Part shown: positions 1 through 64,000 of the stretch, in pieces
Position numbering within the stretch: the stretch's first letter is position 1
How the letters are laid out: the number at the start of each line of letters is the position of its first letter
NCBI GenBank assembly: GCA_963724765.1
Contig: CAVRVY010000003.1
Location: 64,001 to 128,000 of the forward strand
DNA: 64,000 nucleotides
From: an uncultured delta proteobacterium
GTDB taxonomy: Bacteria > Desulfobacterota > Binatia > Binatales > Binataceae
Reading direction: 5' to 3'
Program-made: the position numbers and the translations under genes
Notes under the pieces: model-generated
Databases searched by the model: none
What the model was told of the DNA's origin: nothing
What the model saw: only the letters and a program-made list of their open reading frames with translations

Positions 1-535
1 GGTTGCTGCTAAGGTCATCGAAGGGACTCCCGAGAGCTTGGTCACGCTTGACACCCAGGATGATGCCAGCGAGGTCGTTTATGTGGGTCACCACACCGCC
101 GGAGTCGATCAAGGCGATACCGTCTTCGATGCTTTCGAGAAAGTAGAACTCCTGATGGTCGGGGATTCCCGGTAGACCGCGCCTAAGTTCGGAGAAGATA
201 CGCTGCCCCCGCCGCTGGATATCATGGGCGAGCGCGTCTTCTCCGACTTCCGTGATATCGCTCAATTCGACGTTAATCCAATGCGTGAATCTGTCATGGC
301 TCCATGGAAGTACGGTGGCTGACGACCCTCGCAGTTGAGCAAGCTCGGCCGCATTGAGGGCCGCGTGCATGTGCTGAGCGGCCTCGATACTGACGTAGTT
401 GCGATAGAGGGTTTCGCGGATAGAACCACCCAGCTCGTGAATCCTTGGTACCGCAAACGCTCCAATCGTGAGCGTCAGGACGAGCATCGCCAGGGTGCCA
501 TTGCGAATGCGCGTATGCAGCGGGGGAGGTGTCAT
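1..535 (-). CDS. KinB-like sensor histidine kinase, N-terminal part (runs off window; TM2/HAMP apparently deleted)
   Basis: Manual translation from ATG 535: MTPPPLHTRIRNGTLAMLVLTLTIGAFAV (TM) ...LYRNYVSIEAAQHM...DITEVGE (4-helix sensor), then LESIEDGIALIDSGGVVTHIN (PAS start). Frame open to position 1; not in ORF track. Confidence 0.75.
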   Translation of the reverse strand, partial: MTPPPLHTRIRNGTLAMLVLTLTIGAFAVPRIHELGGSIRETLYRNYVSIEAAQHMHAALNAAELAQLRGSSATVLPWSHDRFTHWINVELSDITEVGEDALAHDIQRRGQRIFSELRRGLPGIPDHQEFYFLESIEDGIALIDSGGVVTHINDLAGIILGVKRDQALGSPFDDLSSN

Positions 536-665
536 CGCCGTATCCCTGTGGGTTTCAGCCGCACGGTCTCGCTCAGAGACCCGCAGCGATACTGATGCTG
601 TCAAGCAGCGTGCGACAGTTGCCAACACAACGGTTTGTCTTTGCGAAAAGGCTCTATGTAGATAC

Positions 666-1712
666 TCACCTGGACTTCGAACCAATAGCTATGTCTAAGT
701 TGAAGCGTTTGCGCTTTCGGTAGAGAGTCGCCACATTGATGCCAAGCGTCGCGGCGGCTTGCTCCATGGTCGGGCTCTCCGCCAGCACCCGCAATATGTG
801 CTGGCGCTCGATCTCGCCGAGGCTCACTTTGGACGAGGTCGACGTGATTGTTCCCAACGCATACTTCGCAACTGCTTCCGGAAGATTCGCCAACGTGATC
901 GTTTCCCCCTCGCATAAAACCGCCGCTGCTTCCATTGCATTTCGCAGCTCTCGCACGTTACCGGGCCAGCGATAGCGAGTCATGACCGCTGCCGCTTCCT
1001 GGGACAAGTTCAAATTGCCACGACGGTTCCGAATCACGGCTGTGGCCAGCATACGTAGAGCCAAAGGAAGAATGTCTGTGGGACGTTCGCGTAAGGCGGG
1101 GACGCGCAGTGAAATGATGTTCAGATTATAAAAAAGGTCCTCACGAAACCGATGGGCCCTTACTTCCGGGACAAGATCGCGACTAGAAGCGGCAATAATC
1201 CGCACGTCAAGGGTCTTTTCGCCCTGGGCCGTTTTGAGCGTGCGATCCTGTACAAATTGGGCAAGTTCGACTTGAAGCGCAGGCGGAAGGTCGTCGATGC
1301 TGGCCAGAAGAAGAGTGCCACCTTCCGCTGCCTCGAATCGCTCCGATGCGCGCTTCGCTCCGATCGGCAGCGCATCCAAAGCCCAACCGGACCTTTCTCT
1401 TTCCCGGCTTTGCTGAGACAAGATAGTGCAGTCGATAATCACGAAGGGTTTCGCCCGCCGTGAACTCCAGAGATGGATCTGCCTAGCGAGTAGAGTCTTA
1501 CCGGTCCCGCTTTCGCCAGTCAGCAATATCGTCCCGTTGGAGGCAGCAGCCTGTTCGGCGTTCTCCAGCAAGCGTCGCATATCCGGACTACGCGGCTGCA
1601 GAAAAAGGGCGTCCTCCACAGCGCCCTGCGAAGTGTCAGCACTGAGACGCTTTCTTCGAAGTTTCAAGATCCGCTCTACAACGCTTTGCCCAGCGAGCGG
1701 GAAGCGCGGCAT
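666..1712 (-). CDS. AlgB/NtrC-like sigma54-interaction AAA+ regulator with Fis-type HTH, no receiver domain, degenerate
   Basis: GESGTGKT Walker A, RFREDLFY, WPGNVRELRN, C-terminal AAATLGINVATLYRK. GAFTGA absent; Walker B reads LLASI. Confidence 0.85.
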   Translation of the reverse strand: MPRFPLAGQSVVERILKLRRKRLSADTSQGAVEDALFLQPRSPDMRRLLENAEQAAASNGTILLTGESGTGKTLLARQIHLWSSRRAKPFVIIDCTILSQQSRERERSGWALDALPIGAKRASERFEAAEGGTLLLASIDDLPPALQVELAQFVQDRTLKTAQGEKTLDVRIIAASSRDLVPEVRAHRFREDLFYNLNIISLRVPALRERPTDILPLALRMLATAVIRNRRGNLNLSQEAAAVMTRYRWPGNVRELRNAMEAAAVLCEGETITLANLPEAVAKYALGTITSTSSKVSLGEIERQHILRVLAESPTMEQAAATLGINVATLYRKRKRFNLDIAIGSKSR

Positions 1713-1960
1713 AGCCCTGCCGCGCTCTTTGCTTTAAGTCCTATCGACCCATCGGGCAAGGTGAAAGTACTTCCTGAAATAGACTCGTGGCCATCTGTCT
1801 TTGCGATGGAACGAATTGCTCGACACTAGATCGGATCCGCCTCAGAACCAGGATGGCCGGGATCCCACAGCTAATCCCACATCAAGCAAAGCTACCAGTA
1901 CTCAAAGCATTCCGAAAGACAATCACACCATCGTCGACTGTTCCTGCCGCTTCTGTCTGT

Positions 1961-3262
1961 TTAGAATATGACGCCGGTTTCGATCAGGCCCCGAACCTGT
2001 GAGTTATTCTTGCCCTCCTTGCCGAACACGTCGCCGGCCGTGTAGCTATTTGCTTGCACGTATGAAACCTCACCCCGGAAGAAAAACTGCTTGTACTGGA
2101 AGGTCGGCGTCAGCGTCAGAGACCAGGCGTCGCTGCCGACTCCATACAGCAGATTCGCGGCGCTGCCCGGAGGCGAATTCTCATTCCCAGTGGCTCCAAT
2201 ATATTCGGCGCGCCCAACCAGAAAGATCTTATCCGTGACAGCGTAACTTGCGAGGATTGCTCCACCTATGGTCTGGGTTGATTTACGGACCCCGATGTCC
2301 GGGTTAAACGGGATATTGGTTTCCTGGAAATAGGGCTCAATGATCCAGGGCGAATTGTTGTATTCATAGATTACGTTGTAGATCTGGCCGTTGTTATTGA
2401 GAAGTGGCGTTGCAAAATTCGAGGATTTCGCAAAGCCGGCGTTACCGCCGCCGACCAGGCTCAAGGTATTCGCGGGATTTATCGTCCATGCCAACAACCC
2501 GTCGACCCACGTATAGCTGTGCGAGTAGAAGCCATTGTTCCAGCTCACCGATGCGGCGAGCGGTCCATAAGTATAGTTGATCTGCAGGCCGCGATTGATG
2601 GCGTTCTCCTGATTCCACAGTAGCCCGCGTTCGATATTCATGTTTTCAAAAGTGAAAGTGTACTCGGCCCCAAAGAGCGTCGGGAGATTACCGGCCATGA
2701 TTGAAAAACTATCGGTGGGCGCAATCTTGAGAAAGGCAGCCGGCAAGGGGCCATAGAGTTGGTTTACCGCTTTTGCCAAGTTGACATAGGGAGTGCCGAG
2801 CGCGGGAATACCGTAACCTCCCACCTGCAGATAGTATTGAATCACGCCGTCAGCCTTCTGGATGATGGCCTCGGCGTTGCTGACGTCGATTCGGTTGTAG
2901 AAGTCGCCAACTACGGCATGGTTCTGAAATATGCCGATCCCGCTTACGACGCCGTTGACGTCGAAGTCGAAGAGGGTAGCGATAGGAGCGGGCAGGTCCG
3001 AAAGGAATGGCGCATACTTCGGAAGATTGACTTCGTTGGGCGAGGCCATCACTAGCGGCCCCACCATCGTGGGCGATGAGAGCGGCGGCACCGGAGTGGC
3101 CGCGGCAACGGGCGAGGCGCTGGCTGTCGGAGTGGCAGAATTTGCCGAAGCAGGTTGGCCCGACTGGTCGGCCCAGGCTCTGTGTTCAAGAGCAATAACC
3201 ATAGTCAGAAGCATCGCCCATATGAAGCCTCCGATCATCAAATGTTTTAGGCGCTGTATCAT
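1961..3262 (-). CDS. Outer-membrane beta-barrel porin (BBP2/DUF1597-like), kdp-associated
   Basis: Signal peptide, Pro/Ala linker, alternating aromatic beta-strands, C-terminal Phe (ETGVIF); follows kdpC. Confidence 0.75.
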   Translation of the reverse strand: MIQRLKHLMIGGFIWAMLLTMVIALEHRAWADQSGQPASANSATPTASASPVAAATPVPPLSSPTMVGPLVMASPNEVNLPKYAPFLSDLPAPIATLFDFDVNGVVSGIGIFQNHAVVGDFYNRIDVSNAEAIIQKADGVIQYYLQVGGYGIPALGTPYVNLAKAVNQLYGPLPAAFLKIAPTDSFSIMAGNLPTLFGAEYTFTFENMNIERGLLWNQENAINRGLQINYTYGPLAASVSWNNGFYSHSYTWVDGLLAWTINPANTLSLVGGGNAGFAKSSNFATPLLNNNGQIYNVIYEYNNSPWIIEPYFQETNIPFNPDIGVRKSTQTIGGAILASYAVTDKIFLVGRAEYIGATGNENSPPGSAANLLYGVGSDAWSLTLTPTFQYKQFFFRGEVSYVQANSYTAGDVFGKEGKNNSQVRGLIETGVIF

Positions 3263-3352
3263 GGCTGGATTTATTTCTCTTTTCTGGCTGACCGACGAGC
3301 GATCTTTACAATAGGCTGTTTTAGGCAGCCTGGTGGACAGCGCAGCTTTGCG

Positions 3353-3949
3353 TCATTTATGTGCTGTAGGCTGGCCGCCCGGGAGCTGGTCAAGCGCGAT
3401 ATTGAGTTCTACAACATTGACACCGGGTTCGCCGAGAAAGCCTGCCCAACGGGGCCGAGTGTGCAACTTGACCAAGTCCCGCACAGCCTCCTCACTGATG
3501 CCGCGGGCTTTGGCGACGCGTTGAACCTGAATTTCGGCCGCGGCAGGGCTGATCTCGGCATCCAAGCCGCTGCCCGAAGCGGTGACCATATCGACCGGAA
3601 CCTGCGAAGCCTGGACTCCTCGGTTCTCTTCCAAAACGATTTTTAGACGCTGCTTTACAGAATCGATAAAGCTTTTGTTGGTGGGACCAAGGTTGGATCC
3701 GCTCGAACTGGTTGGGTCGTACCCCTTGTCGCCTGCAGCCGACGGACGGCTGCGAAAATATCCAGGCGACTTGAAATTTTGGCCGATCAACGAAGACCCT
3801 ATTGGCACTCCGTTGCGATAAATAAGACTGCCGTCGGCTTGGGACGGGAACGCGATATGGGCCACACCTACCATCACCAGCGGATACAAAATGCCTAGCA
3901 GCACGGTCAGGACAACTGTCATCTTGATAGCGATCATCATCGAACGCAT
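3353..3949 (-). CDS. kdpC: K+-transporting ATPase subunit C
   Basis: GSSLIGQNF, SRPSA, SSGSNLGP, DMVTASGSGLD, VNVVELN motifs. Confidence 0.97.
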   Translation of the reverse strand: MRSMMIAIKMTVVLTVLLGILYPLVMVGVAHIAFPSQADGSLIYRNGVPIGSSLIGQNFKSPGYFRSRPSAAGDKGYDPTSSSGSNLGPTNKSFIDSVKQRLKIVLEENRGVQASQVPVDMVTASGSGLDAEISPAAAEIQVQRVAKARGISEEAVRDLVKLHTRPRWAGFLGEPGVNVVELNIALDQLPGGQPTAHK

Positions 3950-3961
3950 TTTTAGTCTCCC

Positions 3962-6019
3962 TCAGGCCAAATGGGCGGCGGTAATCAGCAAGTCAATCAC
4001 CTTGATGCCGATAAACGGAGCGATGATGCCGCCCACACCATAAATGAGAAGGTTGCGAGTGAGTATGCCGGTTGCTCCGACAGGACGATACTGCACGCCG
4101 CGCAGAGCCAGCGGAATCAGAGCTATGATAATCAGGGCATTGAAAATCACCGCAGACAGGATTGCGCTCTCCGGAGTCGCCAAATGCATGATGTTCAATG
4201 ATTGCAGCTCCGGATAGGCCAGCAGAAACATAGCGGGGATGATCGCAAAATATTTCGCCACGTCATTCGCGACTGAAAACGTAGTCAGGGCGCCGCGTGT
4301 AATCAGCAACTGCTTACCGATTTCGACCACTTCCATGATCTTGGTCGGGTTGGAATCAAGATCCACCATGTTCCCGGCTTCACGCGCGGCTTGTGTACCG
4401 GCATTCATCGCGACCCCGACGTCAGCTTGCGCCAGGGCTGGAGCGTCATTGGTGCCGTCGCCAATCATGGCTACCAGCTTGCCTTGAGCCTGCTCATCGC
4501 GAATCAAGCGCAACTTGGTTTCTGGCGTCGCCTCGGCCTGAAAATCGTCGACCCCGGCTTCGTGGGCGATTGCGGCCGCGGTCAGCCGGTTGTCGCCGGT
4601 GATCATCACGGTCCGCAACCCCATCGCGCGCATCCGCGCAAAGCGCTCCCGGATGCCCTCCTTGATTATGTCTTTGAGGTGGATCACGCCGAGAACCCGA
4701 CTACCGTCGGCCACCACGAGAGGAGTCCCGCCGCTCTTTGCGATCCGCTCGACCATGCTCTCGAGCTCAGTCGGGATCTTGCCACCGCCGTCGCGCACGA
4801 ACTTCACTATCTGTTCGGTGGCACCTTTGCGGATTTTGCGCCCGTTTAGGTTTACTCCGCTCATCCGTGTCTGCGCCGAAAATGGCACGAACTCAGCCTC
4901 CTTCTCAGAGAGCTGGCGTCCGCGGATGCTGAACTCACGCTTGGCCAAGACCACGATCGATCGTCCTTCGGGAGTCTCGTCCGCCAATGACGCGAGTTGC
5001 GCGGCATCGGCCAGTTCCTCAACCGGAACATCCAGCACCGGAAGGAACTCGGTCGCCATCCGGTTGCCGAGCGTGATCGTACCGGTCTTATCAAGCAGGA
5101 GCGTATCCACGTCGCCCGCTGCTTCCACCGCGCGACCTGACATGGCCAGCACGTTGTGCTGCACCAGCCGGTCCATTCCAGCAATACCGATTGCGGACAG
5201 TAGTCCTCCGATCGTGGTCGGGATCAGGCAAACCAGCAGGGCAACCAGCACCGGTAGTGTCAGCGACGCGTGGGCATAGATCCCAAAAGGATAAAGGCTC
5301 ACGCAAACCAGCATGAATACCAGTGTCAAGCCAGCCAGCAGGATGCTTAGTGCGATCTCGTTGGGCGTCTTCTTGCGCTCCGCGCCCTCGACCAAGGCGA
5401 TCATCTTGTCGAGGAAAGTCTCGCCAGGATTCGCGGTGATCCTTACCCTAATCCAGTCGGAGATAACCGTAGTGCCGCCCGTCACCGCGCTGCGATCCCC
5501 ACCGCTCTGCCTAATCACTGGCGCCGATTCGCCGGTAATCGCAGCCTCGTTGACGGCCGCCACACCCTCGACCACCTCGCCATCGCTGGGAATGATATCG
5601 CCGGCGCGCACGATCACCACGTCGCCGCGGCGCAGCGAAGTCGCAGGCACTATTTCCTCTTTACCCGCCCGCAGTATCTTAGCCTGAGTCTCGGTGCGGG
5701 TTTTGCGCAGGTTGTCGGCCTGCGCCTTACCGCGCCCCTCCGCCATAGCTTCGGCAAAGTTGGCGAACAGCACGGTGAACCATAGCCACAGCGCAATCTG
5801 CAGCTCGAAACCGATCAGCGCGCCGTGCCCAGTGAACAGGTCTCGGCCAAGAATCAGCGTTACCGCCAATGCGGTAACCTCCACCACGAACATCACCGGA
5901 TTACGCGCTTGGATGCGGGGATCGAGCTTGCCCAGCGATTCGATCGCCGCGCGTTTTACGATTTCAGGTTCCCACAAGGGGGTTGGTTTGCGTTCAGTTA
6001 GTTCAGCCACTGCCGTCAT
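3962..6019 (-). CDS. kdpB: K+-transporting ATPase subunit B (P-type ATPase)
   Basis: TGES, DKTGT phosphorylation site, [16 protein letters not shown]. Confidence 0.99.
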
Positions 6020-6026
6020 GCCTCAT

Positions 6027-7754
6027 TCAGTAAAGTTTTCCGCCCAGCATCGCGAGATGTTCAACAATCGGGCCCAGCGCCCAGGAAGCGAAGAAGGTCA
6101 GGGCACCGACGATAAGCACTACCGCTGCGAGCAGGATCACAAAAAGTATCCCGTTGGTAGGAAATGTGCCCGCGCTCACAGGTGCCGCCTTCTTCTCTAC
6201 AAGCGAGCCGGCGATCGCCAGCACAGGGATCATCGTGCCGAACCGTCCGAACAACATCACGGCGCCGAGCACGGCGTTATAGAACATAGTATTCGCGTTC
6301 AGGCCCGCAAACGCCGATCCGTTGTTCGCAGCGGACGAAGAAAACGCATAGAGGATTTCTGAGAAGCCATGCGGTCCGGAGTTGGCGATTGAGGACAGCG
6401 CACCTTTGTTGAGCACCGCTACCGCAGTCGGAAGCAGTATCACCGCTGCGAAAATCAGGATATAGAGCATCGCAAGTTTCATCTCGCGGGCCTGTATCTT
6501 TTTGCCCAAATATTCTGGCGTACGCCCCACCATCAGTCCCGCAATGAACACCGTCAAAACCGCCATAACGATCATGCCCGCGAGCCCGGTGCCCACGCCG
6601 CCGAATACGACTTCTCCTAAATGCAGGTTAAACAGCGGCACCAATCCGCCCAGCGGAGTGAAGCTGTCGTGCATCGCGTTTACCGAGCCATTGGAAGCAT
6701 CCGTGGTAGCGGTAGCCCAGATGGTTGAATTGACGATCCCGAAGCGCACCTCCTTGCCTTCCATATTGCCGCCGCTCTGCTGGGCGCTTGCGGTCTGATT
6801 AATGCCGATCGAAGCAAACTGCGGGTTGCCGCGCTGCTCAGCCCACGTACAGACGACTACTGCACCAAGAAAAAGCAGTCCCATGGTGCCGTATAGTGCC
6901 CATCCCTGGCGCCTGTCGCCGGCCATCTTGCCGAACGTATGTGGCAACCCGGCACCAATGGCGAAGATCGCCAGCACTTCGAGGAAGTTCGTAAGTGGTG
7001 TGGGATTCTCGAACGGATGGGCCGAGTTTGCGTTAAAGAAGCCGCCGCCATTAGTGCCGAGCTGCTTGATCGCGATCTGCGACGCCACCGGTCCTTGCGC
7101 AATCGATTGCGTCCCTTTCTCTATGGTTTTTACCGGAGTATAGGGGCTGAGGTTTTGCGGCACGCCCTGCCACACCAAAACCAGCGCAAATACGACACAG
7201 ATCGGAAGCAACACCCAGAGCGTGCTGCGCACGAGGTCGTACCAGAAGTTCCCCAGCGTCCGGCCGCCGTGTCGCACAAAACCCCGGATGACCGCGATCG
7301 CGATCGCCAGGCCCGCAGCAGCCGAAACGAAGTTGTGGAACGCGAGTCCCGCCATCTGGGTCAGGTAACTCATGGTCGATTCCCCCGAGTACGCCTGCCA
7401 GTTCGTGTTCGTCGTAAAGCTTGCCGCCGTGTTGAACGCCAGACCCGGTTCCACCCCGGCGAAACTCTGCGGATTGAGCGGTAGAAAATACTGCAAACGC
7501 TCGAGCGCGTAGAGCAGGACCATGCCGATGACGCTGAAAAACAACATCGAGACGGTGTATTCGACCCAGGTCTGCTCTGTCGCTGGCTGAACACCGCACA
7601 GCCGGTAGATCAGCCGCTCAAGCGGCAGCAGCACGGGGTCCAGAAACGTCCGCTCGCCGGCAAACACGCGCGCCATGTAGAGTCCCAGCGGCACGCTGAC
7701 CAAAGTGACGACTAGCGAAAAGAAGCCTATTTGAATGAGTGCATTACTGAACAC
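6027..7754 (-). CDS. kdpA: K+-transporting ATPase subunit A
   Basis: SFTTNTNWQAY, KQLGTNGGGF, SNGSVNAMHDS, NNGSAFAG. Confidence 0.99.
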   Translation of the reverse strand: MFSNALIQIGFFSLVVTLVSVPLGLYMARVFAGERTFLDPVLLPLERLIYRLCGVQPATEQTWVEYTVSMLFFSVIGMVLLYALERLQYFLPLNPQSFAGVEPGLAFNTAASFTTNTNWQAYSGESTMSYLTQMAGLAFHNFVSAAAGLAIAIAVIRGFVRHGGRTLGNFWYDLVRSTLWVLLPICVVFALVLVWQGVPQNLSPYTPVKTIEKGTQSIAQGPVASQIAIKQLGTNGGGFFNANSAHPFENPTPLTNFLEVLAIFAIGAGLPHTFGKMAGDRRQGWALYGTMGLLFLGAVVVCTWAEQRGNPQFASIGINQTASAQQSGGNMEGKEVRFGIVNSTIWATATTDASNGSVNAMHDSFTPLGGLVPLFNLHLGEVVFGGVGTGLAGMIVMAVLTVFIAGLMVGRTPEYLGKKIQAREMKLAMLYILIFAAVILLPTAVAVLNKGALSSIANSGPHGFSEILYAFSSSAANNGSAFAGLNANTMFYNAVLGAVMLFGRFGTMIPVLAIAGSLVEKKAAPVSAGTFPTNGILFVILLAAVVLIVGALTFFASWALGPIVEHLAMLGGKLY

Positions 7755-7770
7755 TATCGTCTCTCACGAG

Positions 7771-7863
7771 TTAGAATTTCTCTGGCCGCAGCAGCGCGTA
7801 CACCAGATAGACCGTCAGACCCACAGCCATGACAAGGCCCATTACTATTTCCCAGGGACTCAT
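7771..7863 (-). CDS. kdpF: K+-transporting ATPase subunit F (30 aa)
   Basis: Manual translation MSPWEIVMGLVMAVGLTVYLVYALLRPEKF*, with the KdpF YLxYALxxPEKF signature, directly upstream of kdpA. Confidence 0.95.
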   Translation of the reverse strand: MSPWEIVMGLVMAVGLTVYLVYALLRPEKF

Positions 7864-7943
7864 AGTTTTCCGCACCCCCGTACATAGGCAAGCGCCAGCA
7901 TAAAGAACGCCACGGTTCCGGCTAAAAATATTGCGTCCAACAT
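7860..7943 (-). CDS. 27-aa hydrophobic peptide upstream of kdpF
   Basis: MLDAIFLAGTVAFFMLALAYVRGCGKL*; stop overlaps the kdpF start (ATGA); single TM helix. Confidence 0.75.
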   Translation of the reverse strand: MLDAIFLAGTVAFFMLALAYVRGCGKL

Positions 7944-8490
7944 CTCGGATCTCTCTAGGGACACCAACGTTTAAAATTTAAGTGACTGTCATCATCCGGT
8001 GAGCATAGAACGTGCCGTATCACGATCCTTGTGAAAAAGACTAAATCTTTTTCAGCCGCGTGCCGACAATGCGGATTGCAGCAATGTCGGATGGATTCTG
8101 CATGGATACGGAAGAGCTTGGCCATCTGCCCAATCGACAAATCTCTCGTCGAGAGCAAACAGGTGCCCCATTCGCGTCAAGGCAGAACCGTGACGATACG
8201 ACTGACGGCTATGGCTATATAGAGGACTCTGCCGGGGGCATTCTCAGGAGGAGGCCGTTACCTACACATCGACGTTCGATATGCCGATCGACAATAGCCG
8301 ACAGGACGCCGAAGACTTTTGATCGATTTAAGTTTCGACGTCGTGAAACGACTGTTCGCTCTGATCACGCGGACCCTGGCCCCACCGGTTCCGTGATGCG
8401 TCATTGCGGGGCCGTTGAAGATATAATCCAGCATCAAATGAGACCGACTCGCGATTCAAGCTGCCCTCAAAACCCCGCCGGGTTGCCGTT

Positions 8491-9525
8491 ATGGTGATAT
8501 TGACCTTTGCTACGCTGGTCCTCGTCGCAGTTCTGCTCGGACCGGTTTTCGTCGAAGCGATCGAACGGAACGTCGAGGTGTTTTTCCTGCTCATTGGAGT
8601 ATTGACCGCCTGCGTGATGGGGCAATTCAACATGGCGCTCGTTTCGGCAGCCGTGAGTGAGCCGCTGGCATTCACGTTGGCAGTACTGGTCTTTGGCGCC
8701 AGTTTCCGTCTCCTGAGGGACTCTCTCGATCAACTGTTTCGTCGGGTAATCAACGTGCTGAACCCGCGGATTCTGTGCTTCTCTCTCGCTATCATACTGG
8801 GCTTCCTAGCAGCCTTCATAACTCCGGTTGTAGCGGCCCTTGTGTTTGTGGAGGCAATTTCCCTGCTTCGTTGCGACCGAGGGGTCGAAATCGCCGCTAC
8901 GGTTTTTGCATGCTTTGCGATCGGCATAGGCGCGGGCCTGACGCCTTTGGGCATGCCTGGTATTGCAGTTGTTCTCCGCTCTTTGCACGTCGACTTTTGG
9001 TATCTTGCGGATCTCCTGGGCCCGTTCATTGTCGTAGGAGTCATTCTAGCCGCGATCCCCACCTTGTTTTTGCCGTTCGCTTCCAACAAGCCGCTGGACG
9101 CAGCCGAAGAGAAAGATTCCTGGAGACTTGTCCTGTTGGTTCGCCCCGGTAAAGTGTACATTTTTATTGCCGGACTCGTCGCGCTTTCGGATGGGCTTAG
9201 ACCTTTAGTCGATGCCTACATCCATCGCCTTCCCAACGGACTACTGTTTTGGCTTAATACTATCTCTGCAGTTGTCAACAATTCGACTTTGGCGGCCGTA
9301 GAGATAGGACCGTCTCTGAGTATGAATCAGCAGCGCTCGGCGTTACTCGGCCTGCTAGTTAGCGGAGGGGCGCTTGTCACTGGTAACATACCCAATATCG
9401 TCGCCGCGAGCCGGTTGCGAATCACGACCCGCGAGTGGGCGAGGATCGGCCTTGGCACCGCGGCTGTTTTGCTGATTCTCTGTTTCGCGGTTTTGAGCTC
9501 GATGGCTTTTTTCGGTAGGTCTTGA
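8491..9525 (+). CDS. DUF1646-family membrane protein (putative cation transporter)
   Basis: About 10 TMs, ERNVEVF, GAGLTPLG, NSTLAAVE, SGGALVTGNIPNI. Confidence 0.8.
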   Translation: MVILTFATLVLVAVLLGPVFVEAIERNVEVFFLLIGVLTACVMGQFNMALVSAAVSEPLAFTLAVLVFGASFRLLRDSLDQLFRRVINVLNPRILCFSLAIILGFLAAFITPVVAALVFVEAISLLRCDRGVEIAATVFACFAIGIGAGLTPLGMPGIAVVLRSLHVDFWYLADLLGPFIVVGVILAAIPTLFLPFASNKPLDAAEEKDSWRLVLLVRPGKVYIFIAGLVALSDGLRPLVDAYIHRLPNGLLFWLNTISAVVNNSTLAAVEIGPSLSMNQQRSALLGLLVSGGALVTGNIPNIVAASRLRITTREWARIGLGTAAVLLILCFAVLSSMAFFGRS

Positions 9526-9555
9526 CTCCGTTTATTTTCTGGGCGAGGAAGAAGA

Positions 9556-10023
9556 ATGAAAATAGAAAAGATTATGGTGCCTACGGACTTTTCCGAGCAT
9601 TCGCTCATGGCGCTAAAGTACGCGATAGAATTAACCCGCGAGCATGGACCCGAAGTGGTGCTCGTTCACGTAGTTGAGCCGTTACCCTACGGGATCGCGC
9701 GTTGGTCTGAGCCCACAAAATTACTCGAGCATTACGCTGAGACGGCCTCGGCTGAGCTCGAGCGTTTCGAGAAAGAAGCAACGCAGCTGTACCAAAACTG
9801 CCGCTCCGAACTCCATTTTGGCGTCGTTCACGAAGTAATCGGGAATCTGGTGAGCAAGCTCAAAGTGGATCTCATCGTCATGTCCATGCGCGGACAAACT
9901 CACTTACTTGACCTTTTGATTGGCGGCACGGCTGAAAAAATCCTCCATTATGTACCATGCCCTGTCCTCAGGATACGCACGGTCAGTGACCCAAAACCGA
10001 AAATTAGGAAGGCGACGGGTTGA
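9556..10023 (+). CDS. Universal stress protein (UspA family)
   Basis: KIMVPTDFSEHS, DLIVM, GGTAEKILHYVPCPVL. Confidence 0.92.
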   Translation: MKIEKIMVPTDFSEHSLMALKYAIELTREHGPEVVLVHVVEPLPYGIARWSEPTKLLEHYAETASAELERFEKEATQLYQNCRSELHFGVVHEVIGNLVSKLKVDLIVMSMRGQTHLLDLLIGGTAEKILHYVPCPVLRIRTVSDPKPKIRKATG

Positions 10024-10259
10024 GGATTCGGCCCGGTGCAATCAGTTAGTGTCGAGGCACCAATGCATTTTCGTCTGGACCGATGACCAATGGGCAACCT
10101 CGCGATCTCGGTCGAAACCAGGAGCCCTTCCGACGCCCTGGGGATCTCACCTTAGCCCAAGCATAACAGCCGTGCCTACTGAAAACTCGGAAAGCATGGA
10201 AAAGTCTAGCGATTTATTCTGTCCGGCCGTAGTGTCAGCATCACTGGCTTTGCAGGGTC

Positions 10260-10556
10260 TTGGTCGGGCACTACGCCTACTACGGCCTGCCAGGAAACTG
10301 GCGCAAGCTGGCAAGCTTTCGCTGCCAGGTGGAACGCATCTGGTACCGTGTGCTGGCGCGCCGCAGTCAGCGGCATTCGAACTGGGACCAGTACGCACGG
10401 CTGCTCGAGCGCTTCCCTCTCCCTCAACCCCGTCTGGTTGCCGCTCCGGTGGTGGTCGCCGGCTGAAATCGGGATAAACCTCAAGAAGAGCCGAGTACGG
10501 GAAATCCGTCCGCTCGGATCTGTGAGGGCAAAAGCCTAATGGCTGAGCTACTCGAC
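10260..10556 (+). mobile_element. Group II intron 3' remnant (maturase C-terminus plus domains V/VI)
   Basis: GHYAYYGLPGN...W...LARRSQR...LLERFPLPQPR (domain X end); DV GAGCCGAGTACGGGAAATCCGTCCGCTCGGATCTG from 10488; DVI ending CTACTCGAC at 10556. Confidence 0.9.
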
Positions 10557-10842
10557 TAAGGGACAGGGTGATAGAAACCGCGATCGCTCGAGATGCCTCG
10601 CTCGCGGCCGCCAGCGAGTCCTCGATGCTGAGAAATTCCGCGTGGCGTCTGCCAAATCCGCGCGCGTCCGGCAAACGCGATGGCGCTTTTACGACGACTC
10701 TGCAAAATGAATTGATGCCTTGCAAATCCAAACCTTCACAGAGTCCAAACGGGCCAAAACATCCCGATTGGCCTCGGGCTTTCCGCGGGCATAGTTCCTG
10801 CTCCATAAGTGCATGGAGATTTGCCAAACCAAACAAGCGCGT

Positions 10843-11142
10843 ATGAAGAGAATAGAAGCGGTAATCGTGCGCTCGGCTTTGGACGACTTTCACCGATGCG
10901 CCAGGCAGCTCGGAATCTTCGGATTCGATTTATCTGAGGAACAGACGAAACTCAGAGACTCCGATTGTACTTCCGACGGCACAACGAGGCTTAGAGTAGA
11001 TTTCGCGGTCCTCGATGAAGAGACTAAGCCCTCCATTCACGCCGTTCTCGAATCAGTCCATCCGGACAGCATCGCGATTTTCAAATTTGATCAGGATGCA
11101 CGGCCGGCAACGCCTACAGGGCGTCCTGCGATTCATCCCTAG
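10843..11142 (+). CDS. Divergent P-II-like protein
   Basis: MKRIEAVI start and RLRVDFAV resemble GlnB/K; T-loop Tyr and GDGKIF not present. Confidence 0.55.
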   Translation: MKRIEAVIVRSALDDFHRCARQLGIFGFDLSEEQTKLRDSDCTSDGTTRLRVDFAVLDEETKPSIHAVLESVHPDSIAIFKFDQDARPATPTGRPAIHP

Positions 11143-11347
11143 CTGTTGCCTTAGGCGAACGCCCGGCGAGCGCTGTCCGAACCACGACGGAATCGGTTGT
11201 GCTACCGAGAGAACTGTTGCGTACTGGTGCATTTAAGGAAGCATACTGTGTATCGATCCCGGGTGCGATGGAAAATCAGACTCCGAACTTGTCGGTTTCG
11301 CGGCGCGTGACTATCCTGCCCCGCAATGTTGGTAGAGCAAACCGCTG

Positions 11348-12685
11348 ATGATCGGTTCGCGCGAGATCGTTATCGTCTCGCTGCTGGGGCTCCTGACGAC
11401 GTCCTCGTCAATCTTCGGCGCTGCTCTCGGTCTGTATGTTCCACTCTCCAAGCGGATGCTGGCCTCGTTCTGGCCTTTGCCGCCGGCGCCCTCATCAGTG
11501 CGCTGACCATCGAATTGGCGTTCGAAGGTGCCCAGGAACTGCATCAGCAGGGTTTCGACGCCAATGCGGCATGGGGGTTCATTGCCAGCGGCTTCGCTCT
11601 CGGTTCCATCGTCTATTATTTCACCTCTTTGTTCCTCGACCAGAAGGGGGCAGCGATAAGCTACCCGACACGATTTCGCGAATATGCTCTGGGACGCAAG
11701 CAGAAGGATGCGAAGGAGACGATCCAACTGCTGTCGAAATGCGACCTTCTGCGCCATCTGCCGCCCGAAGAAGTCGAACGAATCCTTCCGTTCGTCCGCA
11801 CCCGCCACCTCGACGATGGTGAGATTCTCTTCCATGCGGGCGATGCAGGAGACGCGCTCTACATCGTGACACAGGGGCAAGGTCGACGTGTTGTCGGCCG
11901 CGGCCGGCGGGCAGCTCAATGGACATGTCACCGGAGAAAGGCTCGCGGAACTGGGCGAAGGACAGGCATTCGGGGAGATGGCCCTCCTCAGCGGAGAGCC
12001 ACGTACTGCCACGATTCAATCGGCCGCTCAAACGGACCTGTTGGAAATCGGCAAGGAAGACTTTGATCGCCTCGTTGCGAACAATCGGGAGTTGGCCACC
12101 GAGGTGGAGCGGCTCAGCCACGAGCGCGCGATCAGGAATCTCAGCTCCGGCGGCGCTAATCCTTCGCAGTGGGCCAAGGTTGCGGCCAGCAATCTGGAGG
12201 ATCTGAGCAGGAGTGAGGCGAAAAGGATCCTGGCCGAAGCCAGTCAAGGAGCAGGACTGGCAATTGTTCTCGGAAACATTCTGGATACGATTCCGGGATG
12301 CCTCGTGATCGGTGCGAAGTTCGTCGGGGTGGAGAGCTTGTCGATCACTCTCATAGTCGGGATGTTCGTGGGTGGGATCCCCGAGGCAGCGGCGAGTGCT
12401 TCGATGCTTAAGAGAGCTGGGTACAATACCTTCGCGATTTTTGCCCTCTGGTCGACGGTTCTTGTCGCCGGAGTTGCGGCAGCAGCGGCCGGGAAGATAT
12501 TCATCGGCTCCGGCTCGCACGTGGCGGTTTTCTTTCAAGCGGTAGCGGGGGACGCGGTGCTCGCCCTGGTTGCTCACGCAATGATTCCGGAATCGATCCA
12601 CGCGGGTGGATCCCTGATCGTGCTGCCGGCCGTCGCCGGCTTTCTCTTCGCTCTATGGCTCGTTCTCACGCAGTCGTTGGTGTGA
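11348..12685 (+). pseudogene. ZIP-like membrane protein with inserted cNMP-binding domain, two frameshifts
   Basis: MIGSREIVIVSLLG..., shift near 11465, VLAFAAGALIS...FHAGDAGDALYIV, shift near 11877, GQAFGEMALLSGEPRTAT (cNMP), GGIPEAAAS, HAMIPES. Confidence 0.8.
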
Positions 12686-12703
12686 ACTCTATTATTAGCA
12701 TTA

Positions 12704-13390
12704 ATGTGGCTCGCTGAGATTATGCAGCATTGTAGTGAATTGCGGACAGCACGGATGCCGCTCATATCGGCTAAGACTCGCACTCCTATGCTCCAACATC
12801 TTGCACAATTCGGGCGGTCCGTCGTGACACGCGTGTGGACCTGGGTTGGAGTACCAATCACGATCTGGGGCTTGTTGCCGTCTGATGTTCAGCTAAAGCT
12901 CACTGGTAATTATTGGCCGTCATCTATTGACAACAAACATGTGCTGTTCCTTGGCTTTACGCTGCTCACGTTCTCGTGTTTTCGCGCGTGGGATGCGAAA
13001 CGGAGGTTCGCTGAACAATCCGCAGTGTCTCCCCGTTTTGAATTACAAATCAACCGAATAGACGTCAGTTCGCTTCCATGTGGATGCGAACTTACCACCC
13101 ACATAACGATTCGTAATCGCGGCTCTGATAGTCAGGCTACCGACTGGCAATTGCGCGGCAGTGACAATAAGGGCATATCGCTTACGAGTGATGAAGCCAT
13201 ACGAGCGAAGTTCGAACCAATGGACGGGGATTTGACCGATCATTCGGTTCGACGGAGCCAAACGAGACGAGGAGTGGTTATTCTCATTGTTCAAGGAATC
13301 AGTGAAACGCAGGCAAGGCAAATCACCTATTGGTTTCTGGCTTGTCGAGATGGTCTGAACGTACGTCATGAGTCAGCCGCTCAATACTTA
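12704..13390 (+). CDS. Hypothetical membrane-anchored protein; ORF reads into the dapF scrap
   Basis: Lower-GC ORF with two hydrophobic segments; sequence character changes abruptly near 13400. Confidence 0.45.
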
Positions 13391-13399
13391 GGAGCTTTG

Positions 13400-13841
13400 C
13401 TTTGCACTTCGGCGGTCTCGATGGTCAATTCGCATTGCGTGGTGTTCGTCGACAACGAAGTCGTGTTCGCCCTGGAAGATTCCGAGTTCGCCCGCGTCGG
13501 GCGACAGTTCGAGCATCATCCGTTCTTCCCCCGGCGCGTCAACCCGGAGTTCATCCTGCCGTTTTCGCGCGACAGGCTGCGGATGCGGGTGTGGGAGCGG
13601 GCTCGGGTGAGACACCGGCCTGCGGCACGGGAGTCTGCGCCGCGCTGGTCACCGCGGTGCAGACCGGACGGGCCGAGCGACGGGCGACACTGGAATTGCG
13701 CGCGGCGGAAAGCTGAGGATCGAATAGCGTGAGCACGGCGCGAACGCAGCAAATCACGTGATGATGACCGGTGAAGCGGTCAAAGTGTTCAGCGGCGAAG
13801 TCGAGGTTGGCGACGGCGAACCGGTGCCGGTCGTCAAGTGA
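13400..13841 (+). pseudogene. dapF: Diaminopimelate epimerase 3' fragment, frameshifted
   Basis: SMVNSHCVVFV (SMGNPHC), FPRRVNPEF, RMRVWER/GSGETPACGTG, VMMTGEAVKVFSG, across frameshifts and a stop. Confidence 0.88.
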
Positions 13842-13858
13842 GCTTGGAGGGCCATCCT

Positions 13859-14731
13859 ATGGTCAACGGAGCACTGACGGCGATCGTAACTCCCTTTCGC
13901 GACGGCGAGGTCGACCAGCAAGCGCTGTGCGAGCTGGTCGAATTCCAGATCCAGGGCGGCGTCGACGGGCTGGTGCCGTGCGACTCGACCGGCGAGTCGG
14001 CCACGCTCACCCATTCCGAGCACGAGCAGGTGATCAAGATCGTCGTCCAGCAGGCGCGCCGGCGCGTGCCGGTCGTGGCCGGCACCGGCTCGAACTCGAC
14101 CGCCGAAGCGATCCGACGGACCGCCTCCGCACGCGAGGCCGGGGCCGACGGCGCACTACTGATCTCGCCCTACTATAACAAGCCCACCCAAGACGGCATT
14201 TTCAGACACTACAAAATGATCGCGGCGGCGGTCGACCTGCCGCTCATCGTCCACAACATCCCAGGGCGCACCAGCTCCAACATCGTGCCCGAGACCTTCG
14301 CCCGGCTGAGCGAGATCCGCAACATCGTCGCGATCAAGGAAGCCTCGGGCTCGATGGATCAGACCTCCGACATCCGCCGCCTGTGCGGCGACCGGCTGAC
14401 GATCCTTTCGGGCGATGATTCGCTCACCCTGCCGCTGATGGCGCTCGGGGCCAAGGGCGTGGTCGCAACCGTCAGCAACGTGATGCCGCGCGAGACGCAT
14501 GAGCTGGCGGCAGCGGCGCTGGCGGGGGACTACGCGCGGGCGCGCGAGCTGCACTATAAGCTGTTGCCGCTGGTGCGCGCGCTGTTCGTGGAGACCAATC
14601 CGATCCCGGTCAAGCAGGCGCTCGCCTTCATGGGCAAGTGCACGGCCGAGATGCGGATGCCGCTGGTGCAGATGTCGCCGAGCCCGGCTGAGAAGCTGCA
14701 CGCGGTGATGAAGGAGCTGCGCCTGATCTGA
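13859..14731 (+). CDS. dapA: 4-hydroxy-tetrahydrodipicolinate synthase, probably a decaying copy
   Basis: TAIVTPF, PYYNKP, IKEASG, ETNPIPVK; motif changes PCDSTGES and IVHNIPGRT. Confidence 0.9.
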   Translation: MVNGALTAIVTPFRDGEVDQQALCELVEFQIQGGVDGLVPCDSTGESATLTHSEHEQVIKIVVQQARRRVPVVAGTGSNSTAEAIRRTASAREAGADGALLISPYYNKPTQDGIFRHYKMIAAAVDLPLIVHNIPGRTSSNIVPETFARLSEIRNIVAIKEASGSMDQTSDIRRLCGDRLTILSGDDSLTLPLMALGAKGVVATVSNVMPRETHELAAAALAGDYARARELHYKLLPLVRALFVETNPIPVKQALAFMGKCTAEMRMPLVQMSPSPAEKLHAVMKELRLI

Positions 14732-14740
14732 CGCGACGGT

Positions 14741-14843
14741 CTACAGAAATACCTCGGGCGAAACGCGGAAGTACTCGGCCAGTCGCCTGATGTCGGTTTT
14801 GCTAAGCCCGCGCTTGCCGCTCAGGATCTCTGACGCAACGCTG
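14741..14843 (-). pseudogene. HigA-like antitoxin HTH C-terminal scrap
   Basis: Manual translation SVASEILSGKRGLSKTDIRRLAEYFRVSPEVFL*. Confidence 0.7.
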
Positions 14844-14845
14844 TG

Positions 14846-15008
14846 ACTTATTCCCGTGGCCCTGAGAGGAGTGACCTATCAACCCCTCGGAGCGGATGCG
14901 TTGCTGCGGAGAAACCTGCTCATTTGGGGCGTCGGTGGTGTCATTCTGCCGTTCGCAGGTATCAAGCTTATCGATGTAGTCATGGGCGCCATGCACCTCG
15001 TTGCCTAG
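14846..15008 (+). pseudogene. kdpB: Second kdpB, C-terminal scrap
   Basis: [47 protein letters not shown], paralogous to the end of kdpB at 3962. Confidence 0.85.
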
Positions 15009-15030
15009 CGCGAGAGTAGAAGGATAGGCG

Positions 15031-15669
15031 GTGATGAAAATTTACATAAAGAAAAGTCTCTGGCTGTTGGGCTCTACAGTGGTCATTTGTTGTTTGATCT
15101 ATCCGCTTATTGTATGGGCAATCGGACAAACGCTTTTCTCATTTACCGCAAACGGGAGCATGGTGACCGGTCCGGATGGCAAACCCGTCGGCTCGCTCCT
15201 GATCGCTCAACCGTTCACCAAGGATGAATACTTCTGGCCGCGGCCCTCGGCCGCGTCATACGACGCGTCCGCGTCCGCCTCATCCACACTCGCCGCTTCC
15301 AACTATCTGCTGCGCGATCGCGTGGCGCGGATGCTCGGTCCGATCGTAAAGTACCAGAACGGTCCAAAGGCTGGACAGTTGGTCGCCCCAGACATAGAGG
15401 CGTGGTTTCTAGGGGATCGCTACCAGAGTAACCCGCATCTAGTCGCACAATGGGCCGATAACCATAACGAGCTCGCGCAGAGCTGGGTGAGCGCGGATCC
15501 GTCGCACGCCCAATATATTAGCGACTGGGCAAAGGCCCACAAACGAGAGGACCTCCACTGGATCGACACTGAGACGCAGGCGCTCTTGAACCTGCTCGCC
15601 GACTCGATCGCCACCGCAAAAGTCCTGCTGCTGGTCAACTATCGACCTGAATACCCGACTTCCTCTTGA
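15031..15669 (+). pseudogene. kdpC: Second (long-type) kdpC, truncated and fused to an adenylate-cyclase-type AAA ATPase scrap
   Basis: GSLLIAQPFTKDEYFWPRPSA; after about 15545 EDLHWIDTETQALL...LLLVNYRPEY, typical of AAA_16-type cyclase proteins. Confidence 0.8.
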
Positions 15670-16006
15670 TTGCCTTTACGATGTCGGCAGGCGCAAGACG
15701 CGGCGACACGTTGAGGGCATAAGACACGCCATTGACGCGTCCTGCGATGTTGATCTGGTCGACTTCGCGATAGAAGCTCACTTCATGATTTGCGCCGAGA
15801 TCGACAATCATCCAGGCATTGCCCGCAGCCGCCGAACGCGCCTTTCCCCCCATCAATAGCCCTACCTCGGTTGCGAGCAGATGTAGCTTTCTGAGTTCCT
15901 CTTCCCTGTCATGCTTCCGGGCCGCCGAAACGGCGCGGGCATGCTCCTCTTGTTTCTTGCGCGCCGCCTTGCGATCTTCCTGTTCGTTGGAGTTAATCAT
16001 CTCCAA
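15635..16006 (-). CDS. Hypothetical protein
   Basis: 123-aa ORF with a charged helical N-terminus; no motif recognised. Confidence 0.4.
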   Translation of the reverse strand: MEMINSNEQEDRKAARKKQEEHARAVSAARKHDREEELRKLHLLATEVGLLMGGKARSAAAGNAWMIVDLGANHEVSFYREVDQINIAGRVNGVSYALNVSPRLAPADIVKAIKRKSGIQVDS

Positions 16007-16057
16007 TCATTATATCGACAAGTCAACCGGCATTTCCATTTGAATCCGCGATTCAGA

Positions 16058-16227
16058 ATTGGCAGGTCGCGTACGCGGATTATTCCGTCCGCAGATGCGA
16101 TCCGATCAATTCTCTCTCGGCGGTGAACCAGTCGATCCAATCGTTGCCGTGGACGCTGCCGCGCGCCAAAAATAGTTCGTAGGCCCGCCGCTGAATCTGT
16201 TCGACAGTTCGCGAACCGTTAGCAACT
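16058..16227 (-). repeat. 5'-truncated inverted duplicate of the DUF2934 gene at 25475
   Basis: Reverse complement encodes NGSRTVEQIQRRAYELFLARGSVHGNDWIDWFTAERELIGSHLRTE*, near-identical to about 25572-25741. Confidence 0.9.
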
Positions 16228-16349
16228 AATACACCGAGTCGCGCCAACCGGAGTCGTTCTCCGGGTCCGTGAGTGATCGCTAATCACGCACGCGCACACG
16301 CGCGAATTTCGATCGATTCTCCGATTAGGCCAAAACCTGGCGGACTGAA

Positions 16350-16445
16350 TGGTGGAGCGAACTGAATTCGAACTGCCGGTACCGATTTCTAAACTGCCAG
16401 ACGACAGCGTCGTGTTATAATTTGCGACGCTGAGACGAGTTGCCC
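16350..16445 (-). repeat. 96-bp repeat ending in a tRNA-3'-like end (att-like), copy 1
   Basis: Reverse complement GGGCAACTCGTCTCAGCGTCGCAAATTATAACACGACGCTG...GGTACCGGCAGTTCGAATTCAGTTCGCTCCACCA. Confidence 0.9.
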
Positions 16446-16524
16446 CTGATCGTCCAGCGAGCAGGCAGCGACATTGCGGCGTCGGAGGGGCGGTGTATAT
16501 CGTTATCCCGAGGCGAACAAACCA

Positions 16525-17043
16525 ATGGCAGCAAACAACAGGTCAACCGGGGGACGAAGTGCGGGTAGTGCTGTCGTGCGAGAACTCGACCAACTCAGAA
16601 AGAAGGTCAAGGAATTGACGCTCAGGTTGGAGCGCGAAGCAAAGGCTCGCAAGCTCGATGCTCGGCTGGCCGCGGTGGCTAACAAGGCTCGCGAGCAACT
16701 GACCGGAGAAATCAAGGCCCTTCGGGAGCAGGGACGAAAGCTCGCATCGCAGCTCAAGTCGACGCTTGGCGATGCCGGTAAACGGGAGCAGGCACTCCAA
16801 GAGGCGCGCGCCAAAGTCGGGGAACTGAAGGTGGAACTCGGGCGCAAAACCGAGCACCTCAGGCGCAAGTCCGGAGAACTCAAGAAGCTCGCCGAGGAAT
16901 CGGCCCATCGAGCCGCTGCGATCATCCGTGGTGACGCCGAGCATGCCACAGAGCCTGTTGAGGCTGAGCCCGCAACGCCGCCGGCACCCTCGGAGCTGGG
17001 TTCGGAGAGCCATCCGAGCGACAAGCCAACACCAGATGGCTAA
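16525..17043 (+). CDS. Coiled-coil hypothetical protein
   Basis: Long heptad K/E/R-rich helix with a Pro/Glu-rich tail. Confidence 0.65.
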   Translation: MAANNRSTGGRSAGSAVVRELDQLRKKVKELTLRLEREAKARKLDARLAAVANKAREQLTGEIKALREQGRKLASQLKSTLGDAGKREQALQEARAKVGELKVELGRKTEHLRRKSGELKKLAEESAHRAAAIIRGDAEHATEPVEAEPATPPAPSELGSESHPSDKPTPDG

Positions 17044-17206
17044 ACGAAAGACCGAAGAAGAATCTCTTGCGCAAAGGAAACCCGACGCGGCGCAACTCCC
17101 AAAAGTCGAGATTGATTTCGAGACATTAGTTGCCGCCGGTATCGCCGCAGCGATCATAAGATCGCCCAACAGGCGGAGAAAACCCAGGTCCAACCCAGCG
17201 CGATAA
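17036..17206 (+). CDS. Small hypothetical protein
   Basis: MAKRKTEEES..., start overlaps the upstream stop. Confidence 0.4.
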   Translation: MAKRKTEEESLAQRKPDAAQLPKVEIDFETLVAAGIAAAIIRSPNRRRKPRSNPAR

Positions 17207-17472
17207 GCAAGATCGAACCATCACCGTCCCGAACTTGCTCGCCCTCGGCGGCGAGCAGATCGGTTCGAAGTTTACGCACATGATGTATGTCGCTCATCTC
17301 TCCAGAGAATGCTGAAAACTGAAGACCCTCGGTACCGCCCATTACGCTGCTTCTTTCAGCGTAAAGAGGCGGACCAACGCATGCTTATGAAGGTTTGGGC
17401 GGAGACCCGAGGCCGGTTTGATCGCGCTCGAAGAGCCTGAACGCTTGCGGCATCATTACTGCGCGCCGCCCC

Positions 17473-18435
17473 TCAAGTGAAGAGCGAGCTCACCGACTCC
17501 TCATTATGAATGCGGCGGATCGCCTCCGCTATAAGGCTGGCCACCGACAGCACTTTGAGCGATCCCAGTTCCGCCTGCGCCTTGGCCCGCAGCGGGATGC
17601 TGTTGGTGGTGACCACTTCGCTCAGCCGCGACTGGTTGAGCCGCTCGCAGGCCGGGTCGGAAAGTATCGGATGGGTCGCGCAGGCGAGGACCTCGGTCGC
17701 CCCGGCGTTCATCACCACCTTGGCCGCCTCGGCAATCGTGCTGGCGGTGTCGATCATGTCGTCGACCAGCAGCGCAGAGGAATCGCGCACCTCGCCGACC
17801 AGCTGCATCTCGGCGACTTCGCTGGCGCGACGCGGGCGGCGCTTGTCGATAATCGCGAGATTGGCGTTGAGCCGCCGCGCAAAGGCGCGGGCCCGCTCCA
17901 CCCCGCCGGCGGCGGGCGAGACCACCGAGACGCGCCGGTTCTCCAGGCGCTTGCGCAGGTACTGGATCAGCACCGGCATCGCGTAGAGGTTGTCGACCGG
18001 GATGTTGAAGAAGCCCTGGATCTGGCCGGCGTGGAGGTCGACGGTGAGCACGCGCAGGGCGCCGGCGGTGGTGATGAGGTCGGCGACCAGCTTGGCGCTG
18101 ATCGGCACGCGCGGGGTGACCTTGCGGTCCTGGCGCGCGTACCCGAAGTAGGGCACCACGGCGGTGATGCGCTTGGCCGAGGCGCGCCTGAGCGCGTCCA
18201 TCAGCAGCAGCAGCTCCATCAGGTTGTCGTTGGGCGGCGTGCAGATCGACTGGAGCACGAAGCAATCCCCGCCGCGCACGTTCTCGCGCACTTCGACCAT
18301 CACTTCGCCGTCCGGGAAGCGGCCGACTTCCGCCTGGCCCAACCGCACGCCGAGATACTCGCAGACCTCGCGCGCCAGCGCCGGGTTGGAGTTGCCGGTG
18401 AAAATCTCCAGTTCGTCTTTCGCCCGTTCAGGCAT
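17473..18435 (-). CDS. prs: Ribose-phosphate pyrophosphokinase, possibly a decaying copy
   Basis: FPDGE, PYFGYARQDRK, DLHAGQIQGFF; motif changes VSPAAGG and DDMIDTAST. Confidence 0.92.
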   Translation of the reverse strand: MPERAKDELEIFTGNSNPALAREVCEYLGVRLGQAEVGRFPDGEVMVEVRENVRGGDCFVLQSICTPPNDNLMELLLLMDALRRASAKRITAVVPYFGYARQDRKVTPRVPISAKLVADLITTAGALRVLTVDLHAGQIQGFFNIPVDNLYAMPVLIQYLRKRLENRRVSVVSPAAGGVERARAFARRLNANLAIIDKRRPRRASEVAEMQLVGEVRDSSALLVDDMIDTASTIAEAAKVVMNAGATEVLACATHPILSDPACERLNQSRLSEVVTTNSIPLRAKAQAELGSLKVLSVASLIAEAIRRIHNEESVSSLFT

Positions 18436-18932
18436 CTCGGCCCCCTCGGCCAAGCCAAAGTCGCACTAACCACCATCTGCCCGGTACACGCCGACAGAAA
18501 CCCGTCGCTCTCGATGGGACCTCGGCAGGAAGCCGGGCTGATTTCTGTGCCACTGCTTCGGGTGCGGCAGCGACCACACGACCGCGGACAGTTGGCGCTC
18601 AAAGCGCCAACGTCCACCGCCGAAAGTCGAAATTGAGAGAATCCAGGGGAACGGCGCGGGTATCTTCCGGATGAGGATTTCTCTGGTGGACTTTGAACTC
18701 ACCAAGTACCATAGGCATCGATGGTCCGGAAGGTTTTGCACAACCGCTGCGTCCATTGCCCTGGTTTCTTCCGTGAAGGCGTGATTACCGACCATGTAAT
18801 CCCGCCTGTTTCAGCTCGACAGGCACAGCCAACTTCGCGAAGCCGGCAGCACCTGCCTGTGAGCCGTGCAACGTTCAGCTCGGACAGCGGATAAACTTGC
18901 GCATCGATTCTCTCCTTCAGCGCTTTACGCCG

Positions 18933-19544
18933 CTAGGCAGTCGCCGCGATTACGGCGAGCGGCTCCTGATATTGCAGGCACTCGACCGCCTCGAACCCAG
19001 CTTTGCGCATCCATTCGAGATGCGCGTCAAGGCCACCCGAGAAACTGACCAAATCAGAATCTAGGAACATTGCACCGGGCCGAAGCACCGAGCGCACCGC
19101 CCGATAGCAGGCGGCCATGAGCTCGTGATCGCGCAGATTATGGATCGCAATCGCCGAGACCGCGAGATCGAATGGCCCGTTTGCTTTTTTCGTCCATTCC
19201 GCGGCGCGCAGGTCGCCTAGCACGAAAGTAAGCCGTGGGGCGTGCGGAGCGAGGCGTCGCCGTGCATATTCCGTCATAGGTTCGGAAAAGTCCAGCAATG
19301 TGACGCGCGCCAGCGGGAATCGGCGTAATACTTCCTCGGTTACGACTCCATACCCTGCACCCACGTCGAGTACACTGATATCGCTGTCGGTTTGAAGCGG
19401 TGCCCGCTTAAGCATCTGCTGGAGCATCGGGCGCCGCTCGCCGTCACGTTGGACGTCTCGCGCGATCCAGTCGTCTACGTACTCGCGTGAGTGCCAGTCG
19501 TGATCACCTATATGACGGTCTCGTGGGCTGCCCATGCGATACAC
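18933..19544 (-). CDS. Class I SAM-dependent methyltransferase
   Basis: VLDVGAGYG, LDFSEPM, FDLAVSAIAIHNL, LRPGA. Confidence 0.9.
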   Translation of the reverse strand: MYRMGSPRDRHIGDHDWHSREYVDDWIARDVQRDGERRPMLQQMLKRAPLQTDSDISVLDVGAGYGVVTEEVLRRFPLARVTLLDFSEPMTEYARRRLAPHAPRLTFVLGDLRAAEWTKKANGPFDLAVSAIAIHNLRDHELMAACYRAVRSVLRPGAMFLDSDLVSFSGGLDAHLEWMRKAGFEAVECLQYQEPLAVIAATA

Positions 19545-19655
19545 CTCCTCGTTTCGGGACTCAGCCGGTCACGCCGGCGTCCACGACCAACGTAATACCG
19601 GTGACGTAGCATCGCTTCGTCCGAAGTCAGAAAAGTCACTGCCGCTTCTGCCGCT

Positions 19656-19792
19656 TCGGCCTCAAGCCGCGCTCGACGTGTGAACCGCGACCGGATAGCA
19701 AGCAGCAGCTGGCTCAGAAACACGACCATCGGCCGCTTTATTACCATACGCCCAACCGCGCGTCATCCCGGATAAGGTTTTCGGGAGGCACA
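19656..19792 (-). mobile_element. 5' end remnant of an rve/integrase-core IS-like element
   Basis: Terminus TGTGCCTCCCGAAAACCTTATCCGGGATGACGCGCGG, near-identical to 57801; encodes IRSRFTRRARLEAE. Confidence 0.8.
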
Positions 19793-19803
19793 GCTCTTTG
19801 ATC

Positions 19804-20442
19804 ATGCCCGATAGCAAAGCTTCCCCCCCCTTCGGCGGCGCCCACGCCTGGTGCGATCGTTCTGGACTGTCACTATGGTATGCTTCACCCGTGTCGCGTG
19901 GCTCAAAATTGATTCTCTTCGTCGGGTTCGTGATGCTTGGCCCGGCCGTCGGGCTTTTCACTGGGGTGTATTCCTTCGTCCAGGCAGAGAAGCTGAGCTT
20001 CTGCGCCTCGTGCCATACGATGATGCCATGGATCCGTGACCTCGAAGATCCGAATAGTAAGTCACTGGCTTCGCTTCACTATCGAAATCGCTTTATTCCA
20101 CACGATCAGTGCTATACATGCCACGTCGACTACGAGTTTTTGGGTCCGATCGACGCCAAGATCGGAGGGGTCAGACACGCAGCGATTTACTATTTCGGCA
20201 ATGCCACACCCAAGGACATCAAACTCTATAAACCGTTTCCCAATGGCAACTGTCTAAGATGCCATGCCGGTTCCGCACCTTTCCTGCAGAATCCTGCACA
20301 CCTGGCGGTGATGGTGCAGATTCTGGCGGATCAGACGAGGTGCTACACCTGTCATCAGTCTGTACACATGCCGGAGTTCGACAGCGTTGCGCAGGCGGCG
20401 GCGCCGTCGCAGGCACAGAAGAACGCACGGAAACCGCAATGA
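19804..20442 (+). CDS. NapC/NirT-family tetraheme cytochrome c
   Basis: TM helix then CASCH, CYTCH, CLRCH, CYTCH. Confidence 0.88.
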   Translation: MPDSKASPPFGGAHAWCDRSGLSLWYASPVSRGSKLILFVGFVMLGPAVGLFTGVYSFVQAEKLSFCASCHTMMPWIRDLEDPNSKSLASLHYRNRFIPHDQCYTCHVDYEFLGPIDAKIGGVRHAAIYYFGNATPKDIKLYKPFPNGNCLRCHAGSAPFLQNPAHLAVMVQILADQTRCYTCHQSVHMPEFDSVAQAAAPSQAQKNARKPQ

Positions 20443-20639
20443 GCCGTCTACCGATTCTGCTGAAAGCCGCCATAGCGCTGTACGCTCTCGGATGCGTGGT
20501 TGCGCTCGTCTGTCTTATCGACACGACCGCCCTCACCATGACCGGCTTCTTCCTCGTCGGGCTCGGAAGTTTTGGACTCGGCCTCCTTGCTTATGCGAGG
20601 GTCGTCTGGGACGATCTTCGCGCCCATGGTGTACTTTGA
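20439..20639 (+). CDS. Small 2-TM membrane protein coupled to the cytochrome gene
   Basis: MSRLPILLKAAIALY...; ATGA overlap. Confidence 0.65.
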   Translation: MSRLPILLKAAIALYALGCVVALVCLIDTTALTMTGFFLVGLGSFGLGLLAYARVVWDDLRAHGVL

Positions 20640-21282
20640 TCGGCGCGGACCCGAGTGTCGGTACGCGATACCCTGTGCCCTCTAAAAACTTGATCCGCGC
20701 GGATTTATTGGTGATTTCGATCGCCTGGACGATAGCCTGCTTTCATGGCGATGGCGAACAGCGGGGCAGTCCTGATCGCGCGAAGCGAACTCCCAACCCT
20801 ACCGCGCTGCTGTTGGAAGCGATCGCCGTACTGCCGATCAACAGCCTAGAGCAAATTAACTCCCACATATCGACGCTGTTGAGAATCGACTTTCTCAAGG
20901 AGCTTAGGAATGCCGCTCTGAAGTCTTCAATATGGGCGCCGGTCGAATGACACTGGTTTTCCCTCTCCCATCGGCAATGATGCCGTCCAGGTTTACGGTG
21001 GGGCTAAACGGCTCTTCGAGTTACGCCACATCTATGCTCACGAGGTTCCCCACAAGTGCGATGCAGAAGATTAACAGCAGAGTCCGCTGCTTCAACCTGC
21101 CGGAGCAGAAATCGGTCAAGTGCGAAATAGCAGTAGGCATGCGATTCAGCGGAGCATGTCAAAGGAGCGGCGACTCCACGACGCGGCAATGACAATTCTC
21201 CGATCCTCTAATAAGTGTGAAGTTGCGCGATACGGTAATTTCGCTCATTTCTCCGGATGCTGCGGGAAATTGAAGGACTGAC

Positions 21283-21308
21283 TGGCGACGGGGGAGATTT
21301 GAACCCCC
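21283..21308 (-). repeat. tRNA-3'-like att remnant
   Basis: Reverse complement GGGGGTTCAAATCTCCCCCGTCGCCA, followed by GTCAGTC...GGAGAAATGAGCGAAAT as at the other junctions. Confidence 0.6.
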
Positions 21309-21568
21309 GAACGACCTTGTGTCGTCCCCAATAGTAAGATGCCCCCAGTTTGCAGCACGGTTTGGCGGTGGGCTATGGGTATGCTGACTTGGAGCGTCAA
21401 AACGGGAATTCCGGTCAGCAGGAGGGGTAGAACGATGCGCATAGAGTCAAAGGGAAATGGTTGTGCTCCGCAAAATTATTCGGTCGGCGGCCAAGGACAC
21501 GCATTGCGAAGGCTTTTGCGTCCGGTAGGGTCTGGGCCAGAACACCGGGCAATCGTGCCCTGGCTGTT

Positions 21569-21997
21569 CTACTTCTCCAGTCGGCGGTGTGAAGTCGCCT
21601 CATCGTCAACCCAGTCCTCCTCCGTGTAGGTCATTGCACGGCGGCGGCCGGGAACCTTGCGCGCCGGTCCGGCTTGGTAGAGCGGGCAAGCACGAGGACC
21701 GTAACAGAAGGTCTCGGTTCGGTAGTGGCGCCGACTCGGATTCCACTGATCAATAATCATCTCGACCGGCATCCGGCATCCCCAGATGCAGCTCAAGCAC
21801 TTCTCCTGGAAGGTTTGCGCGGCGAGTCGCCGATGACCGCGCTCGCGGTAGACCGCCAGCGGCGGTGGCACACCGCGCCACGGAGGTGGCGGGGCCTCGT
21901 CCTCAGCCTCAGGTAGTCCAACTTTCAACTTGCTGACCTGGTAGAATTCAACCGTCTCCAACCGCGGATCCGCAACTGGCAGCGCATCACCGGACAC
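21569..21997 (-). pseudogene. C-terminal fragment of a Cys-rich hypothetical protein
   Basis: CLSCIWGCRMPVEMIIDQWNP...FCYGPRACPLY; 5' end cut by the recombinase scrap. Confidence 0.55.
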
Positions 21998-22004
21998 TGC
22001 GCGG

Positions 22005-22273
22005 CACTATTGAAAGCCGTCGCCCGGGCGCGGCAATGGTCTGAAGACCTGCTGATGGGCAGAGCAAAGTCAGTTGCAAAGATCGCTGAACGCGAAGGGG
22101 TCTCAGACCGCTACGTCAGACGACTAACGCGGCTGGCATTCCTGGCACCGGAGATTGTCGAGGCGATAGTTGCTGGTAACCAACCGCCCGAGCTCACCGC
22201 CGAGGCCTTGGCCGAACGGATCGATCTTCCTCTTCTTTGGACCGCGCAAGAACAAGCCGTGGGAATCGCATAG
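22005..22273 (+). pseudogene. Large serine recombinase C-terminal remnant
   Basis: KAVARARQW...IAEREGVSDRYVRRLTRLAFLAPEIVEAIVAGNQP...LPLLWTAQ; paralogous to 63639-64000. Confidence 0.85.
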
Positions 22274-22511
22274 TTCCTCTTAAGTTCGATCACTTCCGCA
22301 CCATCCTGGCCGAGCACGTCGGCGAATCGGATCCTGTCGTGCGTCGGGCGTGGATGGAACCGCCTCACTTGCCAACAGAGATTTTGGCCGCGTCTTGCGC
22401 GCGAACCAGCCAAAGGTGGTCTTCTCCGGTGCCGCCAAATCTGCAAATGACGCCGCAATCGCGCGCTATTTCGGCGGCTTGAAGGGAGTGTCCTCAGAGA
22501 TAAGGACTCGT

Positions 22512-22604
22512 TGGCGGACCGAAGTGAATTCGAACTGCCGGTACCGCTTTCTAAACTGCCTGACGACGTCATCATGTTAAGCTTTGCGACATCGAGACGA
22601 GTTG
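22512..22604 (-). repeat. tRNA-3'-like repeat, copy 2
   Basis: Reverse complement ends GGTACCGGCAGTTCGAATTCACTTCGGTCCGCCA; about 240 bp downstream of the recombinase stop. Confidence 0.9.
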
Positions 22605-22790
22605 TGAAGCGCTCCCACCCAGGACCGCATTTGTGACGCGCTGTAGGTTTGTTGTTGAAGCGAACGGTGCCAAAGTGGATTACCCTCAGCGGCAGAATCA
22701 GTCGCGGTGTTGCTCATGCCGCACGAACAAAACGCTTCCCTTGAACGTCGCGACAGTAACGCCAGACCGGCACGGAGTTCCGGACCATGA

Positions 22791-22886
22791 GGGCAACTCA
22801 TCTCAGCGTCGCAAATTATAACACGACGCTGTCGTCTGACAGTTTAGAAAGCGGTACCGGCAGTTCGAATTCACTTCGCTCCGCCA
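22791..22886 (+). repeat. tRNA-3'-like repeat, copy 3 (inverted relative to copy 2)
   Basis: GGGCAACTCATCTCAGCGTCGCAAATTATAACACGACGCTG...CAGTTCGAATTCACTTCGCTCCGCCA. Confidence 0.9.
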
Positions 22887-22936
22887 ACGAGTCCTCGTCT
22901 CTAGCCGAGCGTGACCGTATGCCTCGAGATCGAATG

Positions 22937-23611
22937 CTACGGGAAGAAATTCCCGGCCAGGAGCAACGATATTAGCTCCGTCACACCCCTTCCGTTAGCC
23001 GAAGCCATCACCAAGTCACATCTATCTTTCACCGCTGGCAAGGCGTTGCTGACAGCGACCGAACATTCACATAGTTCGAGAAAGGCGTGGTCGTTTTCTG
23101 CATCGCCAATTCCGATGGCGTTGTGCGGCGATAGTTGCATCTTGTGCAGTGCTGCGGCGAGGCCCGAGCCCTTGTTTACACCTGCTGGCAGCACCATTAC
23201 CGAACCTTTGTTAAAGATGATGTTAAGTTCGAGTCCGAAATCCCGAATCGCGGTGAGAACTTTGTGCTTTTGCGGTAGCGAGGTCGCAACTATGACCTCG
23301 CCAGTCGAGAGAGGAAAAACCTTGCGAGCGCGGAGTTCATCAATGAAGCGGGCAGGAGGGGCTTCGGCCAGGGGAATGATTTCTCTTGTTGCCGGCTTGT
23401 AGAGGACTGCGCCGTTTTCGGCAACAACGTAATCGAAAAGATCGAGCACGTTACACGCGACTATCAAGTCGGAAATGATACGGCCCGTTACTAGCACGAG
23501 TTTGCGCCCTGACTCCCTGATGCGGCGCAACGCCCTAGCAGTGCTATCCGCGACGGAGCCGTCTGTAGCGATGGTGCCGTCGTAATCAAGCGCGAGCACT
23601 GCGAAATGCAT
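22937..23611 (-). CDS. HAD-IIB (Cof-like) hydrolase, possibly 3'-truncated
   Basis: ALDYDGT, VTGR, NKGSGL, GIGDAEND. Confidence 0.85.
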   Translation of the reverse strand: MHFAVLALDYDGTIATDGSVADSTARALRRIRESGRKLVLVTGRIISDLIVACNVLDLFDYVVAENGAVLYKPATREIIPLAEAPPARFIDELRARKVFPLSTGEVIVATSLPQKHKVLTAIRDFGLELNIIFNKGSVMVLPAGVNKGSGLAAALHKMQLSPHNAIGIGDAENDHAFLELCECSVAVSNALPAVKDRCDLVMASANGRGVTELISLLLAGNFFP

Positions 23612-24038
23612 AGGGAACGGAGCAATCATAAGTGGCGGGGATATCGACAATCGCATACTAACACTGTCAGACGGCTGTAGTTCTGCGAATCACGGGCCAA
23701 TCCCAAACCGCCCAATTCGCCCAGTCGCGATCATCCAGCTTCGGGAGAAGCGGACTTGTTCTAAACAGCTGAAGTAACTGGGGATATATATCGCCTTCCG
23801 AACGCGATGCTTTTCCGGTATGCGCGCTTCGTTCGCGGCAGAAGGCAGTGAGCCGTCGTAGTACAGGGTGAACCTCACAACTCCCACCGGATAATTTGAA
23901 GTTTGACGGTCCAACGGTTGCCACAGTAAACGGCCTTTTCAGGGACCGCTGGCCGCCCTTTCCTTTTACCCGCCGCTCTAGGGAAGATTATAATCGCCAT
24001 GTTTGTCGAAGACACCGACCGTGAAGAGGGATCTAAAA

Positions 24039-24317
24039 ATGCCAGACGAACAAGTTCTAGCCTGGTTGAAAGCGAAGGCACGTGCGACCGACGCGGAAGA
24101 ACAGCTCTCGGATATGTTGGACAAGGCCGAGAGAATGTTGAGGTCGCTTAGGGATCAGCCCTCGACCCCTTTTGATCCGAATAGCTGGCCGGAAGGCTCC
24201 GCAGTCGCGGCCGCCCTGCAGGAATGCCGCGAGGCACAACGCGCGTTCGAGCAGGCCAACGCTGCACTCAGCCCAGCGGACCGCAAGTTGCTGAAGTCGG
24301 TTCCCGCCGATTTCTGA
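24039..24317 (+). CDS. Small helical hypothetical protein
   Basis: GAGGG RBS and ATG, 92 aa. Confidence 0.5.
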   Translation: MPDEQVLAWLKAKARATDAEEQLSDMLDKAERMLRSLRDQPSTPFDPNSWPEGSAVAAALQECREAQRAFEQANAALSPADRKLLKSVPADF

Positions 24318-24695
24318 TGCCATTCTTCCTTTTCCCGAAGGCTCAAAGGCGATCCCGCCCTCAGCACGCATGGCCGCCGAGATTCAATTGCTCGCGTGCG
24401 GGTATTCGGCACAGTGCTCCGTCCGCTGCTGCCGCGCCCGAGCTACTCTCGACCCGCCATCGATACCGAAGGAAAAATTCGGAACCGCCAGCTGTATAGG
24501 GTTGAAAAAGCCTTTATTTTTCTAGATGGTCCTCAAAGAAAGGCCAGGACCTCAGAACTCGAGGTACCAGAGGCGGGCTCTTAGTCCCGAGGGCAGAAAG
24601 CGGATATCAGAGGCGATGAAGAGGCGCTGGGCAGGGCACAGAAGAAAGCTTCCCGATAGACCGAGCAGGCTTCCTAAAGGTGAGGAGACACGCAC

Positions 24696-25019
24696 ATGTC
24701 CGCGAAAGGAGCGAAGTCATCCGATTCGTCCAAGAAGCCATCGATCTCCGCAAAGATACGCTGCATTCTCACCCCCCAAGGGCAGAGAAACCAGATCAAA
24801 AAAGGCAAGAGTGGGCGGAGGCTTCAGGAAATCGATATTCGAATCAAGGCCGAGGACGTTGATCTCTTCGATGTCGATGAAGATGGGAAACTATCGTTCA
24901 TGCTCGCTCTCGCACCACTCGACGACTTACCCGAAAAGAGCGAGGTCATCCGACTCGTCCAAGAAGCCATAGAAAAAAAGAAGAGTGCGACGGCGCTGCA
25001 AGAGCAAGAAGACGAGTAG
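24696..25019 (+). CDS. Hypothetical protein with an internal 32-bp direct repeat
   Basis: GAGGAG RBS; AGCGAAGTCATCCGATTCGTCCAAGAAGCCAT near 24710 recurs near 24939. Confidence 0.45.
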   Translation: MSAKGAKSSDSSKKPSISAKIRCILTPQGQRNQIKKGKSGRRLQEIDIRIKAEDVDLFDVDEDGKLSFMLALAPLDDLPEKSEVIRLVQEAIEKKKSATALQEQEDE

Positions 25020-25029
25020 CGAATCGAGT

Positions 25030-25215
25030 AAGGCCGCCAGCCAGCCGCCTTCAACAAAGCTTTGACCTTTTCATCCAGATCTTGTGCGATTTTCAAAGCT
25101 TTAGGACTTCCGTACGGAGCAAGAGCGCTCGCCATCGTGTCGTAAGACGGGCGCACTCCGTCCGACCGCTCATCAATTAAGATCGTAACTGGCGCATACG
25201 AGCCCGCGTCCTGGC
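25030..25215 (-). pseudogene. DUF302-like C-terminal scrap
   Basis: DAGSYAPVTILIDERSDGVRPSYD..AS.LAPYG...AQDLDEKV. Confidence 0.6.
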
Positions 25216-25474
25216 ACGTGCTCCACCATCTGCACGCCGGCGGGACTGAACAAACCGCAAGACGAGCGCGGGCTTGGTGTGGTACTGCAACGCCCGATGG
25301 TCGAGTTCGTGACCGACTTGCGACTTGACAGAGAAGCCAAGGAACAAACACCGAGGGCATCCGCAAGCCCGAACTCCGCTTGGCGACTTGAATCGTTGCG
25401 CATATGATCGCGAGCTAAGGGCGGATGTAAGCTCTCCACGGAAGGGGTCGAAGTAAAGAGAAAGAGGCTTGGTG

Positions 25475-25720
25475 ATGGCTACGGACAAAACTACGAAAGG
25501 CAGACGGGCGCGCAAGCCCGTGATGGACGGAGCGGTTGCCCGTCCGGTGGCGCACAACGGTACGCCAGTGGCTGTTGCGAACGGTTCGCGAACTGTCGAA
25601 CAGATTCAGCGGCGGGCCTACGAACTATTTTTGGCGCGCGGCGGCGTCCACGGCAACAACTGGATCGACTGGTTCACCGCCGAGAGAGAATTGATCGGAT
25701 CGCATCTGCGGACGGAATAA
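25475..25720 (+). CDS. DUF2934-family protein
   Basis: EQIQRRAYELFLARGGVHG...DWFTAEREL. Confidence 0.85.
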   Translation: MATDKTTKGRRARKPVMDGAVARPVAHNGTPVAVANGSRTVEQIQRRAYELFLARGGVHGNNWIDWFTAERELIGSHLRTE

Positions 25721-25789
25721 TTCGCGTAGGCGACTTGCAATAGCCGCAGGCTCCGCGCCGTGCAGAACCGATAGACAGGCTTCAGGGCC

Positions 25790-26140
25790 CGGCCGAGGTT
25801 CCTCGATGCACGCCATCTGGCGCAACCCGACGGGTGGATCTCGCGCAGTGCTGTTTCAGCGCCTCGATTCGCGAGAACGTGCTCTACGGTCGCCCCGGCG
25901 CTTCCGAGGCTCTGGCACGCGCTCGAGAATGCCAATATCAGCGACTTTGTCGCGTCGACTCCCGCTCGACACGATGATTGGCGAGGGCGGGCTCAAGCCG
26001 GCGAGCGCCAGCGCCTCGCGCTTGCACGCGTGTTTTTGAAGAACCCGCCCGTGCTGATCCTCGACGAAGCTAAGTCAGGGCTGGACTCCGAGGTCGAGAA
26101 CCTTATCCACGACGCGGTCCGCCGCTTGATGCGTGGCCCT
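25790..26140 (+). pseudogene. ABC exporter ATPase domain scrap, frameshifted
   Basis: [46 protein letters not shown] across frames. Confidence 0.8.
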
Positions 26141-26661
26141 GCCCGCCATCGCTCGACCGGCTGAGGCTGTTATGGCTGCATTTGCCGACATCACCTCTCT
26201 TCTGTCGCCCACCTGCCGCGTGCGTCGGGGTCAGCGACACCAAAATTAGCCTTGCAAAGCTAACGTCATCCTTGTCGATGCGATGTTTTCAGCGTAATTT
26301 CGAAGCGCGTCATCCAAACGGACGGCAGGCAGTCAGCAAAAGCGAGCCGCAGCTGGAGCGCCCGCCATGTGGACGCGCGTTGCACTTCCGCGCTGACCTA
26401 CGCACCGCACGACGGGCAGAGCGCCTCAAGCCTTGTCCCGCATCTGCTTGCGAAACCACCACCAGCGCCAGAGCAAGATCTAAAGCAGCCGATCCCAACG
26501 ATGAAGCACGGGCGACGAGTTCGGCCGCGCTCCAGCACGGCGATTTGGTTGGCGCAGCTCGAAACAAAACCGGCTAGAACCTTGCAGAGGAAGGCCGTTC
26601 GGTTTATACGGCGAGTTGGAATCAGAGAATCGAAACGGAAATCTCGGTCAAGGAGACTCTT

Positions 26662-27111
26662 ATGATCAGCGAAACGCTTCTGAGAGCGCTTCAAGAGAGG
26701 ATGCGTAAGCTGTCGGAGGCCAGCTCGGGGCATGCGGTGCATGACGCCGAACTTAGGGCGGCCGTAGAGCGCGCAAGGTTGACCGATGCGAGCGAGGCAG
26801 CCCGGGAAGCCGCGGCTGTCAGCGACTGTGAAAGACTACTGGACGAAATAAAGGAACTGCGTGATCACATCAACAACCTTAGCCGCAGCCGAGAAGATCC
26901 CGTCCTTGTATCTGGCCTGAAGGAAGAATTGACCGAATTGGAAACTAGACGGCTTGAAAGCGACCAGCAGCTCGAACGACTACGAGCCCACCGCCACGAA
27001 ACTCTCGAAAACGCCATTAGGGAACTCGAATCCGCGGAGCAGGAACACAGGCACATCGCGGACCAGGCGATGAGGCTACGAGAACATATTGAAAAACTTT
27101 CGCACGGCTGA
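26662..27111 (+). CDS. Coiled-coil hypothetical protein
   Basis: AAGGAG RBS, E/R/L-rich heptads. Confidence 0.65.
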   Translation: MISETLLRALQERMRKLSEASSGHAVHDAELRAAVERARLTDASEAAREAAAVSDCERLLDEIKELRDHINNLSRSREDPVLVSGLKEELTELETRRLESDQQLERLRAHRHETLENAIRELESAEQEHRHIADQAMRLREHIEKLSHG

Positions 27112-27334
27112 GTGACGGGCAGCGCGGACCCGCTCAGGCCGGTTTCCCCCGGCGACGATAAAGCCTGGGTCGGTGGCCGTTTGATTCCAAACGTGGCGAA
27201 CGAAGCGAACCGGAGAAAGCCGAAGCGGAGCTAATAACAGGCGAACAAATTCTCTTGAGCACGGATGCATTTTTGTCGAGCCAAATAGTGCGCCAAACTC
27301 GGGCCGAATTCCACCCGTATAGAATTTCGCGGCG

Positions 27335-27365
27335 CCGGGGGGTTCGAATCCCCCTCGCTCCGCCA
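27335..27365 (+). repeat. tRNA(Ser-like) 3' end fragment, att site
   Basis: CCGGGGGGTTCGAATCCCCCTCGCTCCGCCA: T-arm plus acceptor strand with CCA and no 5' half; the following 50 bp match 10608-10665. Confidence 0.8.
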
Positions 27366-28005
27366 GCGAGTCCTCGATGTTGAGAAAATCCGCCTAACGT
27401 CTGCCAAATCCGCGCGTACTTCACCTGACAGGTCCGTGCATCGAATTGTTCACGCCGTCCTGGGATCAACGGCCGCATCCCATTCTGCATTATACTTCAA
27501 GAACCTGGGCGCACCCTGAACGTCGCAAATCACGAACGGATCGCGGATAAGCGACACGGTACGGAATCCTGTCTCGAAACCAAGGCATGACACGGCCAAC
27601 AGTCCGCCAAGCACGTTGACTTAGTATTTCGTGGGCCAAGTTTACCCCCCGAGCGCTCTGACCGCCCCTGGAATTAGCGAGAAGATTCCTGCCGGCCGTC
27701 TGCTAGATCGCAGACATGAAGCGCTGCCGCGCCGCTTCGTTCGTATTGGTTCTCTGCGAGACAGTTCCGTTTTGACAGGAAGTAGTGTTTTCTGACAGGT
27801 TGCGATCAAGGCTTCACGTTGACTCCCCCCTCGGCACGAAGTGTCAACACTGGAGTGAAAGTACATCAGCGCGCCAGAGCAAAAGTCCATCATTTGGATA
27901 AGCCGATGGCAGGTAGGTTGACGTCTGGCAGGGGGAGCGCGAGGGGGATCACCCCCTCGCTACTGTGTCGAAAAGATCTAGCTTTGTGGGTTGGAGTTAG
28001 TGGTG

Positions 28006-28782
28006 TTAGCCGGATTCTCGCGGTTGATCGTCACTGATGCGGCGCTTGCTGTGTTTGAGCCTGAAGCTGTCACCGTTCATCTCGAGGATGTGAACGTGGT
28101 GGGTAAGACGATCAAGCAGTGCGCCGGTTAAGCGCTCGGAGCCGAACACGCTGGTCCACTCATCGAACGGCAGATTGCTGGTAACGATGATCGAGCCGCG
28201 CTCGTAGCGCTGGCTGAAGACTTCGAACAGTAACTCTGCACCAGTTGGGGAGAGCGGGACGTAGCCGAGTTCATCCACGATCAGAAGCTTGTAGCCGGCG
28301 AGTTGACGTTGGAGGCGCAGCAGACGCTTCTCATCATGCGCTTCATGCAGCTCGTTGACCAAAGCGGCAGCGGTGGTGAAGCCGACCGCGAGACCCTTCT
28401 GGCAGGCGGCCAGACCTAGCCCGAGAGCCACATGAGTCTTGCCGGTGCCACTGTTGCCGACCGCGATGATGTTCTCGCGGCGCGCGATATACTCCGAGCG
28501 GGCCAGTTCCAGCACTAGCGTCTTGTTGAGCGAGGGGAGCGCTGCGAATTCGAAGCTATCGAGACTTTTGACCGCCGGGAACCTGGCTTCCTTGATTCGC
28601 CGCTCGATGGTCCGGCGTTCCCGTTCGATCATCTCCAGCTCGGCCAGGCGCAACAGGTAGCGAGGATAGTCGACATCCTCGCCGGCGCATTGGCGCGCCA
28701 ACTTGTCATACTCGCGCAAAAAGGTGGGCAATCTGAGTGTTTTCAAGTAATGGGTGAGCAGAACCTGGGGCGTATCGCTCAT
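28006..28782 (-). CDS. istB: IS21 helper ATPase
   Basis: GNSGTGKTH, LIVDELGY, TSNLPF, LDRLTHH. Confidence 0.96.
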   Translation of the reverse strand: MSDTPQVLLTHYLKTLRLPTFLREYDKLARQCAGEDVDYPRYLLRLAELEMIERERRTIERRIKEARFPAVKSLDSFEFAALPSLNKTLVLELARSEYIARRENIIAVGNSGTGKTHVALGLGLAACQKGLAVGFTTAAALVNELHEAHDEKRLLRLQRQLAGYKLLIVDELGYVPLSPTGAELLFEVFSQRYERGSIIVTSNLPFDEWTSVFGSERLTGALLDRLTHHVHILEMNGDSFRLKHSKRRISDDQPRESG

Positions 28783-30278
28783 GAACCTGCTCCCGCCATC
28801 AGGCTCAGGTAGGATCGGGCCGAGGTGGTGCTCACAGTCGCCTGTGGCAGATAGGGATAGATCTTCAGGTCGAGTCGCGGTGGGCGCCGTTCGATGCGGC
28901 ACAGCACGAGATGCTTGACCGCGTCGAAGCTAATCACTCCGCGATCGATCGCTTCTCGAACTCCTGCGACCACGTCTTCGAGACCGAACACCTCGAGCAA
29001 GCGCAGGACCTGAACGAACTCCCGCTTACCGGGCTTGCGCAGGCGCGCTTCGAGCAGCCGGCGCAGCGTTGCGAACTCTTCAGGTAGTTCCCAGCCGACC
29101 AGCGGCGCGGCCTGGTCCAGCGCGCCGATCTTCCGCTCCAGCAGGGCCAGGTAGTGCAGTGGGTTGAACACGAAGTCCTCGCGCTCGTAGGAACGAGCGT
29201 GCCGGGCGATCTCCTCGGTTGCACAGGCGATCACAACTTCGTGGACGTAACCTCGGACCAGCACCTCGCGGTGACCGTATGCGCTTGGCACTGAGTAGTC
29301 GTTGCCGCGGTAGCGCACCAGCGACAACGAGCTGACCCAGGCGGGCCTCTTTTCGCACGCATCATAGGGTGCGGGCGGCAGCGGCAGGAGAGCCTCACGG
29401 TCCTTCACCAGCCGCTCGCCGATGGTGTCATCATGACCACGTAGCCGATCCTTCAAACGACGGCGGCAGCACTCCAGCAACTGCTCATTTAGCTCAGCGA
29501 AGCTGAGTGCGCGCGGGATCGGCACCATGAAGTTGCGCCGCGCATAGCCGACCAACCCCTCGACCTTGCCCTTATCGTTACCCTTGCCCGGCCGCCCGAA
29601 GCGATCGGCGAACAGAGAGTGGGACTGCAGCTCACTGAAGACCTTGGTGCGCTTACGGGTGCCATCTCCGAGTATGCGCGCCACCGCCAGCTTGGTGTTG
29701 TCGTAGAGGATCGAACGCGGCACTCCGCCAAAGAACTCGAAGCTGACGTTGTGACCTTCGCAGAAGGCCTCGGTGCTCTCCGCCGGATAGGCCTGCACCA
29801 AACAAGCATCGCTGTGCGGCAAGTCCATCGCGAAGAAGTGGATCTTGCACTCCTCACCTGCGATTACCGCGAGCGCTTCACCGAAGTCGACTTGCGCGTG
29901 TCCAGGATCATGGTGCAGTGGCACGAACATCTCGCGCAGCCGCTGGCGATGCTCGTGTACGTAAGCCCTTACGATCGAGATCCCGCCGTCATACCCATGC
30001 TCATCGCGCAGCCGCTCGAAAATCCGTTTCGCCGTGTGCTGCTGCTTGGCTGGGCGTAACTTATCTTCTTCCAAGATCCGGTCGATAATCCCGACAAACG
30101 GATCCAGCTTGGGCCGCGCCGGCGGCCGGCTCCGTCGATAACCAGGCGGCACCGAGAACGCCAGCATCTTCGCCACCGTCCGCGGGTCGATCCCAAAGCG
30201 CCGTGCTGCTTCCCGCCGACTCAGCCCCTCCACGTAAACCGCTCGTCGAACCTGCGCGTATAGTTCCACCCGCTTCAT
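28779..30278 (-). CDS. istA: IS21 transposase
   Basis: N-terminal HTH, AQVDFG, YDN, KGKVE (DDE). Confidence 0.96.
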   Translation of the reverse strand: MKRVELYAQVRRAVYVEGLSRREAARRFGIDPRTVAKMLAFSVPPGYRRSRPPARPKLDPFVGIIDRILEEDKLRPAKQQHTAKRIFERLRDEHGYDGGISIVRAYVHEHRQRLREMFVPLHHDPGHAQVDFGEALAVIAGEECKIHFFAMDLPHSDACLVQAYPAESTEAFCEGHNVSFEFFGGVPRSILYDNTKLAVARILGDGTRKRTKVFSELQSHSLFADRFGRPGKGNDKGKVEGLVGYARRNFMVPIPRALSFAELNEQLLECCRRRLKDRLRGHDDTIGERLVKDREALLPLPPAPYDACEKRPAWVSSLSLVRYRGNDYSVPSAYGHREVLVRGYVHEVVIACATEEIARHARSYEREDFVFNPLHYLALLERKIGALDQAAPLVGWELPEEFATLRRLLEARLRKPGKREFVQVLRLLEVFGLEDVVAGVREAIDRGVISFDAVKHLVLCRIERRPPRLDLKIYPYLPQATVSTTSARSYLSLMAGAGS

Positions 30279-30394
30279 CCCTCCGCCCACCTCTGCCGTT
30301 CCACGGCAAATGGGCTATTGCTGCCGGATTTTTACTCCGGTGCAACCGGTCTATCCGGCTGCTTCAGTGAGGGATTTTCTCTCTGGCGCTCTCA

Positions 30395-30645
30395 GCCATC
30401 CACTTTGAAGAACGTTTCCTGCTAACGGACTGAATAATGCGACCAGCGTCGAACCATAATTGCACTAGCCTTCGCGCCGGCTCGCCCTCAAGGGTTCGCG
30501 CGCGGTGCGCGCCGGCTCACGCCGCCCTTGACCGCGCCCGCCGCTCCGGCTCGCGGGCAGTTATGCAGTCGCGAGGGGCGACTGCTGCGTTAAGCAGCAG
30601 CCATTCACTACTAACTGCTCACACACGAAATTCCTGACAGCTCCC
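30395..30645 (+). mobile_element. IS256-family right-end remnant
   Basis: AIHFEERFLLTD* transposase tail, then terminus ACACACGAAATTCCTGACAGCTCCC. Confidence 0.65.
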
Positions 30646-31412
30646 GAGCCGCAGTTATCACCTCGGGAGCTTGCGGTCTCCTTCGTCGACCAGCAGCGCT
30701 ACTTTGTCTCGGAATCATCGGTCTATCGGCTCCTGAAGGCGCATGACCTGACCACCAGTCCCGCCTTCATCCTGATGAAGGCGGCCGACACCTTCGCCCA
30801 TCCAACCACCGCACCCAATCAACTCTGGCAAACCGACTTTACCTACCTGCGGGTGATCGGCTGGGGCTGGTTCTATCTGTCGACCGTGCTCGATGACTTC
30901 TCGCGCTACATCCTGGCCTGGAAGCTGTGCACCACCATGACCGCCACCGATGTTTCCGACACCCTGACGATGGCCCTGCGCCGTTCGGGGTTGGAGCGCG
31001 TCCGGGTTCGGCATCGACCGCGCCTGCTGAGCGACAACGGGCCGTCCTACCTCTCCGCCCAGCTCGGTTCCTGGCTCGCGGAGCACGGCATGACGCACCC
31101 CCGCGGCAAGCCTTATCACCCGATGACCCAGGGCAAGATCGAGCGCTACTACCGCTCCATGAAGAACCAGATCCTGCTCGAGAACTACTATCTGCCTGGC
31201 CAGCTCGAACGGCGCCTGGCCGAGTTCGTCGATTACTACAACCTGCGGCGCTACCACGAAAGTCTTAACAACCTGACCCCGGCCGATGTCTACTTCGGGC
31301 GTGATCGAACCATCCTGACCCGGAGGGAAAACATCAAGCTCAAAACCATCGAGCTACGACGCCGGCTGCACCACCAGACTGCAGCCACAACTTCAACTCA
31401 GATGGGCCAAAC
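30646..31412 (+). pseudogene. IS3/IS481-type transposase 3' part (rve core), 5'-truncated
   Basis: LSPRELAV..VSESSVYRLLK, WQTDFTY, LDDFSRY, SDNG, TQGKIER. Confidence 0.88.
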
Positions 31413-31783
31413 CGCTCGGCGCTCTCCCGGGGGGAAATCGATGAAGCGAACTCTCAGAATAGGGCAAAGCGCGTCCCGGAGACTAACCTGCGAATCAAGC
31501 TCTTCGATGCCGAGGAGGAATTCATTGGCGAGTTTGAAATCAATCCTTCGGCCAAAATCCTCCCACATGTAGTGCTGTGGGGCGACCGGGTTTTCGTGCG
31601 AGCAACAAGCGGAGAGCCGGGCCCCTATTACGAAAATCCAGCCCCTGTTTACCGGATTCCGGGTCCAACTTCATCGGTCCTTCGGTTGGGGTGGTAAATC
31701 GCACATCGGCCGGTAACCCGGGCCACAGGTTCGCTACTCAAATTCCCCCAGGTGGCGTTCTATCAGCAACAGGGTGAACCGCC

Positions 31784-31900
31784 GTGAAAGTTAAAGATGT
31801 CATGACCACGAACGTCAGAACGTGTTTCATGTTCGACAGTCTGGCCACAGCGGTCAACTGATGTGGGACCATGATTGTGGGTGCGCCTACGAGGCCGCGG
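31784..31900 (+). pseudogene. CBS-domain protein scrap
   Basis: VKVKDVMTTNVRTC..DSLATA, frameshift, LMWDHDCG. Confidence 0.6.
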
Positions 31901-32475
31901 GCGACGATTCCGGAAAAGTACTTTTGCAAATCCGTCGGCCGATATCCTCCCCCGAGTTCGATTATCCCGATGCATCCTCCTGTTCCGTGCCGGCGGGAAG
32001 GTTATATAGAGCGATGCTAACTGGGTTGGCTGAAGGAGTCTGAGGTCGCACGCCAATGAACGTTACTTTGAAGCCGGCTCCGCAGGGGCGCAGCTTTGTA
32101 GCGCGCATTTCCCAGGTGTAAAGTCAGCGTCAAAACAAGGACGATCGCGATGGACGAAGAGGAGAAGCTTCAGACCGTGTGGCGTTTCTACAAGGCCGCT
32201 AACGATGGTGATCTTTTGGCATTGTCGAAGCTGATGACTGACGACGTGATTGGAAAGATGCCGGCGCTGGCTGAATCTTTACCCTCCGCGATGGTCTGAT
32301 TTGCCGGTTCCGAGAGTACTCGTGGGAGGCGGGAGTAGCTAAGCAATAGGACGAACTGTGAACTCATGCGGCGCTCGAGGAGCAACCGAATCGGGGATTC
32401 TTGAAGAGGTCTGCCAAATTCTAATCGCCTGCGGTGCTGTTCGTGTTCCTGCTGCTGGTTCAAAAGGAAATTTGC

Positions 32476-32865
32476 ATGAGCGGCGAGAGGGTTTTCGTTT
32501 ACCAAGTCGGTGTCGCCTTGTGGCTCGCCCGGAACACGGCGACAGGATTTAGCGTCGCTGCAGAAAGCCGCGAGGCCGCAATTGCCAATTTCAAGCGCAT
32601 CTGGGGCGGTCGCGCCGGTTTTACCTTCGTTGATGGGCCTCCTCCGCCTCCCCCGCGCCCTCGCTTCAGAACCGATGAAGCCGAAAAGCTCACGCCCGAG
32701 AAAGAGTCTGCCGCCGAGCCCCAGCTCGATCACCCATTTGCCCACGTTTTCGCTGAAGAGCTCAAGCGCTTCCATCCTGACCACAACCCGCCCGACACCA
32801 GCTGGTCGTGCGATGAAGTGGTGGCCGCATTGCTCCGGTTGCGTGAGGCGCATCGGGATGCTTAG
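32476..32865 (+). CDS. Hypothetical protein with a C-terminal HPD (J-domain-like) motif
   Basis: AAGGA RBS; poly-Pro linker; LKRFHPDHNP. Confidence 0.55.
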   Translation: MSGERVFVYQVGVALWLARNTATGFSVAAESREAAIANFKRIWGGRAGFTFVDGPPPPPPRPRFRTDEAEKLTPEKESAAEPQLDHPFAHVFAEELKRFHPDHNPPDTSWSCDEVVAALLRLREAHRDA

Positions 32866-33069
32866 CGACCACGGTCTCGTTCATGCCGCGCTATCGTCCA
32901 AGTTCGTTTGTGTTCCGGAGGCTTCGGGGCTGGAGCTGCGGAGTAAGATGTCCGAAGCGGCGAATCGGGGGCAGGTTCTGAGTCCGAGAATCTATAGAAG
33001 ACAGGGCGACAAGAACCGAGTATCGAAACCCAATAATGCACGGCGTGCGAGCGATGCACGCAGACGCTT

Positions 33070-33564
33070 ATGAGCAACGTACTGAATTATTTTGGAGCGG
33101 GTTCCAAACTCGAAGGCAAAATTCATCTTGCGGGCGCGACGAAGATCGACGGTTGCTTAGACGGTGAGCTGACCACCAGAAGCCCCCTGTTCATCGGTGA
33201 GCGAGCAGAGCTCAACGCTGAGATTAATGGCACCTCAATTGTAATCGCCGGCATCGTTAAAGGCACTATTACCGGAACGGAGCGCATCGAGCTTCGGCCG
33301 ACGGCTAAGGTGAATGGCAGTCTGACTTCACCAGCATTGGTGGTTAACGAAGGCGCCTATCTAGAAGGATATTGCTCGGTGAACCGGATGACCGCTCTCG
33401 AACGAGAGCCCGGGCCGTCGGAAACGGGCGAGCTTGGGAACGCACAGGTCTCATTCTTTATAACCGAGAAACAAAAAGCCCAGCTGCGGACCAGAGGCTA
33501 TGATGATGCTGAAATCGGCAAAATGAGGCCCGCTGAGGCGCATAGGCTTCTCGGGATTGTTTAA
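33070..33564 (+). CDS. Bactofilin (polymer-forming cytoskeletal, CcmA family) with C-terminal extension
   Basis: GSKLEGKI..KIDG.LDGE..IGE.A..I.G.V.G.I...ERIEL...V.G...L.V.EGA..EG. Confidence 0.88.
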   Translation: MSNVLNYFGAGSKLEGKIHLAGATKIDGCLDGELTTRSPLFIGERAELNAEINGTSIVIAGIVKGTITGTERIELRPTAKVNGSLTSPALVVNEGAYLEGYCSVNRMTALEREPGPSETGELGNAQVSFFITEKQKAQLRTRGYDDAEIGKMRPAEAHRLLGIV

Positions 33565-33848
33565 AGCAAGTCGCGGCCTGATTCTGCCGCGCTATGGTCC
33601 GAGTACGTTTGCGCTTCTGGCGGCTTCGAGGCTGGGTCTGCGAAGTAAGATGATCGATGCCGTAATCCGGGACAGGTTCGGAGCCCGCAAAGCTAGCCTC
33701 GAAGTGCTGGCGTTCTTCGCGGTTCGGTTAGCAAACCGTTAGCAAGGGTTTCCAAGTAACTGGAATTGTTGAGTTTCTAGCCCGCTACCGGTCTGAGCAA
33801 ACGTATGGTGCAGCCCTTACGCACCCGGTCGCCTGCACCATTACCGGT

Positions 33849-34370
33849 TCAGCCCTGAATCACGTTGCCGTCCTGGTCGAACCTAAGCGCGGTCTGCTTG
33901 GCTCTCTCCAGGACTTCGGGCGACCAGGTGACGCGGCCAGGGTCGGTACCGCCGAGGATCGCCGTTAAGCAGGCGGGCTCCTTGCCGATGTTACGAAAGC
34001 CACGGATCACTCCCGGCGGCACGGAAATGGTATCCCAGGCTTCCAGAACGATCTCGTTTTCCCCGCGATCGCCCCAGACGATGGCCCATTGGCCGGAAAG
34101 CGGGGTGAAGACTTCGATCGTCAGGTGGCTGTGCAAAGCAGCACCCTTGCCCGGCTGGGCCTTGACGTAGGTCAGGTCGAAGTCGCGCGCATCGGGGATA
34201 GCGGGCCTCAGCGAGGCGTCCTCGGTCACACCGTTGCCGATCACGTTGTAGATCAGGCGTTCGTGACCGGGGATCTTGCTGTCCACGAATGCGTACTCGC
34301 TGGGTACCAGCCTCTTCCAGCGCGCAACCCGCTTGAGCATTTCCTCTTTGGAGACTTGCAGATTAGCCAT
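33849..34370 (-). CDS. Cupin-domain protein
   Basis: GAALHSH..EVF, VPPGVIRGFRN; AAGGAG RBS. Confidence 0.85.
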   Translation of the reverse strand: MANLQVSKEEMLKRVARWKRLVPSEYAFVDSKIPGHERLIYNVIGNGVTEDASLRPAIPDARDFDLTYVKAQPGKGAALHSHLTIEVFTPLSGQWAIVWGDRGENEIVLEAWDTISVPPGVIRGFRNIGKEPACLTAILGGTDPGRVTWSPEVLERAKQTALRFDQDGNVIQG

Positions 34371-35075
34371 ATAGATTTCTCCTTGTCGTAGCCGAAAATA
34401 CCGCAGGTCTGGACCAATACGGCTACACGATCGCCGTCGTACGGATCTCCACCATCAAGGCCGAAAAGGCAAGACGCTCTATCTGGACGATCGTCGAAGC
34501 CGGCGCAACAATTCCGGAATACACTTCGTGCTGGAGCCTGCCGCGAGCCACGCGCGCGAGACCGGAATCGGCGGGCAACAACCGAAACGATGGAACGCGC
34601 GAGGTTAAGCATGCCGGCGATATTGCAGCGGTGAATCCCCAAACTCTAGACTTTTCGCCGCCTTCGGAGTTTTCAGCAGGCACAGGAATCAAATAATGCT
34701 TAGCACTCACGATGAAGCGCCCATCGGGGGCGTGCATGGCGACCGATTGCTCAACTCGAACCTGAATAAACTTCGATGAGAGTTCTGAGTCGACGCGGGA
34801 TTTGGCGACCAAACTGGCTCGGAATAACGCCTCCAGACTGTATCTGATGCACGTGGTCTTTCTGCCGTGTATCGGACCAGGGATTCCCTTGGGAGAGAAT
34901 TTTCAGCAGGGACAGGCTGATCGTGATGTAGCCGACGTTATTGCGCCCGTCAAAGAGCAGCGTCGAATATTCATTGTCTGGCATGATTCCCTCCTGGTCG
35001 GTGGCGAATCTGCGCAAATTAGATCAACCGCGCCCCCTTGCCCGCAAGGGCCGACAAGCTATATTGCACTCTTAG

Positions 35076-36349
35076 CAGGGTGCGGAAAAATGCCGAGTAG
35101 TCATGAGTTGCTCTGTTTCCACGACTCGATATTTTCAGGGTCGAGAGGCGCGTGAGGGCCGAGTGCGTCCGCGGCTCGCAGCTTCGCGACTCTGTTCAGG
35201 TAGTGACCACCGTCAGGGTGCGCATCCGCACCAGGTTGTAGGCTGCGGCGGCGAAGGTGAACATCCAACCGACCCGAGCAACTCCGCGATGACGAGTCTT
35301 GCGCAACAAAGCAACGGTCTTGAGCCAACCGAAGGCTTCTTCGACCCGCTTGCGCCGCCACTGGCTCAGCGCGTAGCCGGGGTGGCGGCTGGTACGCCGG
35401 TCGATCGCGGTCGCCGGCTTTTGCGCCACCTGCGGCGTGACTCGGTGGTCGCGCAGCTCGCGCACAAGCTCTTTGGCGTCGTAACCCTTGTCGGCACCGA
35501 GCGTCACCCGTCCAAAGCCCGGGAGCTTTTCCACCATCGCCAGCGCGGCCTCGCGTTCGGCGCGGCCGGTCGCCTGGGTCAACCGCGTGTTCACCACCAG
35601 ACCGTTGCGATTCTCCATCAGCACATGCCCCAGATAGCAGAGCCTGGCCTCGCGGCCGCTGGCCTTCCTATACAGTCGCGCCTGCGGGTCGGTAGTCGAT
35701 TGGTGGGTTGCGTTGGAGCGCCGCTCACCGTGGAAGTCGACGCTCGGATTGCCGGGATCATCCGGCGGAGTCTGCTTGTGGTCCTTGGGCTTGAAGCTCT
35801 TGTGTCCGGCCCAGGCCTCGATCAGGGTTCCATCGACCGTGAAGTGCTCAGCCGAGAGCAGATCCTGAGCTTGCGCCTGCGCCACCACTTGTTGAAAAAA
35901 GCCTTGCGCCACTTCGCCCGCGAGCAGCCGCTCCCGGTTCTTGGTGAACACCGTGACATCCCACACCGCATCGTCCATGCTGAGTCCCACGAACCAGCGG
36001 AACAGCAGGTTATAATCAAGCTGCTCCATCAGCATGCGCTCGCTGCGCACCGTGTAGAGCACTTGCAGCAAAAGCGCGCGCAACAGCTTCTCCGGCGGGA
36101 TCGACGGCCGCCCGCTCTTGGCGTAGAGCGCATCGAAACGCGGCCCCAACTCCTTAAGCGCCGCATCGACCATCACTCGAATCGCGCGCAGCGGATGATC
36201 CGTGGGCACACGGCGTTCTGCCGAAATGTAGCTGAACATCCCGCTCTGCTCGTGGTCCGTCCCGCGCATCACCACATCCTCCTCCGACGACGGTTACCCA
36301 TTCCTCTACATGCCATCAAAAAGAAATGCGATCCTTTTTCCGCATCCTG
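35076..36349 (-). mobile_element. IS5-family element, complete, TTAG target duplication
   Basis: IRs CAGGGTGCGGAAAAA / TTTTTCCGCATCCTG, flanked by TTAG at 35072-35075 and 36350-36353. Confidence 0.95.
35196..36275 (-). CDS. IS5-family transposase
   Basis: GRPSIPPEKLLRA, VDGTLIEAWA, GADKGYD, RKRVEEAFGW. Confidence 0.96.
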   Translation of the reverse strand: MVMRGTDHEQSGMFSYISAERRVPTDHPLRAIRVMVDAALKELGPRFDALYAKSGRPSIPPEKLLRALLLQVLYTVRSERMLMEQLDYNLLFRWFVGLSMDDAVWDVTVFTKNRERLLAGEVAQGFFQQVVAQAQAQDLLSAEHFTVDGTLIEAWAGHKSFKPKDHKQTPPDDPGNPSVDFHGERRSNATHQSTTDPQARLYRKASGREARLCYLGHVLMENRNGLVVNTRLTQATGRAEREAALAMVEKLPGFGRVTLGADKGYDAKELVRELRDHRVTPQVAQKPATAIDRRTSRHPGYALSQWRRKRVEEAFGWLKTVALLRKTRHRGVARVGWMFTFAAAAYNLVRMRTLTVVTT

Positions 36350-36416
36350 TTAGGTCATTTGGGGAATGTCGGTTCAAAGCATTGACGCTGGGGTTGCAGA
36401 AGCGAAACATGGCATA

Positions 36417-36989
36417 ATGGATATCAATGAGGCGATCTCTGGCCGCCGCTCGGCGCGTGAATACACGGCACAAGCCGTTGATGAGCAAACCATCCGTCGT
36501 TTGATCGACGCCGCCGTGCACGCACCGAACGCGGTAAACCAACAGCCGTGGATGTTCACGGTCGTACGCGATCAGGGTCTGCTCGACAGGATCTCGCGCG
36601 ACGCCAAGTCCCATATGCTCGCGACCGTGCTGCCGACCATGCTCGCCGGCCCCCAGTCCGACCACTTCCGATCGCTGCTCAATGATCCGCATTTTCACAT
36701 CTTCTATCGCGCGCCGGTACTGATCTTGATTTCGGCGATCGCTCAAGGTCCCTGGATCGTCGAAGACTGCGCATTGGCGGCTGAGAATCTGATGCTTGCC
36801 GCGTATGCTGTTCGACTCGGCACGTGTTGGATTGGCTTCGCCCAGAGCTTCCTTAATACGTCGGACGGTAAGAAGGCGCTCGGTCTTTCTGCGACGTGGG
36901 TGGCAGTTGCACCAATCATCGTTGGCCATCCGAAGGCTGCGCCGCCGCCCGTCCCCCGCAAGGAGCCAGAGATCCGCTGGGTTGGCTGA
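36417..36989 (+). CDS. Nitroreductase family protein
   Basis: RRSAREY, APNAVNQQPW, AAENLMLAA..LGTCWIG. Confidence 0.92.
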   Translation: MDINEAISGRRSAREYTAQAVDEQTIRRLIDAAVHAPNAVNQQPWMFTVVRDQGLLDRISRDAKSHMLATVLPTMLAGPQSDHFRSLLNDPHFHIFYRAPVLILISAIAQGPWIVEDCALAAENLMLAAYAVRLGTCWIGFAQSFLNTSDGKKALGLSATWVAVAPIIVGHPKAAPPPVPRKEPEIRWVG

Positions 36990-37328
36990 CGATGCTCCTG
37001 GACCAGGCCGCCAACCTCTTAGTCAAGCATAAGGTCGGCGGGTTGCCACTCATGGACGGTGGAAAGCTTGTCGGCATCATTACGGCAATCGAAATGCTGC
37101 GGGTTTTCGGCGAAATGCTCGGTACTGCCGGCCACAGCGCCGGCGAAGGCGCGACGCGCGATGCTCGATCCGGCGATCATGGTCGCGCCTATGCTGTGGT
37201 TGTGCTCGCCCGACGCCAATGCGATAGGCGGCCAGCGGATCGTGGCGAACAAGTGGGATCCATCTCTGCCGGCGAACGAAGCGACGCGCCGCGCGTTCGG
37301 GCCACTGCCATGGACGTAAGCGGGCACC

Positions 37329-37460
37329 TGTGCCTCCTGAAAACTCTGAAAACGCCGAAGCCTAGTGATTTGAGATCTCGAACACCATCGCCAAAACAGG
37401 CGGAAGCCCTGACGGTGCCATTGGACGACCGTGCCGGGCTTGACCAACATCATCACGTTT
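37329..37460. mobile_element. rve-type element terminus plus internal scrap
   Basis: TGTGCCTCCTGAAAAC terminus; minus-strand VKPGTVVQWHRQGFRLFWRW. Confidence 0.65.
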
Positions 37461-38080
37461 CTATCTCCTTGCCGCAAAATGCGGACCGAAAAAAGGAAGC
37501 CCTGGCCCTCGCGCGAGACGTGCTCCGGGGAACGAAGTACGAAGAGGATTGACGGAGCGCCTTCAGGCGGAAGCTGAATCGCGAGGCCAACAAGGATCAG
37601 ATGAAATCCGAGCTCGCGTTTCCGCCCGATCAGTGTCAGGAAACCACAAATCTTCTTGAAGAGTTTGCCGACAAGCTCGAGGCCTCATGCGGTTTTCGCG
37701 GCAACGCGTCTGAACGTTAGCTTAGGTCCGATACGCAGCTATTGAGCGGCGGAACGACAAAGAGCGAGGGTCATTCCCAATTTCCTTTCTTCTCCAATTC
37801 CGACAGGGCGTCTTGGTAGATCTTCATCAGGTCGTCCGCGGCCGGCTCCGATTCGGCCATCTCAGGATTCTTCTTGTGCTCGGCCTGCGCCCTAACCCGC
37901 TCCTGATAGTAACGCAAGATTCCCGGCGTACGGTCGGCGAAGGCGGAGCGACGATCCTCGGCTGAAGGGCAATTAAAAATGACTGACCCCGAGCGTGCTG
38001 TCGAAGAACTGCGCTTTGGTGAGACAAAGTGGCTGGGCTGACCTTTCTGTCGCAACGGCATTGCCCTTTGCATTTCGCGT

Positions 38081-41017
38081 CTAGCGCAAAAGATCTCTAT
38101 AATCTGACACACCGCGTTTTCCTAGTTCATTGATAAGTCTAGTCGCTGTTTGCGCTGCCTCTCCTCCTTTACTCATAGCGCTAGATAGGACGGCTCTCAC
38201 GGGCTCGCGATTCAAGAACACGTGTAGAGTCTCTTCCTTCGCCTGCGCCAACCGTTCGAGGCATCGAATCGCCTCATCCGGAAATGCTGCACAGACTTCA
38301 GCTAGCCGCTCAAGTATGCCGTACGAGAATCGGTCTAGTGCTCTTGTGTCAAGCGCCGCAAGGGCAAGGGCCTCCTCAAGCTGACTTATAGCCCACGTAT
38401 CATCGAATACTGCAGAACGGAACCACTCGACGAAGGAAGCCATCTCCCTAGAATATTGAATTTTGCTTTCGGAACTTCTTGCCTCGGCCAAGCGGCATTC
38501 CCAAAGTCTTGTCAGTCTGGCGAGTAACTCTGCGTCGGGAGGTCGATCTGTTTTTTTCGATTCGAAAAGCCAGCGTCCAATGGCTTCTAGAGCGTATGCC
38601 CTAGCCTCCACCGGAGCGTGGGCGAAAAATCCAACGAGCAAAGGATCGTCAAGATGCAGCTTGCCTCGCCAATACATTCCCATCAAGTGTGCTGCAAGAT
38701 TTCCCTTGAGGTCGGCGCCTCTGGCTTTTAGTCGGGCGGGCTTTCCCAAACGCTCAATAGCAAGGGCGTACTGCGGGCGTAGCGTCAGAAACACGTCATC
38801 ATACGCTGGGCAAAAAGCCAGATATGTACTCCACGCAGCCTCCCAATAAAGCCAGGTGTTCGGGTCGTCCGGGAAAATCCTGCGAGCGTTGTCGGCGACC
38901 CATTTGGAATCAATCTGATGGAGCCATGGAAACCACCTGCCATAGATTGATCGAATAGATAGTGACGGCTCCAAATCGAGCGCTAGGTGCTTATCGAGCA
39001 CATCTCGTACCTCTGGCATTTCGACAAAGGTTGGGGTAGCGCCGCCGGTCTTTGCCTTTTCGAGAGAGTTACGCACCCAAATTGCGTAGTGGACGATTGC
39101 ATGCATAGCGACGCCACGTGTCGCATTTATAGAGATCTCAGAAGGCGCGCTATTACTTTCTAACTGTCGTGCTTCGCGATCAGGTTTTGGATCAGGATCA
39201 TCGGAAAGAGGGCCAAGGAGTCTCCAGACATCGTCTCGCAACTCAAACGGAATCTTACCTTTGTCTCCGGACATTGCCACCTCAAGAAGGTATGCAATGG
39301 CGTTCCTGGTCCAAGTCCAATCGCGATCCTCTTCTACCCAATATGGGACCTCGTTCAGTACATCCGCATCCGCTTGGCTCAGAATCCATGAACAGAGATC
39401 TAGCACGGGTTTCCATTCAAACGCCCGCCCTTTGCCGATCGCATCACGAAGGCCGTGCAACAGCGACCGCACATAAGTTGGGTGGCAAACGCTGAATGCT
39501 TGAGCGTGTCTCGCGAACCTTTCGGGATCGTCAGCGATCACAGATGTTAATTCACGTCCGAGCCCCTCTCGCGAGTCTCCCATAAAATCCCGAGACGGCT
39601 TCCAATCTCGTAAGTATGAGACGAGCGTCTCGACCGGCATTTCGCGGATGTCTTCCGGCTTAACGGGGCTGGACGGACCAACGAACTGCTGAACATAATG
39701 AGGAAACTCGATGTGCTTCTCGGCTGGAAATTCCTGAGCGAGCTTCTCGTAAAGCGCCTTCATAGAAGCAGGTACGCGCGCTTCAAACCAACTCAGACGA
39801 ATGAATTGCCATCGACGCTGCTCTTGCGCTGCTTGCTCGTCGGTCATTTTTTTGTCGAACGGCCAGTTTTTATGCGACTGTGCCCAACTCTCGTAGTTTG
39901 CCTTGAAGTACTCCGGTGGCGGCGGCTTGGCGATCCAATCTAAAATCATTTCTTGCCGATCGCCTGTTAGTCGAGCGAAGTATTGCCGCAAAACCAGCAC
40001 GTACTCGTGCCGGTAGTGTAGGTCATCAAATAGTTCCCGCTGCGTGAGAAATCGGGCCGCTATGGTCAGTGAGTCAGGTCCATCCAGGAAGACATTCAGG
40101 GCGTACAGAGCAACTCGCGTGAAGATGCTCCAAGCTGGCCGTCTCGCTTCCAAAGCTTCGATGACGCTCGGCAGCATCCCCACATCGGTTCGAATTATTT
40201 GTGTGGCAGCGTCGCGGACAGCGCTTACGAGCAGCGATTTTATTAGCGGTAACTGATTTTGCTCATGGTCTTCTACGGCGGGGTGCCAGATATACGACAA
40301 GTCCTCGGAACCTTCGTTCCGGGGTTGCCGGTGCGAAAGTTTAATGGCTTGGTCAAGTAGGTTGCAGAGTAAACTGAGGACGTCGGTACCGGCATTCGCG
40401 ACAAGCTCAGGGATATTCTTCTTAAGGATCTGTTCGTAATGCCAAAGGTCGAATCGAGCCCGAGGCTCTGGGAGTATGGGAAGCTCCGAATCGTCAGATC
40501 GTGGATCTGGTACCACCGCAAGAAGCGCTTGCGCTAGCCTCAATGCTTCCTTTGTTTTTCCACCACGTGCCAGATGGGCGGCTAAGGCACCAAACCTTTC
40601 GGCCAAGAATGTTAGTTGATAGGCTGGTTGCGTCCAATTGATAGCTACTTCGATCAAATCGGCAGCGACATCGGCAGGCATCGCGAGTGCTGCCTGAACG
40701 AGGTTCTCGTACACAAGAGGATTACCGTTTGCCGGTATTCTCTTTATGATCTCTTTGACGAGATCGGGTTTATGACCCGCCATGCGGGCAAGATATTGCG
40801 ATTCAGGCCATGGCGGAAATTGGACGGTCCCCTGCGACTCATCACGTATGACATCTGGCGGTTTAGTGAAAAGCTTCGCCTTCCAGAGAGGCTCAACCCA
40901 CTCCGGATTCTCTAGCCGATCGAAGAAGTAGCGGTAGTGAGCCTGCCGCGCGAGCTGTAGCGTGGCTTTCGCTACTTGCTCAGGAGTTGGCTTCTTCCAG
41001 GATTTTGTCGAGTTCAT
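38081..41017 (-). CDS. Large (about 978 aa) helical protein, defence-island type
   Basis: ATG 41017, MNSTKSWKKPTPEQV..YFFDRLENPEW..WPESQYLARMA..SINATRG; lower GC than the flanks. Confidence 0.8.
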   Translation of the reverse strand: MNSTKSWKKPTPEQVAKATLQLARQAHYRYFFDRLENPEWVEPLWKAKLFTKPPDVIRDESQGTVQFPPWPESQYLARMAGHKPDLVKEIIKRIPANGNPLVYENLVQAALAMPADVAADLIEVAINWTQPAYQLTFLAERFGALAAHLARGGKTKEALRLAQALLAVVPDPRSDDSELPILPEPRARFDLWHYEQILKKNIPELVANAGTDVLSLLCNLLDQAIKLSHRQPRNEGSEDLSYIWHPAVEDHEQNQLPLIKSLLVSAVRDAATQIIRTDVGMLPSVIEALEARRPAWSIFTRVALYALNVFLDGPDSLTIAARFLTQRELFDDLHYRHEYVLVLRQYFARLTGDRQEMILDWIAKPPPPEYFKANYESWAQSHKNWPFDKKMTDEQAAQEQRRWQFIRLSWFEARVPASMKALYEKLAQEFPAEKHIEFPHYVQQFVGPSSPVKPEDIREMPVETLVSYLRDWKPSRDFMGDSREGLGRELTSVIADDPERFARHAQAFSVCHPTYVRSLLHGLRDAIGKGRAFEWKPVLDLCSWILSQADADVLNEVPYWVEEDRDWTWTRNAIAYLLEVAMSGDKGKIPFELRDDVWRLLGPLSDDPDPKPDREARQLESNSAPSEISINATRGVAMHAIVHYAIWVRNSLEKAKTGGATPTFVEMPEVRDVLDKHLALDLEPSLSIRSIYGRWFPWLHQIDSKWVADNARRIFPDDPNTWLYWEAAWSTYLAFCPAYDDVFLTLRPQYALAIERLGKPARLKARGADLKGNLAAHLMGMYWRGKLHLDDPLLVGFFAHAPVEARAYALEAIGRWLFESKKTDRPPDAELLARLTRLWECRLAEARSSESKIQYSREMASFVEWFRSAVFDDTWAISQLEEALALAALDTRALDRFSYGILERLAEVCAAFPDEAIRCLERLAQAKEETLHVFLNREPVRAVLSSAMSKGGEAAQTATRLINELGKRGVSDYRDLLR

Positions 41018-41702
41018 CTGTAGTTTTGAAAAACTCTCGGAAGAAAGCGCCCAGCGCTGCCTCAAGACGTTCAAGGCAGCCCTTGACCATGTCCTCATCC
41101 GATGTCGAGTCGTCGGACGGCGGAGAAGGCCGATTTGATATATCAGACCCGGTCGCCGGAACATGCGCCCTGCCCACCGCCAGACGTCCTATTGCCCTCC
41201 ATTCCCTTCTCAAAAATGCAAAGCGAGCCTCAGCTGCCGGGTCGTCTGGTTCAATCATTTCAAACAGGCGATCCCATCTCCTATCATTGGCGTCGCGGCC
41301 CTCCGCATGAGTTCTGACAAGGACTCCCATCTTTAAGTACACGGATCGCGGCAATTTTACATCGGTGATCTTTGGGTTGCTTCCACTCTCCGGATCGGGT
41401 GGAAGCGTACCGTCCGATGGCAAACCATGTTTTCGCCAATCGTTTTCGATCTTATCGCAGAGATCCTGATACTGAATGTGAGCGGCCCGTGGGGCTCCCA
41501 TGGCGTCCGGCAGCCGATTTACAATTTCACGAATCGCATGCGCCACGAAGCGCACCTTACCGGGGAAGTGTGCCTCGGAGAGAATTCTTAAGGCTCCCTC
41601 GTACAGCTCCGCCAAATCAGATGCATGTCGACGGAGCGAATCCGCCACTTCCCTACGCAAGGGAGGCAAATCGTCGGTGACCTCGGCTGGGGGCGATTCC
41701 AT
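40980..41702 (-). CDS. 240-aa hypothetical protein, possible HEPN-like domain, overlapping the next gene
   Basis: LYEGAL...FVAHAIREIVNRLP...GRAH; 38-nt overlap with the downstream ORF. Confidence 0.75.
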   Translation of the reverse strand: MESPPAEVTDDLPPLRREVADSLRRHASDLAELYEGALRILSEAHFPGKVRFVAHAIREIVNRLPDAMGAPRAAHIQYQDLCDKIENDWRKHGLPSDGTLPPDPESGSNPKITDVKLPRSVYLKMGVLVRTHAEGRDANDRRWDRLFEMIEPDDPAAEARFAFLRREWRAIGRLAVGRAHVPATGSDISNRPSPPSDDSTSDEDMVKGCLERLEAALGAFFREFFKTTDELDKILEEANS

Positions 41703-41969
41703 TTAGTTGAAGTCACTTCGCGTGGGACGCTCGCAGCCTTGGCAACGGTCGCCAACAAGCTATCGGAGGGTCACTTCACCATACGTGCCATTAGCCGGAT
41801 TCAGATCCGTACGAACGGGGAGGGGGTCGGGTCGTGCCCAGACCGGCCCGACCTTGAGTCGGGCAAGCCCGCCCAAAGAACCGGGATCGTGGCCGCGCCT
41901 TCTCTTCCGCAACGGAGCAATCTAACATACTGGAACCAGCATTAACACCCGGCCCTATCCGCCTACAGC

Positions 41970-42396
41970 CTTAATCCGACTGCCGAGTGGATCGCTGGAC
42001 AGGTGACTGACGCTTTCCGCTGGGACGAAGCGCCAAATCATCTGATTCGCGACCGCGACGGGGCCTTCGGCCCAACCTACACTCATCGCATTCGGGCAAT
42101 GGGGATCCGGGATCATGCGGCCGCGCCGCGCTCACCGTGGCAGAATGGTCCCATCGAGCGCCTCATTGGCGATTCGGCGCGAAAGCGTCGATCACTTGGT
42201 CGTGTTCGACGAAGCGGACTTGCGTCGCGTTCTGAGGAATTACGCTTCCTATTACAACCAGGTCCGGACGCATCTCTCATTGGACAAGAATGCGCCCGAT
42301 TTTCGGCGTCCGCAGAAGCTCGGCCCATCGCAGCCATCCCAATTCTGGGTGGGCTGCATCACCAATATGTCAGGGTTTTGGTTTTCACTAAGCATA
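41970..42396 (+). mobile_element. rve-type element 3' remnant, frameshifted
   Basis: PTAEWIA.Q..AF.WD.AP..LIRDRD, RSPWQNG..ERLIG, YYNQVRTHLSL, ILGGLHHQY; terminus GTTTTCACTAAGCATA. Confidence 0.85.
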
Positions 42397-42524
42397 ACCA
42401 GCGTTTTAGACTGTAGAGAACGGCGGTGGTGGTATCCTCGGCGAGCGCGTACGCCAGTTTGATACTGCTATTTGAGGGGGTCGGTCTGATCAGGGCGCAC
42501 ACGTCACTCAATCGAGGCCGCACG

Positions 42525-44315
42525 ATGACCAGACGCGTCGCTGTAGTACTCTGGTGTGGGGTTCTGCTTGGCGCTCTGATCGCGTCCACATTCTCGCAAG
42601 CGGCCGCGAAGGTAAACGAAAAATCCGAAGCCACGAATCGCCTTCTGACACTCGTCGCGGCGCAATTCCCGAATCTGACGGAGGCAGAGCGAGCGTTGCT
42701 CGTATTCGTCGACCTCAAGAAACGCGCTCAAGGCGACTTCGCGCTCGCCGGCCCCAGCGCAGCCGCCAGTGATATGAGCAACGATCCCGTGCATGCCGAT
42801 CAATGGAACCACGAGCGAGATGTTCGCGCCGAGTTGATTCGATGGCTGTCCGTCGACCTCGATGCTTCACGGCTGGTCGACCCACGCGGCATCCGTCTGC
42901 TCGGCGCGAGAGTCACGGGCCGACTCGATCTCTCACGGGTTCACGTCCCCTTCCCGATCGTTTTGCGCAACTGTGCGGTACCGGAGCGCATTAGTTTCGC
43001 GGCGACCAGTATTCTTTTCCTCGACTTAGGGGGCAGCCATATCGGCGAAATGGACGCCCCCGGGATCGAGGTTGATAGCGACCTCCGGCTCGACTCCGGG
43101 TTTCAGGCCGCGGGCGAAGTCAACGTCGCCGAAGCGCGAATCGGCGGCGCATTGCTCACCTCGGGCCGCTTCAAGAGCTCAGCCATCGATTTAGATTTGT
43201 TCGATCCGAAAAACACGCAGAGGCGAGCATTTTACGGGCTGCAGATGCGCGTGGGGGGCAGCCTGGTTTTCCGCCATGTACATATCGACGGCGGCATCGA
43301 GCTCAGCGGCTCCACTATTGGCGCAGACCTCATCCTCGATGGAAGTTTTGTTAATCCCGGAATGATGGCGATCGACGCTTCCAGCACCGATATTGCCGGG
43401 AACGTCATTATCGGCTACGGGGTGCCCTTCGTATCAGATGGTTTGGTGAATTTTGTCACGGCGAGGATCGGCACGGACTTCTTTGTGGCACAGGGGATAT
43501 TTTCAGGCGCGGCCCGCGAACGCCATGGGCTCGACGCATCCGGAATTTCTGTGAAGAACGCGCTGGTGTGGACCAATGTAGCACTGCCCAATGGCGGCTT
43601 TCTGAATTTGACCGGGGCCAGCGCCGAGGCGCTGATCGACGACGAACAAAGCTGGCCCGCGCCGGGTAGCCTCCTCATCGATGGTTTCACCTACACCGGA
43701 TTTTCCCAAATCGGCCCAATCAACGCCGCCGGCGATGCCGGCACGCGGCTGCGCTGGTTGCGGCTCCAGTCAGGGTTTCATTCGCAGCCCTACCGTCAAC
43801 TCGCCAAGATCTTGCGCGAAAGCGGCGACGAGCCGGGCGCGACTGAAGTGCTGATCGCCAGCGATGACTTAAACTACCGTCGTTTCGGTCTGTCCGGGCG
43901 GATCTGGGGTGCATTTCTGAACACGACCATCGGTTACGGGTATCAGCCGCTGCGCGCCATGGTGTGGTCATTTGCAGTCGTGATCTTCGGATCCTTGGTC
44001 GTAGCGACAGGCAAACGCGCGGGCGTGATGCGTTTTAGGTGGCCAGAGGACACACCGCCACCGCCTGGAGATCCAGCGGCGGGACTTCATCCAATGCTCT
44101 ACTCGCTTGACGTGTTTGTGCCGTTCGTAAATCTTCATCAGGAGAACTACTGGTGGCCTGATGAGACAGCGTCGGGCGAGTGCGCGATCTTCGGCCAGAG
44201 GGTGCCGGTTCGCGGCTCAGTGCTGCGCTACTATCTATGGCTACAAATCGTCGCTGGTTGGCTGCTGAGCGCGATCTTCATCGCTGGAGTGACCGGTTTA
44301 GTCAGGAGCGACTAG
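42525..44315 (+). CDS. Membrane-associated beta-solenoid protein ('membrane-associated oxidoreductase'-like hypothetical)
   Basis: Signal peptide, repeated A.I.G.L.L motifs, QPYRQLA..LR..G, GYGYQPLRA, YSLDVFVP, C-terminal TM. Confidence 0.75.
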   Translation: MTRRVAVVLWCGVLLGALIASTFSQAAAKVNEKSEATNRLLTLVAAQFPNLTEAERALLVFVDLKKRAQGDFALAGPSAAASDMSNDPVHADQWNHERDVRAELIRWLSVDLDASRLVDPRGIRLLGARVTGRLDLSRVHVPFPIVLRNCAVPERISFAATSILFLDLGGSHIGEMDAPGIEVDSDLRLDSGFQAAGEVNVAEARIGGALLTSGRFKSSAIDLDLFDPKNTQRRAFYGLQMRVGGSLVFRHVHIDGGIELSGSTIGADLILDGSFVNPGMMAIDASSTDIAGNVIIGYGVPFVSDGLVNFVTARIGTDFFVAQGIFSGAARERHGLDASGISVKNALVWTNVALPNGGFLNLTGASAEALIDDEQSWPAPGSLLIDGFTYTGFSQIGPINAAGDAGTRLRWLRLQSGFHSQPYRQLAKILRESGDEPGATEVLIASDDLNYRRFGLSGRIWGAFLNTTIGYGYQPLRAMVWSFAVVIFGSLVVATGKRAGVMRFRWPEDTPPPPGDPAAGLHPMLYSLDVFVPFVNLHQENYWWPDETASGECAIFGQRVPVRGSVLRYYLWLQIVAGWLLSAIFIAGVTGLVRSD

Positions 44316-44512
44316 TGGTGGTTTTTGGAGTTTGTACTGTCGATACTCACTAACTATCCATAACAGCCATGGAACTGAATCCGCGTTGAAAAATGCGCCC
44401 CCCGCTGTATGAGGAATCTAGCGACTGACGCCAGCGCGGCCGGCGAGATTCTTCGCTACAGCACTTTGCGCTCAGAATGACATGGTGCACCGCTTTGCCT
44501 CGGTGCAGCTAG

Positions 44513-45106
<594 letters not shown>

Positions 45107-45602
45107 GCAGAGCGCGAGGGGGAAGCTGAACGCGTGCGGCTGCGTCAGTTTTACTCCGGGACCGCGGGGAAGATTGCGGCGTTGCGTCACCGGCGGGCTA
45201 GGCAACTCGTTGAGCGTGGCAAAGTTTCGGCTGTTTGCTGGCATCCTGGGCAAGATCACGGCGTTGCCGCGACCGGCGGGATAGGGTTCTTGGCGCTCAC
45301 CCTCAAGTCGCGCGAGCAAAAAGGACGATGTGAAACGCACCTGCAAATCGGGCACAGATGTGCTGGAGCAGGACCGGGAGCGCTCGAAACAACGCAAGCC
45401 GTCCGCTTCGGGGCCCAGGTTCGGTCAAGACCGGGAGCGAGGGGGCACGATCGCTTGCCCCATAGCTTGAGTGGGGCTATGAAAAAAATAGTTGGAGCGT
45501 CAAAATGATATGGATGGACCCAGCCCCGTTTTCTAAAACGGCCTCATGAAGGGCCAGGATGGTAATCTCGACCATCCGACAGAATAACGGGGAGGGTCCA
45601 AG

Positions 45603-46643
45603 GTGAAGGTTAAAACACTCGGCATCGACCTGGCAAAGGAGACGTTCGGACTGCACGGAGTAGACGCCCTTGGGCGAATGGTGGTGCACCAGCGGGTCAC
45701 GCGCAAGCACCTGCGGGGTTTTCTGGTGAAGCTGGAGCCGTGCCTGGTGGGGCTGGAAGCGTGCGGCTCGGCGCACTATTGGGCGCGAGAGATCGAGAAG
45801 CTGGGTCACACGGTTAAGCTGATGAGCCCGCAGTTCGTCATCCCCTACCGCAAGGGCAATAAGAATGACCCCAACGACGCCGAGGCGATCTGCGAGGCGG
45901 TAACCAGGCCGTCGATGCGCTTCGTACCGATCAAGCACGAAGAGCAACAGGATTTACAGGCGCTCCATCGGGTGCGCGAGCAGTTAGTCAAGAACCGCAC
46001 CGCACTGGCTAATCAGATTAGAGGGCTATTGCGTGAGCGCGGAGTAGTAGTGGCACAAGCGATCGCGCGGCTGCGCGCTGCCTTGCCGCTGATCCTGGAG
46101 GACCAGAGCAATCGCCTGAGTGGGCTGCTGCGCGAGCTTTTGGGCGAGATGGCCGAGCGGCTGCGGATGCTCGACGATCGTCTGCGGCAGTACGACCAGC
46201 GGATCGCGCACGTTTGCCAGCAGGACGAACGGTGCCGGCGGCTGGTTAAAGTCGAAGGCGTCGGTCCGCTGGTGGCGACGGCTGTGGTCGCGGCGATAGG
46301 TAATGCGCGGCAGTTCACCAACGGCCGCGAGCTCAGCGCCTGGCTGGGGCTGGTGCCGCGCGAGCACTCAAGCGGCCAGCGCACGATGTTGCTCGGCATC
46401 AGCAAGCGCGGCAATCGTTACCTGCGCACGCTGCTCATCCACGGGGCACGAGCTGCCACCCGCGTGGCTGAGCGCAAACGCGACCCGCGTAGTATCTGGC
46501 TGAGCCGGCTTAAGCTCAGAGGCGGGCCCAACGTGGCGGCGGTAGCCCTGGCCAACAAGAACGCGCGAGTGATGTGGGCACTGCTCGCTCGCGGCGACTC
46601 CTATCGGGTGCGGCCAGCGATGGACCGAGCGGCCGCGGCCTGA
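45603..46643 (+). CDS. IS110-family DEDD recombinase/transposase
   Basis: GIDLAK, EAC, KNDPNDAEAI, GLVPREHSSG, SKRGNRYLR. Confidence 0.97.
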   Translation: MKVKTLGIDLAKETFGLHGVDALGRMVVHQRVTRKHLRGFLVKLEPCLVGLEACGSAHYWAREIEKLGHTVKLMSPQFVIPYRKGNKNDPNDAEAICEAVTRPSMRFVPIKHEEQQDLQALHRVREQLVKNRTALANQIRGLLRERGVVVAQAIARLRAALPLILEDQSNRLSGLLRELLGEMAERLRMLDDRLRQYDQRIAHVCQQDERCRRLVKVEGVGPLVATAVVAAIGNARQFTNGRELSAWLGLVPREHSSGQRTMLLGISKRGNRYLRTLLIHGARAATRVAERKRDPRSIWLSRLKLRGGPNVAAVALANKNARVMWALLARGDSYRVRPAMDRAAAA

Positions 46644-46899
46644 CAGGAGAAAATCAAGAACTGGAGTACCTGCCAAAGGTTGCGAAGGTGGTCTGGCAAT
46701 GTTGATGGCGAACCGGTCAGAACCGGCGTCTTCCAAACCTGTGAATTTCCAAGGCCCTTTAAGGCCGGCAAAACGGTAAGGTAATGAAGACGAGCGGAAA
46801 TCCATCAGGGCCCGGGGCAATCACAACGCCCCATTTACAGAGGCCGAATATACGGATGCAACCGGAATCCTGTCATCACGCTCGAGACCCCTTTGCACA
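46644..46899 (+). ncRNA. Putative seekRNA/bridge RNA of the IS1111-group element
   Basis: Downstream non-coding region with short segments matching both strands of the reconstructed target and of the donor junction (see findings). Exact ends unknown. Confidence 0.7.
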
Positions 46900-47004
46900 G
46901 GGGCTGGGTCCATATACGGAAATTTCGGATAAAGCGGAAATTCCGGCTACGGTCGTCCGGGCTTGTAACGTGTGGATCGGTAAGTAGGCATTGGAGAGAC
47001 GGCA

Positions 47005-48111
47005 ATGCCGAGTGACGCGACCTCATCGACGGAAAATCAACCAGCTCCCCTGAGCGTATCCAGCAGACTGGCGCGATTGGCGGGCATCGGCGTTGTCATA
47101 CTATGTGTCGTCGGAGGGTTTCTCTATTTAGGAGGCTGGTTCAATCCGCATGAACTAACGCCTGCGCGGTTCGCCACCGGTTTTGAAAAGGTCTACGGAA
47201 TCAACTCCGGTTTCCGTCGCAATCATGCCAAGGGCGTGTGCGTCGGAGGTTTTTTCGATAGCAATGGCCAGGGAACGCGCCTCTCGAAGGCCGTTCTGTT
47301 CCGGACCGGCCGCGTGCCGATCATCGGCCGCTTCTCGCTCGGCGGCGGCAATCCCTATGTTCGCGATACTCCCGACGCGATCCGTGGCCTAGGACTTCTC
47401 TTTCGGTCGCGCGATGGCGAAGAGTGGCGGACGGCGATGATCAATCGTCCGGTATTTCCGTTCAACACCCCGCAGGCCTTTTACGACAACTTGATTGCTT
47501 CGCAACCCGATCCCGACACGCATAAACCCGATCAGGAAAAAATGGCGGCGTTCGTGGCCAGCCATCCCGAATTTGTGCGGGCGGTAAAGATCATCCAAAG
47601 CCATCAGGTGTCGTCCGGTTTCGACAACAGCACTTTCAACGGCCTTAATGCGTTCCATTTCATCAACGCGGCCGATGTCTCGACGCCGGTTCGATGGTCG
47701 ATGGTGCCGGTGGATGCGTTTAAGCCTGAAGGCACGGCTCAATCCGCCAATCCCGACAAGAATTATCTCTTCGACGATTTCATCGCGCGGATTCATAGTG
47801 CGCCCGTGCAGTGGCGGCTGATCCTCACGGTTGGGCAACCCGGCGACCCTACCGACGATGCGACGATCCCATGGCTGGAAGATCGGGAGCACGTCGATGC
47901 CGGTACGCTAACCCTCGACGAAGTTGAGCCTGAGGCGCCTGGAAACTGTCGCGACATCAACTTCGATCCGTTGGTGTTGCCGGTCGGCATTGCACCGTCC
48001 GACGATCCTTTGCTCAGCGCTCGATCGGCAGTTTATTCGCAATCGTTTACAAGACGAGCGGGCGAGAAGAAGGAGCCGAGCGCGATCACGCCTTCGGACG
48101 TGCGAAAGTGA
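47005..48111 (+). CDS. Catalase-related peroxidase (SrpA-like)
   Basis: RRNHAKG, GRFSLGGG, FDPLVLP.GI.PSDDPLLSARSAVY; N-terminal TM. Confidence 0.92.
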   Translation: MPSDATSSTENQPAPLSVSSRLARLAGIGVVILCVVGGFLYLGGWFNPHELTPARFATGFEKVYGINSGFRRNHAKGVCVGGFFDSNGQGTRLSKAVLFRTGRVPIIGRFSLGGGNPYVRDTPDAIRGLGLLFRSRDGEEWRTAMINRPVFPFNTPQAFYDNLIASQPDPDTHKPDQEKMAAFVASHPEFVRAVKIIQSHQVSSGFDNSTFNGLNAFHFINAADVSTPVRWSMVPVDAFKPEGTAQSANPDKNYLFDDFIARIHSAPVQWRLILTVGQPGDPTDDATIPWLEDREHVDAGTLTLDEVEPEAPGNCRDINFDPLVLPVGIAPSDDPLLSARSAVYSQSFTRRAGEKKEPSAITPSDVRK

Positions 48112-48665
48112 GCGTCAGGATGACGACGGAGCCGCAGCAATTCCCGGTTTCCATGCGGTTTCTTCACTGGTTCATGGCCGCGATGGTGCTGACCATGCTC
48201 GGCATTGGTGTTGCCATGGTCGCGTCGCTCGCCGACTACCATTGGCTAGTATCAATCCATCGCCCAGTGGGGATCCTGATCTTGATTTTGGTGGTGATCC
48301 GGTTCGTGAACCGGCGCTTCAGCACCCTGCCTCCTTTTCCTGCGACGATGTCGTCTCAGGAGCGCTTCATTGCACACGCGTCGGAAATGTTGCTTTACAC
48401 ATTGCTGTTTGTGCAGCCTCTGGTCGGCTGGGGGATGTTGTCCGCGGCGCGCTATCCGATCGTACTGTATGGGCCGCTGCATCTTTTCCCCATCCTTCCG
48501 CATAGCGTGATGTTGTACGCGGTATTGCGGAAGGTGCACACGGTTCTCGCCTACCTCTTATTCCTCGCGTTCATCGCCCATTTTGGAGCTGTTCTGTTTC
48601 ACACGCTGATCCTGCGGGATCGGTTGTTCAACCGCATGGCGCCTTATAGAGTCCCCGCACGCTAG
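48108..48665 (+). CDS. Cytochrome b561 family
   Basis: RFLHWFMA, IHRPVG, H..LAY, AHFGAVLFH; GTGA overlap with the peroxidase. Confidence 0.92.
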   Translation: MSVRMTTEPQQFPVSMRFLHWFMAAMVLTMLGIGVAMVASLADYHWLVSIHRPVGILILILVVIRFVNRRFSTLPPFPATMSSQERFIAHASEMLLYTLLFVQPLVGWGMLSAARYPIVLYGPLHLFPILPHSVMLYAVLRKVHTVLAYLLFLAFIAHFGAVLFHTLILRDRLFNRMAPYRVPAR

Positions 48666-49621
48666 CGAGTTCCTGCAACACGGCACTCTACTCGCTGTCG
48701 ACGTGTGGCAATCGCGTATCAAAGCTTTGCGGCGCAGGGGGGCGGGGCCGTGCCAGCACAATTGCGTAGCTTGCCTGCCGCCTCTCCTCGCGAGAAGCGC
48801 CGATGGCCTCTGATTCCGATTTCAGCGCTCGCCCTAATTTTGTGGATCTAGTTCAAAGCAATCATCGATAGCTCCTTCACTCCAGACAGACTCGCCACTT
48901 CACTGCGCTACCGCAAGGCTTCTGCACGCGCCCTGTCCACGAAGCCATCGAGCAGTGTTCAACAGAGGGGCGAGGAGGGCAGCCCTCCTCGCGCCCCACC
49001 CCGGAAGCCCCGGGTGGATCAGCTTTACTTCGGCGATCTCGCCGAAAGGCGGGTCAGAATTAAATCGGCGTTGACAACTGCGAAAAAGTGCTGTGAGGCA
49101 ATGGGTTGGCGGAGGTTCGTTTTGCGTTATCTCTACGCTCGCGTTGCTCGTGCAACCGGGCGGACCACAGGGCAGGGCTTGTCGGTGCCGCAGAGATCCG
49201 GGTCGCGAGGCTCCAAGCTAGCCGGCCGTGCGGGAGCCGTGAGCCCGTGCTCGAATCGGACTATCAGCAATCGCTCACCTCGGTCGACAAGCGCGCGAGT
49301 CACTATCGCAGGCCACCAACTTCCGTCCCATACCCACACGGCGGCAATGGGCTCGATTTGCTTTGGTCGTGAAGCTTGCACGGATGTCTCCTAACTTTAC
49401 TACAGTGCTCGACGGTCGCGCTTATTCATAAGTGCAGGAAAAGTCCCCGGCGGTACGTCGTCTGGGAGTACGCGCACAGCCGGGGAAAGGAGAGTCGTTT
49501 TGGGTCGGCCATCGGGGGCCATCAGCTGACGGGGGAGGAAGAGTCGCTCGCGCCCGGGCGTCGTCGAGGGTTGTCTTTTGAAGTGGTTGCTCACCGCTTG
49601 TCAATCGCTGCGTCTAGGCGA

Positions 49622-50053
49622 CTACTGTGAAACGAGCATCTGCGAGGTGGTGGTAAGTTTCAGAGCGACCGGCGAGAGGAAGGGTATTTGAAATTGATAC
49701 GTGTATGAGATTGTAACCTGCGCATCATCTTGCGACGGTAGAATATGGGGATCGGTGGGCCAACTCACACTTATGTCGGCTGGAGTCAAGTTGAGCGCGG
49801 GCGCGTAATTGATGGTGAGCTGCTGAATCTGCGAGGTGGTGGCCGGACTAGCGCTGGTGGGCGAATGCACAATGGCGTAACGTACCGCCTCGCGAGCCGC
49901 CGAACTGACCGTGTTGTAGTTGTAAACGGCTAAACCCATCTCCATAATGCCGAAGAGCAGTAAGAGCAACAGCATGGCCGACAAAGCGAATTCGACCATG
50001 GTTTGGCCCGCCCGATACTGTTTCTTAGAGAACGAAGCAGTACGAAGTTTCAT
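49622..50053 (-). CDS. TadE-like minor pilin
   Basis: GQTMVEFAL...AAREAVRYA. Confidence 0.9.
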   Translation of the reverse strand: MKLRTASFSKKQYRAGQTMVEFALSAMLLLLLLFGIMEMGLAVYNYNTVSSAAREAVRYAIVHSPTSASPATTSQIQQLTINYAPALNLTPADISVSWPTDPHILPSQDDAQVTISYTYQFQIPFLSPVALKLTTTSQMLVSQ

Positions 50054-50535
50054 TGCTCAACCTGCATGATGGCCTTGCCCGACAGCGTCGTCGAAGGGGG
50101 GATGCCGGGATAATTCACTAGCGTATGAAAGAGCGCCTGGGTGTCAACCTCAACGAAGGTTGCCTGTGGGTCGTTCGTACAATAGCTCGCCGTACAGGCC
50201 GCCACGGATGTTGACGACTCGCAAGTGCACTGGCTCGCGGTCGCGCCCAGACTGGTGATGTTCGACCCGTCCGTCTTGGCGGCTGCAATCATCCCGTTAA
50301 GATCGGCCGCAGTGATGACGGTTTGCGACCCATACTGGGCGCCGGCCCGCGCCGCGTTGTTCACTTCAACGCTCATGTAAAAGATCCGGCCAAAGTCGGC
50401 GCCGGCGAGCAGCAAAAGGACAAGCACAGGGATGGCGAACGCCAGCTCGACGGCGCTTTGGCCCCTTACGAAAAGGCCGCGCCGCAAGGCCCTTCGGAGC
50501 CCTGCTTTACGACAACAGCTATTCATAAAGCGCAT
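50050..50535 (-). CDS. TadE-like minor pilin
   Basis: GQSAVELA...AARAGAQYG. Confidence 0.9.
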   Translation of the reverse strand: MRFMNSCCRKAGLRRALRRGLFVRGQSAVELAFAIPVLVLLLLAGADFGRIFYMSVEVNNAARAGAQYGSQTVITAADLNGMIAAAKTDGSNITSLGATASQCTCESSTSVAACTASYCTNDPQATFVEVDTQALFHTLVNYPGIPPSTTLSGKAIMQVEQ

Positions 50536-52120
50536 CCGACTGAATCGGCGATTGGCCGCCGAGCGACGAGTAATCGCTGCCGAGTGTCATCGTCGTAGTA
50601 CCAGTGAACTTGATGGTGTCGGCAATCAGGGACGTATAGCCCGATCCGCTGGAGGTGCCATCGTAGGCAAGTGCAGTGGTGGGAAAATAGAGCACCCCGT
50701 CGAAGGTGGAGCTTGAAGTGCCAGTGATGGTGCTCTGCGCTGAGCCGGCGGGGATCGAACGATCCTGCATGACGAGTATCCCCTTATACGGACCCGATGT
50801 GGGCGCACTAAGATTCGAGGTCGCGGTACCTTTCAAGCTGATTGGGCCGTAGGCGTATCCCGGACTCGTCGTGTCATAGAAAGTCACGCCCGTGCCTTGG
50901 AGTGTCGCGGTCCCGGTGACCGACAGACCGCCCCCCGCCAATACGTAAGTGCCAGGATTAAACGTAAGATTGGCGCTGCCGGTGACTGAAATACCGCCGT
51001 AATAGGTGCCTGGACTTAAAGTCAGCGTATTGGTCCCGGATATCAGGACAGGGCCGTCGAAGGTGTACTGTCCGCCCGGGTTGAAAGTTGTCGTAGCGGT
51101 TCCTTCGATATGAATGCTGTCGCCGCCGCCGCTACCCTGATACTGGCCGGGATTAAAAGTTATGCTGCCCGAGGTGCCATCCACGACAATACCGTCTCCA
51201 TAGGTTCCGCCGCTGAAGGTGGAGTTGCCGGTTCCTTGGATGGATACGCCTCCGGCGTAGACGCTCGGAGGCACTGTCACCGTTCCGTAAGTGCCGCTAA
51301 CGCTATAACTTCCGCTGCTGGTCGAACTTGCCGGGATGTAAGTGGCAACGCTGGGCTCCGCAAGCGAAATGAGGGGGTCCGGGGCGGCAGCAACTGCCGT
51401 GACCGGCTCCGGCGATACTGTGATAGTGCCGTGAGGAGTATAGTCGCCAACCACGCCAATAGAGTTGGCCGTAAAGTTCACGGTCCCGCTAAGATCGAGC
51501 GCGGTAGAACTGTTCGAGTTGTCGATTACGCCGCATTTGGCAGTGATGTTGGCGGTCCCGCTGACATATATAGCTTGCTGCGCGGCCGGGTCGAGAGAAT
51601 AGACGCAGGCCGGGCCATTGATCGTGCCGCTCACCGCCCGAGCGCTTACCTTCATTGAATTGTAGCCGAGCACCCGCAGAAAGTAGGTGGGCTCAGGTTG
51701 CGTGACTATGACTTCGACGTAATTCGAATTGCCGGCGTAGAGCCCGCTTGCGGGCGGATTATTAACCGCTATGGTCGCGCTGTTGGTGCCGTTGGTGAAG
51801 CCGTTGAGACTTGCGACGTTGTCAGCTGCCGACGCAATGCTTTCGCTGTTCCTAAGTGCCGTGGCACCCGCAATGGCGGCCGCGTCCGCAGCCGTCTGCA
51901 TGCGCCGCCGCCCGTTCCATAGCAGGCCCACGTCGGTAGCCAGAGCCGCGAACCCGATGAGGACGACCATTGCGATGGCTGTGAGAAACAGGAGTTGCCC
52001 GCAGGGTGATCCTCGTAAATTGCAAGAGTCTGCTCCCCCCTTTTTCTTGGAAGGTTCGGATGCGTGAGATTGTGACATCTGGCCAATCTCTTGTTCCGTT
52101 GCTGCTGTGCGAGCGCTCAT
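50519..52120 (-). CDS. TadG-like pilus protein with a Gly/Thr/Ser-rich repeat body
   Basis: GQ..hydrophobic..DVG...MQTAADAAAIAGA; repeated GGISVxG..TFNPGxY units. Confidence 0.88.
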   Translation of the reverse strand: MSARTAATEQEIGQMSQSHASEPSKKKGGADSCNLRGSPCGQLLFLTAIAMVVLIGFAALATDVGLLWNGRRRMQTAADAAAIAGATALRNSESIASAADNVASLNGFTNGTNSATIAVNNPPASGLYAGNSNYVEVIVTQPEPTYFLRVLGYNSMKVSARAVSGTINGPACVYSLDPAAQQAIYVSGTANITAKCGVIDNSNSSTALDLSGTVNFTANSIGVVGDYTPHGTITVSPEPVTAVAAAPDPLISLAEPSVATYIPASSTSSGSYSVSGTYGTVTVPPSVYAGGVSIQGTGNSTFSGGTYGDGIVVDGTSGSITFNPGQYQGSGGGDSIHIEGTATTTFNPGGQYTFDGPVLISGTNTLTLSPGTYYGGISVTGSANLTFNPGTYVLAGGGLSVTGTATLQGTGVTFYDTTSPGYAYGPISLKGTATSNLSAPTSGPYKGILVMQDRSIPAGSAQSTITGTSSSTFDGVLYFPTTALAYDGTSSGSGYTSLIADTIKFTGTTTMTLGSDYSSLGGQSPIQSDALYE

Positions 52121-52164
52121 TTTTAAATCTCCCGGCTCTAGTTTAGGAGCGAGAAACTCGGCCT

Positions 52165-53061
52165 TTATAGCCGTGCCGCATTAACGTGATCGAGTTGCAG
52201 AGTATCGCCGCTTATAGAATGCCGCAGCTTGTTTCTAAGCGAGAGGTTCCTTTTGATAGTTACCGAGAAAGGCCTGCTCCTATTCTCGGTACCCATGATT
52301 AATTTGTCCGCATGCTGATGATCAATATGCAATCCGGCTCTCTCGACTAGCCCGATGTAATTAACGAACTCGGCACGCAGCCGGCTTTGACTGGTGCGCA
52401 GCAAATCTAGCTGTTTACCTAATTCAGCACGGTACCGGCCTCCCAGTTGGGCGCCCGAATACGCCAGAGCGCTTGCACCGAGAAGGCCCATCCACTCGTA
52501 TAGTCCGGTTGCGAATGGACTAGCAGACCAGACGGCGTTGATGCCAAACCAGGAAAGGCAGCCAAGTGTCAGCGCTCCTTGCCACCGGGCGCTCCATGGC
52601 ATCAGCGAGCCGCCAGCGACTAGAAGAAGCAGCGCCGACATGAGCAGCGGCTCGGTTTGCCCGGAACAGAGGCTAAGATAACTGGCGCTTACAAAGATAA
52701 GCCCGCAAAATCCAAAAACTAGCAGTCGCCAATTATAACGAAACCACACGGTCCAAGTGATGTAGAGGCATGCCGCACCGGCTACTAGGTTGAAAAGCTC
52801 GAACGGGTATACGGTGGCTGCCTGGACAGTTGAGGGTAGACTGATCCCTAATACAGCTCCCATCTCGAAAAGAATCACGAACAACACACCAGAGCGCACG
52901 AGCCGAGACAGCCAAGAGCGCTTGGTCTCTTCGCTTCTTAACACTTCGCGAAGAGATTGATAGGCATCCTGGCTCGAGTCATACTCCGGTCGGACTGGCC
53001 GTAGCCGGTGCTGAAATGCGTTCAATGCTAGATGTGAACTCGGTGATGCTGTCCTTGCCAC
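52165..53061 (-). CDS. Multi-TM membrane protein (sensor-input-like, no output domain)
   Basis: About 6 TMs, LMPWSARWQ motif. Confidence 0.6.
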   Translation of the reverse strand: MARTASPSSHLALNAFQHRLRPVRPEYDSSQDAYQSLREVLRSEETKRSWLSRLVRSGVLFVILFEMGAVLGISLPSTVQAATVYPFELFNLVAGAACLYITWTVWFRYNWRLLVFGFCGLIFVSASYLSLCSGQTEPLLMSALLLLVAGGSLMPWSARWQGALTLGCLSWFGINAVWSASPFATGLYEWMGLLGASALAYSGAQLGGRYRAELGKQLDLLRTSQSRLRAEFVNYIGLVERAGLHIDHQHADKLIMGTENRSRPFSVTIKRNLSLRNKLRHSISGDTLQLDHVNAARL

Positions 53062-53410
53062 AAAGCCTCCAAAGAGTCGTAATTGTGGCTACAGCAAGAC
53101 CGATGCCGATCGCAAGTTTAACTTATTTTATGCAATGATAGGCAAAACTCACCTTTGACTTTGTCACCAGGCTTTCGAAGCGATGGAATATGCTTTACGC
53201 GCAGCATGGCGTTGCTACGATGCAACAACACCTTTATGATGCCTGATTCGCATTAATATGAGACAGAACCTGCCTTTTTGAGTGACTTAAGGCTTATCTG
53301 CGTACAGCGAGGTGCATCGATGCAACGATAAATGTCGCACAGACTGATGCAGGTATCCTGCGGTTCTACGCAGACAGCCGGACAAGTTGGATCAAATTAG
53401 TTGACTGCTA

Positions 53411-54560
53411 GTATTGTGTCCCACAAATAACTTTACAGGAGTGAGGCCCATCTGCTATGGTCCGGTGGAGGTTGAATGGGATGGGCAGGCCGAATGCAGC
53501 CTTGATGATTACTCAGTCGGAGCGGTCGCAACTGCGCTCGATCGTGCGTTCGCGCAGCCTGCCGCATTCGTTGGTGCGGCGCGCACAGATCGTGCTGCTG
53601 TCGGCCGCTGGCGCCGCCAACAGAGAGGTCGCCAGGCGCTGCGGGGTTAGTGCTCCGGTGGTCAGTCTGTGGCGCCAGCGTTATCAGCAACGCGGCATCG
53701 CCGGGCTGCACGCGGAACTTCGTCCGGGCCGACCGCGCAGCCATAGCGACGAACAGGTAGCGGGCTTGCTGCGCAAGGTACTGCACAGCAAGCCCGCCGT
53801 CGCCACCCACTGGAGCGTGCGCAGCGTGGCGGCGCATACTGGCATCTCCAAGAGCACGGTCGCGCGCTACTTCGCGCTGTTCGGCCTGCAACCACATCGG
53901 AGCAAGAGCTTTAAGCTGTCCACCGACCCGTTCTTCGTCGAAAAGGTCCGCGACATCGTTGGGCTTTATCTTAATCCGCCGGACAACGCGCTGGTATTGT
54001 GCGTGGATGAGAAGAGCCAGGTGCAGGCCTTGGAGCGCACCCAACCAGTGCTGCCAATGGGGCTCGGTTATGTCGAGGGAGTGACTCACGATTACTATCG
54101 TCACGGCACTACCACGCTCTTCGCGGCACTGGACATCGTCGACGGCGGGGTCATCTCCCAGTGCAAGCCGCGCCATCGCCACCAGGAATTCCTGAGCTTT
54201 TTGAAACATCTCGATGCTAATATGCCGGCCGATCTTGAACTGCACCTGATCGCCGACAACTACGCGACTCACAAGCATCCCAAAGTCAGAGCGTGGCTCG
54301 CCAGCCATCCGCGCTTTCACCTTCACTTCACGCCCACCTACTCAAGCTGGCTCAACCAGATCGAGCGCTGGTTCGCGCTTATCACCCAGCAAGCGATTCG
54401 CCGCGGCTCGTTCCGCAACGTCCGGGAACTGGTGGGGAAGATCGACGCCTACGTGGCTCATTACAATGCCCACAAGCGGCCCTTCGTCTGGACTGCCACC
54501 GCCGACTCGATATTCAACAAACTCCAGCGCATCTGTAAACTTATTAATGGGACACAACAC
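53411..54560 (+). mobile_element. IS630-family element, complete, TA duplication
   Basis: TA|GTATTGTGTCCCA...TGGGACACAACAC|TA. Confidence 0.95.
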
Positions 54561-54563
54561 TAG
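53481..54563 (+). CDS. IS630-family transposase
   Basis: CVDEKSQ, YYRHGT, ADNYATHK, SSWLNQIE; stop codon uses the duplicated TA. Confidence 0.96.
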   Translation: MGRPNAALMITQSERSQLRSIVRSRSLPHSLVRRAQIVLLSAAGAANREVARRCGVSAPVVSLWRQRYQQRGIAGLHAELRPGRPRSHSDEQVAGLLRKVLHSKPAVATHWSVRSVAAHTGISKSTVARYFALFGLQPHRSKSFKLSTDPFFVEKVRDIVGLYLNPPDNALVLCVDEKSQVQALERTQPVLPMGLGYVEGVTHDYYRHGTTTLFAALDIVDGGVISQCKPRHRHQEFLSFLKHLDANMPADLELHLIADNYATHKHPKVRAWLASHPRFHLHFTPTYSSWLNQIERWFALITQQAIRRGSFRNVRELVGKIDAYVAHYNAHKRPFVWTATADSIFNKLQRICKLINGTQH

Positions 54564-55429
54564 CTAATTGTTGGCCAATCTTGCCTCAGATTGGATGAGG
54601 CTCTTCGGATCGCACCCGTCGCTTCACAGATCAAGAACGCCAGCGCAAAAGAGGGGTGAAAATTGGCGGCGCCGCGATTCTGTCGACTGGCCTTTTGAAC
54701 GATCTAGACTCATGCAGCAGGGAAGTGCTGGCTTCCTGCGAATATCGCGGCCGTCGAAGTGAAGGTCTGGAGATCCGAGGGATTGCCTCACGGGTTCCGT
54801 AAGTGGGAAACGGATAATAGTGACCCCAAGGGCCTCGCCCAGGAAATGGCACAATTTGTTACCGACGTGAAAACCTGCGCGACCGTCCTTGTGCGGCGCG
54901 GAGCGGTGTGACGGACAGCGCTATGATGCGAAGAAGCCGGAAGAGGGGTTGGTTAAGAGAGAACAACTTCACGATTTTGGCTGAGAACGGCTTCATGATT
55001 TTGACAGTGTGCATACTTCTTGTTTTGGCTTGGATGGTGGGAGGGTTGTGACTTTTCCTAGCGACACTCACCGAGATGCCCGGCTTTTTTGTCCGACTCC
55101 ACCGCAACACCCGTCGCCGAAGTTCGCGAGCCCGTTGACGGCGTGACAGGCCGCGCTACAATCGGCGCATGCGACATATCAGAATCGCGTACAGATGCCA
55201 GCTAAGACCAAACGGCTCGTGGGCACCCGCGTTTCAATTGATTCTCATCGAGGCGGTCAGATACGAATTTTGCCGCCGCTCTCGGCCGCCGATCCCAACC
55301 TGACGGTTCCGACCAAAGAACAGACTGAGGCTTACAGTGACGCGGCAGCGCGGGAGTGGTGTGCCAAGAACTATCGGGGCTGGCTGGCGCTGCCGGTTTA
55401 GCGGCAATTTTTCGCAGCGTGTCCCCAAA

Positions 55430-55587
55430 GCGCGTCGCCCGCCGAATATCGCGAACCCTCTTCTCCGCCTCGTCCGCGTGCGTCTCCATTTTGGATCTCA
55501 TCTCCGCTCCTTTCGCGGTTACGATGAGCCCTAAACTCTCTCTTCCTCAATCACGCCCTTTTGTCCAACTTGTGCTGACGGGGAACA
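55430..55587 (-). mobile_element. IS3-family left end and orfA start
   Basis: Terminus TGTTCCCCGTCAGCACAAGTTGGACA; AEKRVRDIRRATR. Confidence 0.75.
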
Positions 55588-55796
55588 AAAAGAGCACCCA
55601 GCGCGTTCGCCTGAGCTCTGGGATGTCTCCTCCAGTTCTTGGGATTAGGCACAAGGTCTCCCGCTCGCACCCGACGAAGGTCCTTGATCCGGTCCCTAAT
55701 CTGTAGCGGTGTTCCCTCGCCAGCCTGGTCTGCAGTTACGCGGACGGTCGATTGCTGCTCGCTGTGAGAATCGGACAGTGTTTCTGTCGTCGCCAT
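55588..55796 (-). pseudogene. ParB-like N-terminal fragment interrupted by the IS3 end
   Basis: IRDRIKDLRRVRAGDLVPNPKNWRRHP.AQ..AL. Confidence 0.7.
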
Positions 55797-55951
55797 GTTT
55801 CATTCCCCTCACTTGGACACGCCCGATCGCAGCTCCGCTATCTGTTCACGATCGCGTTGAGCGTGGCGGTGTTCGATGCGCGACGCTCTTTGCGCCGTGA
55901 TCAATAGCTTGAAGCGCGAATCGTGAGAGGGGAACTAATCGAGCGTCAACT

Positions 55952-56668
55952 TCAGCGAGTCCTTGCGGAAGTTGACGACCGTAAGGTGAGTTCGATGTAT
56001 CTCGCTAGCTCGACGACTGCTTTGCGGATGGTCTGCCGGCCGCCATTGAATTTGTACGAGGAATGTCGCGCGATCGATGCGAAGGGTTCGCTCTTGATCT
56101 GGTAACGTATCAGCCGGTCGAAGTGGCCGACGTCCCGTCGGCGCGGAGATCGTTTCAAGCCCGCGGCTAGCGCGGCAGCCTCGATGCGATTGCAGTAGAC
56201 GTCAAGCGCTTGGTTCACCTGTTGAAGAACGTCTTTCTTGAAGTCACGCCGCCGCCGCCACGTTGGATCGTGGTAGAACGGTCCGAGCTTTAGCGGCTCA
56301 AGCTTGAATGGGAAGAATCCCGCAAAAATGCCCGTGCGCTCAAATTCCCAGCCCCTAACCTCAGGATGAGCAACCCACCAGCGCAGGGTGTCGTGCGCGA
56401 GCAGCGTGCACCATCGATCGGTCAGGTGCCAGCGCTCTGCCCACGCTGCCAATGCACGTTCGTCATCGACGGACACATTGCGGAGCGTTGCGACCAATTC
56501 TGGTTGCAGCTCTGCGGCGCGTGCAAGGAAAAGCCTCCGATGCGCATCGGGCGCGCCAGGTACCAAGCCAGTACGGCCGTCAGAGGCGAATCCCGGTACA
56601 TAGAAATCGCCTAACGGCCACGCTAGCCCTGGTGACGTGATCGTGCCTTCTCTTGCCGCTGGTTTCAT
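55952..56668 (-). CDS. Hypothetical protein with a possible C-terminal HTH
   Basis: GGAGG RBS; ..YQIKSEPFASIA...RQTIRKAVVELA. Confidence 0.65.
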   Translation of the reverse strand: MKPAAREGTITSPGLAWPLGDFYVPGFASDGRTGLVPGAPDAHRRLFLARAAELQPELVATLRNVSVDDERALAAWAERWHLTDRWCTLLAHDTLRWWVAHPEVRGWEFERTGIFAGFFPFKLEPLKLGPFYHDPTWRRRRDFKKDVLQQVNQALDVYCNRIEAAALAAGLKRSPRRRDVGHFDRLIRYQIKSEPFASIARHSSYKFNGGRQTIRKAVVELARYIELTLRSSTSARTR

Positions 56669-57422
56669 CCTCCGCCTCCCCTCCCGGGTTTCTTGGGGTC
56701 AGGAAACGCCAAGCCGAATGACTGTCGCCAGCTGTCCCCGGTTGAGAGGAAGCAGGCGACCAGAGACAACAAGTATAGCAACTCGTTGGTTCAGTTCAGG
56801 TGGCCGACCGTCGCGCCCAACTGTTTGGCGAAGCACGGTGCGTAGAAATAGGGGCGTGGCGCAGAGATGGACGCGAGATCCGCCTTGATCGTGCGACTCT
56901 GTCGGATCGCGTATGGTCCGAGCCCATCGAGAGAGTGGCAAAGGAGTGGGCGCTCTCTGGTCGCGGCTTAGCGAAGGCATGCGGTCCGTTTATCCCCACG
57001 CTACGGTCATGGCAATCGAAGGACTTTAGACGAACAGGTATGCAGGCCCCGGCATAGGACGGTCCTGAGCTGCCGTGGGCAAGGAGGTTTCTCATCATGA
57101 ACAGGGACACCGGTCTACCTTTCGCGTTGGGCACGGTTGGCGGTTCAGCCTCGAAGCAAATTGAAAGAATGGGAGCGCGATCGGGAGACACTGATAGCCG
57201 GTCATCGAAGGCCCCCCCCGACAGGACAGAGTTACAGAACAGGATTCCTTCATGAGCACACGGGCGGCGACGCTACGAGCCAACCGCGCGTAGTGGCCAA
57301 AGCCTGTAACCAAAAGCGTGACTGTTCGTCTTTAGCGTTCAGACGTGCAGTGCGCCGCACTCTCAAGGAGCTTTCGCGGTATGTGGGGCAATGATTCAGG
57401 ACCGGTCTGGGTCAAAGGCAAA

Positions 57423-57800
57423 ATGCGATTGCTTGAGTCGATTTTGGGCGTAATGGTCGTTCTGGCAGCGCTCGCATTTCAGTTGAACTTCGCACGAGCC
57501 GAGGAGCCGGATGCGACATCCTCGCCCGGCGCATTCGTGCTCAGCGGCAAGGACGATTACGTATTTCATTGCGCCTCGTGCCATGGGCTCGATGGCAGAG
57601 GCACTGGACCCGAAGCCGAGACATTGAAGGTCAAGCCGGCGAATCTGGTTCTATTATCGAAACGAAACGGCGGCAGCTTTCCGCAAAAGCGTGTATTCGC
57701 AGTGATCGACGGCCGCGAAGTGGTCCAAGCACACGGGACGCGTGATATGCCCGTGTGGGGCGAGAGCTTTGCGCCGGAGACGACTAACGCTTTCGACCCT
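57423..57800 (+). pseudogene. Class I cytochrome c, 3'-truncated by the rve element
   Basis: Signal peptide, CASCHG, HGTRDMPVWG. Confidence 0.85.
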
Positions 57801-58118
57801 TGTGCCTCCTGAAAACCTTATCCGGGATGACGCGCGGATGGGCGTATGATAGTGAAGCGGCCTATGGTCGCGTTTCTGACTCAGCCGCTGCTTGCTATGC
57901 GGTCGCGGTTCGCGCGGCGAACGCGGCTTGGGGCCGAGAATCTCCTCCTGCGCCAGCAGCTGGTAGTTCTACGGCGCAAGTCCCCGACGCGCGTGAGACT
58001 GTGGAACATCGATCGCTTGCTGTTGGTATGGCTGTATCGACTTTACCCCTCGCTCCTGGACGCGATCATCATCGTCTAGCCGGAGACCGTGATCCGCTGG
58101 CACCGACGTGGTTTCCGG
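57801..58118 (+). mobile_element. rve-type element 5' remnant
   Basis: TGTGCCTCCTGAAAACC terminus; ENLLLRQQL.VLRRK...V*PETVIRWHRRGFR. Confidence 0.85.
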
Positions 58119-58543
58119 GCCGACCACGACTCCGTCATGCACCAGCACCGGCACCATCCCCGTTGGATTGATGGCCACGAACTCCGGCGTCAGATGCTGT
58201 TAGGTCCACCGTATGGCTGATCCATCAGCCCCTTCTCTTCTAGACAAAGGCGCTCCTTTTGCGAACAGTTCGACATCGAAAAGTGATAGAGATGAAGGCC
58301 CTTGAGATTGCGAGCCTCGGCGCTGTGCGAACTGATGATCGGCATTTCACTCGCTCTCCACGTGTTTTCAGCTGTCTTCCGCCTAAGCAGTCACGGCAAG
58401 CGTTGCGATTTCCGGGATTGCACCTATAACTACCGCTGCGAATCCGAGCCATTCCCCCGCGACAGGCTAGTAAAACACCTTCCGGTATTCACGTGCAGGG
58501 TGCCTGAAGCGTTCCATCGTACATGGAATGCTGCGTCATGCGA

Positions 58544-60097
58544 TCACCATCCTCCTGGCCCCCATCGTCGGCTCTTGATCAGTCTGCCAAGGCCGCCGTA
58601 TTCCCCACGCGGGCCATCGACATCCTGTTCGTCCCGGGACGACGGCCGACGTCGGTCCGACCGTACCGGTGTGTACGAGAACTCGCGGCGATTTGCCGCA
58701 AGGAAGGTGAACGCGCCACACGCCGCGTCGACCTGATCGTCGTGCGCATATTCTCGTTCGTCGGGACTGAACTGCTCGCACTCATCGAGGAACGCCTCGT
58801 TCCACGCGCCGCGCAGGATTTTGACGTTGCTCGCCTCCGCGGCCGCACGAAACGCCTGCGAGCGCTCGAACTTCGAGCCCCTGACCGGGTCGGCTTTAAT
58901 CGGATAGCCGAGCAGTACACCCCGGCGCATTGAGTCAATCCAAAGGGCGCTCCCGCTTCCAGGCTCCTGCTGCAGGACTATCGGAATGGTACGGGTGTCC
59001 TGACCAGCGATGTTGGCGATAAAGGTCTCGACCTCGTGCGGCGTCGCCTGAGCCCGCGCCACGTGCAGAATGTAGCCCATCCCATTACGGGCAATGCCGT
59101 ATTTGACGCCGACGGTAAAATCGCTGGTTTTCTTCTTCTGATAGGCTGTGTCCCAGTACCGAACTAGTGTCAGCTCCGCCGGGGCGTGATCGATGACCTC
59201 GAACCACTCACGCCGGAGCACGCCACGCGAAGAACGCGCCTCCCAGTCGCCTTTGAGGATGCGGGCGCGGGTTACGGGGTCCAGGTTAAGGAGAGACTTC
59301 TCGTAGTCTTCGCGATTGATATAGGGATTCTCGCTGAGCCGGGCGGGCACGAATATACGGTCGCCGGCAGGAGCTCTTAGGCGTTCAACGAATCTCCTTT
59401 TGACCCAATCATGACCCACGTTCCCGGGATTCGAAGCCGCACGCATGCGCAGTGGAATATGTGCGGCTTCTACGTGCTCAGTTTTCTTGCGCACGACGCG
59501 AAAGCGCTGACGTTCGAGCTCTATGCACTCGGAGTAATCTTTCTTACGCTGCTGGTGAACCCTATCGCGGTGACCTCGGGATAGCATTTCAATCTTACAA
59601 GCCGGACATGCAGGAGCGCGCAAACGCGCGAATAGATCGAGATAAACCTTCTCCGAGAATTGGGTTAGTTCGTCGACGCCGATAAAATGAAATTCAGCTG
59701 AAGCGTAGCGATCGATGTCACGTGATCCCGCCAAATAGCCGAAGGTGAGCGTCGCGCCGCTTGCGAACTGCCACTGGTTCTTGGACTCATTCCAGTGCAC
59801 GTCCTTACGTCCGCGGAGCCAGCCATGCGCTCGATCGAGCAGTGCATTAGGCAGGGTCAGATCGGCAACGTGCCGTCGAATGATAAGCGCGTGGTAGCCG
59901 GGTATGTCGGCGTATTGGAGCGCAGACATCAACAAAGCATCAGATTTGCCACCACCTCCGGCACCACCATAGAAGGCTTCGAGGCAGTCCAACAGCAGGA
60001 ACGCGGCCTGATGCGACGTTGGCACATGCGGTATAAATGTATTTAAGCGCGCCTCAAACGGATCGAGTTCGAGCGCAGGATTGCAACTATCCTTCAT
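58544..60097 (-). CDS. Phage terminase large subunit (Terminase_6-like)
   Basis: YGGAGGGGKS Walker A, IGVDELTQF Walker B, ASNPG, YWDTA, HDDQVDA nuclease motif. Confidence 0.93.
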   Translation of the reverse strand: MKDSCNPALELDPFEARLNTFIPHVPTSHQAAFLLLDCLEAFYGGAGGGGKSDALLMSALQYADIPGYHALIIRRHVADLTLPNALLDRAHGWLRGRKDVHWNESKNQWQFASGATLTFGYLAGSRDIDRYASAEFHFIGVDELTQFSEKVYLDLFARLRAPACPACKIEMLSRGHRDRVHQQRKKDYSECIELERQRFRVVRKKTEHVEAAHIPLRMRAASNPGNVGHDWVKRRFVERLRAPAGDRIFVPARLSENPYINREDYEKSLLNLDPVTRARILKGDWEARSSRGVLRREWFEVIDHAPAELTLVRYWDTAYQKKKTSDFTVGVKYGIARNGMGYILHVARAQATPHEVETFIANIAGQDTRTIPIVLQQEPGSGSALWIDSMRRGVLLGYPIKADPVRGSKFERSQAFRAAAEASNVKILRGAWNEAFLDECEQFSPDEREYAHDDQVDAACGAFTFLAANRREFSYTPVRSDRRRPSSRDEQDVDGPRGEYGGLGRLIKSRRWGPGGW

Positions 60098-60162
60098 TAC
60101 GGTTTTTCGCTCTCTTCAGCCATCTGGCTTTTCGTTCGCTCCATTTATGTAAAGGTGGATCA

Positions 60163-60639
60163 TCAATCTTTCTTATTCGGTGGCGTATCGGAGTCTGATT
60201 CGTCGCTGCCTGCGGCGTCAGGAGTGAGGTAGCCAGCCCGCTGCAGAATTGTCGCGATCTCGAATTTGCGCTGATGCTTTTCCTCCGCCGACGGCGGCGG
60301 CGGAAGTGGTGAACGTTCGGCTACGGCTGAGCGCGAAGCTTGGTGTTCTTCGATTCTCGGAATCTGATGCGCCAGCAACAACTGCATGGCGCGATGGTCA
60401 CCCTGCGCCGCCTTGTTAACCAGCTGTTTAAGGGTTGCTTCCAGCTTGGTTAATGATCTCCGGACGCCGTTCTCCGAGACGATGACACGCTCCCGAAGGG
60501 CCTCGTCCAAGAGCGTCGATGCGTTTCGCGAGCCGCGTGGGCGACCTTTGATGTTTCCAGAGTGGCCCTTCTTGAATTGCGTATGTCGCGGCGGCTTGCC
60601 GTAGCCTATGTCGTAATCTCTGCCTTCTCTTGCTCGCAT
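60163..60639 (-). CDS. DUF5681 protein (putative small-terminase-like)
   Basis: IGYGKPPRHTQFKKGHSGNIKGRPRGSRN, NKAAQGD. Confidence 0.88.
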   Translation of the reverse strand: MRAREGRDYDIGYGKPPRHTQFKKGHSGNIKGRPRGSRNASTLLDEALRERVIVSENGVRRSLTKLEATLKQLVNKAAQGDHRAMQLLLAHQIPRIEEHQASRSAVAERSPLPPPPSAEEKHQRKFEIATILQRAGYLTPDAAGSDESDSDTPPNKKD

Positions 60640-62018
60640 CCCTTTTCCTCCATCTCGGCTTGGACTTCGTTGAATGATCGCTCGGACGAGACATGACGGG
60701 CGTTATCGCGAGTAAACGCCTGCCATCGACGGATGATGGTGTCGACGTAAAGAGGATCTATTTCGAGTCCGTAACAGCGGCGCCCGGTGCGCTCTGCTGC
60801 GATGATTGTCGTGCCGCTGCCGAGAAATCCATCGAGCACGACATCCCGTCGTGAAGTGCAGTCTATGATCGCGTCTGCAACCAAGGCGACGGGTTTCACT
60901 GTTGGATGGAGCGCGAGCAGCCGGCCCTCATCCCCTGAACGCGAGAATGAATTCACCCCGGGATAATTCCAGACATTGCTCCGGTTGCGGCCATACTGCC
61001 CTAGCTGAACATTGTTCCGATGAGATCCGCGGCCGTGTTTGAATACGAATACCAACTCATGTCGGCTGCGATACAGCGATCCCATGCCTGCGTTATCTTT
61101 TGACCAGACGCAGAGGTTCTTTAGCTCCGTATAGACTTCGCGGCCAGCCGCCAACAGCTCAGCCATGTGCCTCCAGTCCATACATATGAAATGGAGCGCG
61201 CCCTCGACGCTATGCCGGGCGTGCAGTGAACAGGTTGTGGTGAGAAATGTCCTGAACTCGGCTTCGCTCATCTCACCAGAAGCCATCGCGAAATCGCGAT
61301 GTCGGACGGAGCCGAGACCGCTAACATTCCCATCGATTCGGACATTGTATGGTGGGTCGGTAAACACCATCTCTGCCTGCTCGGTCTGCATCAGCGCCGC
61401 ATAAGCGATTGGGTAGCGTGCATCCCCGCAATACACCCGATGCTCGCCCAACTGCCAAAGATCACCGGTACGCGTCACGGCCGGACCCAACGGGAGCGCC
61501 GACAGGTCATCGGCGTCATCCTTGTTCTCGTGCGTGGAGGAAGTTAGACCCTCGATTCGCATATCGATTTCGCCCATGTCGAAACCGATTGTCTCGAGGT
61601 CGAAATCGAGGTTCTGTACCGACAATTCCTTTAGTTGCTCAGCTAGCAATCGGTCATCCCAAACCGAGTTTTCCGTGAGTCGATTGTCGGCAATCATGAA
61701 TGCCCGCGCTTGAGCCTCGCTCAGATGGTTGAGGCAAATGGTGGGCACTTCGGTCCGGCCAAGCAGCTGGCAAGCCACGATACGGCCGTGGCCTGCGATA
61801 ACCTTTCCTTTTGCATCCACCAGCACCGGCACGTTGAAGCCGAAGGTCTCGATGCTGCGCGCGATCTGGCGGATCTGCCTGGGGCTATGCGCGCGCGGGT
61901 TCTGGGGATCGAGCTTGAGCTCGGAAATCGGACGATAGGCTACCTGAACCCGCAGGCCGGGCTTATCGAGCCCTCTCGTGAAATGTCGAGCAGCTGATTT
62001 TGTCATAAGCAGTTTCAT
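60606..62018 (-). CDS. ParB N-terminal domain fused to an N6/N4 DNA methyltransferase
   Basis: NPRAHS..QI..IARSI..FGF..P..IAGHGR (ParB); FTDPPYN; HPTVKP; LDGFLGSGTT. Start uncertain (62006/62018). Confidence 0.93.
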   Translation of the reverse strand: MKLLMTKSAARHFTRGLDKPGLRVQVAYRPISELKLDPQNPRAHSPRQIRQIARSIETFGFNVPVLVDAKGKVIAGHGRIVACQLLGRTEVPTICLNHLSEAQARAFMIADNRLTENSVWDDRLLAEQLKELSVQNLDFDLETIGFDMGEIDMRIEGLTSSTHENKDDADDLSALPLGPAVTRTGDLWQLGEHRVYCGDARYPIAYAALMQTEQAEMVFTDPPYNVRIDGNVSGLGSVRHRDFAMASGEMSEAEFRTFLTTTCSLHARHSVEGALHFICMDWRHMAELLAAGREVYTELKNLCVWSKDNAGMGSLYRSRHELVFVFKHGRGSHRNNVQLGQYGRNRSNVWNYPGVNSFSRSGDEGRLLALHPTVKPVALVADAIIDCTSRRDVVLDGFLGSGTTIIAAERTGRRCYGLEIDPLYVDTIIRRWQAFTRDNARHVSSERSFNEVQAEMEEKGCEQEKAEITT

Positions 62019-62096
62019 AGCTCCCAAAATCTCGGTCGAGAGAAGTAATTGCTCGAGTCGTACGTGCTCCGGTACGTGTTCCAATACATTATCGAT

Positions 62097-62126
62097 TTGA
62101 CGCTAGGTTCTATAATTCTCTACAAT
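62097..62126 (+). promoter_or_regulatory. Putative sigma70 promoter
   Basis: TTGACG-N18-TACAAT, 9 nt upstream of ATG 62136; tandem GTACGTG(C/T)TCC at about 62060-62082. Confidence 0.5.
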
Positions 62127-62135
62127 GATTTGATT

Positions 62136-63014
62136 ATGACAACACTCGAACGATGGGACTGGGTCAATCTCGGCGATAACGAAGGACGTGTGGACCGCCC
62201 GTCAGCGGGGCTTGCTTGGTCCACCCCTTCAGCCGCCGAGCTTGACGGCGAGTGGTTGCTTTTTCTCTATCGGATGCGCGTTCTTCGGCGTGGCTTACGT
62301 GCGTTTCAGGTTCGCACGGTGAAGGCGAGCGCTGGGCTGCTCACCGAATTCATCCAGCTTGAAGAGGCGCCTGCGGAGCGTATTCTCGCTTATGCTCACC
62401 GGCACGGTCCGTTTGGCTTCTGCCAGCATGGCGACCCCAGCCACCGTGTTCTTTCCGAGGGCTGCCCTGCGGCGGTCGCCACGACTGGCGCCGGCCAAGT
62501 CGCCGTCCGTGAAGCTCTCCAGTGGTGGCGCAACCTCGCGGGTCACGCCCGCGCGCTGCTCAACGCAGCGGCTCAACTGTTCAAGGGCCGAGTCGATGAC
62601 ATAACTCTCGTGCGGCTCAATCCTGGACTGCTTCTTAGGCCGATGCGGGTGCTCAGGGCTGCGCGGCGCGACCCGGCGCCCTTCGTCGCCTATGGTATGG
62701 AACTCTGGCTGCGCTTCTTTCAGGTGCGGCCGCGCGCCACCTACAATCCGCGGCGTAAGCGGTTCGAGATGAGAATTAGCGGTTCGTCGGCGCTGGCGGG
62801 CGCGCTGGCACTGCAAATCATGCTCGCGCTGACGCGCTCAGCCGGCATTGCGGTATGCTCGGGCTGCGGTAGGGTATTCCCGCCTTCCCGGCGACCCAAC
62901 CCCAATAGGAACACCTACTGCGACGCCTGTGGAATCAGAGCCGCCTGGCGCGAAGCGCAGGCTCGCCGACGTGAGAGAGAAAGCAATAAGTCGCAAGGCC
63001 GAAGGAATGCATAG
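62136..63014 (+). CDS. Hypothetical protein with a C-terminal CGNR-like Zn finger and basic tail
   Basis: CSGCGRVF...YCDAC..AAWREAQARRRER; divergent from the methylase. Confidence 0.75.
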   Translation: MTTLERWDWVNLGDNEGRVDRPSAGLAWSTPSAAELDGEWLLFLYRMRVLRRGLRAFQVRTVKASAGLLTEFIQLEEAPAERILAYAHRHGPFGFCQHGDPSHRVLSEGCPAAVATTGAGQVAVREALQWWRNLAGHARALLNAAAQLFKGRVDDITLVRLNPGLLLRPMRVLRAARRDPAPFVAYGMELWLRFFQVRPRATYNPRRKRFEMRISGSSALAGALALQIMLALTRSAGIAVCSGCGRVFPPSRRPNPNRNTYCDACGIRAAWREAQARRRERESNKSQGRRNA

Positions 63015-63178
63015 ACATGCGGCGCCGATCTCGCACGCCTAGATCGTCGATTGGCAGAACGGACAGCTGACAAACCGCGAATCGTCGTGGCGAGGTATCG
63101 ATAATCATTTTCGAGACAACACTTCCGCGTCCCGCTCGCTAGCTCATCTTGGTTGCGGCAGGGCTCCCAAAGGCTCGC

Positions 63179-63361
63179 TCCCTGATCCGAAGAGGATCAG
63201 GGAATCTGAATTCCCTGATCCACGATCGAAATTCCCTGTTCCGATCTCTAGGGAATTCTCCAGAAAAGCTTAATGCCCACGCGAGGTTTTCACGCCGCTG
63301 GACGCCGAAATAGCCCTGAAAAGACGAAATTCCCTGTATTTACCTTGTTGATCAGGGAATT
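63179..63361. repeat. Cluster of about 8 direct/inverted AATTCCCTG motifs
   Basis: (AAT)TCCCTG at 63179, 63209, 63230, 63328; (C)AGGGAAT at 63198, 63250, 63353; variant at 63309. Confidence 0.85.
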
Positions 63362-63368
63362 GCTCGAT

Positions 63369-63403
63369 GGAGACTGGTTCGCATCAGACTGCATCATCCG
63401 CCA
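63369..63403 (+). repeat. tRNA-3'-like att junction
   Basis: GGAGACTGGTTCGCATCAGACTGCATCATCCGCCA, then CACAGTC...GGAGAAG; about 235 bp from the recombinase stop. Confidence 0.7.
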
Positions 63404-63638
63404 CACAGTCTGGCATGCTTCCCTACATTATGGAGAAGCGATGAAATCGGCGCGTGGGGCGCGATTCACGCGCGGCCGTGGACGCGGAGAATGCCAACGG
63501 CAGGGGCTGAGCGTGAAAATCGCTTAGAATTCTCTGTTCGCGATTTTGGCATGTCCATCTGCGAACCGGCCGACATTTTGCGGAGAAGCGTTCTCGGGAA
63601 GAACGCTGCCTGACGCAAGCAACTACGCCCGCGTGAGT

Positions 63639-64000
63639 CTATCGGGATTCCAGAGCTTGCTGCTGCGCACTCCAGAGCGGAGGGAGTTCGATTCTCTGGG
63701 TCATCGCTAGAGTGCTGAGGTCTGCGGGCTGCCGGCCTTCGACGATCGCCTCGACAATCCTGGGCGCCAGGAACGCCAGCCGCATCACGCGCCGCACGTG
63801 ACGGGCCGTAAGATGTTCTCGCCTGGCTATCTCGCCGATCGACCGCGCCCGACCCGCCAACAGATCGTTGGACCATCGATACGCACGGGCGGTCGCGTCG
63901 AGCAGCGGTAGATCGATGCGTGCTAAGGATGCGGCGTCACCATCAATGATCAGCCGCATCTCAACGCCGCGCCGCTTCATCCGCATCGGGACGAATCGAC
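63639..64000 (-). CDS. Large serine recombinase, C-terminal part (runs off window)
   Basis: RFVPMRMKRRGVEMRLII...IARREH...VRRVMRLAFLAPRIVEAIVEGRQP...LP.LW.AQ. Confidence 0.88.
   Translation of the reverse strand, partial: RFVPMRMKRRGVEMRLIIDGDAASLARIDLPLLDATARAYRWSNDLLAGRARSIGEIARREHLTARHVRRVMRLAFLAPRIVEAIVEGRQPADLSTLAMTQRIELPPLWSAQQQALESR

Follow-up and report, generated by a model that had tools for sequence, protein, structure and literature searches.

The 64,000-nucleotide stretch of DNA analysed here (the window) contains seven junctions, in each of which a short core resembling the 3' end of a tRNA is joined to an arm (Table 1). The pattern CRCCANNNAGTC has 7 matches in the window against 1.00 expected, with a maximum of 3 in shuffled sequences and 0 of 100 shuffles reaching 7. 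A core-plus-arm profile built from the copies of the genome recovers the same seven sites and no others, so that both searches land exactly on the seven tRNA-3'-like ends claimed in a preliminary description of this DNA. The arms are related, as also claimed, with 91% identity between 10608-10664 and 27360-27416; the upstream parts of the copies at 16.3 kb and 22.5/22.8 kb are 82-92% alike. The proposed imitation of a tRNA T-loop and acceptor end by the attachment region holds, the true targets probably being genuine tRNA-Ser genes. Neither ARAGORN nor Rfam finds a tRNA gene in the window, in agreement with the description, and no element end in the window carries the intact tRNA of the Islander-type signature. 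Among the window junctions only the copy at 27342 keeps a self-complementary T-arm, which bears out the single true-looking tRNA end placed at about 27335.

Table 1. Features of the window; each core is a match to the CRCCANNNAGTC pattern
Feature	Position	Strand	Description
Junction J1	10590-10730	+	core 10609-10620; degenerate left half just after a group II intron domain match
Junction J2	16230-16461	-	core 16343-16354; 'Mimic A' left arm 16355-16461; arm down to ~16230
Orphan structured arm element (model R1)	18591-18708	-	63.4 bits, E 1.5e-10
Junction J3	21180-21330	-	core 21276-21287; T-arm-like left half; divergent arm; no recombinase
LSR remnant (last 87 aa), convergent on J4	22010-22273	+	58% identity to residues 476-559, E 3e-31
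Junction J4	22274-22623	-	Mimic A 22517-22623; core 22505-22516; structured element 22336-22451 in arm (38.3 bits)
Junction J5	22775-22902	+	core 22882-22893; Mimic A head to head with that of J4
Junction J6	27336-27416	+	tRNA 3' fragment with intact T-arm; core 27361-27372; truncated arm
Phage-type genes on left-arm side of J7	58544-62084	-	large terminase, DUF5681, ParB-N/DNA methylase
Junction J7	63300-63638	+	core 63399-63410; 'Type B' left arm; complete arm
Structured arm element (model R1) of J7	63462-63578	+	61.2 bits; outer helix GTGGAC/GTCCAT, inner helix GGAGA/TCTCT
3' part of intact 562-aa large serine recombinase gene	63639-64000	-	continues beyond the window, DUF2924 gene preceding there

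The arm of J1 is truncated and is common to J6 only as far as 10664; the right-flank homology of J1 to the relatives G004 and G005 begins at 10673-10690, and its left-flank homology stops at 10029. The left arm of J2 comprises about 95 conserved nt, and its arm is followed by a small DUF2934 ORF (16080-16247) where the recombinase would stand. The element at 18591-18708 has neither a core upstream nor a recombinase alongside. The arm of J5 breaks off about 16 nt past CCA, which makes J5 a candidate far-end (attR-type) junction. An IS21 copy lies 3' of J6, from 27842, and the left arm of J7 displays inverted symmetry (CAGACTG ... CAGTCTG) around ATCCGCCA. The recombinase stop codon, said to lie about 240 bp from the junction in two cases, is found 236 nt beyond the CCA at 63403 (stop at 63639) and, for the stop at 22273, at a distance of 239 nt from the core.

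The tandem stacking that had been proposed is borne out by stacks of one orientation running from a tRNA on another contig and in relatives, but not by the window itself, in which junctions of both orientations occur and a head-to-head pair of look-alike arms is spaced by 189 nt; neither arrangement results from simple tandem insertion. The window is therefore a rearranged, IS-ridden and eroded stack rather than a simple one: apart from an intact recombinase at the right edge and a remnant of 87 aa, it contains five orphan junctions.

The Pfam domains and fold matches of the protein encoded at the right edge identify it as a large serine recombinase (LSR). It carries a Resolvase catalytic domain (PF00239, E 2.2e-38, residues 12-164) and a Recombinase domain (PF07508, E 5.7e-16, residues 186-280), and the neighbouring protein matches DUF2924 with an E-value of 8.3e-46. 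R16 and S18 (Arg-x-Ser) are invariant in 39 LSR homologues; by analogy with R8/S10 of Bxb1, as given in an excerpt of PMC12884075, S18 would be the nucleophile. The best Foldseek matches of the LSR model are full-length Bxb1, SPbeta and PhiC31 integrases (E 1e-17 to 1e-12), aligned over ~500-640 columns for a model whose pTM is only 0.36. The same model (pTM 0.36) predicts a beta-ribbon at 308-326, helices at 345-407 and an extra C-terminal beta-plus-helical region, of which the helical domain (residues 473-560) is conserved in the 39 homologues. As to the Zn-ribbon and embedded coiled coil of large serine integrases, Pfam gives no Zn-ribbon match for this protein, and the 39 homologues contain no invariant Cys pairs.

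The profile search detected 38 core-plus-arm junctions in the whole genome, which has 10 LSR genes. All four real tRNA-Ser genes are occupied, each being followed by a core-plus-arm junction. A convergent LSR gene or LSR remnant follows 15 of the 38 junctions, with a near-full gene within 4.5 kb at nine and C-terminal remnants at six more; at seven of those nine the nearest LSR match ends 261-352 nt from the core start. On contig C1 a same-orientation array extends from tRNA-Ser(gct), with junctions at 674593, 665754, 663143 and 661206; its two tRNA-proximal units retain intact LSR and DUF2924 genes and the distal units are decayed. The two bases after CCA are unequal at the two ends of the first unit, which argues either against those bases as the crossover or against a simple history. 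A 3214-bp block comprising arm, LSR and DUF2924 is 99.4% identical between the window, from 63397, and contig C2. The identity begins at TCCGCCA, and the left flanks are unrelated (tRNA-Ser(cga) on C2 versus a type-B arm in the window). To judge from these two loci, the arm travels together with the recombinase.

Of the 38 junctions, the remaining 23 lack any trace of a recombinase within 4.5 kb. This excess of 38 arms over only ten recombinase genes would also be expected if core and arm were an independent small repeat, either a tRNA-linked ncRNA gene or a MITE-like unit, which is merely a landing site or neighbour of LSR elements, the arm being the target. The orphan structured element at 18591-18708, lacking a core, is in line with such a repeat, as is the observation that the first ~55 nt of the arm can differ where the distal arm and recombinase are alike (C1:674593 versus C4:1583118). 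However, the movement of arm, LSR and DUF2924 as one block with its left boundary at the core makes an independent repeat improbable. Several of the 'orphans', moreover, keep C-terminal LSR remnants, as decay predicts, the orientation and the spacing to the LSR stop are fixed across phyla, and relatives possess arm-free tRNA-Ser genes. Comparison with the relatives' genomes yielded no clean occupied/empty allele pair, and no recombination product was seen in the short contigs of public runs, where the joints found had 21-24-nt sides.

The association was also analysed at 80 loci of LSR homologues from Binatia, Alpha-, Beta- and Gammaproteobacteria, Myxococcota and Acidobacteriota, 70 of which extend at least 450 nt downstream. 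A convergent tRNA lies within 1 kb of the LSR stop at 40 of the 70 loci, mostly 172-375 nt past it (27 Ser, 7 Gln, 3 Ala and one each of Phe, Arg and Lys), and six further loci have a tRNA-less junction. The linkage of junctions to recombinase genes, on which the preliminary description depended, is thus strong and general. The DUF2924 gene is directly upstream of the LSR at 75 of 76 loci. LSRs 86-91% identical to that of the window are located at tRNA-Ser genes (gct, gga and cga), where the arm is of the same type, and five loci (L026, L028, L029, L037, L057) show two or three same-orientation junctions each. Among viral contigs, 53 continue for at least 450 nt beyond the LSR, and only five of these contain a full tRNA in that region. 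Four arms lie just past the LSR in the inspected viral contigs with a model match; three of them are joined to a look-alike left arm and one to a real tRNA-Ser. Few tRNAs and look-alike|arm joints are what an attP is expected to look like.

The tRNA-Ser genes also bear on a different origin, in which the junctions are debris of tyrosine-integrase islands, that is, displaced 3' fragments in tRNA-Ser genes, and the serine recombinases are passengers. In the relative G004, a tyrosine integrase gene (Phage_integrase, Arm-DNA-bind_2) comes immediately after tRNA-Ser(gct), and G006 and G014 have the same non-arm downstream sequence; at L028 and L051 a fragment of tRNA-Ser(gct) beginning in the anticodon loop forms the left half, and the junction at C4:1722451 is followed by an ORF that resembles, by eye, a tyrosine-integrase N-terminus. 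These cases account for some left halves, but not for the whole family. Most look-alike left arms match tRNA only in the T-loop and the last ~9 nt and are no true fragments, no tyrosine integrase occurs at the LSR-linked junctions examined, and the tRNA is convergent at a fixed short distance in the 40 of 70 LSR loci. An origin as tyrosine-integrase debris is accordingly considered very improbable.

The seven sites are confirmed as present, and their interpretation as real attachment-site junctions of mobile elements using a large serine integrase is supported. The observed anatomy, linkage and conservation of the junctions, together with the covariation of the arm described below, are probably best explained by att-type junctions of integrative elements that are moved by a two-gene module, DUF2924 protein and LSR, and that target tRNA-gene 3' ends. 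By recombination, the LSR would join the element to a tRNA gene at its 3' end; in this genome the target would be tRNA-Ser of any isoacceptor and, for sister clades elsewhere, Ala, Gln, Phe, Arg or Lys. The presumed crossover would fall inside ~9 bp comprising the discriminator base, CCA and two bases beyond. As the element would supply everything past the crossover, the arm (NNNAGTC ...) would represent the integrase-proximal end (P'), an assignment drawn from the junction-LSR linkage and the convergent tRNA/LSR loci, and the LSR gene converges on it at a distance of about 240-330 bp. On its left side, a junction may have the tRNA itself (attL), of which the window has none, the far end (P) of a neighbouring element with a GTTCRAAT ... 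CYCCRCCA look-alike at tRNA spacing, or a tRNA fragment displaced by another element. Since the proximal parts of the sites are alike, new copies could enter beside resident ones and give stacks, which IS elements, deletions and inversions would then erode. To our knowledge, canonical serine integrases do not take attL as a target, so that re-use of an occupied site is an assumption for this LSR family. Regeneration of the target, the order of insertion and present-day recombination activity of the elements are likewise presumed from the arrangement of the copies.

Within the arm lies an element of ~118 nt in which RNAalifold finds two helices, both covarying. In the initial arm alignment, chosen by a filter requiring some complementarity, 93.6% of helix cells pair as compared to 71.9% in shuffles, 0 of 500 of which reach the observed value, and the covariation score is 0.557 versus 0.172 in shuffles. 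In 44 arms picked by LSR and tRNA adjacency alone, with a sequence-only alignment, the outer helix pairs in 67.4% of cells versus 48.8% when shuffled (0 of 500 shuffles reach it); a crude register-free permutation test gave modest significance (18/2000). Columns of the outer helix vary between GC, CG, UA and AU while complementarity stays. The J7 region folds with -101.3 kcal/mol on the + strand (z -3.21) and -83.4 on the - strand (z -1.36), the tRNA-sense strand thus being better by 18 kcal/mol. Of the 25 matches to the model in other genomes, 10 lie ~60 nt downstream of a real tRNA-Ser, 20 are spaced from the core by a constant 52-53 nt, and in 14 cases a convergent LSR or LSR remnant is located 53-147 nt downstream. 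No Rfam 15 family matches the arm element at E<=10 in 63300-63700; at the gathering score, the sole Rfam match in the window is a group II intron, and seven other loci yield tRNAs alone. This covarying two-helix arm element without an Rfam match is what is new here.

The paired segments could instead be double-stranded DNA sites, GGAGA/TCTCC inverted repeats bound by DUF2924 or by the C-terminal helical domain of the LSR, in analogy to the accessory sites of resolvase res sites or the arm sites of lambda attP. GGAGA/TCTCC occurs about four times in the arm, including the TTCTCCGGAGAA palindrome near +30. The arms are conserved over more than 200 bp, far more than a ~25-bp half-site, and the conserved extra domain (residues 473-560) could serve as a binding partner. 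Protein-binding sites would not, however, remain complementary under free sequence change as the outer helix does, and the excess of G.U over A.C pairs (39 versus 18) and the unequal folding of the two strands also render purely DNA sites unlikely. The arm element is probably transcribed in the direction of the tRNA, as an RNA antisense to the 3' end of the recombinase gene. A possible role, which is the weakest step of the overall explanation, is that the integrated state alone would give rise to this RNA, by read-through from the tRNA promoter, and that the RNA would damp or insulate recombinase expression. A further proposal, which we regard as doubtful, would make it a new structured-RNA class, placed directly behind a host tRNA gene by a serine-integrase element, produced by read-through from the tRNA promoter only when integrated, antisense to the DUF2924-recombinase operon and sensing the state of integration so as to set recombination directionality or silence the integrase. 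If true, this would add an RNA layer to a system for which protein and about 50 bp of DNA are considered sufficient.

Known phage-type large serine integrases target protein-coding or intergenic sites, with att sites of ~40-50 bp, and are not known to use accessory DNA. The present system resembles the group of Bxb1, PhiC31, SPbeta, A118/LI and TP901-1 in the order of Resolvase and Recombinase domains and in an integrase gene that adjoins att. The modelled full-length LSR fold also matches the solved complexes of Bxb1, SPbeta and PhiC31, and phage genes lie beside one window junction (J7). It differs from them in its tRNA-gene 3'-end target, in flanking arms conserved over ~95 nt on the left and >200 nt on the right, in the coupled upstream DUF2924 gene and in the extra C-terminal region of the LSR. 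Insertion by an LSR at tRNA 3' ends is unusual within this enzyme class. The Paracoccus phage vB_PamS_Pami6 likewise combines a serine recombinase with a predicted integration site in a tRNA gene (tRNA-Met), a single predicted case in the excerpted account, which identifies no site for the other 15 serine-recombinase prophages of that study (PMC6536676). The nearest annotated phage homologues are the recombinases of Wolbachia phage WO (36% identity over 98% of the protein) and Acidithiobacillus phage AcaML1 (48% over 72%), and a WO-like region has a DUF2924 gene just upstream of the recombinase, according to an excerpt of PMC10299305. The arm model finds no match in the WO/AcaML1 stretches checked (best E 1.3), and the annotations of these records show no tRNA link.

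Islander-type tyrosine-integrase islands share the insertion into a tRNA gene that is kept whole, the tRNA-like fragments at the ends and the tRNA-side stacks. They differ in integrase class, the present enzyme belonging to the serine and not to the tyrosine family, and in the look-alike, which here comprises the T-loop and the last ~9 nt and no long identical block. Tyrosine-integrase islands in this genus compete for the same tRNA-Ser(gct). The bridge RNA of the IS110 family is a structured non-coding element at the end of a recombinase element, adjoining the recombination site, and the arm element, a putative RNA, is similarly placed next to a different enzyme family. Unlike a bridge RNA, it is no more complementary to its own att than to the sites of other elements: among 31 arms the longest complement averages 5.61 nt to the own att versus 5.22 nt to the att of other-tRNA-type elements, and three other comparisons in these arms are equally flat. 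SCCmec-type cassettes insert at the 3' end of the conserved gene rlmH by means of Ccr large serine recombinases, the products either of ccrA together with ccrB or of ccrC, and repeated att sequences let the cassettes pile up in tandem; there the target is rlmH and the recombinases are the ccr products, whereas here a tRNA gene is the target and DUF2924 and LSR form the module, in a different host phylum.

All seven junctions claimed for the window (J1 to J7, each a core, i.e. a tRNA-like end including CCA, followed by an arm) are present. The pattern CRCCANNNAGTC matches the window seven times, always at these sites, as compared to 1.00 match expected and a maximum of 3 in 100 shuffles, and a profile of the tRNA-like end plus arm, trained on genome copies, recovered the same seven. 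J7 and J4, said in the preliminary description to lead to a recombinase frame, do so, the frame at J4 being an 87-aa piece with 58% identity to the recombinase C-terminus (E 3e-31). Along the window the orientations from J1 to J7 are +, -, -, -, +, +, +, with J4 and J5 head to head. ARAGORN detected no tRNA gene in the window, and Rfam at gathering score gave nothing there except a group II intron domain V/VI (48.8 bits against a gathering score of 40). This match stops some 35 nt short of J1's degenerate left half, and the intron may have removed the left arm of that junction.

In the source genome (5.4 Mb, 4 contigs, 62% G+C), where the window covers C3:64001-128000, the profile located 38 junctions at E<=0.01, and the same arm type lies behind all four real tRNA-Ser genes (tga, gct, cga, gga). 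The genome carries 10 genes with Resolvase and Recombinase domains. A near-full convergent large serine recombinase (LSR) gene occurs within 4.5 kb of nine junctions. At seven of these the nearest LSR match ends 261-352 nt from the core start and at two the LSR is 2.7-2.8 kb off; in yet another of the nine the LSR is split by an ORF. Six further junctions retain LSR C-terminal remnants, and 23 of the 38 show no LSR trace within 4.5 kb.

The left halves, on the other side of the core, are of several kinds: real tRNA-Ser; mimic A, a sharply bounded unit of about 95 nt whose final 45 nt or so are similar to tRNA-Ser(gct) in its variable arm, T-loop and acceptor end; type B, GGTTCGCATCAGACTG ... 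ATCCGCCA, with GTCAACC repeats or a hairpin in front of it in many cases; and two more at the ends of minimal 2.6-4.3-kb units. Every kind keeps GTTCRAAT-like letters and CYCCRCCA, spaced as in tRNA. The mimic A copies of J2 and J5 are 92% complementary and 6.3 kb apart; covariation in five copies of the mimic A left arm was unconvincing. Just upstream of type B left arms, 3-4 GTCAACC(G/A)CCGC repeats accompany the palindrome GTCAACCGGTTGAC, and these resemble iterons or operator sites belonging to a single type of element. An arm sub-family with a CCACCA core occurs behind tRNA-Ala(cgc), and its recombinases group together in a quick tree. A FUSC-family membrane protein gene (683 aa) sits between the tRNA-Ser(gga) arm and the bulk of its recombinase gene, which appears split, as a short recombinase piece remains near the arm.

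The window enzyme is a large serine recombinase, both by Pfam and by fold. Its structure model (pLDDT 77.8, pTM 0.36) best matches the full-length Bxb1, SPbeta and PhiC31 integrases, and 39 homologues conserve its additional beta-plus-helical region at the C-terminus. A profile built from six LSRs of the genome, searched on one-genome-per-species contigs, gave 80 loci, the closest homologues (86-91% identity) coming from MAGs titled Candidatus Binatus, Binataceae or 'delta proteobacterium'. In 70 loci the sequence reaches 450 nt or more beyond the LSR. A tRNA gene converging on the LSR lies no further than 1 kb away in 40 of them (27 Ser, 7 Gln, 3 Ala, 1 Phe, 1 Arg and 1 Lys), mostly 172-375 nt from the LSR match end, and six others show a tRNA-less junction. 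Carriers with such a convergent tRNA include Pelagibacterium lacus XYN52 (L072, tRNA-Ser gga, 204 nt), Erythrobacter sp. EC-HK427 (L083, tRNA-Ser gga), alpha proteobacterium BAL199 (L085, tRNA-Ser cga) and Oceanibacterium hippocampi CECT 7691 (L068, tRNA-Lys). With about 50-60 tRNA genes per 4-5 Mb, such adjacency has a chance of well under 1%. The tRNA at these 40 loci and the near-full LSR at nine junctions support the main interpretation made earlier, that the junctions are linked to serine recombinases. In 75 of 76 loci the LSR is preceded by a DUF2924 gene whose end is no more than 250 nt away, and the two frames overlap in the window's own unit. In the quick tree, the Ala-, Gln- and Phe/Arg-linked LSRs form small separate groups, and the window LSR nests among copies at tRNA-Ser gct, gga and cga.

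The ends of the element are indicated by a 3214-bp stretch starting at window position 63397, which is 99.4% identical to one beside tRNA-Ser(cga) on contig C2 and contains arm, LSR and DUF2924. The identity begins at TCCGCCA, and the left flanks are unrelated (a type-B arm in the window, the tRNA on C2); the arm is therefore the integrase-proximal element end, with crossover in or just after TCCGCCA. Type-B sites carry CAGACTG and CAGTCTG symmetrically about ATC|CGCC, which points to the last acceptor-stem bases as the crossover. Where arms are nearly identical, the two bases behind CCA vary between constant neighbours, and they could represent the central dinucleotide; in the C1 array described below, however, they are not the same at the two ends of unit 1. 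From these sequence comparisons the probable crossover is placed within about 9 bp. Among 53 viral contigs, which are short and of uncertain completeness, only five have a full tRNA past the LSR. Five viral contigs carry the folded element described next, four of them just past the LSR; three of these four arms are joined directly to a look-alike left arm and one to a real tRNA-Ser. These contigs fit a reading of look-alike plus arm as attP.

Alignment across phyla revealed a common arm plan starting 80-105 nt after CCA: 5-8 variable nt, C(C/G)(G/A)GAGA, 38-41 variable nt, TCTC(T/C), about 16 nt of consensus ttcGcnAtTTnGGcgG, and the complement of the first variable stretch. RNAalifold of 26 copies returned precisely the two helices of this plan, with 93.6% of cells paired as compared to 71.9% in shuffles (0/500 reach it) and a covariation score of 0.557 against 0.172 when shuffled and at most 0.163 with slid partners. 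Since these copies had been picked by a filter demanding some complementarity, the count was repeated on all 44 arms chosen by LSR and tRNA adjacency only and aligned by sequence alone. Pairing in the outer helix was then 67.4% of cells, as compared to 48.8% (sd 2.7) for shuffles (0/500) and 33-44% for slid partners. This fixed-column test was used instead of a register-free permutation test, which was weakly significant for the outer helix (18/2000).

A covariance model of this folded element found 22 copies in the genome, 18 of them beside a junction on the same strand, and 50 matches in the 80 LSR loci. In the class sample it found copies in 7 of 101 genomes, all from the window's family. 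Of 25 matches from other genomes (one from an unpublished genome), ten are preceded at about 60 nt by a real tRNA-Ser, 20 have the core at a fixed 52-53 nt, and 14 are followed after 53-147 nt by a convergent LSR or remnant. Beside the more distant recombinases of phages AcaML1 and WO the best match reached only E 1.3. Rfam 15 holds no family like it, making it a candidate new RNA motif. A near-perfect palindrome, TTCTCCGGAGAA, lies about +25 to +40 after CCA in the arms; it has the inner-helix letters GGAGA/TCTCC, a motif found about four times per arm.

The inner-helix closing pair in the 26 copies is G.U in 12, G-C in nine and A-U in three, and over all pairs G.U outnumbers A.C by 39 to 18. 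Folding of the J7 arm gives -101.3 kcal/mol (z -3.21) for the tRNA-sense strand as against -83.4 (z -1.36) for the opposite one. The closing G.U pairs, the excess of G.U over A.C and the strand bias favour an RNA with the same reading direction as the tRNA. Transcription running on from the tRNA gene would make an antisense or insulating RNA, coupling recombinase expression to the integrated state; we offer such an RNA as a best guess, itself rather improbable. Possibly, the folded element instead comprises DNA accessory sites for DUF2924 or for the extra C-terminal domain of the LSR. A guide RNA was rejected for want of own-versus-other complementarity to att sites, and a small protein because the short frames that follow the second GGAGA vary from copy to copy and lack a conserved ATG. 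A promoter and terminator scan of J7 gave one weak match each, near the shuffle expectation.

Stacking is seen on contig C1, where four same-orientation junctions follow tRNA-Ser(gct) and decay grows with distance from the tRNA, a gradient consistent with elements having entered repeatedly at the site nearest the tRNA. Five other genomes likewise have two or three junctions in one orientation, and two like-oriented cores lie at C3:127380-132496, adjoining the window. In the family sample, tRNA-Ser(cga) is followed by a full arm at 11 of 17 loci (one from an unpublished genome) and lacks it at six. Two relatives without the full arm, G012 and G067, still read CCA-NNN-AGTC, so that the native flank may already resemble the arm start; if so, occupied sites would be reusable. 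At tRNA-Ser(gct), three relatives (G004, G006, G014; loci L012-L014) share a non-arm sequence with no DNA counterpart in the source genome. In G004 it starts a tyrosine-integrase gene (Phage_integrase and Arm-DNA-bind_2), and the site was rejected as empty since another element occupies it. The same tRNA gene thus holds a serine-integrase element in the source genome and a tyrosine integrase in G004, and in this genus integrases of two classes use a single target. For G012, the best armless tRNA-Ser(cga) candidate, the gene downstream has its nearest homologue on other contigs in G005, G013 and G001, and in the source genome on C4 with no adjoining junction. No occupied/empty allele pair could be built from the relatives compared at either tRNA-Ser(gct) or (cga). 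A search of Logan contigs for excision from the C1 array gave joints in three sequencing runs (X1, X2, X5) from the second-unit core (locus L016, 5755) to inside the tRNA (14634/14637). The joint sides are 21-24 nt, and the letters inserted in X1 read like another tRNA-Ser; at most, the joints show a like arm behind real tRNA-Ser in other organisms.

The window itself was proposed to be an island built by tandem stacking. The main lines of this proposal hold; a clean stack does not, the window being a decayed, rearranged stack of mixed orientations. Left of about 10.5 kb the genes are ordinary (sigma-54 activator, porin, kdpABC, DUF1646 protein, Usp protein), and everything between J1 and the right edge is mosaic. 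Housekeeping genes are duplicated in the island, where dihydrodipicolinate synthase (DHDPS) and PRPP synthetase are second copies of genes elsewhere on contig C3. The right flank of J1 is homologous to G004 and G005 from 10673-10690 onward, a little beyond the truncated arm end at 10664; on the left flank the homology stops at 10029. The two flanks are 16 kb apart and in opposite orientation in G005, so that J1 at least coincides with a breakpoint of rearrangement. Tandem insertion in its simple form does not account for such an arrangement; it has to be supplemented by inversion between inverted sites, deletion and IS traffic.

Features of the window and of related loci in the source genome (contigs C1-C4) and in other extracted loci (L numbers)
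Feature	Location	Strand	Remarks
Group II intron domain V/VI	window 10486-10556	+	
DHDPS and PRPP synthetase, second copies	window 13412-14733, 17468-18463		87% and 90% identical to C3:1094974 and C3:1151975
Inverted repeat, 165 nt	window 16062-16226, 25574-25738		96% complementary; first copy directly past J2 arm, overlapping 55-aa DUF2934 ORF (16080-16247)
J4	window, core 22505-22516	-	recombinase frame ends at 22273
Frame, 1027 aa	window 38081-41164	-	no Pfam match at E<=1e-4; third-position G+C 0.54, below neighbours'
Frame, 629 aa	window 42426-44315	+	no Pfam match at E<=1e-4
IS110-family transposase (DEDD_Tnp_IS110 + Transposase_20)	window 45603-46643	+	unrelated to junctions
Transposases	mosaic part of window		IS21 (twice), IS3-, IS5-, IS110-, IS630-type
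Tad pilus genes	mosaic part of window		
Phage packaging block	just left of J7		terminase, DUF5681, ParB/methylase
J7	window, core end 63403	+	recombinase stop 63639
C1 array, unit 1	C1		8.8 kb; intact DUF2924 + LSR; cargo includes amidohydrolase, DUF6745 protein
C1 array, unit 2	C1		2.6 kb; DUF2924 + LSR only
C1 array, units 3-4	C1		decayed
GTCAACC(G/A)CCGC repeats + palindrome	C1:575874, C1:610421, C4:1563273; L030, L046, L176		
Arm palindrome, examples	C1:178526, C1:284567, C3:33451		
CCACCA-core arms	C3:908395; L031, L033, L034, L077		
FUSC-family gene	C3:241108-243159 (L022 5109-7160)		

Large serine integrases are prized for genome engineering, as short sites suffice and no cofactors are required. 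The LSR clade spans Binatia, Alpha-, Beta- and Gammaproteobacteria, Myxococcota and Acidobacteriota and probably homes to the universally conserved tRNA 3' end; such a clade would add natural landing sites in nearly every bacterium. With its constantly coupled DUF2924, its arms conserved over long stretches and its covarying folded element, the clade seems to have extra control layers, and the coupling to LSR gives DUF2924 a function to look for. For genome annotation, the clade accounts for the tRNA-less "tRNA ends" piling up in islands of these soil bacteria.

A tRNA-targeting LSR clade would also correct the working rule, as worded in the Islander paper, that tRNA targeting means tyrosine integrases. 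One serine-recombinase phage is predicted in tRNA-Met in the Paracoccus study (PMC6536676), and the portion of the tycheposon preprint consulted gives LSR in 27 of 937 elements without stating insertion sites. In the full-text literature searched, the clade is undescribed save for that Paracoccus prediction; TIGER and supplementary lists lie outside this scope and may include it.

As compared to known systems, the enzyme belongs to the large serine recombinases, and the elements share the tRNA-targeting behaviour of tyrosine-integrase islands, here with a serine enzyme. Their piling-up is like that of SCC cassettes, which pile up at rlmH. As a variation on these systems, they combine a familiar class of enzyme with targets unusual for it, a constant partner gene, arms conserved over long stretches and a folded element without earlier description.

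Follow-up and report, generated by a model that had tools for sequence, protein, structure and literature searches.

A dual-coded overlap between a helical effector candidate and a Dsr1/Avs7-type sensor in a predicted two-gene bacterial defence unit

Two genes whose ends overlap in different frames lie on the minus strand of the window, which is the whole 64,000-nt stretch of DNA that was analysed. The small gene (P0001, 41702..40980) encodes 240 aa and the large one (P0003, 38081..41017) 978 aa. At the junction, the small gene runs out in frame 0, where it reads ...TDELDKILEEANS before TCC TGA and has ...DELDKILEEANS-TGA as its terminus on the minus strand; translation in the +1 frame gives MNSTKSWKKPTPEQV... 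and meets no stop for 978 aa, down to 38081. The dual coding proposed by the sequence-only reading is thus real, 38 nt being common to both genes (40980..41017, minus strand) from the large-gene ATG to the small-gene stop, as read from the ORFs and from metagenome contigs. The 40-nt junction string is present in a single copy in the window (40979-41018, minus strand) and in none of 100 shuffles.

The ATG of the large gene (41015..41017, minus strand) arises where GAT-GAA encodes Asp229-Glu230 of the small protein; it is located 9 nt upstream of the position that is usual in the family, and the resulting MNST(K/R)SWKK start is also found in P0005 and L110. According to the ORF listing, a longer, 1027-aa version of the large ORF is possible from an ATG at 41164, and comparison of homologues places the opening of the conserved N-terminus at M..SWKKPTPEQV. 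The small gene ends in TCC TGA (40980..40985, minus strand), its final sense codon and its stop, and a frameshift had been proposed at this site. The site closes a 29-nt block (40980..41008, minus strand) that is near-invariant across phyla, as judged from per-column counts and entropies and from 46 unique loci, with the +1-frame consensus ATG AAA TCC TGG AAG AAG CCA ACT CCT GA, in which the window has ACA for ATG. The invariant Asp232 is encoded by GAC in the window (41007..41009, minus strand); in 43 of the 46 unique loci its codon is GAT, which gives rise to the ATG of the +1 frame.

Two public metagenome runs, each from a separate study, contain contigs that span the junction with 0 differences and 0 gaps (40787-41087 and 40892-41088), and an assembly error is therefore excluded. 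Contigs of other organisms align to the window only at 40980-41013. Transcriptional slippage was also considered and rejected, because the longest homopolymer at the junction is A4. No Shine-Dalgarno-like motif is found ahead of the window's own ATG at 41017, and a scan of 37700-42500 for promoter and terminator consensus sequences gives counts no higher than those of shuffles.

The same overlap arrangement is found in 54 loci spread over many bacterial phyla, 46 of them unique as judged by the junction segment only, which bears out the earlier suggestion of an overlap conserved among homologues. A start codon is present in the downstream frame of all 46 unique loci (ATG in 45, TTG in 1). The +1-frame ATG is located 26 nt ahead of the stop in 43 of them, the three exceptions being the window and L110, whose ATG is 9 nt further upstream, and L074, which has a TTG 3 nt upstream. 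When homologous loci are counted as independent, as in all our locus statistics, the 43 GAT codons making this ATG are to be compared with 25.3 expected from the Asp usage of each locus (Poisson-binomial P 2.5e-9), and the homologous Asp of fused relatives (~1130 aa) is GAT in 10/19 cases. Judged from these codon counts, the start-creating GAT is under selection. Furthermore, a Shine-Dalgarno-like motif (GGAG, GAGG or AGGA) is present 5-16 nt ahead of the ATG in 25/43 loci, versus 9.6% of 9379 same-phase windows within the upstream ORFs.

Wobble positions behave in the same way in both frames. The entropy of frame 0 is 1.69 upstream versus 0.44 within the overlap, that of frame +1 is 0.41 within the overlap versus 1.53 downstream, and the frozen wobble block spans exactly the interval from ATG to stop. 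The chief change tolerated there, CTG/TTG read as TCC/TCT in the other frame, is synonymous in either one, and the +1-frame Trp codon is retained in 19/20. By these measures, both frames are under purifying selection inside the overlap, and the block is nearly invariant in nucleotides across phyla because conserved peptide motifs are specified in each of the two frames.

The arrangement is not the only one in the family. Sister subfamilies of the pair have ATGA, GTGA or 8-nt ATGCCTAA overlaps, or a Shine-Dalgarno motif and a gap. The sequence-only reading had allowed that all homologues might prove to be simple fusions; split and fused forms are in fact both present. In a rough tree, in-frame fusions neighbour split sisters, from which they are separated by 1-nt indels at differing places of the junction. 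This sensor FastTree is midpoint-rooted, displays no support values and holds 58 of 81 sequences (23 being lost to the trimming pattern), and it is for these reasons relied on for close sister pairs only, which were checked at the DNA level. Among 80 metagenome loci, the motif-based junction classifier failed on 16 and 2 more were truncated, and all 18 are left unclassified. The sister pairs indicate, at the level of DNA, that true fusions arose repeatedly through 1-nt indels. As natural fusions have the length of a shift product, fused proteins are therefore functional in relatives. It may be speculated that the W-x-x-P-T motif of the sensor N-terminus was born by overprinting on the ...ILEEANS tail of the effector. 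Later, a 28-nt tandem duplication may have "unrolled" it to give the ATGA form, free of overlap, of Acidimicrobiia, a speculative path and the only simple one seen that keeps both peptide motifs.

The large protein is predicted to be a helical sensor body of the Dsr1/Avs7 type that lacks SIR2, on the evidence of its translation, PADLOC and its homologues, 442 of which were found. Positions 500-1119 of the 1227 in the PADLOC Dsr1 model PDLC04166 are matched by it (E 5e-45), in agreement with the earlier proposals of a large helical sensor and of a defence-like gene pair. Relatives match the same model at up to 2.5e-62, from about position 292/306 to 1216 (~900 residues), and their alignment begins (~292-306) right at the gene boundary. 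The NCBIfam Dsr1 model gives 30.3 bits on the window and does not reach its cutoff of 1400, and Pfam, PADLOC and NCBIfam profiles detect no SIR2 domain in P0001 or P0003. In the relative L003, a Dsr1-type SIR2 ORF is located upstream of the homologous sensor, and Actinomycetota relatives have an N-terminal thioredoxin/DUF255 region, which is no obvious defence effector. Sources for Dsr1 and for the Avs7/Dsr1-sensor non-STAND proteins are PMC12803255 and the preprint of Garb et al. (10.1101/2021.12.14.472415). In the accessible portion of PMC12803255, the Avs7/Dsr1 sensor family is described as carrying diverse effectors, including a HEPN-like RNase, split proteins are mentioned, and the trigger in the cases tested is the phage major capsid protein. 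The architecture and an effector label may already be contained in Supplementary Table 8 of that paper.

The small protein (40980..41702, minus strand) is an all-helical effector candidate and a distant relative of pP_pnuc_1, as judged from its ORF, AF2 model, alignment and profiles. Its AF2 model consists of helices throughout (pLDDT 86.7). In the alignment of 47 small proteins (A2), R58, H180 and D232 are invariant; the first belongs to an H55-x2-R58-E59 motif (AHAIREI; 41526..41540, minus strand), of which H55 and E59 are kept in at least 90% of the sequences, and the His180 codon is located at 41163..41165 on the same strand. HEPN proteins have the signature R-x4-6-H. No such column pair is evident in A2, where H55-x2-R58-E59 and the separate H180 are found instead. 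HEPN entries are retrieved in the VIA wide structure search (2hsb, Z 7.5; 5yep, 7.3; RnlA, 6.9; LsoA, 6.9; others down to 5.9), the top match of any kind being at Z 8.3, and values below about 13 are common for helical bundles.

No Pfam model attains its threshold on the small protein. The sole recurrent Pfam match is PF18165 (pP_pnuc_1), which at E <= 0.05 is retrieved with 10 of the 47 partners (best E 3.5e-5), all sub-threshold: P0001 scores 14.4 bits and the best of the 47 partners 23.9, the gathering threshold being 26.3. In the ESM Atlas, 21 of 30 matches fall in pP_pnuc_1 clusters; a literature search on the names "pP_pnuc_1" and "pPIWI-associating nuclease" yielded nothing. Foldseek finds no match of the model in the PDB at E <= 0.001. 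Profile searches against the sequences of solved structures return no rows for alignment A1, whereas the rows for A2 are at chance level only (E 0.005 for endoglucanase Z and 0.11 for liprin), and PADLOC and NCBIfam give nothing useful on the small protein. These results agree weakly with the earlier proposal of a HEPN-like effector, the small protein being an effector candidate that is helical and possibly HEPN-like.

Two observations bear on how the two proteins might be held together. The small protein has a C-terminal helix (residues 202-240, ...FFKTTDELDKILEEANS; 40983..41099, minus strand; helix 202-239 in the model), which is a putative tether. Among relatives of the SIR2-associated clade (L003, L013, P0066, P0078), a homologous FFDL..ID.LL helix forms part of the large protein, at its N-terminus, and a helix of this type runs on into the sensor in fused relatives. 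Co-folding of the two proteins gives a score of 0.39, versus 0.00 for the best of 3 controls, with at least 32% contact agreement between runs and a partner pLDDT of at least 61. The co-folding mark is passed by 116/157 solved complexes and by 2/215 mismatched pairs, and passes at a score <=0.60 comprise only 18 of the 157 solved complexes together with both passing mismatches. Co-folding gives weak support to an effector-sensor complex.

It had been proposed that some ribosomes, on reaching the final codon of the small gene, slip by +1 at TCC-TGA-G and so make a fusion beside the separate proteins. UCC-UGA is the shift site of antizyme and CUU-UGA that of prfB. The estimate of about 1200 aa for the product agrees with our count (240 + 966 = 1206 aa). 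Wherever in the overlap it took place, a +1 shift would lead to a protein as long as the natural fusions: ...ILEEANSEQV is predicted at the junction, and ...ILEEATPEQV and ...ILEEPTPEQV are found in the fused P0085 and L001, respectively. TCC-TGA is indeed the commonest ending among the 46 unique loci (TCC in 31, TGA in 43), but it is also what PTPE in the +1 frame and ANS in frame 0 would yield together, and the site varies. The last codon is another one in 15/46 loci (GCC in 5; GCT in 2; TCG, CGC, AGT, ACC, AGA, ACA, AAC and GGT in one each), the stop is TAG or TAA in 3 and is displaced 3 codons later in 4, and the following base is mixed (G17/A14/T8/C7). The purine-rich GGAAGAAG located 5 nt ahead of TCC is fully accounted for by coding, and RNAalifold detects no conserved structure from -60 to +83 in 20 junctions (consensus -1.27 kcal/mol, 3 pairs, 0 covarying). 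Furthermore, a selected start of its own is present throughout in the downstream frame, this frame is constrained already upstream of the proposed site, and related subfamilies use ATGA-type coupling. A programmed shift is thus very unlikely. The conservation of TCC-TGA, which the sequence-only reading had singled out as a check, is incomplete and so speaks against it. The locus could alternatively be a single ~1200-aa gene broken by a 1-nt insertion or a sequencing error, as single-nucleotide indels do separate fused from split relatives and as the source genome was assembled in 4 contigs, at a contamination of 5.16%. This is, however, already contradicted by the unchanged metagenome contigs from two studies, and the same split with purifying selection on both frames in 54 loci, as well as the selected ATG and Shine-Dalgarno-like motif of the family, leave it with a negligible probability.

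The overlap could also be read correctly and the pair nevertheless form some other two-subunit complex, which would merely share a Dsr1-like helical repeat scaffold and have no anti-phage role. The defence role of this subfamily is predicted only, and the thioredoxin/DUF255 N-terminus of the Actinomycetota relatives would fit such a complex. So would the surroundings of the window pair, where the flanking genes are of the IS and housekeeping-like kinds and none has a PADLOC match; four unexplained neighbours (42426-44315, 35103-36353, 32188-32853 and 37771-38112) are without a PADLOC, Pfam or NCBIfam match. Against it stand the PADLOC Dsr1 match over ~900 residues in relatives, the existence of a split relative bearing SIR2, the many effectors, including a HEPN-like RNase, that are described for the same sensor family in the accessible portion of PMC12803255, and a patchy distribution, the large gene having one copy in its own genome and being found in 0/30 relatives searched. 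Defence or restriction-modification (RM) neighbours are moreover present elsewhere in the family: at least one flanking ORF has a PADLOC match (E <= 1e-5) in 17/22 genome-derived loci, a count made without a background control and including generic helicase, methylase and TniQ models. These matches include type I RM, a type IV REase with PD-Lambda-1, DpdF, HEC-05 and a pAgo accompanied by a TIR-like protein. Type I RM genes lie next to the embedded pair, and an HsdS-like gene precedes it in 7 loci. A role outside defence thus appears rather unlikely.

The reading that we favour, with a probability of roughly 0.78, is that of two separate, co-transcribed genes with dual-frame overlapping ends, which would form one defence unit and no frameshifted single gene. 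Among the points in its favour are the IS genes beside the window pair and the failure to find the gene in the 30 relatives searched. The small gene would terminate at its TGA and the large gene initiate at an ATG within the last 10-13 codons of the small one, ribosomes probably entering at this internal ATG either independently or via termination-reinitiation coupling. Both products would belong to one unit, in which the large protein is the putative Dsr1/Avs7-type helical sensor, the small all-helical effector candidate takes the place of the SIR2 domain of Dsr1, and its C-terminal helix probably tethers effector to sensor. By analogy with Dsr1 and Avs7 only, binding of a phage protein by the sensor could release the effector activity and thereby stop infection. 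One might go further and imagine the 29-nt block as an ancient frozen device that fixes the effector:sensor ratio, a few ribosomes shifting frame to give a third, fused product like the natural fusions, but we consider this highly improbable.

These results correct an attractive reading: a sense codon, a TGA and a trailing +1 ORF are insufficient for calling a programmed frameshift. They describe an unusually clean bacterial overlap, in which ~29 nt are kept nearly letter for letter across phyla while the whole proteins are only 32-47% identical. They also point to a widespread two-gene form of the Dsr1/Avs7 sensor, with an uncharacterised helical effector bearing invariant Arg, His and Asp residues, and make the pair a concrete candidate for studies of anti-phage activity, of its trigger and of its enzymatic activity. 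Finally, through its repeated changes from split to fused by single-base indels, the family is a natural experiment that asks if a covalent tie to the sensor is needed by an immune effector.

The pair resembles several known systems without coinciding with any of them. The small protein is a helical bundle with many HEPN entries among its VIA matches, but at Z values within the noise range given for that search, and it has H-x2-R-E with a distant His and Asp rather than R-x4-6-H; kinship with pP_pnuc_1 (PF18165, "predicted pPIWI-associating nuclease") is recurrent, but sub-threshold, no small-protein member reaching the gathering score. As in prfB (RF2) and antizyme, a sense codon is followed by UGA and by a downstream ORF in +1; unlike them, the site is variable, the downstream gene starts at a selected codon of its own, a conserved stimulator is not found, and the relatives are two-gene operons or true fusions. 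Textbook stop-start coupling of the ATGA/TGATG type, as described in the accessible portions of PMC6728339, PMC10666635 and PMC12548453, likewise involves same-strand genes with the downstream start inside the upstream gene, and here too the products probably share one complex; the overlap is, however, 29 nt long in the family (38 nt in the window) versus 1-8 nt for textbook coupling, and it encodes conserved motifs in both frames. With Dsr1 (defence-associated sirtuin 1), the pair shares the sensor body and the effector-then-sensor order; the N-terminal SIR2 NADase of Dsr1 is replaced here by an uncharacterised helical effector candidate, carried on a polypeptide of its own.

The 40-nt string in which the sequence-only reading had seen two overlapping reading frames occurs once in the window, at 40979-41018 on the minus strand, at the junction of two genes. 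In frame 0, it is the 3' end of the small gene (41702..40980, minus strand), whose 240-aa product P0001 ends with TDELDKILEEANS before TCC TGA. Read in the +1 frame, it gives MNSTKSWKKPTPEQV... and stays open for 978 aa down to 38081, as the start of the large gene (41017..38081, minus strand; product P0003), the two genes overlapping by 38 nt. Contigs of two public metagenome runs from different studies bridge the junction with zero differences and zero gaps; the junction sequence is therefore real, and the described arrangement is confirmed. Contigs of other organisms, from three metagenome runs, align over the 34-nt block 40980-41013 only, with three differences and with unrelated sequence on both sides, and thus give an independent view of block conservation.

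A protein search retrieved 442 relatives of P0003. Among 122 sequences from this search, 82 are 950-975 aa long, with an N-terminus that is mostly M[KR]SWK[KT]PTPEQV, and 18 are 1125-1150 aa long, the longer ones being true fusions with a homologous N-domain. Metagenome relatives number at least 522. DNA was examined for 80 genome loci and for 80 metagenome loci selected by patterns excluding the junction; the latter include 28 +1 splits whose upstream ORF stops 55 nt ahead of the YFFDR motif, 20 fusions, 12 other splits and one other locus, while 16 fall outside the motif-based classification and two are incomplete. A dedicated search yielded 54 window-type loci (46 unique ones when compared over a 156-nt junction segment), from NC10, Acidobacteriota, Chloroflexota, Planctomycetota, Cyanobacteriota, Bacillota, Binatia and others according to record titles. 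The earlier suggestion that homologues keep the overlap is thus borne out in many phyla.

The large gene has a start codon of its own within the overlap. Of the 46 unique loci, 43 have a +1-frame ATG 26 nt before the small-gene stop; in the window and in L110, the ATG is located 9 nt further upstream, and in L074 a TTG 3 nt upstream takes its place. The usual ATG is formed by the GAT codon of an invariant Asp, and GAT is used there at 43/46 loci, whereas the codon usage of each locus predicts 25.3 (P 2.5e-9, if loci are taken as independent); it is found at the homologous Asp in 10 of 19 fused relatives. A Shine-Dalgarno-like tetramer is present 5-16 nt upstream of the ATG in 25 of 43 loci, compared to 9.6% of same-phase windows. 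Across 20 unique genome-derived junctions, the wobble entropy of frame 0 is 1.69 upstream but 0.44 within the overlap, that of the +1 frame is 0.41 there versus 1.53 downstream, and the frozen block is limited by the ATG at one end and the stop at the other. The commonest tolerated change within it, CTG/TTG in one frame and TCC/TCT in the other, is silent in both, and the +1-frame TGG is retained in 19 of the 20 junctions (TAC in the exception). In the ATGA form found in Acidimicrobiia, the two peptide motifs are encoded one after the other (...EANSR, then MSAWTPP...), with no long overlap, which shows that W-x-x-P-[TS] is part of the large protein's real N-terminus.

The +1 shift at TCC-TGA that had been proposed would give a predicted product of 1206 aa. 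TCC does precede the stop in 31 of 46 unique loci, but such a prevalence would also result from a DNA block that encodes PTPE in one of the frames and ANS in the second. The site is not conserved: the small-gene stop is TAG or TAA in 3/46 loci and lies three codons later in 4/46, and the next base is variable. No conserved RNA structure was found around the proposed site. Moreover, the +1 frame is constrained upstream of TCC-TGA, where no constraint would be expected if entry took place solely there. Given the large gene's own ATG, the selected GAT, this upstream constraint and the variable site, a programmed shift is unsupported, and shifting even as a minor side product is very improbable. 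As judged from the sequences, the overlap is dual-coding, probably with an internal start for the large gene, rather than a frameshift signal. What stands out most is the dual-coded, frozen block of 29 nt, along with the effector, which is uncharacterised.

In other subfamilies, the pair forms an ordinary operon: the two genes overlap by ATGA, GTGA or the 8-nt ATGCCTAA, or a short gap separates them and a Shine-Dalgarno motif is present. A rough tree covering 58 of 81 sequences contains split/fused sister pairs (L029/L001, L012/L033, L041/L053, L078/L079 and L073/L071), the fusions being in-frame. The DNA of L001 is one base shorter than that of L029 within GAAGAAGCC, and that of L079 has one additional base compared to L078. 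In the fused L053, 24 nt are duplicated in tandem at the junction (about 3990-4060, ...NANSDLVEEANPDLVEKA...), so that duplications do occur there. Fusions beside split sisters, with indels at the DNA level, indicate that the fused protein is viable and has several origins, which argues that the small and large products may work as one unit. The suggestion of split and fused forms stands as far as both are found among relatives, and is not supported for a fused product made by frameshift. In three loci (L009:2878-4005, L020:2875-4002 and L024:2794-4002), the partners are of 376-403 aa, with an N-terminal DUF4062 and a pP_pnuc_1-like helical domain, and have their own +1 overlap, ending with ...GNS-TGA or other codons before CCTGA.

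When the small protein was co-folded with the large one (residues 1-740), the result weakly supported their association, with a score of 0.39 (best of three controls, 0.00). The co-folding mark is reached by 116/157 solved complexes and 2/215 mismatched pairs, but among those that reach it with a score of 0.60 or under are just 18 of the 157 complexes, and both of the passing mismatches. The runs share at least 32% of contacts, with a partner pLDDT of at least 61. The last helix of the small protein (FFKTTDELDKILEEA) has a counterpart, FFDL..ID.LL, at the large-protein N-terminus in loci L003 and L013 and in the homologous proteins P0066 and P0078, a clade that includes the SIR2-associated L003. 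As this helix is there encoded in the large protein, we infer that the last helix of the small protein could be a tether to the sensor.

P0001 itself matches no family above threshold. In an alignment of 47 partners from all subfamilies, R58, H180 and D232 are invariant, and Y34, H55, E59, W89, W168 and E214 nearly so. Its AlphaFold2 model is all-helical (pLDDT 86.7) and has no Foldseek match at E <= 0.001. The VIA exhaustive search lists many HEPN proteins (2hsb, 5yep, RnlA and LsoA, and further 1wwp, 7ae2, 1ufb, 1jog, 1wol, Las1 and AbiA) at Z 5.7-7.5, values common for helical bundles according to the tool. The sole recurrent Pfam match is PF18165 pP_pnuc_1, found at E <= 0.05 in 10/47 partners, none of which reaches the gathering score; pP_pnuc_1 clusters also make up 21 of 30 ESM Atlas feature matches. 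The HEPN-like effector previously put forward is therefore a candidate: with Z values in the helical-bundle range and sub-threshold Pfam matches, a HEPN-like nuclease is a lead and not a result.

A flanking ORF with a PADLOC match at E <= 1e-5 is present in 17 of 22 genome-derived loci, a count made without background control. The pair is preceded by an HsdS-like gene in seven loci, and HsdR-like genes flank three. In one subclade (L029:2105-3343 and 7473-8927; L011:36-2240; L084, L086, L087, L088, L139, L152), it is part of a type I restriction-modification operon or adjacent to one, with HsdS-like genes upstream and HsdR-like genes downstream or upstream. A search of 30 relatives, 16 from the same genus, did not find the gene. 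The window pair is flanked on both sides by IS-type mobile-element genes. Those at 28779-31572 encode a protein with a Mu-transposase C-terminal domain, and an rve integrase; those on the opposite side, at 44522-45106 and 45603-46643, encode an IS21 IstB ATPase and an IS110-family transposase. A 629-aa ORF (42426-44315, plus strand), divergent from the pair and directly upstream of IstB, yields no match in Pfam, PADLOC or NCBIfam; a diverged IstA-like transposase is one possibility among others.

P0003 matches PDLC04166, the PADLOC model of Dsr1 (defence-associated sirtuin 1), with an E of 5e-45 over model positions 500-1119 of 1227, PADLOC having been named earlier as a check. Its relatives match from about position 292-306 to 1216, which covers the whole part after the SIR2 domain and starts exactly at the gene boundary. 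At L003:3021-3947, a 309-aa Dsr1-type SIR2 ORF lies upstream of a homologous sensor, forming a split Dsr1 proper; it ends 125 nt before the sensor motif region, and the sensor N-terminus includes a linker helix. Other partner domains among relatives are DUF4062 and, in three Actinomycetota proteins, an N-terminal thioredoxin/DUF255 region: in L027:2012-4072, L036:449-2482 and L068:2003-4063, the open sensor frame extends ~680-707 aa upstream, and this extension encodes a thioredoxin DsbH/DUF255 domain (E down to 1e-45), which is an unusual module at the N-terminus of a defence sensor. The Dsr1 match, the SIR2-bearing relative and the defence and restriction-modification neighbours uphold the claim of a defence-like pair, an anti-phage role being supported by homology and context.

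According to a January 2026 preprint, Avs7 and Dsr1 have a common sensor recognising phage major capsid proteins, and in non-STAND proteins this sensor is combined with NADases, nucleases and kinases, a HEPN-like RNase among them (PMC12803255). Split proteins are treated there by analysis of adjacent sequences, and the searched text makes no mention of an overlap or frameshift. By analogy, the large protein might sense a phage capsid, and capsid sensing might release the effector and lead to abortive infection. Compared to Dsr1, the pair has no SIR2 domain by domain search and stays far from the NCBIfam Dsr1 equivalog cutoff (30.3 bits versus 1400), and what it has in common with it is a Dsr1-type sensor body.
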